From: a bacterium
GTDB taxonomy: Archaea > Thermoplasmatota > E2 > JACPAO01 > JAHFTW01
Length of the DNA stretch: 64,000 nucleotides
Assembly (NCBI GenBank): GCA_040390065.1
Contig: JAZJZE010000006.1
Coordinates: 1 to 64,000, forward strand
Direction: 5' to 3'
The notes below the pieces were generated by a model. It worked only from the letters and a program-made list of their open reading frames with translations. It did no database searches and was not told the DNA's origin. The translations under genes and the position numbers were made by a program. Position 1 is the stretch's first letter. Each line of letters starts with the position of its first letter. Below, in pieces: positions 1 through 64,000 of the stretch.

Positions 1-83
1 GAACAACGACCCGCAAGGGCGCGCCGCCTTGCGGCGGATGGCGTCGTCGGATCCGACTCGGCGTGGCGCTGCCACGCTGTCAC
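1..83 (-). CDS. possible 5' end of a gene running off the left edge
   Basis: On the minus strand AGGAGG precedes a GTG at 83, with a TATA-like GCTTAACC near 133-140 and no stop before the window edge. Frame and start are uncertain. Confidence 0.25.
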   Translation of the reverse strand, partial: MTAWQRHAESDPTTPSAARRRALAGRC

Positions 84-204
84 CGAATCCTCCTAGCCCT
101 CCTTGCAATCCGGCGCGCGCAAGCCTCCTGGGGGTTAAGCAACGACCTCTAGAGGCACGCAACCCGCCGGCCTTTATCACCCGCCTCCCCCTGGCCAACC
201 CTGG

Positions 205-762
205 ATGAACCCCGTCGCCCAGTCCCTGCTGGCGTGCGGCGCCGTACGCTTCGGCGACTTCACTCTGACCTCGGGCGCCAAGTCGCGGTACTACGTCGAC
301 GTGAAGGCCGCCGCGACGGACCCCAAGACGCTGCGTGGCATCGGCAAGGCCATGGCGGACGTTGCCCGCAAGACGGGGCCCTACGACGCCGTGGCCGGCA
401 TGGAACTCGGCGCCGTGCCGCTCGCGACCGCCGTCAGCCTCGAGTCCAACCTGCCGCTGCTGATCGTGCGCAAGGGCGAACGCAAACATGGCACCGGCAA
501 GCGCATCGAAGGCCGCGACCCGAAGGGCATGCGTGTCTTCGTCGTGGAAGACGTGACCACGTCCGGGGGCTCCACGGTCGAGGCAGTCAAGGTCCTGCGC
601 GAGGCCGGCGCCAAGGTCGAGCACGCGTGCGTCGTCGTCGACCGCGAATCCGGAGGCCCCGCCGCCCTCGCCGCCGTGCAGGTCAGGCTTCACCCGCTCG
701 TCTCCGTCTCGGAACTCCTGGCAACGCCGGAAGCCAAGGCCGCCATCGGAGGCGCCGCATGA
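205..762 (+). CDS. pyrE: orotate phosphoribosyltransferase
   Basis: FGDFTLTSG..SRYYVD, RKGERKHG, and PRPP-binding VVEDVTTSGGS. CTTTAT lies about 28 bp upstream. Confidence 0.95.
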   Translation: MNPVAQSLLACGAVRFGDFTLTSGAKSRYYVDVKAAATDPKTLRGIGKAMADVARKTGPYDAVAGMELGAVPLATAVSLESNLPLLIVRKGERKHGTGKRIEGRDPKGMRVFVVEDVTTSGGSTVEAVKVLREAGAKVEHACVVVDRESGGPAALAAVQVRLHPLVSVSELLATPEAKAAIGGAA

Positions 763-2909
763 CCACACCCGGCGCGTCTGGCCTAGGAACCGGTTGGGAT
801 CTCCAAGTGGGCCCAAAGAAGACCAAGAAGCCGGAGGAGCCGACCGCTGCCTCGACTGACGGGACGGAGCTCACGGTCAATCCCAAGAAGGCTGGCCACG
901 CGCCGCAGAACGGCCCTGTGGTCGGCGGCGCCGAGGAATTGCCCGGTACTCCGCGCCGCGCCCCCGGCCCGACGTCGGAGGACCCGAACAAGGGGAAGAA
1001 GTCCGCAGCACCCGCAACGGACGACTTCACCAAGCAGCGCCCGGGCACCGTTGAGGAGGACGCCGAGGTCTACGTTTCGCCGCAGAAGGGCGGAGCCGGC
1101 TGGGTGACGCCAAGCGGCAAGCCCGTCGATCCGGCCGTGGCGCCCGCCAAGCCGGCCGCCGCATCCGGGAAACCGGGCGAGCCGCCGGGCGAAACGTCGC
1201 TCTACGAGGATGACGACGTGGAAGTCACCAGTTCGCCTCGCCGCCCCGAACCGACCGCAGCGCACGGCAGCCTCAACTTCAAGTCCATGACAGGCGGCGG
1301 CAGCGGCAGCCGTCCCGGAGCGGGCGCAGCCATGGGAGGCGGCATCATGCCGTCGCGCGCCAACATCTCCGGCGAAGACTCGGAACTCTACGTGCGCAAG
1401 CCGGGCGAATCCTCCGTCAAGCCGGCGAAGGACTACGGCATGACGCCGCGCGCGCCGCCGACGTCGGACGGCGACACCGTGGTCTACGTCGGCCGCACCG
1501 CGCAAGGCCAAGGCCCGCCGCATCGCAGCCAGCCCGGACGCGTCCTCCTGGTCGGCGGCGGCGGACGAGAACACGCGATGGCCATGGCGCTGCGGCGCTC
1601 CAACGCGGAGGTCTACGCCGTCCTCAAGCACCGCAACCCGGGCATCGTCAAGCTCGCCACGGGCTTCCGCCTGCTCGAAGAAACGAACGTTCCCGCTGTG
1701 GTCGAATGGGCCCGCGGCCAGAAAGTGGAACTCGCCGTCATCGGGCCCGAGGGGCCTCTTGCCGCGGGGCTCGCCGATGCGCTGGCCGACGCCGGCATCC
1801 CCGTCGCAAGCCCGTCGCGGGCAGCCGCCCAGATTGAGTCCGACAAGTCGTTCATGCGCAGCCTCATGGCCAAGCACAACCTGCCGGGCCAGTTGGGCTT
1901 CCATCCCTTCGACAACCTCGAGGGGGCGCTCCGCTTCCTGGACGAGCACGGGCCGGTGTGGGCCATCAAACCCGTCGGCCTCACGGGCGGCAAGGGCGTG
2001 CAGGTGCACGGCGACCACTTCACCGACAACGTCGGCGCGAAGGCCTACACGCGCTCCATCTTCACCGGCAAAGTCGGCGGTGGCCGTGTCCAGTTCGAGG
2101 AGCTCGCGCGCGGCGAAGAGTTCACCGTGATGGCGTTCTGCGACGGCACGAACCTCGCACCGATGCCGGCCGTGCAGGACCACAAGCGCCTCAAGGACGG
2201 CGACCAGGGCCCGAACACTGGCGGCATGGGGTCGTACTCGCAGGGCGATGGCCTCCTTCCGTTCCTGACCCAGACTGACTACGACGAGGCGGTCCACATC
2301 CTGCAAGGCATCGTCGCCGCCCTGCGCACAGACGGCACGCCGTACGTCGGCGCCATCTACGGCCAGTTCATGCTCACGGCGGCGGGCCCGAAGGTCATCG
2401 AGGTGAACGCCCGCTTTGGCGACCCTGAGGCGATGAACGTCCTGCACCTCATGGAGAGCAACTACCTCGATGTGCTGCGCGCCATGATTGCAGGCAAGCT
2501 CGGCGGCGCCACGCTCGCCTTCCGCCCCCGCGCCACGGTCGTGAAGTACGTCGTGCCGAAGGGCTACGGCGAAGGCAACCCCCGCAGCGGCAGCTTCGTG
2601 CAAGTGGACGAGTTCAACGTCAAGCGCGGCGGAGCATCGGTGTATTACGCCAACATCGAGCAACTCACTTCGGGCTCGCTCTCGACGATGCCGAGCCGCA
2701 GCCTTGCCATGCTCGGTGAAGGTGCCACCGTCGAGGAAGCCAACGCCCTCTGCGAAGCGGCGCTCAAACACGTGCACGGCGACCACCTGTACGTCCGGCA
2801 TGACATCGGGACGGCGGAGTTGCTGGCGAAGCGGGTGGCGCACATGGCCGAGGAGCGCGCAGGCGCGACGCCGCCACGCAGGGCAGCTCGGGCGCAGGCA
2901 GTATTCTAG
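759..2909 (+). CDS. purD: phosphoribosylamine--glycine ligase with long N-terminal low-complexity extension
   Basis: VLLVGGGGREHA, IGPEGPL, QDHKRL.DGD.GPNTGGMGSYS and EVNARFGDPE. ATG 759 overlaps the pyrE stop (ATGA). The catalytic domain starts only at about 1540. Confidence 0.92.
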   Translation: MTTPGASGLGTGWDLQVGPKKTKKPEEPTAASTDGTELTVNPKKAGHAPQNGPVVGGAEELPGTPRRAPGPTSEDPNKGKKSAAPATDDFTKQRPGTVEEDAEVYVSPQKGGAGWVTPSGKPVDPAVAPAKPAAASGKPGEPPGETSLYEDDDVEVTSSPRRPEPTAAHGSLNFKSMTGGGSGSRPGAGAAMGGGIMPSRANISGEDSELYVRKPGESSVKPAKDYGMTPRAPPTSDGDTVVYVGRTAQGQGPPHRSQPGRVLLVGGGGREHAMAMALRRSNAEVYAVLKHRNPGIVKLATGFRLLEETNVPAVVEWARGQKVELAVIGPEGPLAAGLADALADAGIPVASPSRAAAQIESDKSFMRSLMAKHNLPGQLGFHPFDNLEGALRFLDEHGPVWAIKPVGLTGGKGVQVHGDHFTDNVGAKAYTRSIFTGKVGGGRVQFEELARGEEFTVMAFCDGTNLAPMPAVQDHKRLKDGDQGPNTGGMGSYSQGDGLLPFLTQTDYDEAVHILQGIVAALRTDGTPYVGAIYGQFMLTAAGPKVIEVNARFGDPEAMNVLHLMESNYLDVLRAMIAGKLGGATLAFRPRATVVKYVVPKGYGEGNPRSGSFVQVDEFNVKRGGASVYYANIEQLTSGSLSTMPSRSLAMLGEGATVEEANALCEAALKHVHGDHLYVRHDIGTAELLAKRVAHMAEERAGATPPRRAARAQAVF

Positions 2910-2930
2910 AATGGCGGGCGACCGCCGGGA

Positions 2931-4061
2931 ATGACCATGAAATCAGGTGCAACCGCATCCATCTTCGTTCTTCTGGTCGTCAGCTATGCGGGGTGCCTCG
3001 GCGGCGGCTCGCCGCCCGTGCCTTCCCCAACCGAAGCCGGGTCGCCGCACCATTGGGAGTTGGTGAGCGTAATGGCTTCGGATTCATACTCATCAAGCCC
3101 GGTCATCCACTCGCGAATCGCCACCTTAGCCTATTACTCCGCGACGGACGGCTACGCGAAGACCGTGACATGGGGCGTCCCGGGCGCAGGGACGACCGTG
3201 GTCCGTGCGCCGCCCCACCTCGGGCTAGCATTGCATCCCGTGTCACCAGGATCGGGGCCATCCGACTTTTCCGAATTGAACTCAACACTTGAGAATCTTC
3301 GGCCACTGGTGTCGAGCACGGCGACGAATACCACCGTCAATTATTGGCTGACGGCAACGTCAACTGCCACCACGTGGGTTGTGACGACGACCTATTACGA
3401 TAACGGGACCGCTGTGCGGCACTTCATCGATGCCGTGACGAACGCCCGCTTTGAGATCAGTCTGACCAACGATGGCTCCAGCGACGCTGGTCCGACTGCA
3501 GTCAACAGCCCCGACCTCGACTATGGACGGGCCCGCGCCTTGGCGGATCGTTCTGCAAAGGCCTGGTCCGCAAACGCTACCGCCGTCGGGGCCATTGCAC
3601 TCGAATCCGCGTTTCCTGCCCACCCGGTCGCCTTCGGTGAGGTGCCCTTTCACGTATCATACCTGGAGAACGTGCACGAAACCGTGTTCTTGCCACCAGA
3701 CATGGTCCCAGGCGACGGTCGGGCCCCAGTATGGGGTTTCCTGTATCACAGCGACACCACGAACGAGGTGCTTCCGGTCTATGTCTACTCCACGTCCATT
3801 GTCATCACGGGAGACCCTTTTGCTCCTCGATGGAATGCCGCGATCTATCAGGGGCTCGCACTTTCATCGAGCGCCTTGAACTCACCCGTCGCCGCGGCCT
3901 ACCTCCCGGCCCATTACGCCCACTTCCAGTTCAGCCATTTCTTCCTGGCGGGGTCTCAGTGGAATTTTGTATCGGGGCCTTACACGGTGAGGGTGGGTCC
4001 CGACGGCAGCAGATCTGTGTCGGTGCTGGACTCGGACGAGAATCGACCTGGCCCGGAGTAA
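2931..4061 (+). CDS. hypothetical lipoprotein
   Basis: Hydrophobic N-terminus ending YAGC (lipobox-like). Visibly more A/T-rich codons than neighbouring genes. Confidence 0.7.
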   Translation: MTMKSGATASIFVLLVVSYAGCLGGGSPPVPSPTEAGSPHHWELVSVMASDSYSSSPVIHSRIATLAYYSATDGYAKTVTWGVPGAGTTVVRAPPHLGLALHPVSPGSGPSDFSELNSTLENLRPLVSSTATNTTVNYWLTATSTATTWVVTTTYYDNGTAVRHFIDAVTNARFEISLTNDGSSDAGPTAVNSPDLDYGRARALADRSAKAWSANATAVGAIALESAFPAHPVAFGEVPFHVSYLENVHETVFLPPDMVPGDGRAPVWGFLYHSDTTNEVLPVYVYSTSIVITGDPFAPRWNAAIYQGLALSSSALNSPVAAAYLPAHYAHFQFSHFFLAGSQWNFVSGPYTVRVGPDGSRSVSVLDSDENRPGPE

Positions 4062-4114
4062 CCTCCTGCCAGACCCGCGCCCCCCGTGCAAGGGCAGAGC
4101 GGGGTTCGGTGGTG

Positions 4115-4240
4115 CGAAATAGCCCCCCCGGCGGCCCACGCCTCCGGCCCGCCGCCTTTTGGCGGGCGGGCTTGAGCCACACCCCACTCGCGTGGCCTCG
4201 CTTCGCTCGGCCGGCTCGGCCCCTCGCCGGGGGGATTTCG
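4115..4240. repeat. REP/MITE-like multi-hairpin element with terminal inverted repeats
   Basis: CGAAAT(AG)CCCCCCCGGCG at 4115 pairs with CGCCGGGGGGATTTCG ending at 4240. Internal hairpin GCCCGCCGCC-TTTT-GGCGGGCGGGC. Confidence 0.6.
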
Positions 4241-4259
4241 TCATGATCTGTTGACCATC

Positions 4260-4356
4260 GGCTACTGCGGTCACTTTGGTAACCTGGTCACGTCGGTTAC
4301 TTCGGTAACCCGGTCACTTGGGTTACTTTGGTTTCTCCGGTTTTCTTGGCTAGTTC
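4260..4356. repeat. degenerate 8-9 bp tandem array (GGTNAC core)
   Basis: ggctactgc ggtcacttt ggtaacct ggtcacgtc ggttacttc ggtaaccc ggtcacttg ggttacttt ggtttctcc ggttttctt ggctagttc. Confidence 0.75.
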
Positions 4357-4445
4357 GGGTTGACCGGTGGGTGCCACCCGGCCGCCTCATTGTTCGCGGT
4401 GCCTCGCACCCAAACGCATTCATGCCGGAGGCTCTCCGCGCCCAC

Positions 4446-5288
4446 GTGGCAGCCGGAAACGAGACGACCATCTACTTCGTCGGCACGGCCGGCGCGGGCA
4501 AGTCCACGATGGTCGCCGCCTATGACCGGTGGGCCAAGCAGCACGCCATCTCGACCGTCCTCGTCAACATGGACCCCGGCGCCGAGAAATTGCCGTACAC
4601 GCCGGACGTCGACATCCGCGACTGGGTCAAGTTGTCGGAAATCATGGAGGAGCACGGCCTCGGCCCGAACGGCGCACAGATTGCCGCCGCCGACATGATC
4701 GCCCTCAACCTCGAGGAAGTCATGGAGGAACTGCAGGCCTTCCGCGCCGACCAGATCCTCATCGACACCCCGGGCCAGATCGAGTTGTTCGTCTTCCGCG
4801 CCAGCGGGAAGCACATCGTCGAGACCCTGAACCCCGAGCGCAGCGTGCTCGCCTACCTCATGGACCCGTTCCTGGCGCGCACTCCAACCGGATTTGCCAG
4901 CCAACTCATGCTCGGCGCCACCACGATGTTTCGCTTCCAGCAGCCGATGGTCTACCTGCTGTCCAAGTCGGACCGCATCGACCCCGAGAGCCTCGACACC
5001 ATCCGTGCCTGGGCCGCCGACGCGGACGCCCTCGAGCATGACATTCTGGCGGAGGAGCCCAACATGAGCCGCGAATTCGCCACCCAAGTCACGCGCCTGC
5101 TGGACACCCTGAAACTCGAGAACGTGCTCCTGCCCACGAGCAGCATGACGGGCACCGGCCTCGATGACCTGTACACGCTCGTGCAAGGCGCCGTCGGCCA
5201 ATCCGAGGACGCCACCCCCGAATACGACACCTTCCTCGGCCCCAACGAGGAGGAATCGACGGACGAGCCCCGCGGGGACCTCAATTGA
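4446..5288 (+). CDS. GPN-loop GTPase
   Basis: Walker A GTAGAGKST, NMDPG, GLGPNGA (GPN loop) and DTPGQIELF. GTG 4446 chosen because it is about 25 bp after a TATA-like CATTCATG. Confidence 0.92.
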   Translation: MAAGNETTIYFVGTAGAGKSTMVAAYDRWAKQHAISTVLVNMDPGAEKLPYTPDVDIRDWVKLSEIMEEHGLGPNGAQIAAADMIALNLEEVMEELQAFRADQILIDTPGQIELFVFRASGKHIVETLNPERSVLAYLMDPFLARTPTGFASQLMLGATTMFRFQQPMVYLLSKSDRIDPESLDTIRAWAADADALEHDILAEEPNMSREFATQVTRLLDTLKLENVLLPTSSMTGTGLDDLYTLVQGAVGQSEDATPEYDTFLGPNEEESTDEPRGDLN

Positions 5289-5683
5289 TGGACGCGCCAC
5301 CCGAACCGTACGGCGTCTCGGGCAAGCCCATCGTCCTGTTCTTCGCAGCCGTCGCCCTCATCGCTGCCGTCATCGTCGTCGCCTACAAGATCGAGGAATC
5401 CAAGCTGCCGCCGGCACACATGGAATTCACGAAGTCATCACTGGATGCTGCGGCCGCGGCCAACGCGACCATCCATCCCATCGACCCGAAGGCCGCAAAG
5501 GCGACGAGCAACCTGGACGACTACCTCAACGATGCACGCACGAACGGCGCCGCAACCTTGGATGGCCGCCTGCAGGTCGAAGAGTTTCGCGACTTCCTCG
5601 TACGGACCACCGGAGAACCGGGGCCCGTCGTCTTCGTCGACTGGGGCGGCACCATCGAGCGCATCACGTGGACGGGCGTCTAG
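5288..5683 (+). CDS. small membrane-anchored hypothetical protein
   Basis: One N-terminal TM segment (IVLFFAAVALIAAVIVVAY). Start overlaps the GTPase stop. Confidence 0.7.
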   Translation: MDAPPEPYGVSGKPIVLFFAAVALIAAVIVVAYKIEESKLPPAHMEFTKSSLDAAAAANATIHPIDPKAAKATSNLDDYLNDARTNGAATLDGRLQVEEFRDFLVRTTGEPGPVVFVDWGGTIERITWTGV

Positions 5684-6453
5684 CGCGGCGCGCGGGGCGC
5701 CAAGTAGTCCTTCCCCGCCTCACGCATCTTGGCAATGAGCGCCTCGGTGCGCGGCTTGGCCCCCGTGGCGCGGATGACGATGCGGCCGCGCTCCGGGTAC
5801 GACCCGAGCACGACGTCGGAGAATTCCTTCTCCAGCGCCGTCAGCGTCTCGAAGAAGCGCGACTCTTCGGAATACAGGATCAATTCCTCGGAGTGGATGG
5901 CCTGCGATGGGGACAGGCGCGGCCGCACCGACTCGTCGAACATGCGGTAGAACTCATGCGGCACTCCGGGCAGGGTGAACAGGATCGTTGGCTTCGGTCC
6001 CACCGTCAGGATGGCCCCGAGTGCGGTCCCGATGTCGTTGGGCATCGCCTCGGCCCCTTCCGGAAGCTTCGCCATCTTCAGCAGCCCCGCGTTCGGCGTG
6101 GCGCTGGAAAAGTAGCCGCGCTCGAAGCCGACCTTCGTGCGGGCCTCCATCCACGCCAAGTTCTGCGGCGTCGTCACAAGGGGCTTGCCGATGGCCTTCG
6201 CAATTCCCTGCATGCTTCGGTCGTCCGGCGTCGGCCCGAGCCCGCCCGAGGTGACCACGTAATCGAGGTCCAAGTCGAACACGAAGCGCCGCACCGACGC
6301 CACGATGTCCGGCAAATCGTCGCTACAGATCTCGACGCGCGCCAACTTGATGCCCATGGGCTTCACTTGCTTGGCAAGCCAATGCGAGTTTGATTCGTGC
6401 ACGTGGCCGCCGAGGACCTCGTCGGCGATGACGACGACGCCGATGCGCTTCAC
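5680..6453 (-). CDS. CinA-like / MoCF-biosynthesis-domain (ADP-ribose pyrophosphatase-type) protein
   Basis: IADEVLGG...ESNSHWLA, VTSGGLGPTPDD, LPEGA and LPGVPHEF. GTG start inferred. Confidence 0.85.
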   Translation of the reverse strand: MKRIGVVVIADEVLGGHVHESNSHWLAKQVKPMGIKLARVEICSDDLPDIVASVRRFVFDLDLDYVVTSGGLGPTPDDRSMQGIAKAIGKPLVTTPQNLAWMEARTKVGFERGYFSSATPNAGLLKMAKLPEGAEAMPNDIGTALGAILTVGPKPTILFTLPGVPHEFYRMFDESVRPRLSPSQAIHSEELILYSEESRFFETLTALEKEFSDVVLGSYPERGRIVIRATGAKPRTEALIAKMREAGKDYLAPRAPR

Positions 6454-6499
6454 GGCGGGCAGGAGCCGACATCGGCCGAAAAACCATCCGCCAACGAAA

Positions 6500-7318
6500 T
6501 CAGACTTGGGGCACGGCGTCGGGGTCGAAACCCGCAAAGGGCAGGCTTGCGAGTTGCAGCTTGGGGTGCCGTGTCATCGCGACGAGCAACGCCAGGACAC
6601 AGGCGAGGATTCCGACGAGCAGAATCCTCTGGGCCGACGGGCCGATGATGGCGACACCGAGGGCCACCGCCAGCACGCAGGCCGCCACCGTCGCCGTCGA
6701 TGCCGCAATCGCCGTGCGCCAGACTCCAGGCGGCAAGACAAACCACGTCGCAACGAGGAACCCAAAGGCCCCCGCGGCGGCGACGTTGGTATCGCCGAGC
6801 CCGGCCGAGATGCGGCCCAGCAGGGCAAACGCCGTCAGGCAAGCCAGCGCCGCCAAGGCAAAGCGCGTCTCGGGGCGCAGCCGGACCAGCAGAGTCAGCG
6901 GCAGCAGGAGCACCGGCAGGAGGGCCTGCCAGACGGGCGGCTCCGAACTCCAGATGGGGCCACCGACCACGAAGCCGGCAGCCAGGATGACGAACAGTTC
7001 GGCCCGGTGTTCGAGCCGGAAGCGCAGCACGAGTCCGGCGACCAGGGCGAGGGCGGCCGCGCAGACCTGTACGGCGGCGAGGATGGCCAGGCTCTTGCCG
7101 GCCCAGAACTTCTGCATGCTGATCGTGACGAGAAGCATCTGCGACAAGGGGATGATGAGAAGCGCCACGACGACGTCGTTGCCGTTCGTGGGGGACCACT
7201 CGAGCCGCTGGGGCTTGGCGCCGTCGTGGACGAGGATGGCCTCGCCCTGCGCCTTGGTGATGATGCCACGCTCGATCCAGGGGCGGACCTGTTCGGGCGT
7301 TGCGGGCGACGCGGCCAT
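6500..7318 (-). CDS. multi-pass membrane protein, DUF2157-like N-terminus
   Basis: WIERGIITKAQGEAIL N-terminal motif followed by about 8 hydrophobic segments. Confidence 0.65.
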   Translation of the reverse strand: MAASPATPEQVRPWIERGIITKAQGEAILVHDGAKPQRLEWSPTNGNDVVVALLIIPLSQMLLVTISMQKFWAGKSLAILAAVQVCAAALALVAGLVLRFRLEHRAELFVILAAGFVVGGPIWSSEPPVWQALLPVLLLPLTLLVRLRPETRFALAALACLTAFALLGRISAGLGDTNVAAAGAFGFLVATWFVLPPGVWRTAIAASTATVAACVLAVALGVAIIGPSAQRILLVGILACVLALLVAMTRHPKLQLASLPFAGFDPDAVPQV

Positions 7319-7343
7319 GGCACGGCAGCGCATCAGGCTACCT

Positions 7344-7850
7344 TCAAGCTTTGGACAGCGCCTCTTGTTCGATGCGTATCCGCAAGCGCAGGGCCACGAT
7401 GTTCAGGATGGTGATGCATGCGGCCGTCGCGTACAAGGAATCCAGCAAGGCAAAGCCGGCAAGTTCCAAAACGACGCCGACGTAGATTGGATGCCGCAGG
7501 AAGCGATACGGCCCACGCCTCACGAGGGGCGCCCCTGGCACCACGAAGACGCGGGTGTTCCATCGCCAGCCGAGCGCCACCATGGATGCCAGCCGTAGGC
7601 CTTCGCCGGCAAGAAACAGGATTGCGCCGGGAATGAGTGCCGCGCCGCCCGCCCAAGGAGCCCACAGCCATTCGGCCACGACTGCCGCGAAGAAGGCAAC
7701 GTGCACGACGACGAGCAGGGCGTATCCGTCGGGTCGCACGACCACGGCGCCACGCGCAATCAGATGTCGTGCCGTATTGCGGGCGTACAGGAGTTCGGCG
7801 ATTCGCTGCAGTCCAAGAAGCGCGATGGCCGCGCCAAACCAGGCCTGCAT
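7344..7850 (-). CDS. isoprenylcysteine carboxyl methyltransferase family protein (BpsB/SrsB-like O-methyltransferase)
   Basis: QRIAELLYARNT, LGWRWNTRV, GPYRFLRHPIY and RIRIEQEAL. Abuts the type III PKS. Confidence 0.88.
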   Translation of the reverse strand: MQAWFGAAIALLGLQRIAELLYARNTARHLIARGAVVVRPDGYALLVVVHVAFFAAVVAEWLWAPWAGGAALIPGAILFLAGEGLRLASMVALGWRWNTRVFVVPGAPLVRRGPYRFLRHPIYVGVVLELAGFALLDSLYATAACITILNIVALRLRIRIEQEALSKA

Positions 7851-8939
7851 CTATGCTCCACGCACGAGGGTGAGTTCGCTCGCAAAACCGGGACCGAGCG
7901 ACCCCATGAGAGCCGTCTTGCCCTTGCCGAGACGACCGGCCTGCGCCGCCGCCTGCAAGGCGAACAGGACCGTGGGGCTCGACATGTTGCCATGGTCGCG
8001 CAGCGCGCCGGACGTCCACTGCAACTGCGCGTCCGTGAGGCCGAGCGCGTCGCGGTAGGCGTCCACGACCTTCGCGCCGCCGGGGTGCAGCACCCATTCG
8101 TCCGGCCTCTTGCCTTTGCCAAGGTTTGCGTCCAGGAAGGGGCGCACGAGGCCTTCCATTTCGTCGAGGATGATCTGCGGGATGCGCGGCGACAGGACGA
8201 CGTCGAGGTTGTGGTCGAGGACGTCCCAGCCCATGACGCGCTCCGTGTCGGGGAAGAGGTGCGACTTGCCAGCGACGTGGAGCAGCGGCCCTGGCGCCGC
8301 GGCATCACCCGAGACGACGCAGGCGGCCGCTCCGTCCCCGAAAAGACTGGCCGCGACGAGGCTCTTCTTGTCCGGCCCGCTTTCCCCGGTGGCGTTCGTG
8401 AGCTGGAGCGCCTTTCCGACGTCGAAGGAGAGGGAGCACAATTCCATGGCGACGACGAGGATGTTGGCCTTTGGGTCGGCGCGCGCTAGGTCGGCCGCAC
8501 GATTCAGGCCGCCCGTGCCACCCGCGCAGCCGAGACCCCAGACCGGCAGGCGGACCAAGTCGGGGCGAAAGGCGATGCGGTTGCACAACTTCGCTTCCAG
8601 GCTCGGTGTGGAGATGCCCGTCGTCGAGGCCAGAACGATGCCGTCGACGTCGGAGGGCTGCAGGTGGGCTTGGCCAAGGGCCAGGGTCGCAGCCATCTCG
8701 ACGAGGGCGAGGCCCACGTCCGCATAGACCGCCTGCCGGTCCGCGAAGCCGTGCGGCTCGAGGTACCATGGCACGGGCATCGCCAAGGCTCGAGACTCAA
8801 TCCGGCCATTGTCGAAGACGTCGAGGATGGCGCTTTTCCCCCGCGTCTCTGGCAACATGGCCTCGGCGACGGCCCGCAACTCCGACTGCGGCAGCACGTT
8901 GCCTGGAATGGCCGTGGCCACGGGGTGGATGCTCGGCAA
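7851..8939 (-). CDS. type III polyketide synthase (chalcone-synthase superfamily, BpsA/SrsA-like)
   Basis: Catalytic Cys-His-Asn contexts GLGCAGG, LHPGG and HGNMSS, plus ELCSL, LFGDGAAA and GPGF. Confidence 0.93.
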   Translation of the reverse strand: MPSIHPVATAIPGNVLPQSELRAVAEAMLPETRGKSAILDVFDNGRIESRALAMPVPWYLEPHGFADRQAVYADVGLALVEMAATLALGQAHLQPSDVDGIVLASTTGISTPSLEAKLCNRIAFRPDLVRLPVWGLGCAGGTGGLNRAADLARADPKANILVVAMELCSLSFDVGKALQLTNATGESGPDKKSLVAASLFGDGAAACVVSGDAAAPGPLLHVAGKSHLFPDTERVMGWDVLDHNLDVVLSPRIPQIILDEMEGLVRPFLDANLGKGKRPDEWVLHPGGAKVVDAYRDALGLTDAQLQWTSGALRDHGNMSSPTVLFALQAAAQAGRLGKGKTALMGSLGPGFASELTLVRGA

Positions 8940-9046
8940 GGCAGTGCTTGGGGAAGTGGTGTCGCTGAAAGTCGCTTTGGGCTGGGCGGTGGCCGTCCCT
9001 GGTGGGGCGGGCCAACGCTTATGCCGCTTGGCAAGGTCGCGGCCGC

Positions 9047-10021
9047 ATGACCCATGACGTGATGGTCTTCGACCCGGCCGGATTCGTGGCCGAGCAGGTC
9101 GACGCCGTGCGCAAGCAGGTCGGCAGCCGCACGGCCGTCATCGCGGTCTCCGGTGGCGTCGACTCGACCATCGCGGCCGCCATCGTCAACACGGCCGTCG
9201 GCAAACAACTGCACGCCGTCTACGTGGACACCGGCTTCATGCGCAAGGGCGAGTCGCAGCAAGTGGAGGCGATGTACAAGCGGATGGGGCTCAATCTCAC
9301 CGTCGTGCACGCGGCTGACGAGTACTTCGCCGCCCTCGCTGGCGTCACGGAACCCGAGGCCAAGCGCAAAGTCATCGGGGAGAAGTTCATCCGCATCTTC
9401 GAGCGCGAGGCAAAGAAGACGAACGCCGCCGTCCTGGTGCAAGGGACGATTGCGCCCGACTGGATCGAGTCTGGCGGCGGCAACCGCGACACCATCAAGT
9501 CGCACCACAACGTCGGCGGCCTCCCGAAGGACATGAAACTCGAACTGTGCGAGCCGCTGTACCACCTCTACAAGGACGAAGTGCGCTCTGTCGCGCGCCA
9601 CCTCAAGGTGGAAGTCGCCGAGCGCCAGCCGTTCCCCGGGCCGGGCCTGGCCGTCCGCGTCATTGGCAGCCTGACACCGCGCCGCGTCGAGATCGCCCGT
9701 GAATCCTGCGCCATCGTTGAGAAGGAGATCGAGGACGCCGTCGCCGCGGGCAAGATGAAGCGCCCATGGCAGTACTTCGCCGTCCTCACGAACACGCCCT
9801 CCGTTGGCGTCCAAGGCGACCTTCGCGCGTACGGCGAGACCGTGGCGGTGCGCGCCATCGATTCGCTCGACGCCATGACGGGCACCGCATGCCACGTCCC
9901 CTACGACGTCCTCGGCCGCATCGCCCGCGGCATCACGAACCACCCGGCCTTGAAGGACAAAGTCAACCGCGTCGTGTACGACGTCACGGACAAGCCGCCG
10001 GCGACGGTGGAATGGGAGTAG
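9047..10021 (+). CDS. guaA: GMP synthase subunit B (ATP pyrophosphatase subunit; archaeal split form)
   Basis: PP-loop SGGVDS, IKSHHNVGGLP, PFPGPGLAVR and DKPPATVEWE. No glutaminase domain. Confidence 0.93.
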   Translation: MTHDVMVFDPAGFVAEQVDAVRKQVGSRTAVIAVSGGVDSTIAAAIVNTAVGKQLHAVYVDTGFMRKGESQQVEAMYKRMGLNLTVVHAADEYFAALAGVTEPEAKRKVIGEKFIRIFEREAKKTNAAVLVQGTIAPDWIESGGGNRDTIKSHHNVGGLPKDMKLELCEPLYHLYKDEVRSVARHLKVEVAERQPFPGPGLAVRVIGSLTPRRVEIARESCAIVEKEIEDAVAAGKMKRPWQYFAVLTNTPSVGVQGDLRAYGETVAVRAIDSLDAMTGTACHVPYDVLGRIARGITNHPALKDKVNRVVYDVTDKPPATVEWE

Positions 10022-10072
10022 CGCCGCTCAGGTCGGTTGCCTCCCGGCGCGCGGGCTCCCGCCCCTGGCCCA

Positions 10073-10310
10073 CCGCGACCCCCAAGCGCTCGCGCTGATG
10101 CGCTCGCAAGTTCCCCGCCTCCCGGCGCCCCACGACCTGCAAACAGGTCGATCATTTGCGATGCCGTGCGTCGGCTTCGCCTCGCGGCATCGCGGCGGGG
10201 GGCTCCCGCCCCCCGCCCCTAGCCCCCCGGCGGGGGGCCCTTGGGCCCCCGCGACCCCCAAGCGCTCGCGCTGATGCGCTCGCACGTTCCCCGCTTCCCG
10301 GCGGCCCACG
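10073..10310. repeat. REP-like element with 62-bp direct repeat and hairpins between convergent genes
   Basis: 10073-10134 and 10249-10310 match at 59/62 positions. The intervening sequence holds hairpins (GCGATGCCG...CGGCATCGC; CGACCTG-CAAA-CAGGTCG). Confidence 0.8.
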
Positions 10311-10347
10311 CATCGGACCGTTTTGTCGGCGACGGCTGCGCGCGGCC

Positions 10348-12456
10348 CTACGCCTGGTCGTCCTTCCGGCGCCGCACCAGCACGACGGCGCCTGCAAGGG
10401 CCACCGCCACGAGCCACCCGCCATCCGGTGTGTGCTTGGCGTTCGCCGACCCCTCGAGGTCCGAGACCCTGGTCGCCTGGTCCGGGACGACGGCGGCGTT
10501 GTCCACCGTGGCAAGCAGGCGGATGAGGCTGCGCACGTTTGCGTCATCGCTCTTGACCGCATTGAGCGTCAGGTCGGCAACCGACCCAACCTTGGCGTCG
10601 GCAGGCGCGGTGACCGCGACGGCGATGACGTGCTTGTCGCCGGCGGAAAGGTGCAGCGTCGTGTCGCCGACGATGTGCGCCCACTCGACGTTCGTCCCCG
10701 CAAGCTCCACGTTGAAGTCGGCGCCATCCTTACCCGCCATTTCGGCCGTGACCTCGAAAAGGGCGGTCTTGCCCGGGTTGACGAGTTGCTGCTGGCCTCC
10801 CGTCGCGTACAGGTCGACGCCGGAGAGCGCCGCGAAGTACTGGTTCACCTTGTCGTGGTATTCCGCCAAGGGCAACTGGAAGAGCGTGCCGTCGGCTACC
10901 GTCGGCGGCGACAGGAGGCCGTTGCCGAAGAAGGGCGGCGAGACCTCCTCGTAGAAGGCGATGATGAGCGCCATGTGGATGCCGGGGCGGTACTCGAGGC
11001 GGTCGCCGTATGCCAGCGGCCGCACCGGGAGCGTGACCTGCAACGGCGTGTTCGCCTGCATCTGCAACGGCGCGCTACGCTGCATGGCGGCAATGGCTTC
11101 CTTCGGCGCCTCGTAGACGCAGGAGCTCGGCGCCTCGTCGCCGTACCACACGACGAAGTAGCCCCCGACAGAGTAGAGGCCCGGCGACGGTGTCGAACTC
11201 ATGAGATTCACGATGGCCGTGCCGTTGCCCTTCATGTCGACGTCGACGCCGATGCCGAGGTCGGGGACGAGGGGCACCATCTGGCCTTCGCCGCTCGCGG
11301 ATCCGCCGCTGAAGCCACACGTGTAGCTGCTCGGCGGCGACGTCTTCTCATCCGGGGGAACCTCTGCCGTCTCGAGCGTGTTGATGAACGGGGCGCCCGA
11401 CCCCGTGTGCCAGTAGACCTTGTTGTGGTGGCCGGCCGGTTGCGGGACCTTGGTGTAGCGCACGCCCAACTCGATGTTGGCGTGGCTGAGGGGGTCGCTG
11501 CGCGACTGGAACGTCACGTTGACCGAATAGTACGCGCCGTGGATGTGCTGGAATGGCACGGTCACGAGCACCGGAACCGTCGTCTCCTCGCCGTCGCCGA
11601 GCCTGACCTCCTTCTGCGGGAACGTGAGCGTCCAGTTCGGCGGCGTGCTGTTTGTGCGCACCTCAATCGTGTCGGGGTGGTCGGCCTTGTTGCGGACCTT
11701 GACCTCGTATAGGAACGTCGTCGCCTCGCCGTTGGAGATGCGCACCGGGTCGGCGATCTTGGCAAGCACGGTGCCCGTTTCGCTGCCGCCGAAGAGCACG
11801 ACCCAGGGCGTCGTTCCGACACCGTTGTCGGGCATCAGGTCGAGGCCGCTCACAGTCCCGCCGCTAAACGCATTGGCAAAGTCGTCGCCGGTCGTGCGAC
11901 CCGTCCCGGCAAACTCGGAGAGGGTGTCGCCGCGCAGGAGCGGTGCGCCGTCGACGCCGACGAGGAGGTGGCGGTCGACGAGGAACGTGATCGTGTTGTT
12001 GGTGGGGCTGGCGATGGCCGGGAGACCCTCGGAGCCCGTGTAGTAGCCGTACGTCGGGTCCTTCTGTTGGAGGTAGCCGTACGAGGTGCCGCTGTCGGCG
12101 TTGTAGGCGGCGTGGATGCGGTAGAACGAGCCACGCGCCGTGAAGTCGACGGTGTAGTACGCGTTGTCCACGATGGGCTCGGTGCTGTCGGCCAGCGCCT
12201 TGACGCCCAGCACGACCGTGAATGTCTTCGCCTGCTCGGAGACGTCGAGCGACAGCAGGTCGGCGGCATCCCAACGGGAGACGGGAGTCGGCTGGCCTGC
12301 AGCATGCATGACGTGGTCGCCGGCGTTGTCGGAGAGGACACGCAGGGCCCCCGGGGGCGCAGCGGGGGCGTCCGCGGCCCGGCCCGTCACGGGCATGGCG
12401 AACAACAGGACGATGGCGACCGCGGCCAGGCGAAGCATGCGCGGCAGTCCCGGCAT
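10348..12456 (-). CDS. secreted Ig-like-domain surface protein with PGF-CTERM-like anchor
   Basis: Signal peptide, NEW3/NPCBM-associated-like segments (EVKVRN..D...W...LGDGEETTVPVLVTVP) and C-terminal HTPDGG-TM-RRRK. Confidence 0.7.
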   Translation of the reverse strand: MPGLPRMLRLAAVAIVLLFAMPVTGRAADAPAAPPGALRVLSDNAGDHVMHAAGQPTPVSRWDAADLLSLDVSEQAKTFTVVLGVKALADSTEPIVDNAYYTVDFTARGSFYRIHAAYNADSGTSYGYLQQKDPTYGYYTGSEGLPAIASPTNNTITFLVDRHLLVGVDGAPLLRGDTLSEFAGTGRTTGDDFANAFSGGTVSGLDLMPDNGVGTTPWVVLFGGSETGTVLAKIADPVRISNGEATTFLYEVKVRNKADHPDTIEVRTNSTPPNWTLTFPQKEVRLGDGEETTVPVLVTVPFQHIHGAYYSVNVTFQSRSDPLSHANIELGVRYTKVPQPAGHHNKVYWHTGSGAPFINTLETAEVPPDEKTSPPSSYTCGFSGGSASGEGQMVPLVPDLGIGVDVDMKGNGTAIVNLMSSTPSPGLYSVGGYFVVWYGDEAPSSCVYEAPKEAIAAMQRSAPLQMQANTPLQVTLPVRPLAYGDRLEYRPGIHMALIIAFYEEVSPPFFGNGLLSPPTVADGTLFQLPLAEYHDKVNQYFAALSGVDLYATGGQQQLVNPGKTALFEVTAEMAGKDGADFNVELAGTNVEWAHIVGDTTLHLSAGDKHVIAVAVTAPADAKVGSVADLTLNAVKSDDANVRSLIRLLATVDNAAVVPDQATRVSDLEGSANAKHTPDGGWLVAVALAGAVVLVRRRKDDQA

Positions 12457-12524
12457 CCCGGCATGAGCTTTTCGGTGGATGGGATTGACCCTCGAAGCAG
12501 GCGTGGCGCTGCGCCGGAACGATT

Positions 12525-14162
12525 ATGATGCGCCAAACCCCCGTCGTGGCCGTGGTGGACGCAGGACGCATCGGAGCCATCCTTGTCTTGGCTTGCACCG
12601 TCATCGCAGGATGCTCCGGGTCGCATGAGTCCCGGCCAAGGGCAACCTCCGCCGTGCCTGCCGCATCCACCTTCCCCGTGCGCTGCGTCGTGGTGGATGC
12701 CCGCGACGCGGCCATCGGGCAAGCCCATTGCCAGTTCCGCCTTGGAACCCTCGACGTCCGCGTCCCCGTCGCGGCGGACGGCGTCGCGACGCAGGATGTC
12801 GCCCTGGGAGCGTCAGGCTCCCTGCAAGCCGGCGCCGCCGGTTTCGTCGACAAGACGGTGACGCTGACGGTGGACGGCCCAAAGACCATCCGTTTCATCC
12901 TCGAACCCTCAACGCCGGTTGCGCCCCCGACGACCACGGACCCCAGTATCACACCGCCGGCAAATCATTCTCAGCCTGTCGGCCCGAGCCGGACGTGGGG
13001 CGCGCCCGTGACCGTCGTCGCGAACCCGGATGGCGGCTACGTGAGCGAGCCGCAACTCGTGGTCGACGGCAAGGGCCGCGTCCTCTACTCGCCCAACTCG
13101 TACGGAACTGGCCCTTACCGCAGCACCGACGGCGGCCGGACCTTCCAGGACATTGGCGCCAACCTCAAGTCGCCGCTGCCGACGACGCGCACCGACTCGT
13201 CCGTCTCCTTGGCGCCCGACGGCTCGCTGTGGTACGCGCGATCGACGGTGGACACGACAAACGTCCTCGGCTGCACCTCGACGGATTTTGGTGACTCCTG
13301 GACCTGCGACGCCGCGGCGATGCCAGGCGTGACGGACCGCATGTGGACCGTCGGCGTCGACGCCAAGACCGGATACCTGGGCGGCTTGGAGCCAAACCTC
13401 TACTCCTACCTCGTGCCGCAGGTCTACTTCTACTACCAGGCATGGTTCGCGACGACGGACGGCAGCACGGCGTATGCGCCATACGGCACGACGACCGACC
13501 GCGCCTGGCCACCCGGCAACATGGTCTACGACGCCGTGCACAAGCAGGTCTGGCAAGTCGAGACCTACGCGGGAAAACTCAGCGTCGCGCGCGTCGACGA
13601 CGCAACGGGCCTTGTGACCTGGCAGGACACTGGCGTTCCGGATACGGCCGCCATCCCGTGGATCGCGGCGGCAGACGGCGTGCTTTGGACGACGGGGGAG
13701 CCAAAGAGGTCCGACGGCAGCCACGGTCTCGTCGTGGCGCGCAGCACGGACCAGGCGGCGACATGGAAGCAACTTGCCATCCCCACGACGGCCAAGACCG
13801 TCGCGTTCAGCTACTCCGCGGCCGCGCCAGGTGGTCGCGTGGCCGTCGCCTTCTACGGCAGCGACGTTGCCCGCCCGCCTGGAGACAATGGTGGAAACTG
13901 GAGCCTGTACGTGGTGGAAACGCAAGACGCGCTGGCAGCCAATCCGACGTGGGTCGAGACGCGCGTCGTGCCACTCGTGCACGTCGGCAGCATCTGTACG
14001 GGTGCGAGTTGCGAATCCACGGGGACGGACCCCTACGCGCGCTACAGCCTTGACATGATCGGCATCGCCCTCGACGGCGACGGCAACGCCCACGTGGCGT
14101 ACGTCGACGATTTGGACGGGCACCGCATCCACGACGACTACGTGCGCCAGACCGTGCCGTAG
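12525..14162 (+). CDS. lipoprotein with BNR/Asp-box (sialidase-like) beta-propeller
   Basis: IAGC lipobox and Asp-boxes RSTDGGRTF, STDFGDSW, RSTDQAATW. The true start may be a GTG about 30 bp downstream. Confidence 0.75.
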   Translation: MMRQTPVVAVVDAGRIGAILVLACTVIAGCSGSHESRPRATSAVPAASTFPVRCVVVDARDAAIGQAHCQFRLGTLDVRVPVAADGVATQDVALGASGSLQAGAAGFVDKTVTLTVDGPKTIRFILEPSTPVAPPTTTDPSITPPANHSQPVGPSRTWGAPVTVVANPDGGYVSEPQLVVDGKGRVLYSPNSYGTGPYRSTDGGRTFQDIGANLKSPLPTTRTDSSVSLAPDGSLWYARSTVDTTNVLGCTSTDFGDSWTCDAAAMPGVTDRMWTVGVDAKTGYLGGLEPNLYSYLVPQVYFYYQAWFATTDGSTAYAPYGTTTDRAWPPGNMVYDAVHKQVWQVETYAGKLSVARVDDATGLVTWQDTGVPDTAAIPWIAAADGVLWTTGEPKRSDGSHGLVVARSTDQAATWKQLAIPTTAKTVAFSYSAAAPGGRVAVAFYGSDVARPPGDNGGNWSLYVVETQDALAANPTWVETRVVPLVHVGSICTGASCESTGTDPYARYSLDMIGIALDGDGNAHVAYVDDLDGHRIHDDYVRQTVP

Positions 14163-14163
14163 C

Positions 14164-15384
14164 CTAGGCCTTTCGCGTCATGGCGACAGCCTTCTTGCCG
14201 CGCACGTCGACCTTGTGCACCGGCCGCCTTTCCAGGGCGCGCAGGATATCCGCCAGAAGCACGTCGGTGCCCTCGATGCCAACGCTCAGGCGGACCAAGC
14301 CGGGCGTGATGCCGGCTTTCTTGCGCGTCTCCTCCTTCATCGCGCTGTGCGTCGTGCTCGCGGGGTGGCAGGCGAGCGACTCGTAGCCGCCGAGGCTCAC
14401 GGCGCGGGCGAACACCTGCAGCCGGTCGAGGAAGCGCATGGCCGCACTCTGCGAGTCGAGGTCGAGCGTGAAGACGGAGCAGCCCGCCGCCATCTGCTTC
14501 TGCGCCACCTTGTAGTCCGGGTGCCCGGTCAGGAGCGGGTGGCTGACCTTGAGGCCCTCGGCGGACAGCGTGCCGACGATCTCCATCGTCGACGCGACGG
14601 CGGCCTCGAAGCGCACTTTCAGAGTCTGGGCGCCGCGCAGGCAAAGCCAGGCCGTGTCCGCGTCGAGGATGGCGCCAGCATCCTTGCGCCAGTCCCACGC
14701 CTTGGCAACAAGGCTGGCCTTGCCCATGACGGCGCCGGCGAGCAGGTCGCTGTGGCCGTTCACGCCCTTCGTGAGGCTGTGGACGACGAGGTCGCATCCG
14801 AGGTCGAGGGGGCGCTGGCCAAGCGGCGTGCAGAACGTGTTGTCGACGACGACGAGGCCGCCAGCCTTGTGGGCCAACTGCGCGGCGCGTTGCAGGTCGA
14901 CGAGGCGCAGCGTCGGGTTCATGGGTGTCTCGATGAAGACGACGTCGACGTGCGAGCCGATGGCGCGTTCCAGGGATTTCGGGTCCGACGTGTCGGCCTC
15001 GATGACGTCGACGCCCCAGGCCTTGAGCTTCTTGATGAGGGTGTGCGTGCAGCCGTAGACGCACGGGTCGGCGACGAGTTTGGCCCCGGGCTTGAGGAGT
15101 CCCATGAGCGCGCAGTGGACAGCCCCCATGCCACTTGCAGTCGCGATGCAGGCTTCGGCGCCTTCCAGCTTGGCAAGGTGGTCTTCGAGCGCGCGCACCG
15201 TCGGATTCTCCATGCGGCTGTAGAACAGGCCCGGCTCCCCCTCGGCGCCGCCTGCGACGGCGAAACGGCGGGCTCCTTCCGCGGCCGTGGGATACGTGAA
15301 GGTGCTGGAGCGCACGATGGGCGGATTGACCGCTCCAAACGGATGGTCTTGCGCGCGCTCGTTGGTGTGTCCCCGCCCCGCCAT
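14164..15384 (-). CDS. mgl: methionine gamma-lyase (Cys/Met PLP-dependent family)
   Basis: YSRMENPT, ASGMGA, YGCT (MGL-type Cys), ETPMNP, DNTF, HSLTK..NGHSD (PLP lysine) and AVSLG..ESL. Confidence 0.85.
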   Translation of the reverse strand: MAGRGHTNERAQDHPFGAVNPPIVRSSTFTYPTAAEGARRFAVAGGAEGEPGLFYSRMENPTVRALEDHLAKLEGAEACIATASGMGAVHCALMGLLKPGAKLVADPCVYGCTHTLIKKLKAWGVDVIEADTSDPKSLERAIGSHVDVVFIETPMNPTLRLVDLQRAAQLAHKAGGLVVVDNTFCTPLGQRPLDLGCDLVVHSLTKGVNGHSDLLAGAVMGKASLVAKAWDWRKDAGAILDADTAWLCLRGAQTLKVRFEAAVASTMEIVGTLSAEGLKVSHPLLTGHPDYKVAQKQMAAGCSVFTLDLDSQSAAMRFLDRLQVFARAVSLGGYESLACHPASTTHSAMKEETRKKAGITPGLVRLSVGIEGTDVLLADILRALERRPVHKVDVRGKKAVAMTRKA

Positions 15385-15454
15385 GCCCGGGAAGCCCAGA
15401 TGGCCCAGATGACCCTTTCGAGAGGGGCTGGACCGGCTCATGTTGGGCAGCACG

Positions 15455-15964
15455 TCAGGCGCACGGGGATTGCGCCCCGGTTCGCTGCCCGATGGCGGCC
15501 ACGATGGCCTGGAATTCATCGACCGCCGTCTGTTCCGCAACGTCACCGCGGTCCAGGCCGAAAAGAACGTACCACTTTCCCTTGCTGAGGGCATTATCGA
15601 ATCGGCCGGTTCCGCCCAGGCACTCGAACTTGGCGGCCGAGCAGAATCCCGAGCCCGACACCGAGGAAAGGTCGGCCACGGTGGCCCACATCCGGGTTGC
15701 GTTGTGGCCTGCTTTGCCATAGAAGGCGCCGAATACCTGGTCTGGAGGGTCGGACCCCATGGCCGCGCAATGGCCAGTTCCTGGATTGGTGGTTGCATCT
15801 GGAAGGACAGCGCGAACGGACGGATCCGACGCCGCGACCAGGAGCCAGCCTGGGGCCTCGCCAGGCAGGGGAAGGAAATCGGTGGCGGATGCGTCTTGGC
15901 TGATTGGCGCCTTTGCCCCGCAACCGGAAAGAACCATCGCCAGGAGAAGGCCTGCCATCGACAT
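15455..15964 (-). CDS. hypothetical lipoprotein
   Basis: MAGLLLAMVLSGC lipobox. Start uncertain. Confidence 0.6.
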   Translation of the reverse strand: MSMAGLLLAMVLSGCGAKAPISQDASATDFLPLPGEAPGWLLVAASDPSVRAVLPDATTNPGTGHCAAMGSDPPDQVFGAFYGKAGHNATRMWATVADLSSVSGSGFCSAAKFECLGGTGRFDNALSKGKWYVLFGLDRGDVAEQTAVDEFQAIVAAIGQRTGAQSPCA

Positions 15965-15999
15965 CCGTTTCAGCACAAGATCTCGACCGCCGGGGCGCA

Positions 16000-17004
16000 T
16001 TAGAATGATTCCGTTTCCCACGCGACTTCGTCCTTCGTCATCTGCAGCGATGTGGCCCCGCCGAGGTAGCGCGCCTCGACGTCCTTGAGCTGGTGGTAGA
16101 TGTCCTCGGACGCAAAGGCCGGATGCCCAAGGCGTCGGGCGAGTCGCACGAGGCGGCCGCTGATCTGTTCGACCTCCGTAGGCTTCTGGGCCGCAAGGTC
16201 CTGCACCATGGAGTTGCGGTTGGCGCGCGTGCGCCCGAGGGTCTCGCGCACGACCTCGACGAGGCCGGCGGGAGTTGATACGTCCGGAAGTGGAACGCCC
16301 GCTGCGCGCGCAACGGCGAAGCCTTCCTGCGCCAGGTCATGGCATGTGCGCCACCAAGATCCGTCCAAGACCTGGCCATTGCTCAGGCCGTGGATGGCGG
16401 CAAGTGGATTGACGGCGTGGTTGACGAGGGCCTTGCGCCACACGGCCGAGCGCATGTCGGCCTGCGAAACTGGCTCGAGTCCGGCATCGGCCAAGAGGGA
16501 CGAGGCCCGTTCGGCCGCCGCCGTCGACGCGGCGTCCAGCGGTCCCACGAAGGTCCCGCCCACGCCGGCGTGCACAAGGACCCCCGGCCGCTCGACCATG
16601 ACGCCGTGGCTGGTGATGGCGACGGCCACGCGGGAGGGCGGCACGAAGCGCGCGAGCTTGGCCCCGTTGCCGAAGCCGTTTTGCAGGCTGACGGCGACGC
16701 CGTCGTCCGCCAGAAGGGCGGCCACGTCTTTGGCGAGCGCGGCCGTGGCGTGGGCCTTGCACGTCAGCACGATTGCGTCGTACCGGCGCGTGGCCTGGCT
16801 CGGCGATGTGATGCATTCGACGTGTCCGTGCAGGCTGGTGGCGCCGTGGATCTGCAGGCCGTCCTTCCGGATCGCGGCAGCGTGTGTTTCCCGGGTCAGC
16901 AGCGTGACAAGGTGGCCGCCCTGCTGCAGGCGGGCGCCGATGAATTGGCCGATGGCGCCGGCGCCGGCAACGAGGATGTCGCGCGGGTCGCGGCCGCCAC
17001 TCAT
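16000..17004 (-). CDS. panE: 2-dehydropantoate (ketopantoate) reductase
   Basis: GAGAIG Rossmann motif, CKAH, SLQNG, WRKALVN, NSMVQD and TEVEQISG. Confidence 0.9.
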   Translation of the reverse strand: MSGGRDPRDILVAGAGAIGQFIGARLQQGGHLVTLLTRETHAAAIRKDGLQIHGATSLHGHVECITSPSQATRRYDAIVLTCKAHATAALAKDVAALLADDGVAVSLQNGFGNGAKLARFVPPSRVAVAITSHGVMVERPGVLVHAGVGGTFVGPLDAASTAAAERASSLLADAGLEPVSQADMRSAVWRKALVNHAVNPLAAIHGLSNGQVLDGSWWRTCHDLAQEGFAVARAAGVPLPDVSTPAGLVEVVRETLGRTRANRNSMVQDLAAQKPTEVEQISGRLVRLARRLGHPAFASEDIYHQLKDVEARYLGGATSLQMTKDEVAWETESF

Positions 17005-17999
17005 GGCGACACCGTGCGGTGCATGGACGTGATGGAGTCCACCGTCTCACGCGATGCGTCGTCGAGGATGGACGCCGGCCAATCCATGCCTTCGAGGCCG
17101 AGGCGCGCGCCCACCATTGCGACCTCCCGCGCGTCGAGGCCGCAGACGGGCCGCAGGATTGGCAAGGGCAGGCCCATGAGGAGTTCGGAGGCAATCGTCT
17201 CGCCTGTTGCGACGGCGTCACAACGCGTCCGTTGCGCGACGCGGCAGGCCGCCTCGAGAAGCACACGTTTGGAGACGGAGCCCGTGCATACGGGAAGCAA
17301 GTCGATGTCCTTCGGCATGCCCCAGCGCGCCAGCGACGCCACGGCGTCGACAGGGACGGATCCGGTGTCGCCGGCGTGAACGGGGATGATGCGGCACCCG
17401 CGCCGCATGAGGAGCCACGCAGACACGCAGGATGCCGCATCGGAGAGCAGGAGGACGACCTTGCCCTGCGTGCCAAGCGGGATGCCCCCGGGTCCGTCAA
17501 GCTCGTGCGTGAAGAGGTACGCCTTGTCCTGCCGCACGTCGATGTGAAGCTCAAAGTCCGGCTTGGTCAACTGCACCTTTGGTTTGCGCCCGGCGGCCTC
17601 CGCTGCGACGAACACGGCGCTGCCGGCCTTGACTTGCACATCTTGGCTGGAGAAGGTGTGCTGCCCCTCACGGCGGGCCCGGATGGCAAACGTCGTCCAA
17701 GGCGACAGCAGGGCGAGGTTCGCAGCGGCCTCGCAGATGCCCTCCATCTTCGCCGGCACCAGAAGGCACGGACTCGCGGAGACCACGCCAAACGTCATCG
17801 TCGCCACGCGGCACAACGCGTCGGCGTCCGGTCCCTGCATCCACAACCGCGCCCCGCGCCGCTGCACGTCGCCCTCGACGCCATGGCGCAGAAGTCCGTC
17901 AACGAGGTTGGCCCGCAGGCGTTCCAGCATGGCGCCCCGCACCGGGGCCGACTTGATGCCGATCTCGCCGAAACGGACGAGGACGCCATCCCAGGCCAT
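17001..17999 (-). CDS. thiI: ThiI-like THUMP-domain protein with degenerate PP-loop
   Basis: VRFGEIGIKS, FGVVSASP, TFAIRARR.G.H.FSS and GPGGIPLGTQGKV, but LLSDAAS replaces LLSGGxDS. Confidence 0.75.
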   Translation of the reverse strand: MAWDGVLVRFGEIGIKSAPVRGAMLERLRANLVDGLLRHGVEGDVQRRGARLWMQGPDADALCRVATMTFGVVSASPCLLVPAKMEGICEAAANLALLSPWTTFAIRARREGQHTFSSQDVQVKAGSAVFVAAEAAGRKPKVQLTKPDFELHIDVRQDKAYLFTHELDGPGGIPLGTQGKVVLLLSDAASCVSAWLLMRRGCRIIPVHAGDTGSVPVDAVASLARWGMPKDIDLLPVCTGSVSKRVLLEAACRVAQRTRCDAVATGETIASELLMGLPLPILRPVCGLDAREVAMVGARLGLEGMDWPASILDDASRETVDSITSMHRTVSP

Positions 18000-18053
18000 T
18001 GCCACGCCGACCTCCGACGCGTTCATAACAAGAACCCTTGTCGAGACATCTGC

Positions 18054-18088
18054 GCACGCGTACCCAAGCGGTCAACGGGAACCGGCTC
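18054..18088 (+). repeat. duplicate 5' half of tRNA-Leu
   Basis: 34/35 identical to 18192-18226 and ends at the first anticodon base. Confidence 0.9.
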
Positions 18089-18191
18089 CCCCTACGGCTC
18101 CGCAAGCGGGGCCGCACGGTCCGCCCGCTTCGCGGCTGACCCGTTTCCCGTGGCCGGCTTTTTGTACGACGTGGGCGTCGCAAGCTCCGCC

Positions 18192-18273
18192 GCACGCGTA
18201 CCCAAGCGGCCAACGGGAACCGGCTCAAGATCGGTTGCTTCGTGCTTCACAGGTTCGAATCCTGTCGCGTGCA
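18192..18273 (+). tRNA. tRNA-Leu (CAA), intronless, CCA not encoded
   Basis: Acceptor stem GCACGCG/CGCGTGC plus discriminator A, anticodon stem ACCGG/TCGGT with loop CTCAAGA, a variable arm, and T-arm ACAGG-TTCGAAT-CCTGT. Confidence 0.93.
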
Positions 18274-18293
18274 TTCTCCGGCGGCTGGGGCCG

Positions 18294-20120
18294 TCACGCC
18301 GCGACGGCGTGCACGGGCTTCCCCTTCTCGCCGCTCTGGACGTTCCACAAGTCGGCGTAGACGCCGCCTTTCTTGACGAGTGCGTCGTGCGGCCCGCGTT
18401 CGACGATGACGCCGTCGACGATGACGAGGATCTCGTCGCTCTGGCGAACCGTGCTCAGCCGATGGGCCACTGCAAGTGTGATGCGGCCCTGGCGGAACTC
18501 GTGCAGGTTGCGCTGGATGAGCTCCTCCGTGCGTGTGTCGACGGCGGACGTCGCCTCGTCCAGGACCAGGATGGCCGGGTCGCGCAATATGGCGCGTGCC
18601 AGGCTGATGCGCTGGCGCTGTCCGCCCGAGAGTTTGAGGCCGCGCTCTCCGATGAGCGTCGCATAACCCTGTGGAAGTTCCTTGATGAATTCGGCGGCGC
18701 CGGCGATGCGGGCCGCCTCCTCCACCTTGGCGTCAGGAGCATCCGGGCTGCCTAGGCGGATGTTCTCGGCCACGGTGCCAGAAAACAGGAAGGCGTCCTG
18801 GCTGACGTAGCCGATGTGCCGGCGCAGGCTGGCGAGGGTGTACGCCGGAAGCTGCTTGCCATCGACGAGGACCTGGCCGCGCGTCGGCTCGTAGTAGCGC
18901 AGCAGCAGTTTGATGAGCGTGGACTTTCCGGCCCCGGTCGGGCCGACGACGCCGAGGACCTGGCCGCGCTGGATCGAGAAGGCAACCCCATGCAGGACGG
19001 CCTCGCGCTTGGCATAGCCGAAGTGGACGTCGCGGAACTCGATGGTCGACGGCGGGCCGGCAATTGGCTGCGCTTCTGCCGTGTCCTTGATGCTGGGTGC
19101 CGTGTCGAGGAGGTCCATGATGCGCTTGGCCGAGGCCTCGCTGCGCTGGATCTGGTTGAGGAGCATGCCGAGGATGAAGAGCGGCATGATGAGTCGCATG
19201 GCGTACAGGATGAAGGTCACGTAGTCACCAAGGCTTGGCCCGGCGCCCGAGAAGGTGAGCCAGCCACCGATGGCGATGATGAGCGCGAAACTGAGGCCGG
19301 CGACGACGTAGACCCACGGGATGAACTTCGTGCGCGTGACCGCCGTGGCGATGCCGGCGTCGCGGTACTCGGCGCTGCGAGCCGTCATGCGTTCCTGCTG
19401 CTGGGCTTCGGCCGTGTACGCTTGGATGACGGCGATGCCCTGCAGGTTGTTCTCGAGGATGGCGTTCATGGTGCCGACCGCTTCGCGCGTGCGGCGATAC
19501 TGAGGTTGCACGCGTTTGGCGAAGAAGCGCACGATGAACACGGCGATTGGCAGCGGGGCGAGCAGCACGAGGGCGAGGTGCCAATCCAGCCAGACCAGGA
19601 ATCCGTAGATGCCGACGAACGTCACGACGAGGCGCACGATGGAGGTCGTCGCGTCGCTCAGGAAGTTCTCCAGGTTGTCGACATCGCTGGACAGCACGGA
19701 CATGATGTCGCCGGCCTGGCGGTCCTCGAAGTAGCTCACGTCCAGCCGCTGCAGATGGGCGTACAGCTTGGTGCGGATGTCATGGCGCACTTTCTGGGCG
19801 AGGGTGTCCCAGGCGTAGTCGCTTGCGGACTGGAAGACGGCCAGGCCCACGAAGGTGCCGAAGATGGCGGCCCCGAACCAGGCAAAATCCCGCACGGGGA
19901 CGTTGGAGATGCCGCCGGGCTGCGAGATGCGGTCGATGATGAAGCCGACGATGAGCATCGGCAGAAGGTCGAAGACGCGGGCCATCGCGTTGGTTGCAAG
20001 CCCCACGGCGACGCGGCCCCGATACGGCCGGACGAAGGGGACGATGCGCCAGAGCTGGCGGCCAAGGGTGCGGTGTGGTAGCTCCGTCGGGGCCGCGGAC
20101 GGGTTCGGGGAGGATGCCAA
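18294..20120 (-). CDS. ABC exporter, fused permease/ATPase (MsbA/Sav1866-like)
   Basis: Multi-pass TM N-terminal half, GPTGAGKST, LSGGQRQR, LVLDEATSAVD and AHRLST. Confidence 0.93.
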   Translation of the reverse strand: MASSPNPSAAPTELPHRTLGRQLWRIVPFVRPYRGRVAVGLATNAMARVFDLLPMLIVGFIIDRISQPGGISNVPVRDFAWFGAAIFGTFVGLAVFQSASDYAWDTLAQKVRHDIRTKLYAHLQRLDVSYFEDRQAGDIMSVLSSDVDNLENFLSDATTSIVRLVVTFVGIYGFLVWLDWHLALVLLAPLPIAVFIVRFFAKRVQPQYRRTREAVGTMNAILENNLQGIAVIQAYTAEAQQQERMTARSAEYRDAGIATAVTRTKFIPWVYVVAGLSFALIIAIGGWLTFSGAGPSLGDYVTFILYAMRLIMPLFILGMLLNQIQRSEASAKRIMDLLDTAPSIKDTAEAQPIAGPPSTIEFRDVHFGYAKREAVLHGVAFSIQRGQVLGVVGPTGAGKSTLIKLLLRYYEPTRGQVLVDGKQLPAYTLASLRRHIGYVSQDAFLFSGTVAENIRLGSPDAPDAKVEEAARIAGAAEFIKELPQGYATLIGERGLKLSGGQRQRISLARAILRDPAILVLDEATSAVDTRTEELIQRNLHEFRQGRITLAVAHRLSTVRQSDEILVIVDGVIVERGPHDALVKKGGVYADLWNVQSGEKGKPVHAVAA

Positions 20121-20168
20121 CGGCGCTGGGACGCAACTCCAAGGGAAAAACGGTCGTCTGCGGGCACC

Positions 20169-20792
20169 CTATGGCAACGGGACGCGCTTGGCGAGCACGC
20201 GCAGCGTCGCCGGGGTCCGCCAGACGACGAGGAAGCCGATGACGACGGATGGAACGGCCAGGCCGCCAACGAGGAGTTCGGGGATGGCGACCCCCATCAC
20301 GACCGGCCCTCGCAGGTACCCGATGACCTTCTCCTCCAGCAGGGCGTTCTGCAGGAACAGCACGATGTTGGCGAAGAACAAGAACATCAGCCACTGCGTG
20401 TACAGGCGCGCAAGTTCCGGGTGGTCGGCCGTCGCGAACTGGCTGGCGCCCCACAGGATGATGGCGATTCCCAGCGTGTCGAACATTGCGTCGAGCACCG
20501 CGCCGCTTTTCGACTCCAGCTTGCCGACGCGGGCCAGGATCCCGTCGCCGCCGTCGAGGACGATGACGAGGATGGTCGAGAGCGCGAAGATCCAGCGCCA
20601 GACTGGTTCGTTGGCCGAACTCGCGTGCAGGGCGGCTTCGATTTCGACGAGGAAGACGGGCAGCTGCAGGAAGGTGAAGTGGTTCGGATGCACGCCGCGC
20701 TCCAACAGCCAGCGCGCGCCGCGCTCGAAGCTGCGGTCATAGGTCCCCTCCTTCGATTCGCGCACACGGCGACGCAGAAGCGGCGGGCTCAT
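20169..20792 (-). CDS. CDP-alcohol phosphatidyltransferase family protein
   Basis: HPNHFT and signature DGGDGILAR...GAVLDAMFD. ATG overlaps the cysS stop. Confidence 0.88.
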   Translation of the reverse strand: MSPPLLRRRVRESKEGTYDRSFERGARWLLERGVHPNHFTFLQLPVFLVEIEAALHASSANEPVWRWIFALSTILVIVLDGGDGILARVGKLESKSGAVLDAMFDTLGIAIILWGASQFATADHPELARLYTQWLMFLFFANIVLFLQNALLEEKVIGYLRGPVVMGVAIPELLVGGLAVPSVVIGFLVVWRTPATLRVLAKRVPLP

Positions 20793-22336
20793 GCCTTGCG
20801 CCACCGCACGCCGGTCGGCGTGTCCTCCATCAGGTAGCCAGCCGCCTTGACCGCATCACGGATGGCGTCCGAGCGCGGCCAGTCCTTGGCCGATCGAGCT
20901 TCGACGCGCGCATCGGCGATCAGGCGCTGCAACGTCGACTCGCTGGCGTCCCCTTCGATGCGCAGACCAAGCTTCGACGCGACGGCAAGCAGGGCCGTCG
21001 CCTCGCCCGGTGCCCGCAAGGGCTTGTCGAACAGTGTCAGGAATCGCCCGCACCGCTCGAAAGCCGCCAGGGCCTGCGCGGCGGCGCCGGAGCCGAGGGG
21101 CTTGTCCGGCCGTTGGCCGTCCAGGGCTGCGTTGGCCCAGCGCTGGAAGGCGTGCAAGGCCGCAATCGCGCCGGGCGTGTGGAAATCGTCGTCCATCGCG
21201 GCTTCGACGTCGCGTTCCAGAGCGGCGCAAGCGTCCCCCAGCGGCCCGTCGATGTCGGCGCAGCCAATCTTCGGTGTCGCGGCGGCCTCCGAGAGAAGCT
21301 GCCTGGTGCGCTCCAGCCGTTCGTGGGCGCGCATCGCTTCGGCGAGCCCCTTTCGCGAGAAGTCGATCTTGGAGCGGTAATGCGTCTGCAGGAAGTAGAG
21401 GCGCAGCGCCGCGGGGTCCGTACCGGCCCTGGAGAGTTCGTCCAGCAGGGACTCGAGCGTGATGAAGTTCCCCAACGACTTGGACATCTTCTCGCCGTCG
21501 ACGTTCAGGAACCCCGTGTGCATCCAGACATTGACGAAGGGGGCCTTGCCGGTCTTGGCTTGGCTCTGCGCGATCTCGTTCTCGTGGTGGGGGAAGATGA
21601 GGTCCTGGCCGCCGCCGTGGATGTCGATCTGGTCGCCCAGCGCCCGCGTCGCCATGAGGCTACACTCGATGTGCCAACCGGGGCGGCCCCGTCCCCAAGG
21701 CGACTCCCAGTTCGCATCCAGGTGGTCGCCGGCGTCGGCAGATTTCCACAACGCGAAGTCTGCCGGGTGCCGCTTGTCGCCTTCCACGTCCTTGCGCGTG
21801 CCGGCCTCCATCTCGCGGTAATCGCGGTTCGACAACGAGCCGTAGCCGCATGCCTTGAACGCGGCTTGCGCCGTGGCTTCGTAGGCCGGGACGTCGAAGT
21901 AGACGTTGCCTTCCGGCGTGGCGTACGCGGAGCCTTGCTTCACTATGGATTGGATGAAGGCGATGATGTCGGGCACCGACGTCGTCACGTGCGGCGTCTC
22001 ATGCGCTGGCCGGATGCCGAGCCGGACCATCTGGGCGGCGCAGCGCTCGCCCCATTCCTTGGCGTGCGCCCGGGGCGAGACTCCCCGCTCCTTAGCCCGC
22101 GTCAGGATCTTGTCTTCCACATCCGTCACGTTCTGCACGTGCCGCAGGCGCCCCGGGTAGCAGTGTTCGAGCCAGCGCCGGATGACCTCGAACGGCACGT
22201 ACGTGCGGGCATGGCCGATGTGGACGTGGTCGTAGACGGTAAGGCCGCAGACGTACATGCCAATGGGCCCCTCGGGGGACAGCGGGGCAAATGGCTCCTT
22301 GCGGCGGGTCCGGACGTTGAACACCTGCAGGCCCAC
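20789..22336 (-). CDS. cysS: cysteine--tRNA ligase
   Basis: MYVCGLTVYD..HIGH, DFALWK, PGWHIECS, HGGGQDLIFPHHENE and KMSKS. Confidence 0.96.
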   Translation of the reverse strand: MGLQVFNVRTRRKEPFAPLSPEGPIGMYVCGLTVYDHVHIGHARTYVPFEVIRRWLEHCYPGRLRHVQNVTDVEDKILTRAKERGVSPRAHAKEWGERCAAQMVRLGIRPAHETPHVTTSVPDIIAFIQSIVKQGSAYATPEGNVYFDVPAYEATAQAAFKACGYGSLSNRDYREMEAGTRKDVEGDKRHPADFALWKSADAGDHLDANWESPWGRGRPGWHIECSLMATRALGDQIDIHGGGQDLIFPHHENEIAQSQAKTGKAPFVNVWMHTGFLNVDGEKMSKSLGNFITLESLLDELSRAGTDPAALRLYFLQTHYRSKIDFSRKGLAEAMRAHERLERTRQLLSEAAATPKIGCADIDGPLGDACAALERDVEAAMDDDFHTPGAIAALHAFQRWANAALDGQRPDKPLGSGAAAQALAAFERCGRFLTLFDKPLRAPGEATALLAVASKLGLRIEGDASESTLQRLIADARVEARSAKDWPRSDAIRDAVKAAGYLMEDTPTGVRWRKA

Positions 22337-22473
22337 GCCGGGCCCACGCCGGGGGGTGTCAAAGGATTGCTGGCTCCAACAGGCCCCGGGCGGCCATGGC
22401 GCGTTTGGCCGCCCCCGGCGATTCGGGCCCTTCCTATCCACAGCGGTCATGACCGGGACGTCGATGGTCGGGC

Positions 22474-24105
22474 ATGCGTGGAGTCCTGCGTTTCAGCAAG
22501 GTGGTCATGCTCCTCGGTGTGCTCGTTCTGGCGGGGGCCCAGGTTTCTCCGGGCGCCAAGGCGACATCAGGCACGCCCCCGGCCGGTCCCGGCCTGACCG
22601 GAGCCTGGGTCGGAAACTACCTGGGCCCGCCCAACCAGGACACGGGCCACTACGCCTTCGCCGTCATCGGCAGCGGGACGGACGCCTACGTCTATCCGCA
22701 CAGTGTGCTCGGCCTCATGGAAGACATCCACACGGAGCCGACGGGCCTCGCCTCTGCGGTCACCTACGGTGCAGCCGTTTCCCTGTTCGAATTCATCGGG
22801 CCCGCCACGGACGGCAAGTACCAAGCAGTCCCCGACGCGCACTGCGGCCACCTGTCACACTGCATCTACCTCGTCGGAGGCGAGGACACGTCCGGGACGC
22901 GGGCAACTATCACGCGGCTCGACCTGGCAGCCGGCACGGCGACGACGGCCGCGACGATGCCCGTGGCGCGCAGCCATGCCGCCGCCGTGTGGATGAGTCC
23001 CTTCGTCTACATCTTCGGCGGCCAGGATGGTTCGGGGACGCCCCTGTCATCTATCCTGCGCTTCGACCCCGCGTCCGGGACCGTGGCGACGGATCCGGCA
23101 GTCCTCCCGACGGCCACGACGGACCTGATGGCCATCGATTTCGGCGGCCGCATCCTCGTCATGGGCGGCCAAGACGCGAGCGGCACCCCAACCGACCACG
23201 TGTACTCCTTCGACCCGGGAGCCGATGCCTTGACGCCACGGCCTGCCCTCGCGTATGCGGTCGCATCCGCCGGCATCGCGAGCGACCGGGTCAACATCTT
23301 CGTCCTTGGTGGCGTCGCGGAAGACCGCATCCAGAAGTACGACCCGGTGACGGGGACCGCGACCGCCATGGCCGTGACGATGGCGCACGAGCGGCAAGGC
23401 ATGGCAGCGTGGTCGACCATCAACGGCCCCCACATGCTGAGCCCGACGTATCCCATCACGCCAATCCTCGACTACGTCTACATCGGCATGGCAGGCGGAC
23501 GCGACACGGCAACCGGCAACGACCTCGTCGGAATGTCCACCTATGCACCGCGCCCACCTGTGGCTCCGGTCACGGCGACGGTGCTGCCGGGTGGCCTCGT
23601 CACCGTGCAATGGACGGCGCCACCGGCGAACACGTACTCGCAACTCGTGGTGTACAACGTCTGGCGCGGCGACAGCCCCTGGGAATCCGATGCGATGGCG
23701 ACGTGGCAGGTCGCGCCCACGATGACCACGTTCACGGATCACCCGCCCGCGGGCGGACCCTACCGGTACTGGGTGAGCGCACGCGACATTTCGGGGAATT
23801 CCAACCCGCAATCCGCCGTGGCCTCGACACCCGTCTGTCCGCCGCCGCAGCAAGGCACCCCTCCCGCTTGCGTCGGTGACGACCAGGATGGCGACGGCGT
23901 GTCCGATGCGGCGGACGACTGCCCGGCCGACGCAGACGCATCGCAATCGGACAGCGATGGCGACGGTCTTGGCGACGCCTGCGACCCCGATGACGACGGC
24001 GACGGCGTCGACGACAGCCAGGAGCCGTTCATCTGCGCCAACGAGAATCCCTTCACCCCACTCGACGGCCATTGCGTGGGCAATGACTACTTCCCACCGC
24101 CATGA
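22474..24105 (+). CDS. secreted Kelch-repeat/FN3-like protein with TSP3-like repeat and CANENP C-terminal tag
   Basis: Signal peptide, Kelch blades (IYLVGG, VYIFGG, ILVMGG, IFVLGG), FN3-like VQWTAP...YRYWVSA, and DQDGDGVSD..DDC. Confidence 0.8.
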   Translation: MRGVLRFSKVVMLLGVLVLAGAQVSPGAKATSGTPPAGPGLTGAWVGNYLGPPNQDTGHYAFAVIGSGTDAYVYPHSVLGLMEDIHTEPTGLASAVTYGAAVSLFEFIGPATDGKYQAVPDAHCGHLSHCIYLVGGEDTSGTRATITRLDLAAGTATTAATMPVARSHAAAVWMSPFVYIFGGQDGSGTPLSSILRFDPASGTVATDPAVLPTATTDLMAIDFGGRILVMGGQDASGTPTDHVYSFDPGADALTPRPALAYAVASAGIASDRVNIFVLGGVAEDRIQKYDPVTGTATAMAVTMAHERQGMAAWSTINGPHMLSPTYPITPILDYVYIGMAGGRDTATGNDLVGMSTYAPRPPVAPVTATVLPGGLVTVQWTAPPANTYSQLVVYNVWRGDSPWESDAMATWQVAPTMTTFTDHPPAGGPYRYWVSARDISGNSNPQSAVASTPVCPPPQQGTPPACVGDDQDGDGVSDAADDCPADADASQSDSDGDGLGDACDPDDDGDGVDDSQEPFICANENPFTPLDGHCVGNDYFPPP

Positions 24106-24120
24106 GGTGTCGGAGCGTTG

Positions 24121-24210
24121 CACGCGCAACCGGGCCCAACGTAGCCAGAACCACTTAATGTCGCAACGCGATGGAAAGGGTTGGCTGAGGAGTCGGCCGG
24201 AGTGGTTGTC
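24121..24210 (+). promoter_or_regulatory. duplicated promoter/leader (copy 1)
   Basis: CACGCGCAACCGGGCCC..TAGCCAGAACCACTTAAT...GTGGTTG, homologous to 25961-26050, with TATA-like CTTAAT. Confidence 0.7.
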
Positions 24211-25854
24211 ATGCGTGCCCGCACTGCTAGCGCGATTCTCGTGATTGTATTCGCCTTCATGCCCCTGGCGGCGCCCCACGCCCAAGCGGCGCCATGGGTG
24301 CAACTGAGCGAAGGCTGCCAGGCCGGAATCGACGGCGGTTCCGTGAGCGCGACACCGTTCAACGTCGTCTGGACCGACATGGCGGTCTGCGTCGATCCCG
24401 ACCAACCCAGCGTCTGCGTGGACGGCGCCGCGACCGGAACGATTTCCTCCGGCATCCTGCTCAACGAGGCGACCGCCTACTCCGGATCGTGCACCGAAGG
24501 CTGCAGCCACATGCAGACCCAATCCGTCCTCAAGGTGCTCCTCGGATCCCTGGTGCAGGCGTTCGTCTCCGACCACACCGAGTGGAGCCAATGCCCAACG
24601 CCGGATGGAGGCACGTCGTGCCCGCCGCCATATGTGATCGTCACGCCGGTGGGGACTTTCGACAATCCGTACACGTGTGCCGTGTCCGGCTGCGGCGGCG
24701 GACCGCCAAGCATCGAGCTGTGGGGAACGCCCCTGGTGTGCTGGCCGCCCGGGTTCGATTACTGCCCTGATGGCCTCGGCGCCGTGACGCCGGCCGGTCC
24801 CCTGTGCATGGAACTCGACTTCTGTCCGCCTCCTGACCAGGGCGTCGTCATTGATTCCGTCATGCTCTGCCTGCCGCCCTGCCCGCCCGGCGACATCGGT
24901 CCGGGGTCACCGGCCTGCGTTCCGCCGCCGGTTCCGTGCACGTTGCCGGAGCTCGGATTGGAGCCTGATTGCATCGTCCCGTGCACGCCGCCGGACTTGG
25001 GCTACAAGCCGGCTTGCGTGCCGGGGCCCGTGCCATGCACCTTCCCTGAATTGGGTCTCGAACCAGATTGCATCATCCCATGCACGGCCCCGGACGTCGG
25101 CTACGAGCCGAATTGCCTCGCGCCGCCCGTTCCGTGTACGCCGCCCGCGATTGGCCTGGAGCCGGATTGCCCGGTTCCGTGCACGCCGCCGGACGTGGGC
25201 TTCGAGCCCGACTGTGCGGGGCCGCCCACGCCGTGCACGCTCCCCGAGGTCGGCATCGAGCCGGACTGCCTGGTGCCTTGTGCGGCGCCGGACGTCGGCT
25301 ACGAACCGAACTGTGTCACGCCGCCGGTTCCGTGCACGCCGCCTGCCATCGGCCTCGAACCTGACTGCCTGGTTCCGTGTACGCCGCCGGACGTCGGCTT
25401 CGAGCCTGATTGCGGCCTGACCCCCGTACCGTGCACATTCCCGGAGATTGGCATTGAGCCGGATTGCATGGTGCCTTGTGCGGCGCCGGACGTCGGCTAC
25501 GAGCCGAATTGTGTGACGCCGCCGGTTCCGTGCACGCCGCCTGCCGTCGGCCTCGAACCTGACTGCCTGGTTCCGTGCACGCCGCCGGACGTTGGCTTCC
25601 AGCCGGACTGCCAGCCAGCGGACGACGATGCGGACGATGACGGCGTCTCCGATGCTGTGGACAATTGTCCGGGCGTCCCGAACGGTGACCAAGCCGACCA
25701 AGACGGCGACGGCGTCGGCGATGCCTGCGACCCTGACGATGACGGCGACGGCATCCCGGACGACTTGGAGCCTACGCTATGCGCCAACGAGAACCCCCTG
25801 ACCCCGCTCGACGGCACCTGCGTCGGCGACGACTATACGCCGCCGCACCCATAG
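24211..25854 (+). CDS. secreted Cys/Pro-rich repeat protein with CANENP C-terminal tag
   Basis: Signal peptide ending AQA, 14 C-x10-C units, one TSP3-like repeat and the shared C-terminal motif. Confidence 0.85.
24937..25611 (+). repeat. 99-bp-period coding tandem repeat (14 x C-x10-C)
   Basis: [12 protein letters not shown]-type units with alternating 3- and 6-aa linkers. Confidence 0.92.
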
Positions 25855-25960
25855 TCGTTGGACGACACGATCGATATCTCGGGCACCCAGCTGGAAGGCC
25901 TCATGCGGCCCGCCCGTGCGGACGCTTCTCTGCGCGCGCATCCGCGCCGGCACTCCGATC

Positions 25961-26050
25961 CACGCGCAATCGGGCCCGAACTAGCCAGCACCACTTAATC
26001 CCCCAACGCAATGCGAAGAGTCGGCCGAGAGTTCGGCCTGGGTGGTTGGA
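25961..26050 (+). promoter_or_regulatory. duplicated promoter/leader (copy 2)
   Basis: CACGCGCAATCGGGCCC..TAGCCAGCACCACTTAAT...GTGGTTG. Confidence 0.7.
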
Positions 26051-27820
26051 ATGACTCGAAGGATGTCCACTGTCGCTACGCTGTTGCTGTTTGCATTCAT
26101 GTCCATGGTCGTGCCTGCGGCGCATGCTTCGCCGCCACCGCCGTACGTGCAGTTGAGCCAAGACTGCCAAGTCGGTGTGCCAGGTGCCAGCGGAACCCTT
26201 GGCCCGGCGTCGTATGGCATCACCGACCAGCAGGTCTGCATCGACCCGGACCACCCGCACGTCTGCATCGACGGCGCGACGGCCGTGAAGGTGGTCACCT
26301 CCGTGGCCACCGCGAACGCAAAGACCGCCGGATCGTGCACGGAGGACTGCACCAACAACGTGGTCAACGCGGGAGGCAGCGTCAATGCGCTGCCCGTCAT
26401 CGTCGGCTCCATTTCGGATGGTGGCGGCTTCCACCAGTGTCCGACACCGGATGGGGGCGTCCGCTGCTTCCCCACCTTCCACTTCGACACAATCGTAGGT
26501 CCCGTCGACGACTCCATCTTCACGTGCTCGACGGTCGCGGCCTGCGCGGTCGGGACGGTCGAGGTCGCCCGCATCGAGGGCATCCCGATCTGCATCCAGC
26601 CCGGGACGTTGGACCCATGCCCTGGCGGCGACCTCGGCGTCGTCGTGCTCGGCAACCCGGTCTGCCATGAGGTCGACTTCTGTCCGCCGCCCGACCAGGG
26701 CGTCGTCATCGATTCCATCGTGACGTGCCTGCCGCCGTGCCCGCCCGGCGACACCGGCCCCGGCGTGCCTCTGTGTGTCCCGGGCTCGTGCAGTTCCGTG
26801 TCACTCCTCCTCTACCTGCTCAACGCGGACTGGCTGCACGACGGCTTCCAGCCGAGCAACTGCGTCCCGCCGAACCCGGGTGCGTGCTCGGTCGACCCGT
26901 TCCTCGACGCCCTGTGCGTGTGCCTTGGCTTCGGCAGCATCAATGACTTCCTCGGGTCGCCCCACACGATTCCGTGGCCGGCGGACTGCGTCGTGCAGCC
27001 TTGCACGGCCCCTGCGATGGGACTCGAGCCCGTCTGCGTGACGCCCTGTACTTTGCCGGACGTCGGGTTCGAGCCGAACTGCGTGACGCCCCCGGTCCCC
27101 TGCACCCCACCGACCGTCGGCTTTGAGCCGGACTGCATGGTTCCGTGCACGCCGCCGGATGTCGGCTTCGAACCCGACTGCAACACCACGCCGACGCCCT
27201 GCACACCCCCAGAACTTGGCATCGAGCCGAATTGCATCGTAACCTGCACGGCCCCGGACGTCGGCTACGAGCCGAACTGCGTCACGCCGCCGGTTCCATG
27301 CGCCCCGCCTGCCATCGGTCTCGAACCGGACTGCATCGTTCCGTGTACCGCGCCGGACGTCGGCTACGAGCCGAACTGCGTGACCCCGCCGGTCCCGTGC
27401 ACTCCCCCAGCGATTGGCCTGGAACCGGATTGCATGGTGCCGTGCACGCCGCCCGACGTCGGATTCGAGCCGGATTGTGGTACGACGCCCGTCCCGTGCA
27501 CTCCCCCGGCCATCGGCCTCGAGCCTGACTGCATGGTTCCGTGCACCCCGCCGGACGTCGGCTTCCAGCCGGACTGCCAACCCGTCGACGACGATGCGGA
27601 TGACGATGGCGTCTCCGACCCGGTGGACAATTGCCCCGGCATCCCGAACGGCGACCAAGCCGACCAGGACGGCGACGGCGTCGGCGACGCCTGTGACCCT
27701 GACGATGACGGCGACGGCGTCCCCGACGACTTGGAGCCGACCGTCTGCGCCAACGAGAATCCACTGACGCCACTAGACGGCACGTGCGTCGGCGACGACT
27801 ACACGCCGCCGCACCCGTAG
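26051..27820 (+). CDS. secreted Cys/Pro-rich repeat protein, paralog of 24211-25854
   Basis: Signal peptide ending AHA, shared blocks QCPTPDGG and [14 protein letters not shown], 12 C-x10-C units and the same C-terminus. Confidence 0.85.
27002..27577 (+). repeat. 99-bp-period coding tandem repeat (12 x C-x10-C)
   Basis: Same unit as 24937-25611. Confidence 0.92.
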
Positions 27821-27831
27821 GGCGTGATTCA

Positions 27832-30174
27832 ATGACGCCAAGGAACATCTCCGTCCGCGCCGCGGGTGCGCTCTCGCCAGGTACCTCTGGCCGACCCCGG
27901 ACGCGCCGCAATCTGCTGTACTGCCTCGCGCTGGCCGCCCTCGTGGCCCTTCTGGTCCCCGGAGCGAAGGCCGGCCCGGTCCACGCCACCGCAATTTCCG
28001 CCGGCGGCGCGCACGACTGCGTCCTTACCAACGAAGCCAACGTCGACTGTCGAGGCCTCAACAACCACGGTCAGGCCGCAGACTACACTGGGGGTCACGC
28101 CGTCGAGGTGGCCGCAGGCTACGTCCACACGTGCATCCGCACCGATGATGGGGACGTGGACTGTTGGGGCGACAACGGATACGGCGAGGCCGCCGACTAC
28201 ACGGGCGGCGATGCCATCGGCGTCGGCGCCGGCGTGCACCACTCGTGCGTCCTGCAGTCCTCGGGAAACGTCGACTGCTACGGGGAGTCAGCCTTCGGCA
28301 TCAGCGACGACTACACGGGCGGCGACGCCGTGCAACTCGACGTCCATCTTTGGCAGAACTGCATCCTCAAGACGAGCGGCGACGCGCATTGTTGGGGATC
28401 CTCGCCGAACGATTACACCCTCGGCGATGCCGTCGCGGTCGGCGCAGGCAACGGCCTGATGTGCGTGGTCACGACCGGCGGCAGCGTCGAGTGTGATGGC
28501 GATAACACGTACGGGCAGGCCATCGACTACGCCGGCGGCGACGCCATCCAAGCTTCGCCCTCGAACGGCTTCACGTGCATCCTCAAGAGCGACGGCAACG
28601 TCGATTGCACAGGGTACAACGATTACGGCGAGGCAAACGACTACGCGGGCGGCGACGTCTTGCAGGTCGCCACCGGCCCATACCACCAGTGTCTGCTCCT
28701 GGAGTCGGGAAGCGTCGACTGCACCGGCAGCGATTACACCACCGACTGGTTCGCCGATAGCGACGGCGACGGCGTGCTCGACAACGTCGACAACTGCCCT
28801 GCCGACGCCAACGCGGGCCAGGCCGACGCCGACAGTGACGGCATCGGCGACGCGTGCGACCTCGACAACGACAACGATGGCGTTCCCGATACCACGGACA
28901 ACTGTCCAAGCGATGCCAACGCCAGCCAGGCCGACAATGATGCAGACGGTGACGGAGACGTGTGCGACAGCGACGACGACAACGATTCGGTTCCTGACGC
29001 GTCCGACAACTGCGTCTTTTTGGCCAACATCGCGCAGGATGACAATGACGCCGATGGCTCGGGTGATGCTTGCGATTTCGACGACGACAATGACACAGTC
29101 GCGGATGGCGCGGACAACTGTGCGTTCATGGCCAACACCGACCAGGCCGACAACGATGCAGACGGTGCCGGGGATGCTTGCGACAGCGACGATGACGACG
29201 ACACGATCGCCGACACGGCAGACAATTGTCCCTTCGCAGCCAACACCGCGCAGGCCAACAACGACGGCGACGCCATGGGCGACGCATGCGATCCGGACGA
29301 TGACAACGACGGTGTTGCCGACGGCACGGACAATTGCCTCTTCACGGCCAATGCGGGCCAGGCCGACAACGACGCCGACGGTTCGGGAGATGCCTGCGAC
29401 GCTGATGACGATAACGACGGCGTTGCGGATGGCACCGACAATTGCCCATTCATCGCCAATGCCGGCCAGGCGAACAACGATGGCGACGCGACGGGCGACG
29501 CATGCGACCCGGACGATGACAACGACGGCGAGGCGGACGCAGCGGACAACTGTGTCTTCACGGCGAACCCCGGCCAGGCGGACGTCGACGGCGATGGCAT
29601 CGGGGATGCCTGCGACGACTCCGACGGCGACAGTGTGATGGACGACACGGACAATTGCCGCACGACGCCAAACGCCGGGCAAGGCGACAACGATGCGGAC
29701 GGCCAAGGCGATGTCTGCGACACGGACGACGACAACGATAGCGTGCCGGACTCCGTCGACAACTGCGACCTGGACGCCAACCCCGGCCAGACGGACCTCG
29801 ATGCCGACGGCCAAGGCGACGCATGCGATGCCGACGACGATAACGACGGCATCGCGGACGGAGCCGACAACTGCCCGACCATCGCCAACGCGAGCCAAAG
29901 TGACGCCGACGGCGACGGGCAAGGGGATGCCTGCGACCCCGTCAACGACGATGCAGATGGTGACGGCGTCCCCAACACCACCGACAACTGTCCCGTCGAT
30001 CCCAACGGCGGTCAAGGCGACCAGGACGCAGACGGCAGCGGCGACGTGTGCGATCCCGACGATGACGGTGACGGCGTCGCGGACAGCCAGGAACCCTTCC
30101 TCTGCGCCAATGAGAACCCCTTGACCCCCTTGGACGGCCATTGCGTCGGGAGCGACTACTACCCGCCGCCGTGA
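27832..30174 (+). CDS. secreted RCC1/BLIP-II-like propeller + 12 thrombospondin type 3-like repeats + CANENP tag
   Basis: 7 blades of the form AG..HxC....G.V.C.G....G, then 12 repeats of ~36 aa (DxDxDG..D..DNC....N..Q.D.D.DG.GDACD). Confidence 0.87.
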   Translation: MTPRNISVRAAGALSPGTSGRPRTRRNLLYCLALAALVALLVPGAKAGPVHATAISAGGAHDCVLTNEANVDCRGLNNHGQAADYTGGHAVEVAAGYVHTCIRTDDGDVDCWGDNGYGEAADYTGGDAIGVGAGVHHSCVLQSSGNVDCYGESAFGISDDYTGGDAVQLDVHLWQNCILKTSGDAHCWGSSPNDYTLGDAVAVGAGNGLMCVVTTGGSVECDGDNTYGQAIDYAGGDAIQASPSNGFTCILKSDGNVDCTGYNDYGEANDYAGGDVLQVATGPYHQCLLLESGSVDCTGSDYTTDWFADSDGDGVLDNVDNCPADANAGQADADSDGIGDACDLDNDNDGVPDTTDNCPSDANASQADNDADGDGDVCDSDDDNDSVPDASDNCVFLANIAQDDNDADGSGDACDFDDDNDTVADGADNCAFMANTDQADNDADGAGDACDSDDDDDTIADTADNCPFAANTAQANNDGDAMGDACDPDDDNDGVADGTDNCLFTANAGQADNDADGSGDACDADDDNDGVADGTDNCPFIANAGQANNDGDATGDACDPDDDNDGEADAADNCVFTANPGQADVDGDGIGDACDDSDGDSVMDDTDNCRTTPNAGQGDNDADGQGDVCDTDDDNDSVPDSVDNCDLDANPGQTDLDADGQGDACDADDDNDGIADGADNCPTIANASQSDADGDGQGDACDPVNDDADGDGVPNTTDNCPVDPNGGQGDQDADGSGDVCDPDDDGDGVADSQEPFLCANENPLTPLDGHCVGSDYYPPP
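28756..30060 (+). repeat. TSP type 3-like Ca2+-binding repeat array (~108-bp period)
   Basis: 12 consecutive DNC...GD(A/V)CD units. Confidence 0.9.
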
Positions 30175-30210
30175 CCCAATCCACCCCCCTTCTCCCCTTG
30201 ACCCAGAACC

Positions 30211-31050
30211 ATGGTGAACCGCATGAACAAACCAACACTCGTCCTCGTGACTGCCTGCATGCTCGTGACTGCCTTCCCGGCGTCCGCAACCTTCCCCGAC
30301 AGCGACCCCATCCCGGACGCAGCCGAACAACTCGTCTGCGGCTTCCCGGCGGTCAAGAACGCCATCAACATGCTTCCCCCGAACGTCCTGCACTGCGACC
30401 CCGACGGCGACCTGACGGGCGACCTCCTGGTCCCCGCGACGCCGCCCGCCCCGTGCGGCTCCTGTGCGGCGACCGACATCGTCGCGGATCAGGTCTTGCC
30501 GCTGGTCCCCGGCATCCCCACGCCCCCGGTCGTGCTGCCGCCCAACGACATCCCGCCCAACGGCGTGCTGCTCGGCTACCTCAGCACGGAATACCGCCCG
30601 CTTCCCATCGACCGCTGGTGCGTCATCTGGGCCCCCGTCATGGGCCCCCCCGTGCCCGTCTGCGTCGACGCCGGCCCGGCCAGTCCGCTCCTGCCGCAGC
30701 AGCCCCCGACGCCCATCGGCAGCACGCCGGGCATCCCCGCGGGCTCCATCTTCAACCAGGACCCCGATGACGTGCCGTCCGTCGACATCCGCGTGCACGT
30801 CCAGTACTTCCACGACGACACCATGTTGAACCAGCGCGTGGGCGTCGGCCCGACGGGACCCTTCGAGCCCGTCGACCTGGACAACACGGGGGCCATCAAC
30901 TGGTGGGCGACGAACGCCGCCGGCACGGGACTCGTTGTGAGCCTCACGCCCATCGTCGGCGGCAACCCGCAGACCCCCATCGTGGTCTCCGCGCCGATGG
31001 TCGGCCAGGCCGTCGCGGCCGCAGCCGCCACCGTGGCGTCGCTGCCGTAA
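30211..31050 (+). CDS. secreted Pro-rich hypothetical protein
   Basis: Signal peptide ending ASA, paired cysteines and typical codon usage. Lacks the CANENP tag. Confidence 0.75.
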   Translation: MVNRMNKPTLVLVTACMLVTAFPASATFPDSDPIPDAAEQLVCGFPAVKNAINMLPPNVLHCDPDGDLTGDLLVPATPPAPCGSCAATDIVADQVLPLVPGIPTPPVVLPPNDIPPNGVLLGYLSTEYRPLPIDRWCVIWAPVMGPPVPVCVDAGPASPLLPQQPPTPIGSTPGIPAGSIFNQDPDDVPSVDIRVHVQYFHDDTMLNQRVGVGPTGPFEPVDLDNTGAINWWATNAAGTGLVVSLTPIVGGNPQTPIVVSAPMVGQAVAAAAATVASLP

Positions 31051-31132
31051 GCGTCCAATCGGGTCCGCCCAGCCCGGATCCAGCCCGTGAGGCGCCGCCT
31101 CCAAATACCGCGGCACCTCACGGGCCTTCGGC

Positions 31133-32194
31133 GTGAACCTCTACTGGCCGCACCACGTCATCCCGCGCAGTGCGCGCCGCCGCAACGCGAAGCGCCGCGG
31201 CGCGTGGGATGGCGCCGAAGCGGCCGCGTCGTCCGTCCTGCTGGTGAGCCATGCCAACTGCTTGGACGGCGTCGGCGCGGCCCTCGTCGTCCTGCGCACT
31301 CTCGGCCCCGCAGGGGTCGGTGTGTGCTACGTGCAGCCCGGAGAGATGGCCGAAGTGTTGAGCCATTTCGCCAGCGTTCCCGGGGGCGGGCGCCGCCTGC
31401 TGGTTGCCGACCTCTCGTTGCAGCCGGACCAGTACGACGGCATCGTCGCCGCGTGCCGGCGCCTGCGCGAGGGCGGTTGGAGGATCGAGTGGCGCGACCA
31501 CCATCACAAGCAGTGGGAGGGCCTCGACCTGTCGCGGCTTCGGGCGCAGCTCGTGGTGCTGGACGTCAACGCCGATGCGACGGAGTCCGGAGCGAGCCTG
31601 CAGCAGAAGGCGACGGCGCCGAAGGACGCATTCCTTGCGCGCCTGGCCGAAACCGTGCGCGACCGCGACCTGTGGTGGAACAAGACGCCTGACTCCGAGA
31701 CGCTCGAGTTCGCCCTCAGCGATTTGGGGACGAAACGTTTCGTGGCCGCTTACCTCGCCGCGCCCGCGCCATCGGCCGTTGTCTTGCCCGCCGTCGCCGA
31801 GGCGGCCCAGCGCGAACGCGACGGACAGGCACGTGTGCTCGCGCGCCTGCTCGGCCAGGCGCGGTACTTCGGCGAGGGCACCACGCGCGTCGGCGTCATC
31901 TACGGCTGGCTGCCGAAGAACACGGGCCTGCACGAACTTCTGCACGACCATGCTTGCCACGTCGCCGTCAACGTGCGCCCGAACGGCAAAGTCAGTCTGC
32001 GCAGCCGCAAGGGTGCCGACGTGTGCCATCTCATCGCCCGCGACTTTTCCGGGGGCGGCCACCCGAACGCCTCAGGCGCCGACCTTGGCTTGTCGGGCCG
32101 GTCCTACTGGTGGTATGTTCTCCGCCGCGGCCGCGTCGCCGTCGTCGAGAGACTCGCGGCGCGAGCCGTCGCAGCCCTGCGGGACGGTGCGTGA
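31133..32194 (+). CDS. DHH/DHHA1 phosphoesterase (NrnB/oligoribonuclease-like)
   Basis: SHANCLDG, ADLS, RDHH, DRDLW, SLRS and GGGHPNASG. Confidence 0.85.
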   Translation: MNLYWPHHVIPRSARRRNAKRRGAWDGAEAAASSVLLVSHANCLDGVGAALVVLRTLGPAGVGVCYVQPGEMAEVLSHFASVPGGGRRLLVADLSLQPDQYDGIVAACRRLREGGWRIEWRDHHHKQWEGLDLSRLRAQLVVLDVNADATESGASLQQKATAPKDAFLARLAETVRDRDLWWNKTPDSETLEFALSDLGTKRFVAAYLAAPAPSAVVLPAVAEAAQRERDGQARVLARLLGQARYFGEGTTRVGVIYGWLPKNTGLHELLHDHACHVAVNVRPNGKVSLRSRKGADVCHLIARDFSGGGHPNASGADLGLSGRSYWWYVLRRGRVAVVERLAARAVAALRDGA

Positions 32195-33177
32195 TGGCCA
32201 AGCCGCGGCCGGCGCAAGGCGTCGTGCAAGGCGACGCGGTCGTCGTGAAGGACGAGGCGCAGGCCAACCGCCTGCACAACCGCGGTTATCTCGGCGCCCC
32301 GCAGCCCGGCAACACGTTGCGCCTGACGCTCACGGAAGCTTCCTGGGCCGTGGCCGAGGGGCGACTCGTCGTGCAGCAAGACGGGAAGGGGTTGGGCTTG
32401 CCGACGTTGCTGGATTTCGCAGCCAATCGGGACCTCACGGCGGCGGCCCAATACGCCGTCTATCGTGACCTGCGCGAGCGTGGCCTCGTCGTGCGCCATG
32501 TTGCCGCCGGCCTTGCCGCATGGCCTCGTGGCAAAGGGATCGACGGCGAGCCGGATTTCGTCGTGCGGCCGCATTCCGAGGACGATGGCATCCCCGCCAC
32601 AGACCTGTGGGTGTCGAACGGCATGGTGCACGCCATCGTAGACGCCGACGGCGCAGTCACGTACTTTCGCGCTACGACGGCATCCCCGGAGGGAACGACG
32701 GTCGAGCCGCGTTTTCCCAAAACGGCCGGCCAGCGCATCGGTGGCCAGGTGCTCGTCACCGACCCCACTGCCTGCCAGGCCATGACGGCGGCGTTCGTGG
32801 GGGCCGCGGGGCTGGGCGGTGTCGTTCTCTCCCGCGCGGAGGCAGCATGGCTGGAGGGCCGAGGCATCCTGGACGTCGCCGGCGGCGCAGACGACGGCGC
32901 GGCGCCAACTGTCGCGGCGACCCTGGCGTCCCTCCGAGCCCGCGGCATCGTCGTGCGGTCCGGCTTCCGTTTCGGCACGCACCTGCGCGGCTACCGAGGA
33001 GACCCGGATGCCGGGCACGCTGAGTGGATCGTGACCTGCTGCAATGCAGACGACGAGCTCCCATGGAGGCTACTCGCGCGGGCCATCCGTGTAGCGCATG
33101 GCGTGCGCAAGACGTTCCTTGTCGCCCTGGCCGCGGCAGACGTGCAGTATGTCGCGCTCGCCTGGTTCAAACCGTAA
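32194..33177 (+). CDS. endA: tRNA intron endonuclease (alpha2, two-unit type)
   Basis: VYRDLRERGLVV in unit 1. Unit 2 has SGFRFGTHLRGY...HAEW...HGVRK (Tyr/His/Lys triad). Confidence 0.88.
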   Translation: MAKPRPAQGVVQGDAVVVKDEAQANRLHNRGYLGAPQPGNTLRLTLTEASWAVAEGRLVVQQDGKGLGLPTLLDFAANRDLTAAAQYAVYRDLRERGLVVRHVAAGLAAWPRGKGIDGEPDFVVRPHSEDDGIPATDLWVSNGMVHAIVDADGAVTYFRATTASPEGTTVEPRFPKTAGQRIGGQVLVTDPTACQAMTAAFVGAAGLGGVVLSRAEAAWLEGRGILDVAGGADDGAAPTVAATLASLRARGIVVRSGFRFGTHLRGYRGDPDAGHAEWIVTCCNADDELPWRLLARAIRVAHGVRKTFLVALAAADVQYVALAWFKP

Positions 33178-33274
33178 CGCGGCATCCCCTTGAGGCTGGG
33201 GTGGAGGTGGCCAAACTCGCACACGCCTTGGCCGGTCCTTTCACCCCTAAGGCCGGCCGGTGCCTGCGCCCATC

Positions 33275-34480
33275 ATGCGCGTGTCCATTGCCGTCCTCGC
33301 CGCCGTCCTGCTCATCGCCCCGCCCATCCCCGTCGGCGGCCAGGCGCAGCCGTCGGGCGTGCGGATTTCCGAGATCATGTCCGATCCGGATACAACGGCG
33401 GGCCAGCGCGAGTTCATCGAGGTGTGGAACACCGGCCAATCGGCGGTCGCCCTGGCGGGCTGGAAGTTGCACGATGCCGCGACCGCATCGGGATCGGTGA
33501 ACACCTTCACCTTTCCGCCATGGAGCCTGCCCCCCAACGGCCGGGTCGTCGTCTGGGGTGGCGGCGTCGGAGACGGCCGCGGGCCCGCGTGGAGCAACTC
33601 CGCGGTCTGGAACAATGCAGGCGATGGCGTGAGCCTCGTCGACAGTGGAGGTGCCACCATCGACTGGGTGGGCTACGGGTCGGCCGTACCGCCGCCAGGG
33701 TTTGGCAATCAATCCGTCCCCGCCGCGCCGCCCCGGGGGCAATCGTTGCAGCTCGATGGCAGTGCCTGGGCACCCGGCGCGCCCACGCCTGGCAGCGCCC
33801 CCGGCGCCGTCGGCGGATCGCTCACGATTGAGGTCGCCAATGTTGCACCGTCCGTGGCCTTCGCCGCCACGCCGGTAAGCGCTCGTCCCGGTTCTAGCAT
33901 CGCCGTGTCGTTCGTCGTGGATGACCCGAACGGCCCCTCGGATGTCGTCACGTGGCGCCTCTCGTCAGGGCAGGGGATCCTCGCAACTGGGACTGCGACA
34001 GGAACCCGGACCTTGCACCTCGCGGCGCCCCCGTCACCCGGGGCCTGGGTGCTCAACCTGACGGCGACCGATGCGGCCGGGGCCAGTGCCGCAGCCGCGG
34101 CCATCATCCAAGTGCGGAACACGGACCTCGTCGTGACGATCCCGGCGGGTGCGCTCCAGTTCGGTCAGGCCGCCCCCGGCGAGTCCGAGGTCACGGGCGT
34201 GGGCGCCGTCGACGTCACGAACGACGGCGACGCGGACGTGACGCCGCTTTTGGACGTCTCCGGATTCGCGGGGTCCGGCGGGCTGGCGTTTCCCGCCGAG
34301 GGCCATGTACGCGTGACCTGGGATGCAGGCAACCAGACCATCGCTTACGTTCACCCCCTGACGGCGCTTTCGCCCCTCGCGCCGCACGGTCACGCGACGC
34401 TGCGCTTCCATCTCGTCGATGTCCCCGCGGGATTGGCCGCAGGAACCTATGGCGCTTCGTTCACGTTGGTCGCGCAATGA
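33275..34480 (+). CDS. secreted lamin-tail-domain protein
   Basis: VRISEIMSDP..EFIEVWN...LAGWKL...WNNAGDGVSLVD..IDWVGY, followed by Ig-like segments. Confidence 0.8.
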   Translation: MRVSIAVLAAVLLIAPPIPVGGQAQPSGVRISEIMSDPDTTAGQREFIEVWNTGQSAVALAGWKLHDAATASGSVNTFTFPPWSLPPNGRVVVWGGGVGDGRGPAWSNSAVWNNAGDGVSLVDSGGATIDWVGYGSAVPPPGFGNQSVPAAPPRGQSLQLDGSAWAPGAPTPGSAPGAVGGSLTIEVANVAPSVAFAATPVSARPGSSIAVSFVVDDPNGPSDVVTWRLSSGQGILATGTATGTRTLHLAAPPSPGAWVLNLTATDAAGASAAAAAIIQVRNTDLVVTIPAGALQFGQAAPGESEVTGVGAVDVTNDGDADVTPLLDVSGFAGSGGLAFPAEGHVRVTWDAGNQTIAYVHPLTALSPLAPHGHATLRFHLVDVPAGLAAGTYGASFTLVAQ

Positions 34481-34857
34481 TGCACGTCCTGGTTGCCGTC
34501 GTCATCCTTCATCCGGTCCTGGCGGAGCCGGGGGACGTGCGGCTGGTCGCCGCCGGGACGGGCGGGGCGAGTACGGAGTGGGCGGTCGACGGCGCGCACG
34601 TCGCATCGACGGCAGACCGGGAGGCCGCCGTCGTGCACCTACAGGCCGGCGGGCACCGCATCGAGGCCGAAAGCCATGCGTCGCGTGCGTGGATCGCCAT
34701 CGCCCGAGTGGTCCCGGCACAACCCGGCCTCGCCTACGTCCCATCGTGGAGCGGCGGAGCGGCAGGGGAAGCTACGCGGCCAATCCCCGTCGACCTTCCC
34801 GTGGTGGGCGTGGCCGTCGCAGCCGCGGGGTTGCGCCGTCATTCGAAGGGGCCTTGA
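34477..34857 (+). CDS. small hypothetical protein
   Basis: ATGA overlap with the upstream gene and a C-terminal hydrophobic stretch followed by RR. Confidence 0.5.
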   Translation: MMHVLVAVVILHPVLAEPGDVRLVAAGTGGASTEWAVDGAHVASTADREAAVVHLQAGGHRIEAESHASRAWIAIARVVPAQPGLAYVPSWSGGAAGEATRPIPVDLPVVGVAVAAAGLRRHSKGP

Positions 34858-34880
34858 AGCCCGGCCGGCATGGCTTGCGC

Positions 34881-36212
34881 GTGCAGATCGACCCGTGGGG
34901 CAGCGGGCAGGTGAAGGACTACGCGCGCTTGCGCGACGAGTTCGGCATCGCGGCCTTCGGCGTCGCCGAGTACAGCGTCTTCGCCAAGCCGCACAACCTG
35001 TTCAGGCGCGGCGTCGTCTTTGGCCACCGCGACTTCGAACGGGTCGCGGACGCCGTCAAGGCGCAGGACGCATGGTCCGTGATGACGGGCTTCATGCCGT
35101 CCGGCGATCTGCACATGGGCCACAAGATGGTCCTGGAACAGGTCATCGCCCATCAAGCGGAAGGGGCCGACGTCCACCTGGCCTTGGCCGACTTCGAGGC
35201 CGTGGCTGCGCGCGGCTTTACCCTGGAGAAGGCCCGCGAAGTCGCCGTGGACCAATACGTGCGCAATGCGTTGGCCCTCGGCCTTTCGCCCGGCAATGCG
35301 GAATTCTACTTCCAGACGAAGCGCAAACGGGTGACCGATCTGGCGCACCGTTTTGCGCAGAAGGTCAACCTGTCCCAGATGCAGGCCCTGTACGGATTTG
35401 CCGGCGAGACGTCGGTCGCGCACGTGCTGGCCCCAATCATCCAGGCCGCGGACATCCTGCACGTCCAGGGCGACGAGGCGGGGGCGCGGCCCGTGCTCGT
35501 CCCAGTCGGCGTCGACCAGGATCCGCACGTTCGCTTGACGCGTGACATCGCAGCGGATTGGCGTTGGTTTGGCGTGACCTGGATGAAGGGCGACGGCGGG
35601 TCGCAGCTGACCGTGAGCGTGCGCCGCGGCGGCGACAAGAAGGCCGCGCTCGACCTGGCGGAGAGGGCGCTGCGCGACAACGGATACGGCGAACTGCGGC
35701 GCAACGACGCGTACGGAACGATGGAGGTGCGCGGGGGCACGGCGAAGGACGAGCGGCGGATCGACTTGGCCTTGGCGCGGGCCGAGCGCGCTGCGGGGAA
35801 CGAGACCGCCCTGTTGCGTCCGGCGGCAACGTTCCACCGGTTCATGACGGGCCTGCAGGGTGGCAAGATGTCATCGTCCAAACCGGAGACGTCCATCTAT
35901 CTCACGGAGGATCCGAAGGCGGCGGAGAGGAAGCTTAAGGCTTCCGTCACCGGCGGCCGCGCGACGGCGGAGGAGCAGCGCAAACTCGGCGCCGACCCAA
36001 CGGTCTGCCCGGTCTACGAGATGTACTTGTACCACTTGGCCACCGACGACGCACACTTGCAGGTCGTCTATGACGAATGCCGCAGCGGTGCGCGGCTCTG
36101 CGGCCAGTGCAAGGGTGAAGCGGCGGGCCTGCTTCTCGGTTTCCTCAAGTCCCACAAGGAGAAACGCGACGCGACCGCGCACCTCGTGCCCGAGGTCCTC
36201 GCCACCGACTGA
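34881..36212 (+). CDS. trpS: tryptophan--tRNA ligase (archaeal type)
   Basis: IDPWGS, TGFMPSG..HMGH, PVGVDQDPH, KMSSS and C-terminal C...C..G.RLCGQCK. Confidence 0.95.
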   Translation: MQIDPWGSGQVKDYARLRDEFGIAAFGVAEYSVFAKPHNLFRRGVVFGHRDFERVADAVKAQDAWSVMTGFMPSGDLHMGHKMVLEQVIAHQAEGADVHLALADFEAVAARGFTLEKAREVAVDQYVRNALALGLSPGNAEFYFQTKRKRVTDLAHRFAQKVNLSQMQALYGFAGETSVAHVLAPIIQAADILHVQGDEAGARPVLVPVGVDQDPHVRLTRDIAADWRWFGVTWMKGDGGSQLTVSVRRGGDKKAALDLAERALRDNGYGELRRNDAYGTMEVRGGTAKDERRIDLALARAERAAGNETALLRPAATFHRFMTGLQGGKMSSSKPETSIYLTEDPKAAERKLKASVTGGRATAEEQRKLGADPTVCPVYEMYLYHLATDDAHLQVVYDECRSGARLCGQCKGEAAGLLLGFLKSHKEKRDATAHLVPEVLATD

Positions 36213-36247
36213 GGGCTCAGGCCAGAAAAGGTTTCAACGTCTGCGCC

Positions 36248-37936
36248 GTGCAATCGGCGTTGCGCGTCCTCCTCCTGGCAATGCTCCTCGTCGCTCCAGC
36301 CCTGTCCGGCTGCTTCGGCTTCGGCCCCCAATGCAGCTACCATGTGGCCATCACGCCCATCAGCGACAACGCCCTCACCACCGACAACCGCTTCCGCGTC
36401 GAAGTCACCGAGGACGAGCCGGTGCACATCGAAGCCACCGCGTCGGACGGCCGTTTCGTGCAACAGGACGGTCAGCAGAAGGCTACGCTCGTCATGCCCG
36501 ACGGCACGTGGGACGTCTCCTACAGTGTCCACGGCAACCGCTGCAATTCGTACTCGGGCGTCCGCGTGGATACCACACCGCCGACGATCACGGGGCTGCA
36601 GGCGCTGGCCAACGCGGATTCGGGGCGGCATTACCGTCTCGGCGTCGGCGTCACGATTTCTGGCGCAGCCTCGACGCGCGTCATGGACCTGCGTGACAAT
36701 TCCCTCATCGCCACGAGCCTCCCCGTGGACCTCAACAACCTCGCCGACGGGGTCTCGGCGTACCTGGTCTCCGCGCGGGACGAAGCGGGGAACTACGCCA
36801 ACGCGACCGTGCAGGTCCGCGTCGGCTCCGCCGTCGACCTGCCGGCGGGCAAGTACACGTTCGGCGTGGTGGCGCGGTACTCCAACGACCTCATCCTGTG
36901 GGACATCACCGACCCGGCGTCGTACATGACGGTGGCGCAAGCTTCGGCGGCCACCGGCGGGCATGATCTCGGAGCCGGATATGGCGTCACACCGGCCGAC
37001 GCAGAGGTCCAGCGCGTCGTCGCGGCCACAGTGACGCCCGGCATGACGAGCGCCGAGCGCGCGCTCGCCTTGCTGAAGTACATGATGCGCAACCTGCACT
37101 ACGACACGTCGCGCCTGGACAATGACCACCTGTTGACACCGCACCAAGTCCTCCTCGACATGGAAGACTCGGCTGGCCGGGACTGCACCGACGCCTCGGG
37201 CAAGGCGCCGGATTGCGACGGCCTCGTCATGGACGGCAGTGGCAACGGTGTCAAGGGAGGCATCTGCCGAGACCTCGCCGCCACCTACGTCAGCCTTCTG
37301 CGCGCGGCCGGTGTCCCCGCTCGCTTGGTCTCCGGCTACGTCGCCGGCAACGTCAACGGCTTCCACGCCTGGGCCGAGTTCTACGGGGGCGCACCAGCCG
37401 CGCACCCGGGCCAAGCACCGTGGGTCCCGGTGGACGTGAGCAACGTCGACGGCACCTATTCCGATTCCGTGCTGCTGCAGTCGTTTGGCATCCAGTTGCC
37501 CGAGTACCTGACGTTGCGCGCGGTGCCGGAGACGTCCGAAGTGCAGGGCTGGAGCACGGCGCTCGGCGTACACTACCAGTACCCCCAAGGCACGCCGGAG
37601 CCCAAGATCACGTTCCAGAAATCCGTGGCCGCCGACTTCACGCGCCCGGGTGTCCTGTGCTTCGACCCGCAGACGCGCAGCCGCGCCCCCGCCGACAGCG
37701 AGTCGGCGTGCACCTCCTTCGGGTTCTACTTGCCGCATTTCACTCTGTCCACGACGCGCAGCATCGACTACGGCATTCTCGTCGAATCCGCCGCCAAGGG
37801 GACGCAAGTGAGAGCCGAGGTCGCCTATCCGTTCCCGGAATCGGTGGCGCCGAACCACGTCGACTTCCTGTTCTACGGCCCCCTCGACGGCCAAGACAAG
37901 GTGGCCGGCAAGGCCGACGCTAACTTCACTGTCTGA
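36248..37936 (+). CDS. transglutaminase-like domain lipoprotein
   Basis: LSGC lipobox and triad contexts GICRDLA, FHAWAEFY, WVPVD. Confidence 0.85.
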   Translation: MQSALRVLLLAMLLVAPALSGCFGFGPQCSYHVAITPISDNALTTDNRFRVEVTEDEPVHIEATASDGRFVQQDGQQKATLVMPDGTWDVSYSVHGNRCNSYSGVRVDTTPPTITGLQALANADSGRHYRLGVGVTISGAASTRVMDLRDNSLIATSLPVDLNNLADGVSAYLVSARDEAGNYANATVQVRVGSAVDLPAGKYTFGVVARYSNDLILWDITDPASYMTVAQASAATGGHDLGAGYGVTPADAEVQRVVAATVTPGMTSAERALALLKYMMRNLHYDTSRLDNDHLLTPHQVLLDMEDSAGRDCTDASGKAPDCDGLVMDGSGNGVKGGICRDLAATYVSLLRAAGVPARLVSGYVAGNVNGFHAWAEFYGGAPAAHPGQAPWVPVDVSNVDGTYSDSVLLQSFGIQLPEYLTLRAVPETSEVQGWSTALGVHYQYPQGTPEPKITFQKSVAADFTRPGVLCFDPQTRSRAPADSESACTSFGFYLPHFTLSTTRSIDYGILVESAAKGTQVRAEVAYPFPESVAPNHVDFLFYGPLDGQDKVAGKADANFTV

Positions 37937-37947
37937 TGCGAGGCCAC

Positions 37948-38910
37948 ATGCAGAAGCCTGAAGACTCCCGACCCGAGTCGCTGCGCGTGGATGTCCGGAC
38001 CGCCGTCATGGCCGTCGTCCTTGCGGCCCTCGTCGCCGGCTGCGCCGGAGCACCGTCGGCCAAGGCCGGTGACGATGCCCGCGCGGCGCTCGCCGCAGTC
38101 CACTTCCCCTCCATGCTCGTGAAGGTCACGCCCGACGAGCCGTTCGAGACGGTCACCGAATCGACCATCGCCTGGGGGGATGGCGCGTTCGGCGTGCTCT
38201 CGGCTGACCCGCACAGCGGGCTCTATCGCATGAACGTGTATTCCGATGGCAAATCCTACGGCTCGAATCTCGGCATGGGCTGGGTCAGCGCCGAATACCC
38301 CGGACAGCTCGATGGTTCGGCACACGGCTCCCCCTTCCTCGCCTTGTGGAACCTCAGGGACGTCGCAAACGATCCAGCGATGGCCGTCACGATGGCCGAC
38401 GGTGGCCAGAACTTCACCGTGGTCGGTGTCCTGGCCCGGGGCGGTGTCTCCTTCGTCCTCCACATCGACCTTGGCGTCCAATCCGGCACGGCGGTATGGG
38501 CGAGAATGGTCGCCCAAGGAACACGTGAATCTCCATTCACGTTTCATGCCGGAGGGGAGCTCGGCTTCCCGTTGACGGTGCCAGCCAACGCCATGGACAT
38601 CCAGGGAGTCGTGGCCGGCGAGACCGTCGCCAAGAACGGCCACAAGATCATCATGGACTTGATCAAGGACTACACCGACCGCCGCGGCAGCGTCCCGGAT
38701 TCCGTCGACCCCCAGACGCTGCAGCTGGAGCGCATCGCGGCCAACAAGGAGTGGCCAGCCAACCCGTTCAAGGGCGGCGACATGCAGAACGCGCGCCAGG
38801 CGGGCGACTTCGTCTGGACGAAGTGCTCCGACAAGCTGGGCTCCTATGTCGGTCTCGGATGGGACGGCTCCGTCTCCAGCCGCAATTACGGCGGCCAGAA
38901 CTGTCCGTGA
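37948..38910 (+). CDS. hypothetical lipoprotein
   Basis: LAALVAGC lipobox. Start may lie slightly downstream. Confidence 0.7.
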   Translation: MQKPEDSRPESLRVDVRTAVMAVVLAALVAGCAGAPSAKAGDDARAALAAVHFPSMLVKVTPDEPFETVTESTIAWGDGAFGVLSADPHSGLYRMNVYSDGKSYGSNLGMGWVSAEYPGQLDGSAHGSPFLALWNLRDVANDPAMAVTMADGGQNFTVVGVLARGGVSFVLHIDLGVQSGTAVWARMVAQGTRESPFTFHAGGELGFPLTVPANAMDIQGVVAGETVAKNGHKIIMDLIKDYTDRRGSVPDSVDPQTLQLERIAANKEWPANPFKGGDMQNARQAGDFVWTKCSDKLGSYVGLGWDGSVSSRNYGGQNCP

Positions 38911-39042
38911 GGGCAGCCGCCGAGGCCCGCAAACGACTCTCCGCAACGGAGGGGGCGCATCAGAAAGCTTATAGTGGCTCAGGGTCCCTGCAACTTGCTC
39001 CGGAACGGCGCATGCCGGGCCGGGGCCACCGTGGTGCACAAC

Positions 39043-41493
39043 GTGGTCGCTGTCCAATCCCTTCGCAAATTGCCCATCGTCGCCGTCGCCTTGGTGATGT
39101 TGGCATCCGCGCTCATCCTGCCGCCATCGCACATCGTTTCGCCCGCGGACGCGACCGCCACCCCGACGTCGACGAAGTTCGGCATGTCGGGCGCGCGCAT
39201 CTGGAACAACTACAACCTTGCGACCGTCACGGCGGTCGGAGAGGCGGGTCCGAGCGGCGCCTGCGGCTGCGAGCCCACGATGGGCGTCGACTGGGTGCAC
39301 GGCAACGGCAAGGACGCCATTTACCAGGCGATGACCGAGACCTTCTGCCTCTCCTGGGACGACAACCAGCCGATTGGCGTCCCGCCGCAGCTCACGATGA
39401 CGCGCTGCACGTCGCAATTCAACAACTACGGCGCCACGTACGGCGGCGGCGCCGTCCAGCCCAACTACGACCCGATCCTCTATACGGACTTCGACGGCGG
39501 CCGCACCTTCGCCGGCGGCCTCGTCATCAACCCGCCCCCGCCGGCCAACCCGGTGACGCCGATTGTCTGCGGCGTCCTGCCTTACCCCGCCGGCTGCACC
39601 TACGGCTGCAGCGAACTCTCCTTCACCGACACCAACGACGGCTCCGACGGTTGGATGCCCGTCACCGACGCCTGCGCCCTGCCTTCGTGGGATCATGAGA
39701 CGATCAGCGGTGGACCCTGGGCCTTCCCGCCCCCGAGCTGGGCGGCCCCCGGCTCGCGTGCCGTCTATTACTGCGCGCAAGTCGGCGAGATCGCCTGCTG
39801 GACCTCGTACGACGGCGGCGTCACCTTCTCACCGACGAACCTCGCAAACGACCCGAGCAACGACGACTGCACCGGCATCCACGGCCACATGCGCATCGGC
39901 CGCATGTACAAGGGCGACGACGTCGGCGAATCCGGCAGCGACCCGCAGGACGGCCTCGGCTACGCCTACTTGCCCGACAAGGCTTGCAGCATCGGGTCTG
40001 CCGCGGCCGCCGCGGCTTCCACGCCGCCCACGCCGCCTGCCTGCAAGGTCAACCCCGGCAACCTGCCGTGCAAGACCGGCTTCGTCTACAGCAAGGACAA
40101 CGCCCTTTCCTTCATCGAGCGCGAGCGCCCGGACACGAGCTCGACCGACTGCAGCACGAACCCGCCCCCGGCCGGCCCCATCCTGCGCCCCGGCCACATG
40201 GACCCCTCCATCGCGCCGTCCCTTGACAACGGCTGGATCTACCTCGGCGCCGGCGAGCAGGGCGCGACGGCCGGGCAGCCCGGCGGCGCCTACATCGCCA
40301 TGAGCAAGACGAACGGCGCAACGTGGGAAGACGTCGGCGTCGGCAACGGAGCCTGCCCCGGTACGAAATACTTCAACGTCGGCGCCCTCGCTGGCGTCCA
40401 GCAGGCCACGATGGCGGACGTCATGGTCGGCGACGACGACCGCGCAGCCTTCGCTTTCCTTGGCAGCACGGCATCCACCGCGGACTACGACAGTTGCGGC
40501 GGCGGCGCGTCGGCGCACATCTTCAACCTCTACGTCGCCTTGACCTACGATGCGGGCAAGACGTGGACCGTGGACAAGGTCACGACCGACCCCGTGCAGC
40601 GCGGCGGCATCTGGCCCTACGGCGGCGGCGCAACGTGCCGCAACCTCCTCGACTTCAACGACATCGTGACGGACTACCAAGGACGCATCATGATGGCCTA
40701 CAGCGACGGTTGCGTCGGCACTTGCGCCGGGCCGACCGGAACCTCCGGCATGTCGACGAGCGCGGACGCCGCGGTTGCTCGTCAGACGACGGGTCGTGGT
40801 CTGTTGAAGGCGTATGACATTCCGGATCCTCCGCCAACGCCGTTGCCGGATGATTCTTCGTCGCCCAGTTCCGCGGGCCCCGTGCAGTATCAACCGTATG
40901 GGCCGGAAGTGACGGATACGAATGACCAGGATGGCGATGGCGTCATCGATGCCAACGACGACTGCAAGACCGTCCCCAACGCAGACCAGAAGGACACTGA
41001 CATGGATTCCTTCGGCGATGCGTGTGATGCGGATGATGATGGCGATGGTATCCTCGATGGTGCCGACAATTGCCAATTCGTCCCTAACGCGCAGCAACTC
41101 GATGCCAACCACAACAAACTCGGTGACGTCTGCGATGCGGATGCGGACGGCGACGGCAAATTGAATGCCGCCGACGATTGTTGGCTCATGCCGAATGCGG
41201 ATCAAGTCGACTTGGATCGCGACGGCATCGGCGATGTTTGCGACAAGGACCGCGACGGCGACGGTGTCCCCGACTCCAGCGACGCCTACCCTGATGACCA
41301 GTCGCGTTGGAACGGCGACCTCGTGGATGCCGCGGGCGCTCCGCAGACCATCGGCGAAGACCACCGCCCCATGAATGGCGTCGAAGCCAAGACGGCCGGC
41401 AGCACCAGCAGCATGCCCGTCCTCATGATCGCCGGAGCCCTCGTCATCGCAAGCATGCTCGCCCTCATGCTCCTCATGCTGCGGCGAAAGTAA
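39043..41493 (+). CDS. membrane-anchored BNR/sialidase-like propeller protein with TSP3-like repeats
   Basis: Signal peptide, Asp-boxes SYDGGVTF, SKTNGATW, TYDAGKTW, about 3.5 TSP3 repeats and a C-terminal TM + RRK. Start inferred from GGTG RBS and CTTATA. Confidence 0.8.
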   Translation: MVAVQSLRKLPIVAVALVMLASALILPPSHIVSPADATATPTSTKFGMSGARIWNNYNLATVTAVGEAGPSGACGCEPTMGVDWVHGNGKDAIYQAMTETFCLSWDDNQPIGVPPQLTMTRCTSQFNNYGATYGGGAVQPNYDPILYTDFDGGRTFAGGLVINPPPPANPVTPIVCGVLPYPAGCTYGCSELSFTDTNDGSDGWMPVTDACALPSWDHETISGGPWAFPPPSWAAPGSRAVYYCAQVGEIACWTSYDGGVTFSPTNLANDPSNDDCTGIHGHMRIGRMYKGDDVGESGSDPQDGLGYAYLPDKACSIGSAAAAAASTPPTPPACKVNPGNLPCKTGFVYSKDNALSFIERERPDTSSTDCSTNPPPAGPILRPGHMDPSIAPSLDNGWIYLGAGEQGATAGQPGGAYIAMSKTNGATWEDVGVGNGACPGTKYFNVGALAGVQQATMADVMVGDDDRAAFAFLGSTASTADYDSCGGGASAHIFNLYVALTYDAGKTWTVDKVTTDPVQRGGIWPYGGGATCRNLLDFNDIVTDYQGRIMMAYSDGCVGTCAGPTGTSGMSTSADAAVARQTTGRGLLKAYDIPDPPPTPLPDDSSSPSSAGPVQYQPYGPEVTDTNDQDGDGVIDANDDCKTVPNADQKDTDMDSFGDACDADDDGDGILDGADNCQFVPNAQQLDANHNKLGDVCDADADGDGKLNAADDCWLMPNADQVDLDRDGIGDVCDKDRDGDGVPDSSDAYPDDQSRWNGDLVDAAGAPQTIGEDHRPMNGVEAKTAGSTSSMPVLMIAGALVIASMLALMLLMLRRK

Positions 41494-41615
41494 GGCGCTT
41501 CATCGGCCGAAACCAGCCGAAACTGCCCTCGCTGCGCGTTCCACCGGCCGCTTGCCACCCTGTTGCCAGCCCAATCGGCAAGTTGCGTAGCATCGGCCAA
41601 ACTCCTTCGGTGGCG

Positions 41616-41624
41616 TTTTAAATA
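41616..41624 (+). promoter_or_regulatory. TATA box of giant protein 1
   Basis: TTTTAAATA ending 73 bp before ATG 41697, with a GAGGT RBS. Confidence 0.7.
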
Positions 41625-41696
41625 CCCCCATCATGGTTCAACCTGCCATTGTCCCTAGGGAGACCATCCCAAGGGCCAATTGATCGAGGTCCCACG

Positions 41697-44600
41697 ATGC
41701 AGCGCACGCAACCCACCGGCCGCCTGAACAGGTTCTCGGCCCTGACCCTGACGTCTCTCCTGGTAGTCGCCGGGCTTTTCGTCATCCCCCTGCTGGCCCC
41801 GAACGTCAGCGCTGCACCGCCCGTGGTCGCCAAACAATGGTACCAGGACCTCGACTGCAACGGCCACGTCGACGCGGTCACCATTGTCTTCAACGACCCG
41901 CTCGGCACCGCCGTGGCGATGAAGGACGACTCGATCCGTCCCTCCGACTTCACCCTCACCTACGCCCTCGGCACGGGCACCATCAGCATTCCCGCCAACG
42001 GCTTCATGACGACGGCACCCGTCCCCGGCTCCGGCTACCCCGCCGCCGGTTGCGTTGCCGGTGTCACCGCAGGCCTACCGTCCTCTCCCGGCACGAACCA
42101 ACCGACGGCGGCCAACGGCTGCCCCGCCGGAGCCGGCATCGACGACTCGTGCTTCACCCTCCTGTTCCCTGAAGGCCTCAACCCGGACGGCGGCCCCACG
42201 AACAACGGCGGCACGGCCTACAACCCGCCAGCCATCACGTACAACCCTGACGCTGCGGCACCGGCGCACACCGTCGCGGGCATCAACCTCGCGTCGCTTG
42301 GCGCTTGCGCCTCCGGCACCTGCCGGTTCGACGCGACCGCGCCGACGCTGCGCGCGGCCTACGCCAAGACCGGCGATTCGACCATCACCGTCCTGTTCTC
42401 CGAGAACGTCGGCGTCGGCGCCAACGCCGGCACCGTCCCGGCCGCCACGGACTTCTGCGTCACCGGCGCCGCGCAACTCGCGGGCAGCCCCCCTGTCTCC
42501 GTCCCGTCCGGAAGCCTGCCCAACCGCGGCTTCAAACTGACGCTCACGGCGCCCATTGCCAACCCCGCGGCCGTCACCGTCGGCGTCGGCAGCGGCACCT
42601 GCACCTCCAACATCGTCGACACCGCCGGCAACATCGTCCCCGGCCGCACGGTCACGACGGGCGCGCCCTTCGTCAACCGCGTCTATGCGAGCGCCGGCGA
42701 CGCGACCCTCGTGATCGAGTTCAACGGCCCCGTCTGGGACGGCACGACCGACATCACGCAGATTCAGAGCACCTTCGAGGTCATCACGGGTTCCGGCTCC
42801 GGCCTCACCGGCCTGCAGAGCACGGGCTTCCACACGAGCGGCTCCGACCGCGTCCAGGTCTCGGCCCAAGGCTCGCCGCCTAACAAGTGCGACATCACCC
42901 AGTCGGCGACCGATTGCGGTTCCGCCAACGCGGGCACCCGCATCCGCATCGCGGCCAACAAGATCTTCGGCTTCAAGGCGACCGGCATTCCTGAACAGCC
43001 CACCGGCACTCCGGTCGGCCCGTGCGTCTTCACCAACACCGCGGAGGATTTCTGCCTCAACGACCCCGTCAATGTCCCGACGCCTCCCGCCGGGGTCTCG
43101 GGCTCCATCACGGCGCCGCGCGTCGTGCAGTTCATGACCGAGGACACCAACCAGAACGGTTGCCTGGACACCATCAAGGTCACGTGGAACGAGAAGATGG
43201 ACGACAGCACGATTGGAGGAACGGGCTGGCGCGTCTTCTTCCCCAACGAGGTCGTGCAGACGCTGCCGACGATGCAGTCGCTTGAGCCGACGACCGGCGC
43301 CGGCGCGGCGAACGACCAGTACACGTACCTCAACTTCCTTGCGGGAGAGACCTGCACCGGCTCCACCCCGTCGCCCTACGGCAACACGGGCGTCCTGCCC
43401 CGGGTGTCCTTCTGCGACGGCATCGATGTCTCGCGCTCCGGCGCCTGCCTCACATCGACCAAGGACTTTTCGGGCCTGTTGAACACTGGCAGCCAAATGG
43501 TCGCCGGCAACAACATGGCTCTCAAGAATTACATCTACCGCGCCCCGACGGTCGACGGCGCCAAGCCTGTCATCGTGGCGGCTTCGACGCGCGACACGGC
43601 CCCCAACGACGGCTACCTCGACGCAATCAAGATCCAGTTCTCCGAGGGCATTGATGCAACCACGGTCGACGCGACGCAGTGGACGGCGGTCATCCCCGCC
43701 TGGACCGTCGCGGCCCGCTGCCCGCGCGCCGTCGGCTTCACCTACTCGGTGACGAGCGTCACGACGACCAACTCCAACCCGCAGACCCAGCCCGCGCTGC
43801 CGACCCTCGGCACACTCGCAGGCGACGTCATCCTCAACCTCGCGGCCACCCCGGTCACGAACCCGGTTGGCGACTCGGGCTGCGTCCCCGACGTCACGTA
43901 CACGGGCGGCGCCAAGTTCGTCAAGGAGTCCAGCGCCACACCGGGCGGCCTGCTGGCCAACAACGTCCCGGCGGACACGTCGATTGGCGTCTGCGCAGCG
44001 GACGGCACGCTCGGCGGCAACGGCAACACGTTCACCAACAACAAGCTGTGCGAGAACGATGGTGCGCCCCCCGTCATCATCCCGTCCCTGACGTTGGGCA
44101 CGGTCGGTTCCGACACGGCGTACGTCACGATGAGCGAGCCAGTGTTCGGTTCGGGCGGCGGTGCGCCTCCGGCAACCTGCGGCACGCCGGCGGCCGGTGG
44201 CACATGGGCGGCTAGCCAAGGCTTCCTGCGCGCCTCCGACTTCGACTACCAGGACAACTCCAACGGTGGCGCCACGGGCATCGCCGGAGTGAGCTCCATC
44301 AGCAGCGACTGCCGCAAGTGGCAGATCACCCTCAACGTCCCGAACGGCGGCGGCCTCAGCAGCTCGGACCAACTCGCCGACTGCATCCAGTCGCGCATTC
44401 CCACGTCGTCTGCCCAGGAAGGCATCCGCGATGCGGTCCCCGCAGCGCCTTGGGTCTCGCCCCCGGCCACACCGACCGGCATCGGCAACGTCGGCTACCC
44501 GACGGACGGCGCAACCATTCCCTGCGTCAAGTTCACGACTGGACCCTCGCCGGTCTCCGGCGCCGTCACGATGGACTCCGACAGGGACGGCTCCCTCGAC

Positions 44601-47600
44601 GCCATCCAAGTCACGTTCACGTCGAGCGTCAAGGACATCGTCACCAATGCGGCGACACCGGCCTTCGTGGCCGCCGCCTGTCCGGGTGACGCGGACTGTG
44701 GCGCCGCGTTCAAGGCCATCAGCGGATCGCTGGTCTGCCGCGTCGACGTCCTTCCGACTGCCGCTGGCACCGTCGGCCCCGAGGACCGCTTCTACGCCCA
44801 CGTGGGCGGCACATGCACGGCCACCGTCGCGGACGGAGACTTCCGTTACTCCGGAATGCCGGGCACGGCCGCCATCAACAAGAAGGCAGGGACCCCGGTC
44901 GTCTGTGTCGGCACGGCGGACGCTGACTGCGGCAATACCCTCACCGGCGTCACGGGAGGCACTCTGCGCCGGGTGGGTGGCCCAGGCAGCGGTGGCGCTC
45001 CCACGGCGACGGACCTGCTTTACAACGACGTCGGCGGCTCAAGCACGACGAACGTCGAGAACGGCGACTTCCGCCTGTCCGGCGCCGACTCGCGCGCCTG
45101 GTCCGTGACCTTCCCGTCCGGCGTCGCCATCGTGAGCGGTGTGAGCAGCGGCCAGGCCACCGGCCCCGGCACGCACTCCAACACGTTCGGCACCGCCCCC
45201 ACCGGCGCCGCCTGCCACGACTCGACGATCCTGACGGCCAACGTCGCCAACGACAACATCCTCTACATCTGCTTCGAGGAACTGCGCGACGCGGCCGGCA
45301 AGCTCATCCCGAACACGGGCGCGGTCCCGACGTTCAGCTACATGGGATCGACCCTGCTTGACTCGACGGGCGGCGTGATTGGTGTCTTCAACAACCAGGC
45401 GACGGTCGACGGCGCGCAGCCAGTCCTGGTCTCCGCCTTCGTCGGCACGGTTGCCACCGGCGCGTTGCCGATCCTCGGCGCGCAGCCCAAGACGATCACG
45501 GCCACGTTCAGCGAGCCGGTCACCGAGACGGGTGGCAACGCTCTCTTGGTCTCCGACTTCGCTTACACGAACGGCAACGCAGGTGCGGCCAACACGAACT
45601 GCCCCAGCGGCGCCGCGAGCCTTGCATCGCTCGTCTCCGGCGGCACGGCGCCCACGGGAACGCTCAGCCAGACGCACACGGTCGTGCTCACGACGGACGG
45701 GCCCATCACGACCTTCGACGTGGGGCCGAACCCCGTCACGGGCGTCTTCCTCGCCGGCGGCGGCACATGCCTGACAGTGTTCGACAGCGTCCGCGCCATC
45801 TCTGGCCAAGTGGTCGAGAAGGCGGCTCCGCACGCGACCGTCTACACGCCGGCCTCGGCCCTGCGCCTCACGGACGCGGAAGCTCCGAGCATCGCGAGCG
45901 CTGGTTTCATCGACGCCAACGGCGACGGCATCATCGACGCGGTCCAGGTCAAGTTCAACGAAATGGTCAACGACGCTCCGCTGACGGCCGCCGACTGGTC
46001 GGTCAAGATCGGAACGCAAGCGCTGACCATCAAGGCCGTGACGACGGGCCAAGACGGCACCGAAACCGTCGACGGGCCGGGCGTCTGCCAGAACACGTAT
46101 TCGCTCGCGACGGGCACGGGCGCCGTGAAGACGGTCTTCGCGCTGTACCCGGACGAGGTCACGCCCGCAACCGGATTCGGCAAGGGCCTCTTCGACGACA
46201 CCATCTTCCTCTGCCTCAACCCCGACGCGGCGACCGCCAACGGCGGCACCAAGACGCTGGGCACGGGAGCCACGGGCTCGCTGCTGTACTCCGCCGCTGC
46301 CCCCGCAAGCCGCATCACGGACGTCCAGATGGCGACGAACAAGTTGCAGGACCTCGCCGCGGCGGTCACCATCGCAGACCTGGCTCGCCCCGTCATCCTG
46401 AACAACTGCCGCGTCGGCTCGGTCCAAGCCGGGGCCACCTGCCCCGCAGATGTGTCCGACGTCAGCGTCGAGACGGTTGACCTCAACAGCAACGGCAAGA
46501 TTGACGCGCTGAAGGTCACGTTCTCGGAGAAGGTCAAGGACAGCACGTTCACGGTCGGCCAATGGAACCTCGCCGCACGCGCGCTCACGGGCATGCAGAG
46601 CGGCTCCATCGTCCCGACGCCGGCCGGCGAAGTCGACGACGCAACCATCTACCTCACCTTCGCCGAGGCCTCGTCGCTCGACAGCGGCACGGGCCGCTAC
46701 GGCTCGGCCACCATCCCCGACGTCGCGTACTTCGGTTCCGGCTCGATGAAGGACCTCAACAACAACCTGCTTCGCGGGGTGAGTCCCGGCGCGTGCAACG
46801 CACCGACCGTCGGCTGCTCCGACGAACGCGACGGCGCTGCCCCGACCATCGTATCCATCACGGCTGCGCCCGGCACGAACCTGGTCACCATCCAGTTCAG
46901 CGAGAACGTCGGCACGGGTGCGACGGGCACGGGCGCCATCGGCACGGCCGACCTGGCGTACGTCAACACTGCCTCGGGCGGTGCCTCCAGCATCAACAGC
47001 ATCAGCCACGCCGTCGGCAGCTCGACCCTGACGCTCACGCTGAATGCCAACCTGAACTCGGCCGATGTGGCAAGCGGCGGAGACAAGATCGTCTTCACAC
47101 CGGGCAACATCAAGGAGTTCAACTGCGGCGCCCACACGCCCCCGTACGCTTACCCCATCGTCGGCCCTGCGGCGCCCAACTCGTGCTACCGCGAAATCGC
47201 GATCACGCAGTCCAGCGTCGAACTCGCAGGTGTCAAGAGCCACGCGCCGCCGACCGCCCCGGTCCTCACGAAGGACCCAACCGGTGACACGGCAACGGGC
47301 GCCAAGTTCACCTGGACGGTCCCGACGACATCCGGTGGCGCGACCCTGGCATCCTACGAGTTCTTCGTGTGCCAGGCCCCGACGCTCCCCGCGTCGCACG
47401 CGGGCTGTGTTGCTCCGACCGGCGGCCAACCCGCCGCCTCGGCCACGTCGCTCACGGTGACCGGCCTTACGACGGGCAGCACGTACAGCTTCGGCATCCG
47501 TGCCATCGACTCGGACGGCCTGGCTGGCGCCGACTCCAACGGCATCAACGGTTATGTCCCGGCCGCGCCGGACACCGATCCGCCCTGCGCCATCACCGAC

Positions 47601-49061
47601 CTCTCGGTCGGCACGACGACCAGCAACTCGGTCACCCTGACATTCCAGTCGCCGTTCGAGGACTGCGCCGCCCACGCGGGCAAGGTCAAGAGCTACAAGG
47701 TTGCCGTCTCGACGGGCACCGCGATCGGTTCGCAGGCGCAGTTCGATGCAGCCGTCGCGACGACGGGCCTGTCGTTCAGCCCCGCCACGCCGCAAGCGAA
47801 CCCGACGCTTCAGGGGCTGACGGTCAGCAACCTCCAGCCCGGCCAGCAGTACCTCATCAGCGTCGAGGCCGTCGACGACGCCACCCCGACGGCCAACGTC
47901 GGTCCCCTCGGCGCCGCCGTCCCCGCAACGCCGTCGGCTCCTGGTGGGACGCCCGCCAAGATCGTCGACCTCGCCGTCACGGCCGGGTCGGCCTTCGGCA
48001 GCGTCGACCTTTCATGGTCAGCGCCGCCCAAGGACAGCCTCCTCGGAACGGGCACCGTGACGGGCTACGATGTCCGCATCACGACCTCGCCCGGTGGCCT
48101 CGGTGTCCCGGTGAGCAGCAGCGACCTGAGCTTCGGCTTCGGAACGCCGGGAGCACCGGGCCAACCGCAGAGCGCCACCATCTCGGGTCTGTCCGCCGAC
48201 ACGACGTACTACATCACCGTCGCCGGCAAGAACCTCGGCACGACCGGAACGCCGTCGACCCCCGCGTCGATCACGATCGGTTCCGACCCCAACGCGCTCA
48301 CCGTCGCGGCACTGACCGCGTTCGAGACCAGCTTCGCGAACACCCTCAAGGTCACGAACTCGGGCGGCACGAACACGCTGACCTGGGACACGCCGCCGGG
48401 CGACGCGACGCACGCGGCCGAGGGCATCCAGATCTGGAAGTCCACGAACGGCGGCCCGTACACGCTGGTCAAGACCATCTCGTCGCTCAGCCCCGAGTAC
48501 GGCCTGAAGTCGATGACGGACCCCGGCTCGTCCTCGGACAAGTACCGCGGGACGGTCTACTACGGCAACACGGCGGCCAGCGGGTTTGCCGCCAACGGCG
48601 ACCCCAACAGCATCCCGGGTTTCTCGAGCCTCCACGAGGCCAGCGCATCGTCCAACTTCCTGGGTCTCGACCCCATGATCTGGTGGATCATCATCGCGGC
48701 CGTCGGCCTGCTGTTGCTGCTGCTCATCATCCTCCTCATCGTCCGCAGCCGCCGCAACAAGGGCGGCGACTTCGCCGAGGAAGACGACGACGGAGGCTTT
48801 GCCGCGGTCGACGAGGGTGCCGAGGCGGCGCCTGCCATGGAAGCGCCCGATGCCCCGCCGGCGGATGCAGCCGCGGATGCGGCCGCAGCTTCGGCCGCCG
48901 TAGCCGCCGCCGCAGAGACGCCGCCGCCCGCGCAACCACAGGCCTCGGCCGAAAAGCACTACCTCACGTGCCCCAAGTGCACGACCGAGTTCACGGCCAT
49001 GGGTGTCAAGCCGCTTGCCATCCAATGCCCGAACTGCGGTGTCCGCGGCACGCTCCGTTAG
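41697..49061 (+). CDS. giant single-pass surface protein 1 (DxDxNG/Ig-like repeats, FN3, TM, cytoplasmic Zn-ribbon)
   Basis: Signal peptide, six DxDxNG-x-[ILV]D-x-[IVL]-x-[VI]-x-F-like units, FN3-like WTVP/WSAP domains, TM WWIIIAAVGLLLLLLIILLIV and CPKC...CPNC. Confidence 0.88.
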   Translation: MQRTQPTGRLNRFSALTLTSLLVVAGLFVIPLLAPNVSAAPPVVAKQWYQDLDCNGHVDAVTIVFNDPLGTAVAMKDDSIRPSDFTLTYALGTGTISIPANGFMTTAPVPGSGYPAAGCVAGVTAGLPSSPGTNQPTAANGCPAGAGIDDSCFTLLFPEGLNPDGGPTNNGGTAYNPPAITYNPDAAAPAHTVAGINLASLGACASGTCRFDATAPTLRAAYAKTGDSTITVLFSENVGVGANAGTVPAATDFCVTGAAQLAGSPPVSVPSGSLPNRGFKLTLTAPIANPAAVTVGVGSGTCTSNIVDTAGNIVPGRTVTTGAPFVNRVYASAGDATLVIEFNGPVWDGTTDITQIQSTFEVITGSGSGLTGLQSTGFHTSGSDRVQVSAQGSPPNKCDITQSATDCGSANAGTRIRIAANKIFGFKATGIPEQPTGTPVGPCVFTNTAEDFCLNDPVNVPTPPAGVSGSITAPRVVQFMTEDTNQNGCLDTIKVTWNEKMDDSTIGGTGWRVFFPNEVVQTLPTMQSLEPTTGAGAANDQYTYLNFLAGETCTGSTPSPYGNTGVLPRVSFCDGIDVSRSGACLTSTKDFSGLLNTGSQMVAGNNMALKNYIYRAPTVDGAKPVIVAASTRDTAPNDGYLDAIKIQFSEGIDATTVDATQWTAVIPAWTVAARCPRAVGFTYSVTSVTTTNSNPQTQPALPTLGTLAGDVILNLAATPVTNPVGDSGCVPDVTYTGGAKFVKESSATPGGLLANNVPADTSIGVCAADGTLGGNGNTFTNNKLCENDGAPPVIIPSLTLGTVGSDTAYVTMSEPVFGSGGGAPPATCGTPAAGGTWAASQGFLRASDFDYQDNSNGGATGIAGVSSISSDCRKWQITLNVPNGGGLSSSDQLADCIQSRIPTSSAQEGIRDAVPAAPWVSPPATPTGIGNVGYPTDGATIPCVKFTTGPSPVSGAVTMDSDRDGSLDAIQVTFTSSVKDIVTNAATPAFVAAACPGDADCGAAFKAISGSLVCRVDVLPTAAGTVGPEDRFYAHVGGTCTATVADGDFRYSGMPGTAAINKKAGTPVVCVGTADADCGNTLTGVTGGTLRRVGGPGSGGAPTATDLLYNDVGGSSTTNVENGDFRLSGADSRAWSVTFPSGVAIVSGVSSGQATGPGTHSNTFGTAPTGAACHDSTILTANVANDNILYICFEELRDAAGKLIPNTGAVPTFSYMGSTLLDSTGGVIGVFNNQATVDGAQPVLVSAFVGTVATGALPILGAQPKTITATFSEPVTETGGNALLVSDFAYTNGNAGAANTNCPSGAASLASLVSGGTAPTGTLSQTHTVVLTTDGPITTFDVGPNPVTGVFLAGGGTCLTVFDSVRAISGQVVEKAAPHATVYTPASALRLTDAEAPSIASAGFIDANGDGIIDAVQVKFNEMVNDAPLTAADWSVKIGTQALTIKAVTTGQDGTETVDGPGVCQNTYSLATGTGAVKTVFALYPDEVTPATGFGKGLFDDTIFLCLNPDAATANGGTKTLGTGATGSLLYSAAAPASRITDVQMATNKLQDLAAAVTIADLARPVILNNCRVGSVQAGATCPADVSDVSVETVDLNSNGKIDALKVTFSEKVKDSTFTVGQWNLAARALTGMQSGSIVPTPAGEVDDATIYLTFAEASSLDSGTGRYGSATIPDVAYFGSGSMKDLNNNLLRGVSPGACNAPTVGCSDERDGAAPTIVSITAAPGTNLVTIQFSENVGTGATGTGAIGTADLAYVNTASGGASSINSISHAVGSSTLTLTLNANLNSADVASGGDKIVFTPGNIKEFNCGAHTPPYAYPIVGPAAPNSCYREIAITQSSVELAGVKSHAPPTAPVLTKDPTGDTATGAKFTWTVPTTSGGATLASYEFFVCQAPTLPASHAGCVAPTGGQPAASATSLTVTGLTTGSTYSFGIRAIDSDGLAGADSNGINGYVPAAPDTDPPCAITDLSVGTTTSNSVTLTFQSPFEDCAAHAGKVKSYKVAVSTGTAIGSQAQFDAAVATTGLSFSPATPQANPTLQGLTVSNLQPGQQYLISVEAVDDATPTANVGPLGAAVPATPSAPGGTPAKIVDLAVTAGSAFGSVDLSWSAPPKDSLLGTGTVTGYDVRITTSPGGLGVPVSSSDLSFGFGTPGAPGQPQSATISGLSADTTYYITVAGKNLGTTGTPSTPASITIGSDPNALTVAALTAFETSFANTLKVTNSGGTNTLTWDTPPGDATHAAEGIQIWKSTNGGPYTLVKTISSLSPEYGLKSMTDPGSSSDKYRGTVYYGNTAASGFAANGDPNSIPGFSSLHEASASSNFLGLDPMIWWIIIAAVGLLLLLLIILLIVRSRRNKGGDFAEEDDDGGFAAVDEGAEAAPAMEAPDAPPADAAADAAAASAAVAAAAETPPPAQPQASAEKHYLTCPKCTTEFTAMGVKPLAIQCPNCGVRGTLR

Positions 49062-49071
49062 GCCGGTCCAG

Positions 49072-49093
49072 CCTTTTCTCCCCTTTTCCCCCC
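49072..49093 (+). terminator. pyrimidine-rich archaeal terminator
   Basis: CCTTTTCTCCCCTTTTCCCCCC just after the stop. Confidence 0.55.
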
Positions 49094-49237
49094 GTGCCGT
49101 CACCGCCAACCTACGGCGTCCGCGGATTTGCCTGAAATACCGTGCAGGACCGGTTTGGCCCACGCGCATCTTGCGAGGCCGCGGACTGGGAGCACATTTT
49201 GCCGATTTTGGCGTACCGTTTTGGTCAATCGGCGCAC

Positions 49238-49324
49238 TCCAGATGGATGACGAACTGGAAGGCATCTGCGCAATGGAGCCCGCGGTTCGGTCGGGTCCGA
49301 ATCTGTTGCTTGTTGTTTTAAATA
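49238..49324 (+). promoter_or_regulatory. conserved 38-bp upstream element (copy A) plus TATA box
   Basis: TCCAGATGGATGACGAACTGGAAGGCATCTGCGCAATG at 49238-49275 and TTTTAAATA at 49316-49324. Confidence 0.75.
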
Positions 49325-49400
49325 CGTCCAGGGATGGGACGGACCAGCAACGCTGATTGCGTGCCGCGAGGGCCGCGTCGGTGTGCCTTGAGGCAACAAC

Positions 49401-52400
49401 ATGGTGGCTGGTTCCCCGAAGCCAAAGTACCGCGCCCCGGCGCGCATCCTGATGGTCGCCGCCGTGCTGCTCCTTGGCAGCCTGATGCCCGCCATCGGCC
49501 CCGCCGCAGCGCAGTCCGGCAGCACGACGCTCATGACCGGCCCGTTCTTCGACGACGCCGGATCGCAGACGTTCCCGCACTGTCCGACGACGCCGACGAA
49601 CCCCGCCCTCAAGGCGCAGAACGACGACGGCATCTGGCAGGTCCGCCAAGTCACTGTCATCTCCTCCACGGACGTCAACCAAGTCACCTTCGATTACGTC
49701 GTCGGCACCGGCACGGGTGTGGGCGCCAACCAGCGCATCGAATGGGGCACGTCCACCGCAGGCAGCAAGGCCGCCGGCTGGCCGAGCATCTCCGTCTCCA
49801 ACGGCGCAGCGTCCGGCAACCTGAACCGCCTCACGTTTTCGGGCGGCACACTGTCGCACCTCAGCCTCGCCGGCCAAGTCTTCACGATCGCGTTCCGCGT
49901 CATCGGAAGCCCCGCGGCCGACGTCTACACGCAGCTGGGCGCCGGCAAGGTCAGCGTCACCGCAGGCAGCAAGGACGTCGTCGGCACCGGCACGGCCTTC
50001 ACGCAGTTCTTCGCCGTCGGCAACACCTTCAAGGTGAGCGGCGACGCGCACCAGTACAAGGTCGCAAGCATCCAGGACGCGACCCACCTCAAGCTCACGG
50101 ACAAGCTGGTCGGCTCCTCCATCACGCCGACGACGGCGCTCAACTACACCAAGATTGACCCGGCCACGACGACCACGCCCGCGACGTTCCCCGTCAAGGT
50201 GGACAACGACGCCAGCATCTGCATCGTCATCGACATGACGCCGCCGCACGTCATCTCGGCCTACACGCGCGACACGAACTTCAACGGTCTCTTGGACGAG
50301 ATGGTCCTCACCTTCGACGAGGAGATGGACCCGACGACGCTGAACCCCGCCTCGTTCGCCGTCAACGCGAGCTCCAGCGGCGAACCCATCCCCTACTCCG
50401 TGCTCCCGTCCAACGGCAAGAGCCTGGTCAAAGGACTGGGCAGCGACGACGGCCATTTCTCCGACCCGGCATGCACCACGGCCTCACCGCCCGCCAATGC
50501 CTGCGTCAACCTCGAGAAGACCCTGAAGTTGTCGCTCGCGGAGGGTTACAAGTACGACACGGGCGTCTTGCCTGAGGTCACGTACCCGAAGGCCGGCGAG
50601 TCGGCGACGTTCTCGGACCTTGCGCACAACCCTCTCGCCAACATCACGAACTCCGACCTCACCGAAGTCGACGGCGCCAAGCCCGTCCTGGTGAGCGTCT
50701 TCGACTTCGAGGGCGCCACCTCGATGATCGCCACGTTCAGCGAACCCGTCACGGGCTCGGGCCCCAAGTCGGGCGCCCAGGCCGGCGACGTCGACAACTG
50801 CATCGGTGGTCTCGGCTGCGTCCGGACGACCGACTTCTTCTACTACGATCGCTGCGCCGGAAAACTCAGCAGCGACAGCCAGTGCAACCCGGCCACGGGC
50901 CTCAGCCACATGTCGGGCACGAATTGCATCACCGCGCAATCCGGTCTTTCCCCTGAGATCGGCGTCTCCATGCACACGCCTGGCCCAACGAACGGCAACA
51001 CGGTGACGCTGCCCGTCATCGCTGTCGCCTCGGACCCTGGCTGCGATGTGGCCGGCAAGGGGCAAGGCGTCAAGGGCTACGTCGGCAAGGGCGACGCTCA
51101 GCAGGCGCTCGGTGATGTCATCGCGCTCAACACAATGGCCTCCGAACCCGTGAGTTCCATCACTTGCCCCGGCATCGACTTCCTGCCCTGCGGCGCCCTC
51201 GTACGCGACGCCACCGGCCTGCGCGGCGTCCCCACGGCTCCGTGCAGCATCGCCAACGTGTGCAACGCCGGCGCCGGCCCCGGCGGCGGCGCCAACGGCA
51301 TCAAGGGCGCAACCTCGTCGCTGCCCCTCGTTGTCGACGCGGTCGTCAACATCGACACCTTCCAAGTCACGCTCAACTTCAACGGTCCCGTGAGCGACGC
51401 CTCCGGCGACGACAAGCCCCTTACGCTGCAGGACCTCACCGTCATCTCGGCCGACGGTCCCAGCAACTCGCAGGGGCCGGGCGGCATCACGCAGATCCTG
51501 CACCGGGCCGGCGCCTCGCGCGCCATCCTGACGCTGGACAAGAAGGTCCGGCCGACGGACGTCGACGACACGCCGACCAAGATCGGCATCAAGTGCAATG
51601 CCATCAAGGGCACGCGGCAGGCGGCGTTCGTGCCGTGCGGCGATCCTGACGGCACGGGCGGATCGGGAGTGGCCCTCATCGACAACGTTCTGCCCGCCAT
51701 CCTCAAGGCCGAGACGGTCGACATGGACCGCGACGGCCAGGTGGACGGTTTGTTCCTGGAGTTCAACGAGCCGGTCGACGACACGACGTTCTGTCAGCTT
51801 GGCAACGCGCCGCCCCCGGCCGAATGCTACCCCGGTTCCGGCGGCGTCGGCCTGCAGGTGGGCAAGTACCACCACCCCGCGGACGCGACGGGTCCGGAGA
51901 CGAAGTACGTCTTCGACACGGACGCCAGCCCCGGAGGCGTTGGCGCGCCCATCAGCGTCGACCAAGGCAACGGCCAGCCCAACGACCGCTTTGGCATCAT
52001 CAAGTTCGTGAACCCGTTCAAGCAGCCCATCGGCCTCGGCACTGCCGACCCGGCCGACACGGCCATCACGACGACCGCCGCAGGCCTGTTCTCCGACCTG
52101 TCCCATCCGGGGCCGCCGACGCAGCCGCCGTACGCCCAGGCCAAGCAGATGGCACAGATCTGCCCCACCGGATGCCTCGGCTCGGTCAAGCTCCTGGACG
52201 GCGCGCCGCCGGTGCTGCTCTCGGCCTTGACGGTCGACACGCGGCTCACGGTTCCTGGAGCCCCCACGGTCAACGACCTGGAAGGGGACGGCTACCTCGA
52301 CGGATACCGCATGACGTTCAGCGAACCCGTGCTCGACAAGTCGTTCTGCCACAACAACCTGCAGACCGGCCCCGTCTACCTGTGCAACTCGGTGGAGTGG

Positions 52401-54596
52401 GCTGTCGAGGGCCACAAGGTCATCGGCATGCGCACCCGCGACCCGAACGTCGTCGACCTCACCGGCCTCACGAACGTCGACAACGAGGTCACGCTGCTCT
52501 TTGCCCCGGGCGACCACCCGGATACCGGCGAGCGGCCCAAGCTCACGTACTTCGGCCCGTCGCAGCCCACGTACGGCTTCAAGGATCTGCAAGGCGTCCA
52601 GATGCTGCCCCTGCAGCCGATCGACGGCTTCGAGGAGGACGATGCAGCACCGGTCATCACGTTGGTCGAGGGCTTCCTCGGCCGCAACAACGTGACCATC
52701 CGCTTCAGCGAGCCCGTCGACAACGGCCAGAAAGGCGCCCTCGGGCGCTCCAGCCTGCTGTACTTCAACATCGACCACTTGCCCGACGGCGTCTCCGGAT
52801 TGTCCTCGCAGGACGCAGTCGTGCACTTCGCCGCCACGGACAACCTGATTGCGCACCTGAACTGCCCCGTCAACGCGCCCAAGACGGTGCCGGACTGCGG
52901 CAACATCGGCTTGCAGGTGCACGACATCCAGAACGACACCATCTCGGCCGAGCTGAACTCCATCTGGGAAACGTCCCCCAGCGTCCCGTCGCCGCATGTC
53001 GTTTCCAAGAAGTCCGTGTCGGTGAAGAACCACCACCTCGGCAACGCCATCGACATCTTCCGCCCCGCCAACGTCACGCAGTTCCAGGTCGTGAAGCAGC
53101 TGACGTCCGCCAACTCGGTGACCCTGAGCTGGAAGGCGCCCGGCAACGACGGCAACGGCTTCGGCTCGGTGCGCGGCTACCGCATCAAGGTGTCGACGCA
53201 GAAGATCGCCCCCGGCGACTTCAACGTCTCGTCGGCGCCGGGCAGCTACGGCCTTGGCGACTCGAACCCGAACGCCACCCTCAACGCCGACGGCAGCGCC
53301 AATATCGTGCGGCTGCGCGGCGACCAGGTCTACGCCATCCTCAGCCCCGACGCGGGCGGACTGGCCGGTCCTGGCGAGTACCAGCAGGCGACCATCATCG
53401 GCCTGCAGGCCCAGACCACGTACCACTTCGCCGTCGAGGCGTTCGATGCCGCGACGCTGCCGCCGTGCTACACGACGGATGCAGGTCACACGACGTTTGC
53501 CGCCCCAGTGGCCGCTTGCCCCTCGACCAACACGAAGCGCGTCGACTTCCGCCACTTCTCCGGCATGCGACCGGATGACGTCTCGATTGCCGCGACGCAG
53601 TACGACGTCTCCACGGCGACCGGCATCGACCTGACGCCGCCGGTCCCGACACCGGTCATCGCAAGCACGACGCACCCGGCGAACCGCCCCGACCCGAAGA
53701 TGACCGCCATCTTCAGCTGGACGAACGCGACGGACGGCGAGTCGACGGTGAACTACCACTACGCGCTCAACACGGACCCGCAGTACAAGGTCCTCGTCAC
53801 GGACTTGGTCTACACGGGCGCTGCCAACCTGCCGAGCGTCTCGATCCCCATCCCGAGCCGCGGCACGTGGTACTTCCACGTCGCGGCCTTCAGCGGCGGC
53901 GGCTCGACGGCGACGGCGCACTACACCATCATCGTGGACCGCCCGACCATCGACCCCGCGGACATCCGCGAACGCAACGACCTCGTGCTCACGAACGCGA
54001 CGCGCGACGGCGCGACCAACTCGGTGACGTGGCACCTGCCGGACCAGGCGCTCCTGCCCCCCGGCGGCCAACTCGAGGGCGTCGACATCTACGCCATCGA
54101 AGGATGCGGCTCCTCGACGGGCTGCACGGTCGTCAACGCCCACTCGATCACCGGCACGTACGACCAACTGCAGTCGGGCACGTGGACGGACGACCGCGCG
54201 ACGGCCGGAAGCGTCACGGGCTACCGCGTCGAGATGGTCTTCGCCAACGCGCAGACGCAGACGCCGACCGGCGGGAGCCACAGCGTCCAGGGTTTCGCCG
54301 CCATCCAGGAACAACCCGGCCACGACAACTCCGCGCTCTGGTGGCTCCTGGCCGCTGTCCTACTGGTTCTCGTGGCGGCCGGCATCGCCTTCCTGGTGAT
54401 CCGCAGCAAGCGCGCCAACGCTGCAGCCTTCGAGGAGATCCCCTCGGAATCGACCGCGGCGGGCATGGACCCCGTGACCGGCCTGCCGGCACATGACGTG
54501 CGCTGCCCCTCGTGCCAGACGGCGTTCCAGGCGGTCGGCAACCTGCCGCTGCAGATCACCTGCCCCAACTGCGGTGTTTCGGGCCTGCTGCAGTAG
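49401..54596 (+). CDS. giant single-pass surface protein 2
   Basis: Signal peptide, DTNFNGLLDEMVLTFDE / DMDRDGQVDGLFLEFNE units, FN3, TM and CPSC...CPNC. Confidence 0.88.
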   Translation: MVAGSPKPKYRAPARILMVAAVLLLGSLMPAIGPAAAQSGSTTLMTGPFFDDAGSQTFPHCPTTPTNPALKAQNDDGIWQVRQVTVISSTDVNQVTFDYVVGTGTGVGANQRIEWGTSTAGSKAAGWPSISVSNGAASGNLNRLTFSGGTLSHLSLAGQVFTIAFRVIGSPAADVYTQLGAGKVSVTAGSKDVVGTGTAFTQFFAVGNTFKVSGDAHQYKVASIQDATHLKLTDKLVGSSITPTTALNYTKIDPATTTTPATFPVKVDNDASICIVIDMTPPHVISAYTRDTNFNGLLDEMVLTFDEEMDPTTLNPASFAVNASSSGEPIPYSVLPSNGKSLVKGLGSDDGHFSDPACTTASPPANACVNLEKTLKLSLAEGYKYDTGVLPEVTYPKAGESATFSDLAHNPLANITNSDLTEVDGAKPVLVSVFDFEGATSMIATFSEPVTGSGPKSGAQAGDVDNCIGGLGCVRTTDFFYYDRCAGKLSSDSQCNPATGLSHMSGTNCITAQSGLSPEIGVSMHTPGPTNGNTVTLPVIAVASDPGCDVAGKGQGVKGYVGKGDAQQALGDVIALNTMASEPVSSITCPGIDFLPCGALVRDATGLRGVPTAPCSIANVCNAGAGPGGGANGIKGATSSLPLVVDAVVNIDTFQVTLNFNGPVSDASGDDKPLTLQDLTVISADGPSNSQGPGGITQILHRAGASRAILTLDKKVRPTDVDDTPTKIGIKCNAIKGTRQAAFVPCGDPDGTGGSGVALIDNVLPAILKAETVDMDRDGQVDGLFLEFNEPVDDTTFCQLGNAPPPAECYPGSGGVGLQVGKYHHPADATGPETKYVFDTDASPGGVGAPISVDQGNGQPNDRFGIIKFVNPFKQPIGLGTADPADTAITTTAAGLFSDLSHPGPPTQPPYAQAKQMAQICPTGCLGSVKLLDGAPPVLLSALTVDTRLTVPGAPTVNDLEGDGYLDGYRMTFSEPVLDKSFCHNNLQTGPVYLCNSVEWAVEGHKVIGMRTRDPNVVDLTGLTNVDNEVTLLFAPGDHPDTGERPKLTYFGPSQPTYGFKDLQGVQMLPLQPIDGFEEDDAAPVITLVEGFLGRNNVTIRFSEPVDNGQKGALGRSSLLYFNIDHLPDGVSGLSSQDAVVHFAATDNLIAHLNCPVNAPKTVPDCGNIGLQVHDIQNDTISAELNSIWETSPSVPSPHVVSKKSVSVKNHHLGNAIDIFRPANVTQFQVVKQLTSANSVTLSWKAPGNDGNGFGSVRGYRIKVSTQKIAPGDFNVSSAPGSYGLGDSNPNATLNADGSANIVRLRGDQVYAILSPDAGGLAGPGEYQQATIIGLQAQTTYHFAVEAFDAATLPPCYTTDAGHTTFAAPVAACPSTNTKRVDFRHFSGMRPDDVSIAATQYDVSTATGIDLTPPVPTPVIASTTHPANRPDPKMTAIFSWTNATDGESTVNYHYALNTDPQYKVLVTDLVYTGAANLPSVSIPIPSRGTWYFHVAAFSGGGSTATAHYTIIVDRPTIDPADIRERNDLVLTNATRDGATNSVTWHLPDQALLPPGGQLEGVDIYAIEGCGSSTGCTVVNAHSITGTYDQLQSGTWTDDRATAGSVTGYRVEMVFANAQTQTPTGGSHSVQGFAAIQEQPGHDNSALWWLLAAVLLVLVAAGIAFLVIRSKRANAAAFEEIPSESTAAGMDPVTGLPAHDVRCPSCQTAFQAVGNLPLQITCPNCGVSGLLQ

Positions 54597-54603
54597 GCCA
54601 CAA

Positions 54604-54642
54604 CCCCCATTTTCCCTCCTTTTCCCTCGTCCTTTCCTGTCC
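54604..54642 (+). terminator. pyrimidine-rich archaeal terminator
   Basis: CCCCCATTTTCCCTCCTTTTCCCTCGTCCTTTCC after the stop. Confidence 0.55.
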
Positions 54643-54770
54643 GTCCGGGCGCCGACGCCTTGCCCGCCATCCCTGGGAGAGTGGGTCAGCTCCGGGGGGC
54701 TATGGCGGCCGGGCCGGCGCCAGACCGGGGCCAACCAGGGGGTCGCCCAGGAGGGGCAATCTGCGGGGAA

Positions 54771-54851
54771 TCCAGCTGGATTGCGAACGGGAAGGCATCT
54801 GCGAAATGCCCGTTCGGTTGACTCCGAATCTGTTCCTTGGCGTTTTTAATA
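54771..54851 (+). promoter_or_regulatory. conserved 38-bp upstream element (copy B) plus TATA box
   Basis: TCCAGCTGGATTGCGAACGGGAAGGCATCTGCGAAATG (33/38 to copy A) and TTTTTAATA at 54843-54851. Confidence 0.75.
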
Positions 54852-54921
54852 CCCCCCAGATTGGAGAACCATGGGACCGGTGCGCCTTTTGGTGACGCCG
54901 GCCTCAAGACGAGGTCAAATC

Positions 54922-57900
54922 ATGGCATCGAAGTCGAGCCGAATGGGTCAGCTGCTGGGTCCCCTGGTGCTGGCGTTCCTGATGGTCTTCACGGTCCTTG
55001 CGACGGTGACACCGCAAGCACAGGCTGCCGTGACGAGCCGACCGGAAGGCAAGGTCCTGATCACCACGGAGCCCGACTTCAACCTCCCCAACTACGACCA
55101 GATGGGGCCCACCGGGTCGATCTTCTACCCGTGGCAGGCGCAGCCGCCCGGACCGACGACGCAGCCGCCGCAGGTCGTCAACAACCCCTTGGCGACGTAT
55201 CCGAAGAACCCGGCGACCGTGTACGTCAACACGAAGCACCAGGACCCGGACGGCAAGTGTCCGGGCTGCTTCCAGCGCACGGTGCGCGTCGCCTTCAACG
55301 ACATGGCCGTGACCCGCATCGACTTCGTCGCCCCGACCCGCGACGCCTTCTCGACGCCGGTCTGCAGCAACACCCCGGTGGATGCCTGGGCCGCCGCGAT
55401 GGACCCGTGCAAGGACCACGGCATGCTGCGCTGGCGCCCCGAGTATTCCTACGCCACCCGGCCTGGCTGGGCCGTGAGCGTCAACGCGGAGAACGCGAAG
55501 AAGAGCCAATGCGACGACCCGATCAAGTGCGCCATGGGCGACGACACGCCGCCGGCGCGCATCATGAGCTTCACGTCCGACGTGCCGAACCCGGTGCCCA
55601 GCCTGCTCTTGGGAACGACGCCGGGCGACGCTCGCCTCGCCAACGCCCTCGATATCGTGCTTGCCTTCTCCATCGATGGCACGCCTTCTGGCGACGACGG
55701 CATGCAGACGTTCCCGCAGACGCCCGCCGACGAATTCCACGTCCAGATCAACGTGACACCGTCGGGAAACCCCAACATCCCGTTCGAGACGACCTGCCCT
55801 GCATGGAACTCGGCCACCGGCGTCAACGGCAACCCGCAAAGCCCCTTCACCTGCGTCTACACCAACCCGCCGTTCAAGGGACCTGCGCCCGTCAACTTCC
55901 CGGCTGAGTTCATCGCCGACCCGCGCTTCTCGTCCGTCGACTGCGGTGTCCCGGGCGGCTTGTGCACCGGCACTCCTGGCCTCGTGATCCGCGTCGACAA
56001 CACGCCGCCGGAAGTCCACGAGACGTCCAACGGCGACGCCCGCGTGGCTGCCGGAAACGGCGGTCCCATCCCGTGTGTCTGCAGTTTCTTCTCGCAGGAC
56101 GTCGACCACAACGGCCACATCGACCGCTTCATCGTCTCGTTCACCGAGCCGCTGAACCCGAACACCTTCGACTTCCGCCAGTTCAGCATCCAGACGAAGG
56201 GCCGCGACCGCCCCTACACGATCACGAACGCCTTCTTCGAGCAGCAGAGGGCCGGCCCCGGCCCCGAGGAAGGCCTGTGCTTGCAAGGGCTCACGACCCC
56301 GCCCGCGCAGACGCCGCCTCTCACGCCGATTCGCATCACGTACCCTGGCTCGACGTGCCGCGTCGACTTCCTCGTGGCGGAGATGCCCTTCATGGACTCC
56401 GGCGACACGCCGAACCTGAAGTATCCCTGTGACCTCTGCCCCGCGACGGCCACGGACCGCGCCGGCAACCCGCTCAAGAAGATGACTGGCACGACCATCC
56501 TCGCCGTCGACCGCGCCCCACCGATCCTCTACTCGACGTACGCACTCGACGCCGCCCACAACGGTGGCGTCCCCTACGCGCAGACGGAACTGCAGGTCTT
56601 CTTCTCCGAGAACGTCATGGGCTCTGGCTGCAACGACCCGCAGGCCGGCCCGCCCGCAACCTGCGGCACGCGCCCCGTCCAGTTCAACGACTTGTGCTAC
56701 ATGGACAATGTCTCGCCCGGCGGTGCCGGCGACGTGATCGGCAAGCCGACGCCAGACCTGCCCTCGGGTGGCCGCGTCATCACGAGCATCACGACGACCA
56801 TCAATCCGTCCGACACGCTGAACTTCGCGACGGGCCCCGTCATCACGGCCGGCCAGATCTACTACATCGGCACCGTAACATCGGGAACGACGACCGGCGG
56901 CGGCGCCACCAGGCTCATCGACACGAGCAAGAACTTCGCAGCCATCGGCGTCACGGTCGGCATGATCATCGACTTCAGCGGCGGATGCTCGGCGCCCATC
57001 GGCGCATGCACCGGCTGCTTCTCCCTCGATACGCCGTATGACACGACATCGGCCGTCTGCCAGCCCGCACCCAAGTGCCGCTACTTCGACCTCGTCGACC
57101 ACACGCCGGCACCGGGTGCCAGCTCCGTCGGCACGGCTGGCGACGGCTGGAAGATGCGCGTGCTGACGATGCTCAACCCGACGGACACCAACAACCGACT
57201 CATGTACGGTTCGGCCGACGTGCATCCGTTCAACGGCGACATGATCACGGTCAACGTCGCGCCGCACGGACTGACGCGCGGCTGCTTCGCCGTCATGCTG
57301 GAGCAAGGCATCCTCGGCACCGACCCGTGCAACGCCGACGTCCGCGACCTGCACGACAACGGCGCCTGGTACCCGACCGGCCTGCCGCGCGTGGCCTACC
57401 CGCGCCCGCCCGCCTTGGCGCATGTGACGTTCCCGATGGTCAAGTCGGCGACCGTCGATTCAAGCAACCCCAGTTGCCCGCAGTCCACGCCCGGCAAGGG
57501 CGTCGGTCCCGGTGACCTCACGGACACGGTTGCCTGCCACTACTGGCTGAAGCTGCAGTTCAATGGCCCGGTGCGCGGCCCCAACGGCCCCGCCTCGTGC
57601 GACACGACGACCGGCAGCGGCAAGACGGCGAAGCCGTTCTTCGCCTGCAACCTCGACATCAAGGCCGCCACCGGCAAGGAGCTCGGCCAAGGCCCGCAGG
57701 GCTTCTTCGGCCCGGCGCCGCCGTCCACGACCGGCTCAAGCAGCACGGCCACGCAGGCGCCCTACTACCTGATGGGCGACAACGACCAGGCAGTCCTGCA
57801 GATGGACTACGCCGCCCGACCCATCGACGTCTCCCTGAGCGGAGCGCGCGTCAAGCTCGTCTGCAACACCATCTTCGCAACCCCGGGCTGGGTCAGCAAG

Positions 57901-60900
57901 TACAGCCTCGACCCGAGCACGACCGGCGTCAACCCGCTGGTCGGCGCCATCCCCTGCGACGACCCCGACCAGTACTACGGTCCGCAGGAAGACTTTGGCG
58001 GCGTCGTGCAGCGCCCCGACATCGACATCGTCGACCTGACGCCGCCTCGCATCCTCGAGGCCCGCACCGTCGATGCCGACCACAACGGCTACCTCGACGG
58101 CGTGCAGCTGACCTTCAGCGAGCCCATCGACGACGGCAGCTACTGCGGCAACGACCCGTCCGCGCAGGCCGCGCCCAACTTCTGCCCTGACACCGAATCC
58201 GGCGCCGGCACGGGCTACATCACGTTCTCGCGTTGGACTTCGCAGGAGATGATCCGCGCCATGACGGACGTGCACGAGGAAGAGTGCTTCGCCTCGTCCG
58301 GTACACTGGACGGCACCGACACGGGCACGCCCTACACGGACGGCTTCAAGTGGGACACGGGCACGCTGTCCAACGACAACGTCGGCACCATCCTGCACGT
58401 GCGCACACTGACGCAGCAGGACGGCTCTTACATCACGCGTCCGCAGGACTGCAACGAATACTTCCGTGGCGTCCGCATGGATGGCCTGCCAAACCCGCCT
58501 GCCCCCAACGGCGACGGCGCGACGCGGCCCCTGCAGCGCTGGCCGACGGATTCGCTCCTGCACATCACTTCCCCGGTGCCCGGCCTCTTCTCGGATCTGG
58601 CGACCCATCCGTTCCACGACAACTCGGACATCTTCAGCCCGCCCAACTCGCCGCCGGTTGCCAACCCCAACCAGTTGCCGCGCATCTGCCAGTTCGAGTC
58701 GCGCGCCATGACGGGCCAGGCGGGCACCTACAACCAGGTGCAGAGCCACCCGAGTGCGGCGTGCGACACGACGCAGATCACGGTGGATTCCGTGCGTGTG
58801 ACGGACGGCGCGCCGCCCGTGCTCTGGAAGGCGCAGACGTACGACACGCCTGTCCTCGATGTCAACGGCATCCCCGACACCAAGAACTTCTGGAACAACC
58901 TGTTCGGCGACGGCACCATCGACGGCTACCGCCTGACCTTCAGCGAACGGGTCAACGACGGAAGCTTTGTCGCCGCCGACTGGCACGTGGCGGGCCACGA
59001 CACGCTGGAGTTCACCAACCCGACGGGCTGCAGCAAGCCGGGCAAGACGACGTATGTCAACCACGAGGTCACGATCGACACCGTCATCCCGGGCAAGGCC
59101 CTCATGCGGACGCGGGACACGACGCTGAACCCGTTCGACCCGCTGCAGAACGACCAGATCTCGCAGGGCCAGAGCGACGACCAGTTCATCCTGCTGTTCA
59201 CGCCGGCGAAGACCATCTTCACCAAGCCGGACGGCTGCAAGGAGTTGCACGCCGCGTACGACACGGAGACGAAGCCTGAACTGACGGCGTCCGGCCCCAA
59301 CGGCCACTTGCACATGGCGGACCGCGCCGGCCTCCTGAAGCCGAACCCGATCTGCCCCAGCAACACCGCCAACTGCTGCCCAGGCGGGCCGTCCATCAAC
59401 AACTGCATGGTCGACTTCGACACCTTCGCCGTGCAGGAAGAGGACCGCGCCGGTCCACAGATCGTGCGCATCGAGGGCTTCGCCGGAACGAACCACATCG
59501 ACGTGCGCTTCAGCGAACCCGTCGACGACGGCAGCCACAGTGGCCTGGTGCGCGACGACTTCCAGTACTTCGACAAGAACGCCAAGGACGTGGCGGGCTT
59601 CTCCAGCACGGAGCCCGTGGAGTCCACGGCCGGTGGCCGCAACTCCACCATCCACCTCGGCCAGCTTCTGACGGTCTCCGACCAGACGTCGGACAAGATC
59701 GCCGCCAGGACCTGTCGCATCTACGAGGTCGCTCCGTCGGTCAGCCCGTCGCAGCGCCAATGCGTGCCGAGTTACCCGCGCTCGCTCGTGCCCGAGAACG
59801 ACACCGCCGCGCCCGGCGCCCTGTCCGACTTCCGCATCGTGGCCGAGCTCACGAACGCCAACAGCCTGACAGCGAGCTGGACCGCGCCTGCCGACGACGG
59901 CACGGCCGGCAAGCCAGTGTCGGGCTACACGTGCCTCGTCGGTACGCGCACGATCCTCGGCAACGAGACGAACGACAACCGCATCAGCTTCTCGTACGAC
60001 CCGCCGGTGTCGTCGCTTGCCGGACCGGGCCTCACGCAGACCGTCCGCATCGCAGGCCTCGACTCGGAAGCCAAGTACTACATCGCCTGCTACGCCAAGG
60101 ACGATCTCGGCAACCTGTCGCCGCTGTCCGAGGTGGCGTCCGGGACGACGACGCGCGATGTCACGCCGCCGACCGGCACCATCACCATCAAGTCGCCGTC
60201 GCACCCCGCCGGCGTCCCGACGGCTGGCAACACCATCTCGTTCACCTGGAACGCCATCACGAAGGCGCAGGAGCCCGAGTCGACCGTGGTGTACCACTAC
60301 GCGCTCAACACGAACCCGAACTACGTGGTTCTCGCCACCGACGGTGCAACCCAGGACACGAAGGTGACGCAACTCGCTCCGGGCGACGGCACGTACTACT
60401 TCCACGTCGCGGCCATGAGTGGCGGCGGCTCGACGCTCACGGCCCACTACCAGGTCGTGGTCGGCTTGCCCCCGCTGACGGTCGCCTCGATCGAGTCGGC
60501 CAACGACCTCGTCAAGACCGAGCCGTTCCGCCAGGAGCAGGAGTTGAACGGCCAGACGGTCGTCCTCAACAACGTCACCTGGACGCTGCCGCCGGACACG
60601 ACCCCTCCCGGCTTGGACATCAGCGGCGTCGAGATCTGGCGCGAGGACCACGGCATCTTCACGAAACTGAACCTCGCCGACACGGACCCGAAGATCTGCT
60701 CGCACCCGCTGTCGGGCTCGTACGACGACCTGAAGAGCGGTCACTGCTGGGACACGAGCCTAGGCGCCACCGCCGACTCGAAGTACAAGGTCACGATGGT
60801 CTTCGCGACCCCCCCGCACACGCAGGGCGAACCCGTGAAGGGCTACGCCGGCCTCGTGGACCAGACACCGGGAGTCGTCCCGCCGTGGATCTGGATTCTG

Positions 60901-61161
60901 GCCGGCATCGCGCTGGCGCTCATCCTGTCGGGTCTCGTGATCTTCGTGATCCTGAAGCGCCGCTCCAAGCTCGAAGCCACCGGCGGCACCGCCTACAGCT
61001 GGGAGTCGGCCAACCCCGAACTCCTCGGCATCGACGAGGCCACCGGCCTGCCCGTGCACGAAGTGCGCTGCCCGTCCTGCAACAACCCGTTCCAGGCCGT
61101 CGGCGCTCTCCCCTTGCCGGTCACGTGCCCGACTTGCGGCACGACCGGGGAACTCGAATAG
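54922..61161 (+). CDS. giant single-pass surface protein 3
   Basis: GAGGT RBS, signal peptide, DVDHNGHIDRFIVSFTE / DADHNGYLDGVQLTFSE units, FN3, TM and CPSC...CPTC. Closest to protein 2 (shared YHYALNT.P.Y.VL and YFHVAA.SGGGS). Confidence 0.88.
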   Translation: MASKSSRMGQLLGPLVLAFLMVFTVLATVTPQAQAAVTSRPEGKVLITTEPDFNLPNYDQMGPTGSIFYPWQAQPPGPTTQPPQVVNNPLATYPKNPATVYVNTKHQDPDGKCPGCFQRTVRVAFNDMAVTRIDFVAPTRDAFSTPVCSNTPVDAWAAAMDPCKDHGMLRWRPEYSYATRPGWAVSVNAENAKKSQCDDPIKCAMGDDTPPARIMSFTSDVPNPVPSLLLGTTPGDARLANALDIVLAFSIDGTPSGDDGMQTFPQTPADEFHVQINVTPSGNPNIPFETTCPAWNSATGVNGNPQSPFTCVYTNPPFKGPAPVNFPAEFIADPRFSSVDCGVPGGLCTGTPGLVIRVDNTPPEVHETSNGDARVAAGNGGPIPCVCSFFSQDVDHNGHIDRFIVSFTEPLNPNTFDFRQFSIQTKGRDRPYTITNAFFEQQRAGPGPEEGLCLQGLTTPPAQTPPLTPIRITYPGSTCRVDFLVAEMPFMDSGDTPNLKYPCDLCPATATDRAGNPLKKMTGTTILAVDRAPPILYSTYALDAAHNGGVPYAQTELQVFFSENVMGSGCNDPQAGPPATCGTRPVQFNDLCYMDNVSPGGAGDVIGKPTPDLPSGGRVITSITTTINPSDTLNFATGPVITAGQIYYIGTVTSGTTTGGGATRLIDTSKNFAAIGVTVGMIIDFSGGCSAPIGACTGCFSLDTPYDTTSAVCQPAPKCRYFDLVDHTPAPGASSVGTAGDGWKMRVLTMLNPTDTNNRLMYGSADVHPFNGDMITVNVAPHGLTRGCFAVMLEQGILGTDPCNADVRDLHDNGAWYPTGLPRVAYPRPPALAHVTFPMVKSATVDSSNPSCPQSTPGKGVGPGDLTDTVACHYWLKLQFNGPVRGPNGPASCDTTTGSGKTAKPFFACNLDIKAATGKELGQGPQGFFGPAPPSTTGSSSTATQAPYYLMGDNDQAVLQMDYAARPIDVSLSGARVKLVCNTIFATPGWVSKYSLDPSTTGVNPLVGAIPCDDPDQYYGPQEDFGGVVQRPDIDIVDLTPPRILEARTVDADHNGYLDGVQLTFSEPIDDGSYCGNDPSAQAAPNFCPDTESGAGTGYITFSRWTSQEMIRAMTDVHEEECFASSGTLDGTDTGTPYTDGFKWDTGTLSNDNVGTILHVRTLTQQDGSYITRPQDCNEYFRGVRMDGLPNPPAPNGDGATRPLQRWPTDSLLHITSPVPGLFSDLATHPFHDNSDIFSPPNSPPVANPNQLPRICQFESRAMTGQAGTYNQVQSHPSAACDTTQITVDSVRVTDGAPPVLWKAQTYDTPVLDVNGIPDTKNFWNNLFGDGTIDGYRLTFSERVNDGSFVAADWHVAGHDTLEFTNPTGCSKPGKTTYVNHEVTIDTVIPGKALMRTRDTTLNPFDPLQNDQISQGQSDDQFILLFTPAKTIFTKPDGCKELHAAYDTETKPELTASGPNGHLHMADRAGLLKPNPICPSNTANCCPGGPSINNCMVDFDTFAVQEEDRAGPQIVRIEGFAGTNHIDVRFSEPVDDGSHSGLVRDDFQYFDKNAKDVAGFSSTEPVESTAGGRNSTIHLGQLLTVSDQTSDKIAARTCRIYEVAPSVSPSQRQCVPSYPRSLVPENDTAAPGALSDFRIVAELTNANSLTASWTAPADDGTAGKPVSGYTCLVGTRTILGNETNDNRISFSYDPPVSSLAGPGLTQTVRIAGLDSEAKYYIACYAKDDLGNLSPLSEVASGTTTRDVTPPTGTITIKSPSHPAGVPTAGNTISFTWNAITKAQEPESTVVYHYALNTNPNYVVLATDGATQDTKVTQLAPGDGTYYFHVAAMSGGGSTLTAHYQVVVGLPPLTVASIESANDLVKTEPFRQEQELNGQTVVLNNVTWTLPPDTTPPGLDISGVEIWREDHGIFTKLNLADTDPKICSHPLSGSYDDLKSGHCWDTSLGATADSKYKVTMVFATPPHTQGEPVKGYAGLVDQTPGVVPPWIWILAGIALALILSGLVIFVILKRRSKLEATGGTAYSWESANPELLGIDEATGLPVHEVRCPSCNNPFQAVGALPLPVTCPTCGTTGELE

Positions 61162-61226
61162 CCCAGAACGGGTTCGTGCGGCGGTCGCGCTCGGCCGCGC
61201 GCCCGCCGACGGAACCCATTCTGGGC
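61161..61226. repeat. long imperfect inverted repeat after giant protein 3
   Basis: GCCCAGAACGGGTTC...GGAACCCATTCTGGGC enclosing a further GC stem. Confidence 0.7.
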
Positions 61227-61522
61227 GATGCCAAGCCAGGGCACTAGGGGGCGCCGTTCGTGTCATGCTCCACTTGGGCCATAGGGTGGTGTCAGCCCCT
61301 AAGACCCCCCAGCGGACGGCGCAGCGTCGCCCGGCGCCGCTGCGCCGGCCATCGCACCGGGCCCTCCCGGGCCACCTCCCCCACCATTCGGTAGGCACGC
61401 CAGCGCGTCGCAGCGCCTCGCGGGCCGCGATGCCCCCGTCGCACGAAGCGGTCCTTTCCACCTAAATAGCGAAAAACCCCTGTGCCGACCATGGGGCCGC
61501 CATGCGTTGGGGAGGATTCCGC

Positions 61523-62899
61523 ATGAGGCACGGCCGCGGCGCGGCATCGACCCTGGCCCGTGGCTGGCTGCGCGACGGTCGCCGCTGGTCCCTCGGCTCC
61601 TCCCTCGTCCTGGCTGGCACTCTCATCGCCATGGTCGGGACGGCCGGCATCCTGGATGGAACGCGCGACGTCACCCTGGACCGAGTGTCCGATTTCTACA
61701 CGGGCGACCTTCGCATCACACCCGTCAGCCAAGGTGCCATGCCGGCTGGGTGGTTCGCCCTCAATGCATCGGCTGCCGGCCCCGGCGCGGCCAAGGAATT
61801 GCAGGCGAGCGGTCTCACCGTCTCGACGCGCGTCGAAGCGCAGTTCGTCATGAGTCGGCAAGGCCTCATCGCGAGCGCCATCGACCAGTTCCTGCAAAAT
61901 GGCCAGATTCCCGTGGAAACCCCCGGCAGCGGGGGCACGGATGCAAACAAGGCGCTGGTCGTGGGAGGTCTCGTCGGCATCGAGGCCGGCGACCACGCCT
62001 CGACCCGCATCGCGGAGCACCTCATCGACGGGCGCCTGCCGCGGCCGACGACGGACGGCACCGTCGAGGTCGCCATGTCGGTGCGCCGCCTCGAGGGCCT
62101 CCTGACGCCCGACGAACGCGCCCGCCTGCCCAGCCCACCGCCTCTGTCGGCCCTGTGCCACCGGGACGCCGTGACCAAGTCCACGCCATGCGACATCACG
62201 GCCGGCAAGACGCGCACGGGATCCTACTACGAGCCCTTCGTCGACCGGCCCGTCGACATCGTCGGCCTCTTCGAAACGGGCATCGACGTCCTCGACATGA
62301 CGACGCTCGTCGCGGCCGCGCCGCAAGTGCGCGAGCTTCTGGGACGGGGTGCTGATGAACCGATCGCCAACGCCTTGCTGGTCCAATCTGGCAGCCCAGC
62401 GGCGGCGCAAGCCATCGCCGACAAGCACCACTGGGCCACCGAGGGCACCGAGCACTTTGCCGGCAGTTACGTGGGCCAGCTGCTTGCCGTCCTCTCCGCC
62501 GTCGTCTTCCTCGTCGGCGCGCTCCTGTTCTTCCTGCCGACCTTCCTCGTCAGCCACGGCATCTCGCGGCAGTTGGCCATGCAGCAACGTGAACTTGCCG
62601 TGTGCACGGCCATCGGCGTGCCGACGTCCACGCTGCGCAAGGCGCTCGCCTTCCAGGTCCTGCTGATTGCCGCCGTGGGCGCCGGCGTGGCGCTTGTCGT
62701 CTCCCTTGCGGCCGCGGCCATCCTCCCTGGCGTCCTCGCCCAAGTCAAGGGGACGCCGTTGCCAGCAGGCTTCACCATCACGTGGACGACTGCAGTGCTG
62801 GCCGTCCTTGTCACGGTCGTCGCGATGGCCGTCGGTTGGGGACTTGGACTGCGGGCGCGCAGCCGCCTCCCGCTCACGGCGCAGTTGCGCTCCGCGTAG
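61523..62899 (+). CDS. FtsX/MacB-type ABC transporter permease
   Basis: TM1, a large extracytoplasmic loop, then QRELAVCTAIG and three further TMs. GGAGG RBS before ATG 61523. Confidence 0.8.
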   Translation: MRHGRGAASTLARGWLRDGRRWSLGSSLVLAGTLIAMVGTAGILDGTRDVTLDRVSDFYTGDLRITPVSQGAMPAGWFALNASAAGPGAAKELQASGLTVSTRVEAQFVMSRQGLIASAIDQFLQNGQIPVETPGSGGTDANKALVVGGLVGIEAGDHASTRIAEHLIDGRLPRPTTDGTVEVAMSVRRLEGLLTPDERARLPSPPPLSALCHRDAVTKSTPCDITAGKTRTGSYYEPFVDRPVDIVGLFETGIDVLDMTTLVAAAPQVRELLGRGADEPIANALLVQSGSPAAAQAIADKHHWATEGTEHFAGSYVGQLLAVLSAVVFLVGALLFFLPTFLVSHGISRQLAMQQRELAVCTAIGVPTSTLRKALAFQVLLIAAVGAGVALVVSLAAAAILPGVLAQVKGTPLPAGFTITWTTAVLAVLVTVVAMAVGWGLGLRARSRLPLTAQLRSA

Positions 62900-63048
62900 T
62901 GTTGCTGCGTCGGAAAGGCCCCGCTCATCCACAGATTCCGCTGAGACATCTGGCATGGTGCTGGTGAGCTCTTGCACGTCTTGCACGCACTCCGACGAGG
63001 GGCAGAACACGCAGATTGTGTCAAACCGGCATGGTCAATCTGCGGGTA

Positions 63049-63086
63049 TCCAGATGGATGACGAACTGGAAGGCATCTGCGAAATG
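63049..63086 (+). promoter_or_regulatory. conserved 38-bp upstream element (copy C)
   Basis: TCCAGATGGATGACGAACTGGAAGGCATCTGCGAAATG (37/38 to copy A). Confidence 0.75.
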
Positions 63087-63132
63087 CCGGGGCAAAGCCC
63101 TGAAAACCCCCCGCCTCGTCGCTACGGCGTCC

Positions 63133-64000
63133 ATGGAGTTCAAGCCGACCTCGGAGCAGGAGCTCATCCGGCAGACCGTGCGGGATTTCGCCGAGAACGA
63201 GGTCAAGCCCATCGCGGCGAAGATGGACGAGGACGACTGGTGGCCGGCCGAGCTTGTCCCGCGCATGGCCGAGCTTGGGCTGATGGGCATGACGGTCGCC
63301 GAGAAGGACGGCGGGTCCGGTCTCGACACGGTCTCCTACAACATCGCCATCGAGGAGGTCGCGCGCGTCTCCGGTTCGCTGGCCTTGTCGCTTGCAGCCC
63401 ACAACGGCCTCGGCATCAGCCAACTGTACAGGTTCGGCGGAGCGGAGCTCGTGTCAAAGTACATCCCGGACCTTGCCGCCGGCCGCAAGATCGGCGCCTG
63501 GGCCTTGACGGAACCGGGCTCCGGCTCCGACGCCGCCGGCCTCGCCACGACCGCCGTGCGCGAGGGCGACGGCTGGACCCTGTCGGGGCAGAAGCAGTTC
63601 ATCACCAACGGGCACGTCGCCTCCGTCTTCACGCTCATGGCCCGCAACGACCCGGCCAAAGGGTCGCAAGGCATCTCGGCCTTCGTCGCGCCCGCAGGCG
63701 CAAAGGGCCTGCGACTCGGCAAGAAGGAGGACAAGCTCGGCATGCGGGGCAGCATCACGAGCCAGATCTATCTCGAGGACCTGTGGATCCCCGACGACCA
63801 CGTCGTCGGCGAGGTCGGCCAAGGCTTCGTCGGCGCCATGCAGACGCTCGATGCCGGCCGCATCGCAATCGGCAGCCTCGCCCTCGGCCTCGCCCAGGGC
63901 GCCTTCGACGCGAGCCTCGCGTACAGCCAGGAGCGCAAGCAATTCGGCAAGCCCATCTCGGCGAACCAGGCCATCCAATGGAAGTTGGCCGACATGGCCA
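63133..64000 (+). CDS. acyl-CoA dehydrogenase (partial, runs off window; absent from the supplied ORF track)
   Basis: Read from ATG 63133: MEFKPTSEQELIRQTVRDFAENEVKP...WALTEPGSGSDA...GQKQFITNG...KEDKLGMRGS...LDAGRI...RKQFGKPI..NQAIQWKLADMA. Confidence 0.93.
   Translation, partial: MEFKPTSEQELIRQTVRDFAENEVKPIAAKMDEDDWWPAELVPRMAELGLMGMTVAEKDGGSGLDTVSYNIAIEEVARVSGSLALSLAAHNGLGISQLYRFGGAELVSKYIPDLAAGRKIGAWALTEPGSGSDAAGLATTAVREGDGWTLSGQKQFITNGHVASVFTLMARNDPAKGSQGISAFVAPAGAKGLRLGKKEDKLGMRGSITSQIYLEDLWIPDDHVVGEVGQGFVGAMQTLDAGRIAIGSLALGLAQGAFDASLAYSQERKQFGKPISANQAIQWKLADMA

Follow-up and report, generated by a model that had tools for sequence, protein, structure and literature searches.

Three giant genes in tandem

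The window analysed here, a 64-kb stretch of the genome of an uncultured Thermoplasmata archaeon, contains three adjacent giant genes on the + strand, which encode proteins A (41697..49061; 2454 aa), B (49401..54596; 1731 aa) and C (54922..61161; 2079 aa). These correspond to the tandem ORFs and coordinates of an earlier note on this DNA, except for the start of C, whose frame is open from 54871. Position 54871 lies only 28 nt from the start of the TATA box. ATG 54922 is 79 nt away, has a GAGG ahead of it that is spaced as in A and B, and yields a proper signal peptide, which makes it the most likely start of the gene. As described earlier, all three proteins carry a signal peptide, seen as an N-terminal signal-peptide-like segment with a basic n-region, a hydrophobic core and a VSA/AAA/AQA site (approximately residues 1-39 in A). 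In A it is followed by an Ig-like rod, three fn3 stretches, a TM helix, an acidic Ala/Pro-rich linker of 72 aa and a terminal zinc ribbon; in B, ~12 beta-sandwich domains lead to a TM helix, which a linker of 30 aa separates from the terminal ribbon. Sequence and structure models indicate that the three giants are type-I membrane proteins and paralogues, with one predicted helix holding the rod in the membrane. B and C are by sequence clearly paralogues of each other (33% identity over 967 columns, E 2e-101); what links A to them is just the type of module and the tail. The paralogues have diversified from one another.

Each gene is preceded on the + strand by a consensus TATA box and a GAGG motif resembling a ribosome-binding site. 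The TATA box TTTTAAATA is located 81 nt ahead of the ATG of A (41616..41624) and 85 nt ahead of that of B (49316..49324), and the box TTTTTAATA 79 nt ahead of ATG 54922 of C (54843..54851), with GAGG at 41686..41689 (7 nt ahead of ATG 41697), 49390-49393 and 54911-54914, respectively. The motif TTTT[TA]AATA occurs at exactly three sites on both strands of the window, each shortly upstream of one giant, which bears out the claim that every gene has its own TATA box. The terminator-like signal likewise claimed for each gene was found for A and B, where two archaeal terminator-like T4 runs follow the stop codon within 27 nt (49074..49087 and 54610..54623, both on the + strand, which carries 31 such runs in the window), but not for C, which has no T-run. 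Furthermore, a perfect 14-nt palindrome (AATCCAGCTGGATT, 54769..54782) lies within the promoter-upstream region common to B and C, and its copy upstream of B is imperfect. Codon bias of the three giants is above average, with CAI values of 0.745 for B (rank 77/1378), 0.741 for C (rank 84/1378) and 0.702 for A (rank 202/1378) against a median of 0.610, calculated with an impure reference set of which several member genes score 0.50-0.63. GC3 of A is 0.89.

Ectodomains

FN3-like domains were identified above the Pfam fn3 (PF00041) gathering cut-off of 25 bits in all three proteins, as had been proposed. A contains three stretches (47247..48272, + strand, approximately residues 1851-2192; 78.9 bits, E 3.3e-22), with an additional weak fn3_4 match at residues 1851-1944, and single domains were found in B (53079..53450, + strand, residues 1227-1350; 25.6 bits) and C (59851..60138, + strand; 26.3 bits). 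The description of the ectodomains as Cys-rich repeats was overstated. What recurs is an Ig-like module whose start is marked by a D-x-[DN]-x-[DN]-G-x-h-D loop together with an F-[ST]-E-P-V strand (four strict matches in A, three in B and two in C), and several domains begin with a calcium-loop-like DxDxDG motif. Cys content amounts to 2.0, 1.8 and 2.6% in A, B and C, respectively, compared with 1.26% in the genome-wide ORF set; the ectodomain counts are even (46, 28 and 50), and the remaining four Cys of each protein are located in the ribbon.

AF2 models of B, which are of moderate confidence (mean pLDDT 72.6 and 69.8), show strings of beta-sandwiches, a TM helix and a ribbon of four strands. 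Foldseek matches were generic and comprised only tandem FN3/Ig ectodomains, which dominate the list, the glycoprotein FMG1B (E 5e-12) and the S-layer protein SbsC (probability 0.96). The term cadherin-like is unsupported, since no cadherin family matched A, B or C in Pfam at E <= 0.1, and E-cadherin appeared in Foldseek only as a low-ranked generic fold. Pfam also returned no lectin or other ligand-binding family for the three proteins. With a single N-X-S/T sequon in its 2454 residues, A differs from typical archaeal S-layer proteins, which are N-glycosylated.

Membrane topology and the terminal zinc ribbon

The predicted TM helices are encoded on the + strand at 48678..48740 in A (residues 2328-2348, followed by VRSRRNK), 54339..54401 in B (residues 1647-1667, followed by RSKR) and 60889..60951 in C (followed by LKRRSK). 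In B, the AF2 helix spans model residues 765-789, which correspond to protein residues 1644-1668. The proteins run on for 64-106 residues past the helix, with the basic cluster and the ribbon separated by 72 residues in A, 30 in B and 35 in C. Each of the 32 family tails analysed includes a hydrophobic helix whose following 10 residues hold more K/R than those preceding it, and 30 of the 32 have a net acidic linker. The positive-inside rule thus puts the ribbon in the cytoplasm in 32/32 predicted topologies, in agreement with the earlier proposal, and nothing places it outside. No archaeosortase or PGF-CTERM-type sorting signal model passed in A, B or C; GG_III-CTERM matched A alone, with 18.3 bits against a cut-off of 22. 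Proteins with such signals end in the TM helix and a short basic tail, unlike the giants with their 64-106 further residues.

The last 34 residues of each protein form the ribbon, at 48957..49058 in A (HYLTCPKC...CPNCGVRGTLR), 54492..54593 in B and 61057..61158 in C (all + strand), matching the family profile with 65.5, 65.9 and 56.2 bits, respectively. The tail sequences quoted previously are exact. All three follow the pattern CPxC-x17-CPxCG, the four Cys are invariant in 32 aligned family tails, and the AF2 model of the B ribbon contains four short strands (pLDDT 75-85). By sequence the ribbon is closest to the MJ0042/Zn_ribbon_4 type (NCBIfam TIGR02098; Pfam PF13717 and, for Zn_ribbon_5, PF13719), whose CxxC - ~17-19 residues - CxxC finger spacing is present in all three tails. 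TIGR02098 was the top family for 32/32 isolated tails at E <= 1. The isolated B tail scored 25.3 bits against the TIGR02098 cut-off of 20.9 with only a half-site aligned, compared with 13.5 bits for whole protein B, and reached 23.8 bits against Pfam Zn_ribbon_4 (cut-off 30.3); multi-ribbon relatives found by the same ribbon profile pass this last cut-off with 62.7, 50.2 and 38.7 bits. MJ0042-type fingers are usually N-terminal, ahead of a membrane segment, whereas the ribbon of the giants ends the protein behind the TM helix. B and C additionally keep a G-x-D-x-x-T-G-L-P-x-H motif ahead of the ribbon.

Conservation and distribution

Conservation is much stronger in the tail than in the ectodomain, as claimed before. 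Between the giants and their orthologues in the relatives G004 and G007, identity ranges from 74 to 97% in the ribbon (A 85% and 74%; B 94% in both; C 97% and 88%), from 31 to 65% in the ectodomain and from 33 to 90% in the TM helix. The B ribbon is identical to that of G007 at 32 of 34 positions, while the ectodomain of that orthologue is 37% identical; the ribbon classes A, B and C differ from one another. Ribbon codons differing synonymously/non-synonymously number 13/5, 7/9, 14/2, 9/2, 14/1 and 13/4, with synonymous differences in excess in five of the six comparisons (14/2, 9/2 and 14/1 belong to B and C), pointing, together with the identities, to strong purifying selection on the ribbon. 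Conservation alone is no proof of a binding surface, because most invariant residues (four Cys, two Pro, F, G and L) may be structural.

A best tail match at E <= 1e-10 was obtained in 22 of 24 family genomes, mostly ending ORFs of 1200-3000 aa, and completeness of the two genomes without such a match is 76% and 71%. Both G004 and G007 show synteny across the trio and its flanks; in several genera, genes for an FtsX-like protein and an acyl-CoA dehydrogenase lie 3' of the giants. In agreement with the earlier remark that such tails occur on membrane proteins of the phylum, the ribbon profile matched 127 of 301 Thermoplasmatota genomes at E <= 1e-6, as an end-piece behind the last membrane helix. 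Of 1.84 billion representative proteins, 695 matched at E <= 1e-3; among the best 150 of these, the ribbon closes 138 proteins; TM helices lie exclusively ahead of it in 134 and behind it in none, while 16 lack a TM helix by the threshold used, some of which may be fragments. The membrane proteins that carry the ribbon vary widely in kind and size, and many relatives carry two to four ribbons in series. Among 21 ORFs from other families, 20 contain one to four ribbons behind the last TM helix and the remaining one has no helix by the same threshold. No described family or known function for such tails was found in the literature searched; an already described S-layer or adhesin family with a known tail function would have spoken against the earlier reading.

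Comparison with known systems

Cytoplasmic zinc ribbons of membrane proteins have been reported to recruit partners in several systems. ZitP of Caulobacter crescentus (ZnR-TM-DUF3426) is described as a bitopic membrane protein like the giants, with a cytoplasmic C4 Zn_ribbon_4/5 (MJ0042) ribbon of ~40 residues that binds PopZ and serves as a localisation knob (PMC5182065). The family profile matched the structure of the ZitP ribbon (PDB 2nb9) weakly but over the whole ribbon (E 0.06). Unlike the giants, ZitP and PopZ are bacterial, and ZitP has an N-terminal ribbon and a small periplasmic domain, whereas the ribbon of the giants is located at the extreme C-terminus of proteins of 1700-2450 residues. 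In the Agl-Glt focal-adhesion machine of Myxococcus xanthus, the ribbon of GltJ is reported to recruit MglB; as in the giants, it is cytoplasmic and on a disordered linker, and it links a surface adhesion complex to internal regulators (PMC11135422). The GltJ ribbon is, however, N-terminal and paired with a GYF domain, for which Pfam returned no match in A, B or C.

Among archaea, CdpC of Haloferax volcanii (HVO_0399, DUF7093) is reported to bind FtsZ1 through a CPxCG-type C-terminal ribbon, joined as in the giants by a long disordered linker to the membrane-binding part, and remote multi-ribbon relatives of CdpC are reported from all Thermoplasmatota classes (bioRxiv 10.64898/2026.07.16.738847). 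In contrast to the giants, CdpC is a small peripheral protein with an amphipathic-helix anchor and without an ectodomain. The likeness amounts to analogy, with no sign of homology at the thresholds used: DUF7093 matched neither A, B nor C at E <= 0.1, and it did not come up when five multi-ribbon relatives (P0020, P0067, P0034, P0049 and P0063) were listed in full against Pfam at E <= 0.01. Thermoplasmatales heliorhodopsins, from the same phylum, are described with Zn_ribbon_4 extensions, the same ribbon family, also at the cytoplasmic end of a membrane protein, for which the authors propose recruitment of partners; here the ribbon is N-terminal and on a 7-TM photoreceptor (bioRxiv 10.1101/2021.02.01.429150).

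The giants also resemble archaeal S-layer and coat proteins in being large, secreted, fast-evolving strings of Ig-like domains with a C-terminal anchor and strong promoters. The Haloferax S-layer glycoprotein is such a coat protein of Ig-like domains with a C-terminal membrane anchor, and in haloarchaea processing turns this anchor into a lipid anchor. Archaeal S-layer proteins build a regular lattice on the surface and rank among the most abundant proteins. Unlike the giants, no S-layer or coat example known to us has a folded cytoplasmic domain. By fold, SbsC of Geobacillus (4uic) is similar. Chlamydomonas FMG1B forms a surface coat and, to our knowledge, has no zinc-ribbon tail. It was the best fold match of the N-terminal half (PDB 9gos, by its title a flagellar membrane glycoprotein; 3878 residues), but it is eukaryotic, and the match, at 13% sequence identity, rests on generic tandem beta-sandwiches.

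Possible functions of the giants and their ribbon

We consider the chances about even that the giants are core envelope-coat proteins docked by the ribbon to a putative cytoplasmic partner. The Sec signal peptide would send a rod of ~12 Ig/FN3-like beta-sandwich domains outside the cell, and the single C-terminal helix would hold it in the membrane. In this wall-less Thermoplasmata lineage, the giants would be core components of an external coat and not occasional adhesins, and the coat could be either S-layer-like or a less ordered 'exterior protein layer'. Such a core role would fit the near-universal presence in the family at a conserved locus, the consensus TATA boxes and the above-average codon bias. 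Cultured Thermoplasmatales are described as having no S-layer and no S-layer-like genes (PMC12448462). With this and the one sequon in A, a lattice-forming role can only be guessed at, and the giants might instead be near-universal adhesins.

On the cytoplasmic side, the last 34 residues are predicted to form a C4 zinc ribbon of the MJ0042 type, borne on a flexible linker that is mostly acidic. The ribbon would act as a docking module for a conserved cytoplasmic protein, and its binding would fix where the giants are inserted, clustered or held, by a logic that may parallel ZitP-PopZ, GltJ-MglB and CdpC-FtsZ1. Cytoplasmic docking is supported by the topology, the purifying selection and the strict position behind the last helix. 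Of the common cytoplasmic partner proposed earlier, the conserved cytoplasmic ribbon stands, probably there to meet a putative common partner; no conserved cytoplasmic gene was found adjoining the trio. Our first guess for this partner, and no more than a guess, is FtsZ or a different cytoskeletal or scaffold protein.

It is possible, if rather unlikely, that the giants are accessory adhesins or receptors, with ectodomains binding substrates, particles or cells and a ribbon relaying or anchoring the contact inside, through signalling or a focal-adhesion-like link. Fast ectodomain evolution (53-65% identity within the genus versus 89% for the neighbouring acyl-CoA dehydrogenase), variable copy number among relatives (one, two or three), diversified paralogues, fold matches to animal adhesion receptors and the GltJ precedent of a ribbon in a focal-adhesion machine (PMC11135422) argue in this direction. 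However, at least one tail-bearing giant is present in 22/24 family genomes at a conserved locus, and such near-universal presence at a fixed locus better fits a core envelope component. Furthermore, the 64-kb window yielded no genes for signalling, motors or pili, the 89%-complete genome no Roadblock/MglB-like (Robl_LC7) gene and the giants, as noted above, no cadherin, lectin or other ligand-binding family. The earlier reading as receptors or adhesins thus holds in so far as A, B and C are predicted type-I surface giants, and less well as regards an accessory adhesive role.

A ribbon without a partner, either a zinc-stabilised plug that locks the helix of a load-bearing rod or a topogenic or quality-control end-piece in biogenesis, appears doubtful. 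A plug would fit with the ribbon constantly closing the protein behind the last helix (138 and 134, respectively, of the 150 top representatives), with the expected structural role of the family-invariant residues and with the occurrence of the ribbon on such different membrane proteins. Against a plug, however, non-structural positions are nearly frozen within each orthologue class (32/34 in B versus G007), the classes nevertheless differing among themselves, and B and C also keep the motif before the ribbon; nor does a plug account for the two to four serial ribbons and the 16 of 150 helix-less representatives, some of them maybe fragments. A ribbon for binding nucleic acid or a transcription factor, through which the giants would tether DNA or RNA or sequester a regulator at the membrane in an anti-sigma-like manner to report envelope state, is very improbable: although comparable zinc ribbons of other proteins are DNA- or RNA-binding and weak matches to Brz, TFIIB-type and ribosomal ribbons were obtained, these lie far below the cut-offs, the tails are not basic, with net acidic linkers in 30/32, and no regulator gene was found linked to the giant locus.

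Beyond a coat docked to a cytoplasmic partner, we tentatively consider a broader and on the whole unlikely possibility, in which the ribbon is a phylum-wide address tag of Thermoplasmatota that plugs unrelated surface and membrane proteins, coat giants included, into a single scaffold inside the cell, for instance the FtsZ ring or a different cytoskeletal hub. If so, the protein coat outside these wall-less archaea would be linked through the membrane to their cytoskeleton, as a counterpart in archaea to integrin-type linkage and midcell-directed envelope growth, and the ribbon surfaces specific to classes A, B and C would belong to one network with the soluble multi-ribbon proteins.

Organization of the giant gene locus

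The region from 41.7 to 61.2 kb of the window is occupied by three long plus-strand frames encoding the giants A (41697–49061, 2454 aa), B (49401–54596, 1731 aa) and C (ending at 61161). As read from sequence and structure models together, their architecture shows putative type-I giants built of Ig/FN3-like domains, with a predicted zinc ribbon at the extreme cytoplasmic end. The host genome, that of a Thermoplasmata archaeon, comprises 2.68 Mb on 50 contigs (89% complete, about 68% G+C), the window being positions 1–64000 of contig C6, and the third-position G+C of the three genes (0.89–0.92) is the highest among the genes in that part of the window. Counting either strand, the 64-kb window contains only three copies of the element TTTT[TA]AATA (41616, 49316 and 54843), and every copy shortly precedes one of the giants. 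The distance from TATA start to ATG is 81 nt in A and 85 nt in B, with a GAGG before each ATG. The frame of C is open from an ATG at 54871 (2096 aa), just 28 nt past the TATA start; a second ATG at 54922 lies 79 nt past it, with GAGG spacing as in A and B and a normal signal peptide, and since these three features fit, the start of C was assigned to 54922 (2079 aa). Two T4 runs are found at most 27 nt past the stops of A and B, out of 31 T4 runs in total on the plus strand of the window, and none follows the stop of C on that strand.

B and C share homologous sequence over approximately 85 nt preceding their TATA boxes. The C copy of this shared region contains a perfect 14-nt palindrome, AATCCAGCTGGATT (54769–54782), with an imperfect B copy near 49238–49251, which could be a candidate regulator-binding site common to both genes. 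Among sequencing runs listed as containing this stretch there is no RNA run, only one DNA run that may come from the source sample. The codon adaptation index (CAI) is 0.745 for B, 0.741 for C and 0.702 for A compared with a median of 0.610 (ranks 77, 84 and 202 among the 1378 genes with 200 codons or more), calculated against an impure reference set of ribosomal-protein, elongation-factor and thermosome genes, some members of which were mis-called by the heuristic. This ranking is topped by a different part of the genome, the 67-kb contig C10 outside the window, which has a third-position G+C of 0.95–0.99 versus about 0.85 for the genome and may be a binning artifact or else an element of mobile or foreign origin. 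Several C10 ORFs have Cys-rich C-terminal tails.

The trio is embedded in a gene order that is syntenic in two related genomes with orthologs of A, B and C (G004 and G007), consisting of a tRNA synthetase (Trp/Tyr-tRNA synthetase), a transglutaminase-like protein, a 324-aa unknown protein, a thrombospondin type-3 repeat (TSP3) protein, the giants, an FtsX-like permease and an acyl-CoA dehydrogenase; the permease and dehydrogenase genes are located downstream of giants in several genera. The transglutaminase-like gene upstream (36248–37936) and the FtsX-like permease gene downstream (61502–62899) keep their places in related genomes, and the product of neither is cytoplasmic only; a conserved cytoplasmic neighbor that might serve as partner is absent around the trio. 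In the 64-kb window, genes for pilus machinery, a KaiC-like ATPase or the cytoskeleton were not seen. Five secreted proteins with thrombospondin type-3 repeats (Pfam TSP_3) are encoded nearby, at 22474–30174 and 38974–41493, and the one directly upstream of A ends in a C-terminal transmembrane (TM) helix followed by RRK and has no ribbon. The region around the trio is a surface-protein island in which the ribbon is specific to the giants.

Relationship and ectodomains of the giants

At the sequence level, B and C are clear paralogs, sharing 33% identity over 967 columns (E 2e-101) in their C-terminal halves and weaker matches in their N-terminal parts. The matches of A to B (E 4e-12) and to C (E 5e-13) are weaker and stem from a repeated module, the tail and the FN3 region. 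In a tree built from the C-terminal 450 residues of 29 family members, B and C are sisters (support 98/93), single genes of two other genera fall outside this pair, and A clusters with A-like genes of G007 and another relative, G019 (86/93). These groupings place the split between A and B/C before the genus and the duplication that gave rise to B and C later.

All three giants open with a signal-peptide-like segment. Pfam fn3 scores above cut-off in A, B and C (78.9, 25.6 and 26.3 bits) and Big_5 does so in B; an NCBIfam scan of the whole giants returned no family above cut-off, and neither Pfam nor NCBIfam scans matched a cadherin family in any of them. The repeated unit opens on a D-x-[DN]-x-[DN]-G-x-h-D loop, after which comes an F-[ST]-E-P-V strand, with four strict matches in A, three in B and two in C; the likeness of this loop to DxDxDG loops suggests that it might bind calcium. 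Cysteine is moderately enriched (2.0% in A, 1.8% in B and 2.6% in C compared with 1.26% in ORFs genome-wide), and the ectodomain cysteine counts are even (46, 28 and 50, respectively). Giant A contains a single N-X-S/T sequon over its 2454 residues, a density of 0.04 per 100 aa compared with 0.58 in B, 0.34 in C and 0.31 across the genome, despite a Ser plus Thr content of 20%, and N-glycosylation sites therefore seem to be avoided in A only.

AF2 models of B, computed as two halves with a 17-row alignment each (mean pLDDT 72.6 and 69.8), consist of beta-sandwich strings, a TM helix spanning residues 1644–1668 and four short ribbon strands (pLDDT 75–85). Foldseek searches with these halves retrieved generic tandem FN3/Ig ectodomains and no specific fold relative, the most suggestive matches being FMG1B, a coat glycoprotein of Chlamydomonas (E 5e-12), and SbsC, an S-layer protein (probability 0.96).

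Membrane topology and conservation of the ribbon

The C-terminal parts of A, B and C share the order of a hydrophobic helix, a K/R cluster (RSRRNK, RSKR and KRRSK), a linker (72, 30 and 35 residues) and a 34-residue CPxC-x17-CPxCG ribbon, and the three tail sequences given in an earlier note on this DNA exactly match those encoded. In a set of 32 distinct tails from the window and its relatives, all contain a strongly hydrophobic 21-residue stretch, and in all of them the 10 residues past the helix hold at least two K/R and more K/R than the 10 preceding it. Because of this positive-inside pattern and the N-terminal signal peptide, the ribbon of the family giants is predicted to be cytoplasmic. 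Linker length ranges from 30 to 118 residues, with a net acidic composition in 30 of the 32 tails; of these 32 tails, taken from the window and loci L004–L032, 20 contain linker aromatic-acidic motifs (for example WDD, WEE, WQE or FEE), which look like short linear binding motifs.

The ribbon (34 aa) is better conserved than the ectodomain in every comparison with the G004 and G007 orthologs, with identities of 85% and 74% versus 55% and 32% for A, 94% and 94% versus 65% and 37% for B, and 97% and 88% versus 60% and 31% for C, respectively; those of the TM helix (33–90%) and linker (35–83%) are intermediate. Synonymous/non-synonymous differences in the ribbon codons are 13/5, 7/9, 14/2, 9/2, 14/1 and 13/4, with synonymous changes in excess in five of six comparisons. 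The ribbon is thus conserved at the protein level and not by recent copying. Directly N-terminal to it, a G-x-D-x-x-T-G-L-P-x-H motif is kept in B and C.

The MJ0042-type zinc finger TIGR02098 is the top NCBIfam family for all 32 isolated tails; the isolated B tail scores 25.3 bits (cut-off 20.9) with only a half-site aligned. The tails also match Pfam Zn_ribbon_4 and several further generic ribbon families, in each case below cut-off, and multi-ribbon relatives from the ribbon-profile search score above the Zn_ribbon_4 cut-off. Among solved structures, only generic CxxC matches were obtained, the best being the Aart zinc finger (1.7e-5, summed over half-sites), and the ZitP ZnR structure 2nb9 matches the ribbon profile at E 0.06. 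In the ESM Atlas, the TM-plus-tail part has one match at 0.80, to a Thermoplasmatota Zn_ribbon_4/DUF7560 cluster, a value below the level that shuffled proteins also reach and thus a lead only. MJ0042-type ribbons are known from bitopic membrane proteins of bacteria, where they are N-terminal, whereas the ribbon of the giants is C-terminal. Within the archaea, Thermoplasmatales heliorhodopsins are reported to carry a Zn_ribbon_4 extension (bioRxiv 10.1101/2021.02.01.429150). Searches of the full-text literature, covering main texts outside subscription journals, found no description of giant archaeal surface proteins that end in a C-terminal ribbon.

Distribution of the ribbon

A profile of the three tails finds matches at E ≤ 0.01 in 39 of 41 related genomes. 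Within the family (24 genomes sampled), the best tail match reaches E ≤ 1e-10 in 22 genomes, typically ending ORFs of 1200–3000 aa, and the two genomes lacking such a match have completeness values of 76% and 71%. A best match of this strength is present in four of six genomes from the order's two other families. Tandem trios are present in G004 and G007, pairs in four further relatives (G016, G017, G018 and G019) and single genes elsewhere. A related-locus search recovered four loci in two MAG records, which correspond to G004 and G007, and when the last 532 residues of B served as query in a word-indexed search, only 12 proteins were returned, all unnamed or 'hypothetical'. Strong ribbon matches in the host genome are restricted to the three giants. 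Two further membrane proteins (C1:250468–252060 and C21:19247–20593, both minus strand) match weakly, one with the ribbon N-terminal, ahead of a TM helix, in a ZitP-like orientation and the other with the ribbon near the C-terminus, past two helices.

A profile of the 32 family tails matches at E ≤ 1e-6 in 127 of 301 Thermoplasmatota genomes and in none of those from three large families (0/36, 0/21 and 0/42). Among 21 ORFs from other families, ranging from 158-residue two-helix proteins up to type-I proteins of 1000–2000 residues, 20 have one to four ribbons past the last TM helix, and in one the helix was undetected. A search of 1.84 billion representatives yielded 695 matches at E ≤ 1e-3, including 184 at E ≤ 1e-10. 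In the best 150 of the 695, the ribbon is terminal in 138 and helices lie solely before it in 134, none has a helix after the ribbon, a helix is lacking altogether in 16, and giants of at least 1000 residues with one terminal ribbon account for 56. At loci L037, L038 and L050 in other families of the class, and among proteins P0016, P0020 and P0044, the ribbon profile finds small conserved proteins (about 158–180 aa) with two TM helices and two ribbons, as well as proteins with two to four ribbons in which no TM helix was detected; both types may be the 'multi-zinc-ribbon' CdpC relatives of a 2026 preprint, which reports remote relatives of this kind in all Thermoplasmatota classes (bioRxiv 10.64898/2026.07.16.738847). 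DUF7093 (the CdpC family) has no Pfam match in the giants or the multi-ribbon relatives scanned.

A putative coat with a proposed cytoplasmic docking knob

Their near-universal presence in the family, fixed locus, consensus promoters and above-average codon bias suggest that the giants are core coat proteins of the lineage rather than occasional adhesins. Cultured Thermoplasmatales are described as having no S-layer and a dense, unordered 20-nm protein layer instead (PMC12448462), and an unordered layer built of giant rods is here as likely as a true lattice.

The ribbon would act as a docking knob, by analogy with three experimentally studied membrane-tethered zinc ribbons that act in this way: ZitP has been reported to bind PopZ (PMC5182065), GltJ to recruit MglB (PMC11135422), and haloarchaeal CdpC to bind FtsZ1 via its C-terminal ribbon (bioRxiv 10.64898/2026.07.16.738847). 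The main rival explanation is that the ribbon is a partner-less, zinc-stabilized plug; its non-structural positions are frozen within each class, and both serial ribbons and relatives without a detected membrane helix exist, which makes the plug less likely. With regard to docking, an MglB-type partner as for GltJ was rejected, as no Robl_LC7 (Roadblock/MglB-like) match was found in the 89%-complete genome. The genome does contain an FtsZ1-like gene (C1:174628–175761), an FtsZ2-like gene (C2, about 57.0–58.2 kb) and, on C5, a pair of distant tubulin-like genes, and given the missing Roadblock/MglB-like match FtsZ is the first candidate partner of the ribbon.

Soils, sediments, oceans and guts all harbor abundant Thermoplasmatota, many of which lack a cell wall; to our knowledge, almost nothing is known about the organization of their surface proteins. 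The ribbon is small, strongly conserved and ends hundreds of membrane proteins, including the largest surface proteins of the lineage, and therefore provides a concrete handle, a 34-residue bait for what lies under the membrane. A ribbon that binds nothing would represent a novel type of membrane-anchor end-piece. Were its partner a protein of the cytoskeleton or of cell division, this would show how an archaeal envelope is positioned from the inside and would tie surface biology to the newly described haloarchaeal zinc-ribbon FtsZ anchor.
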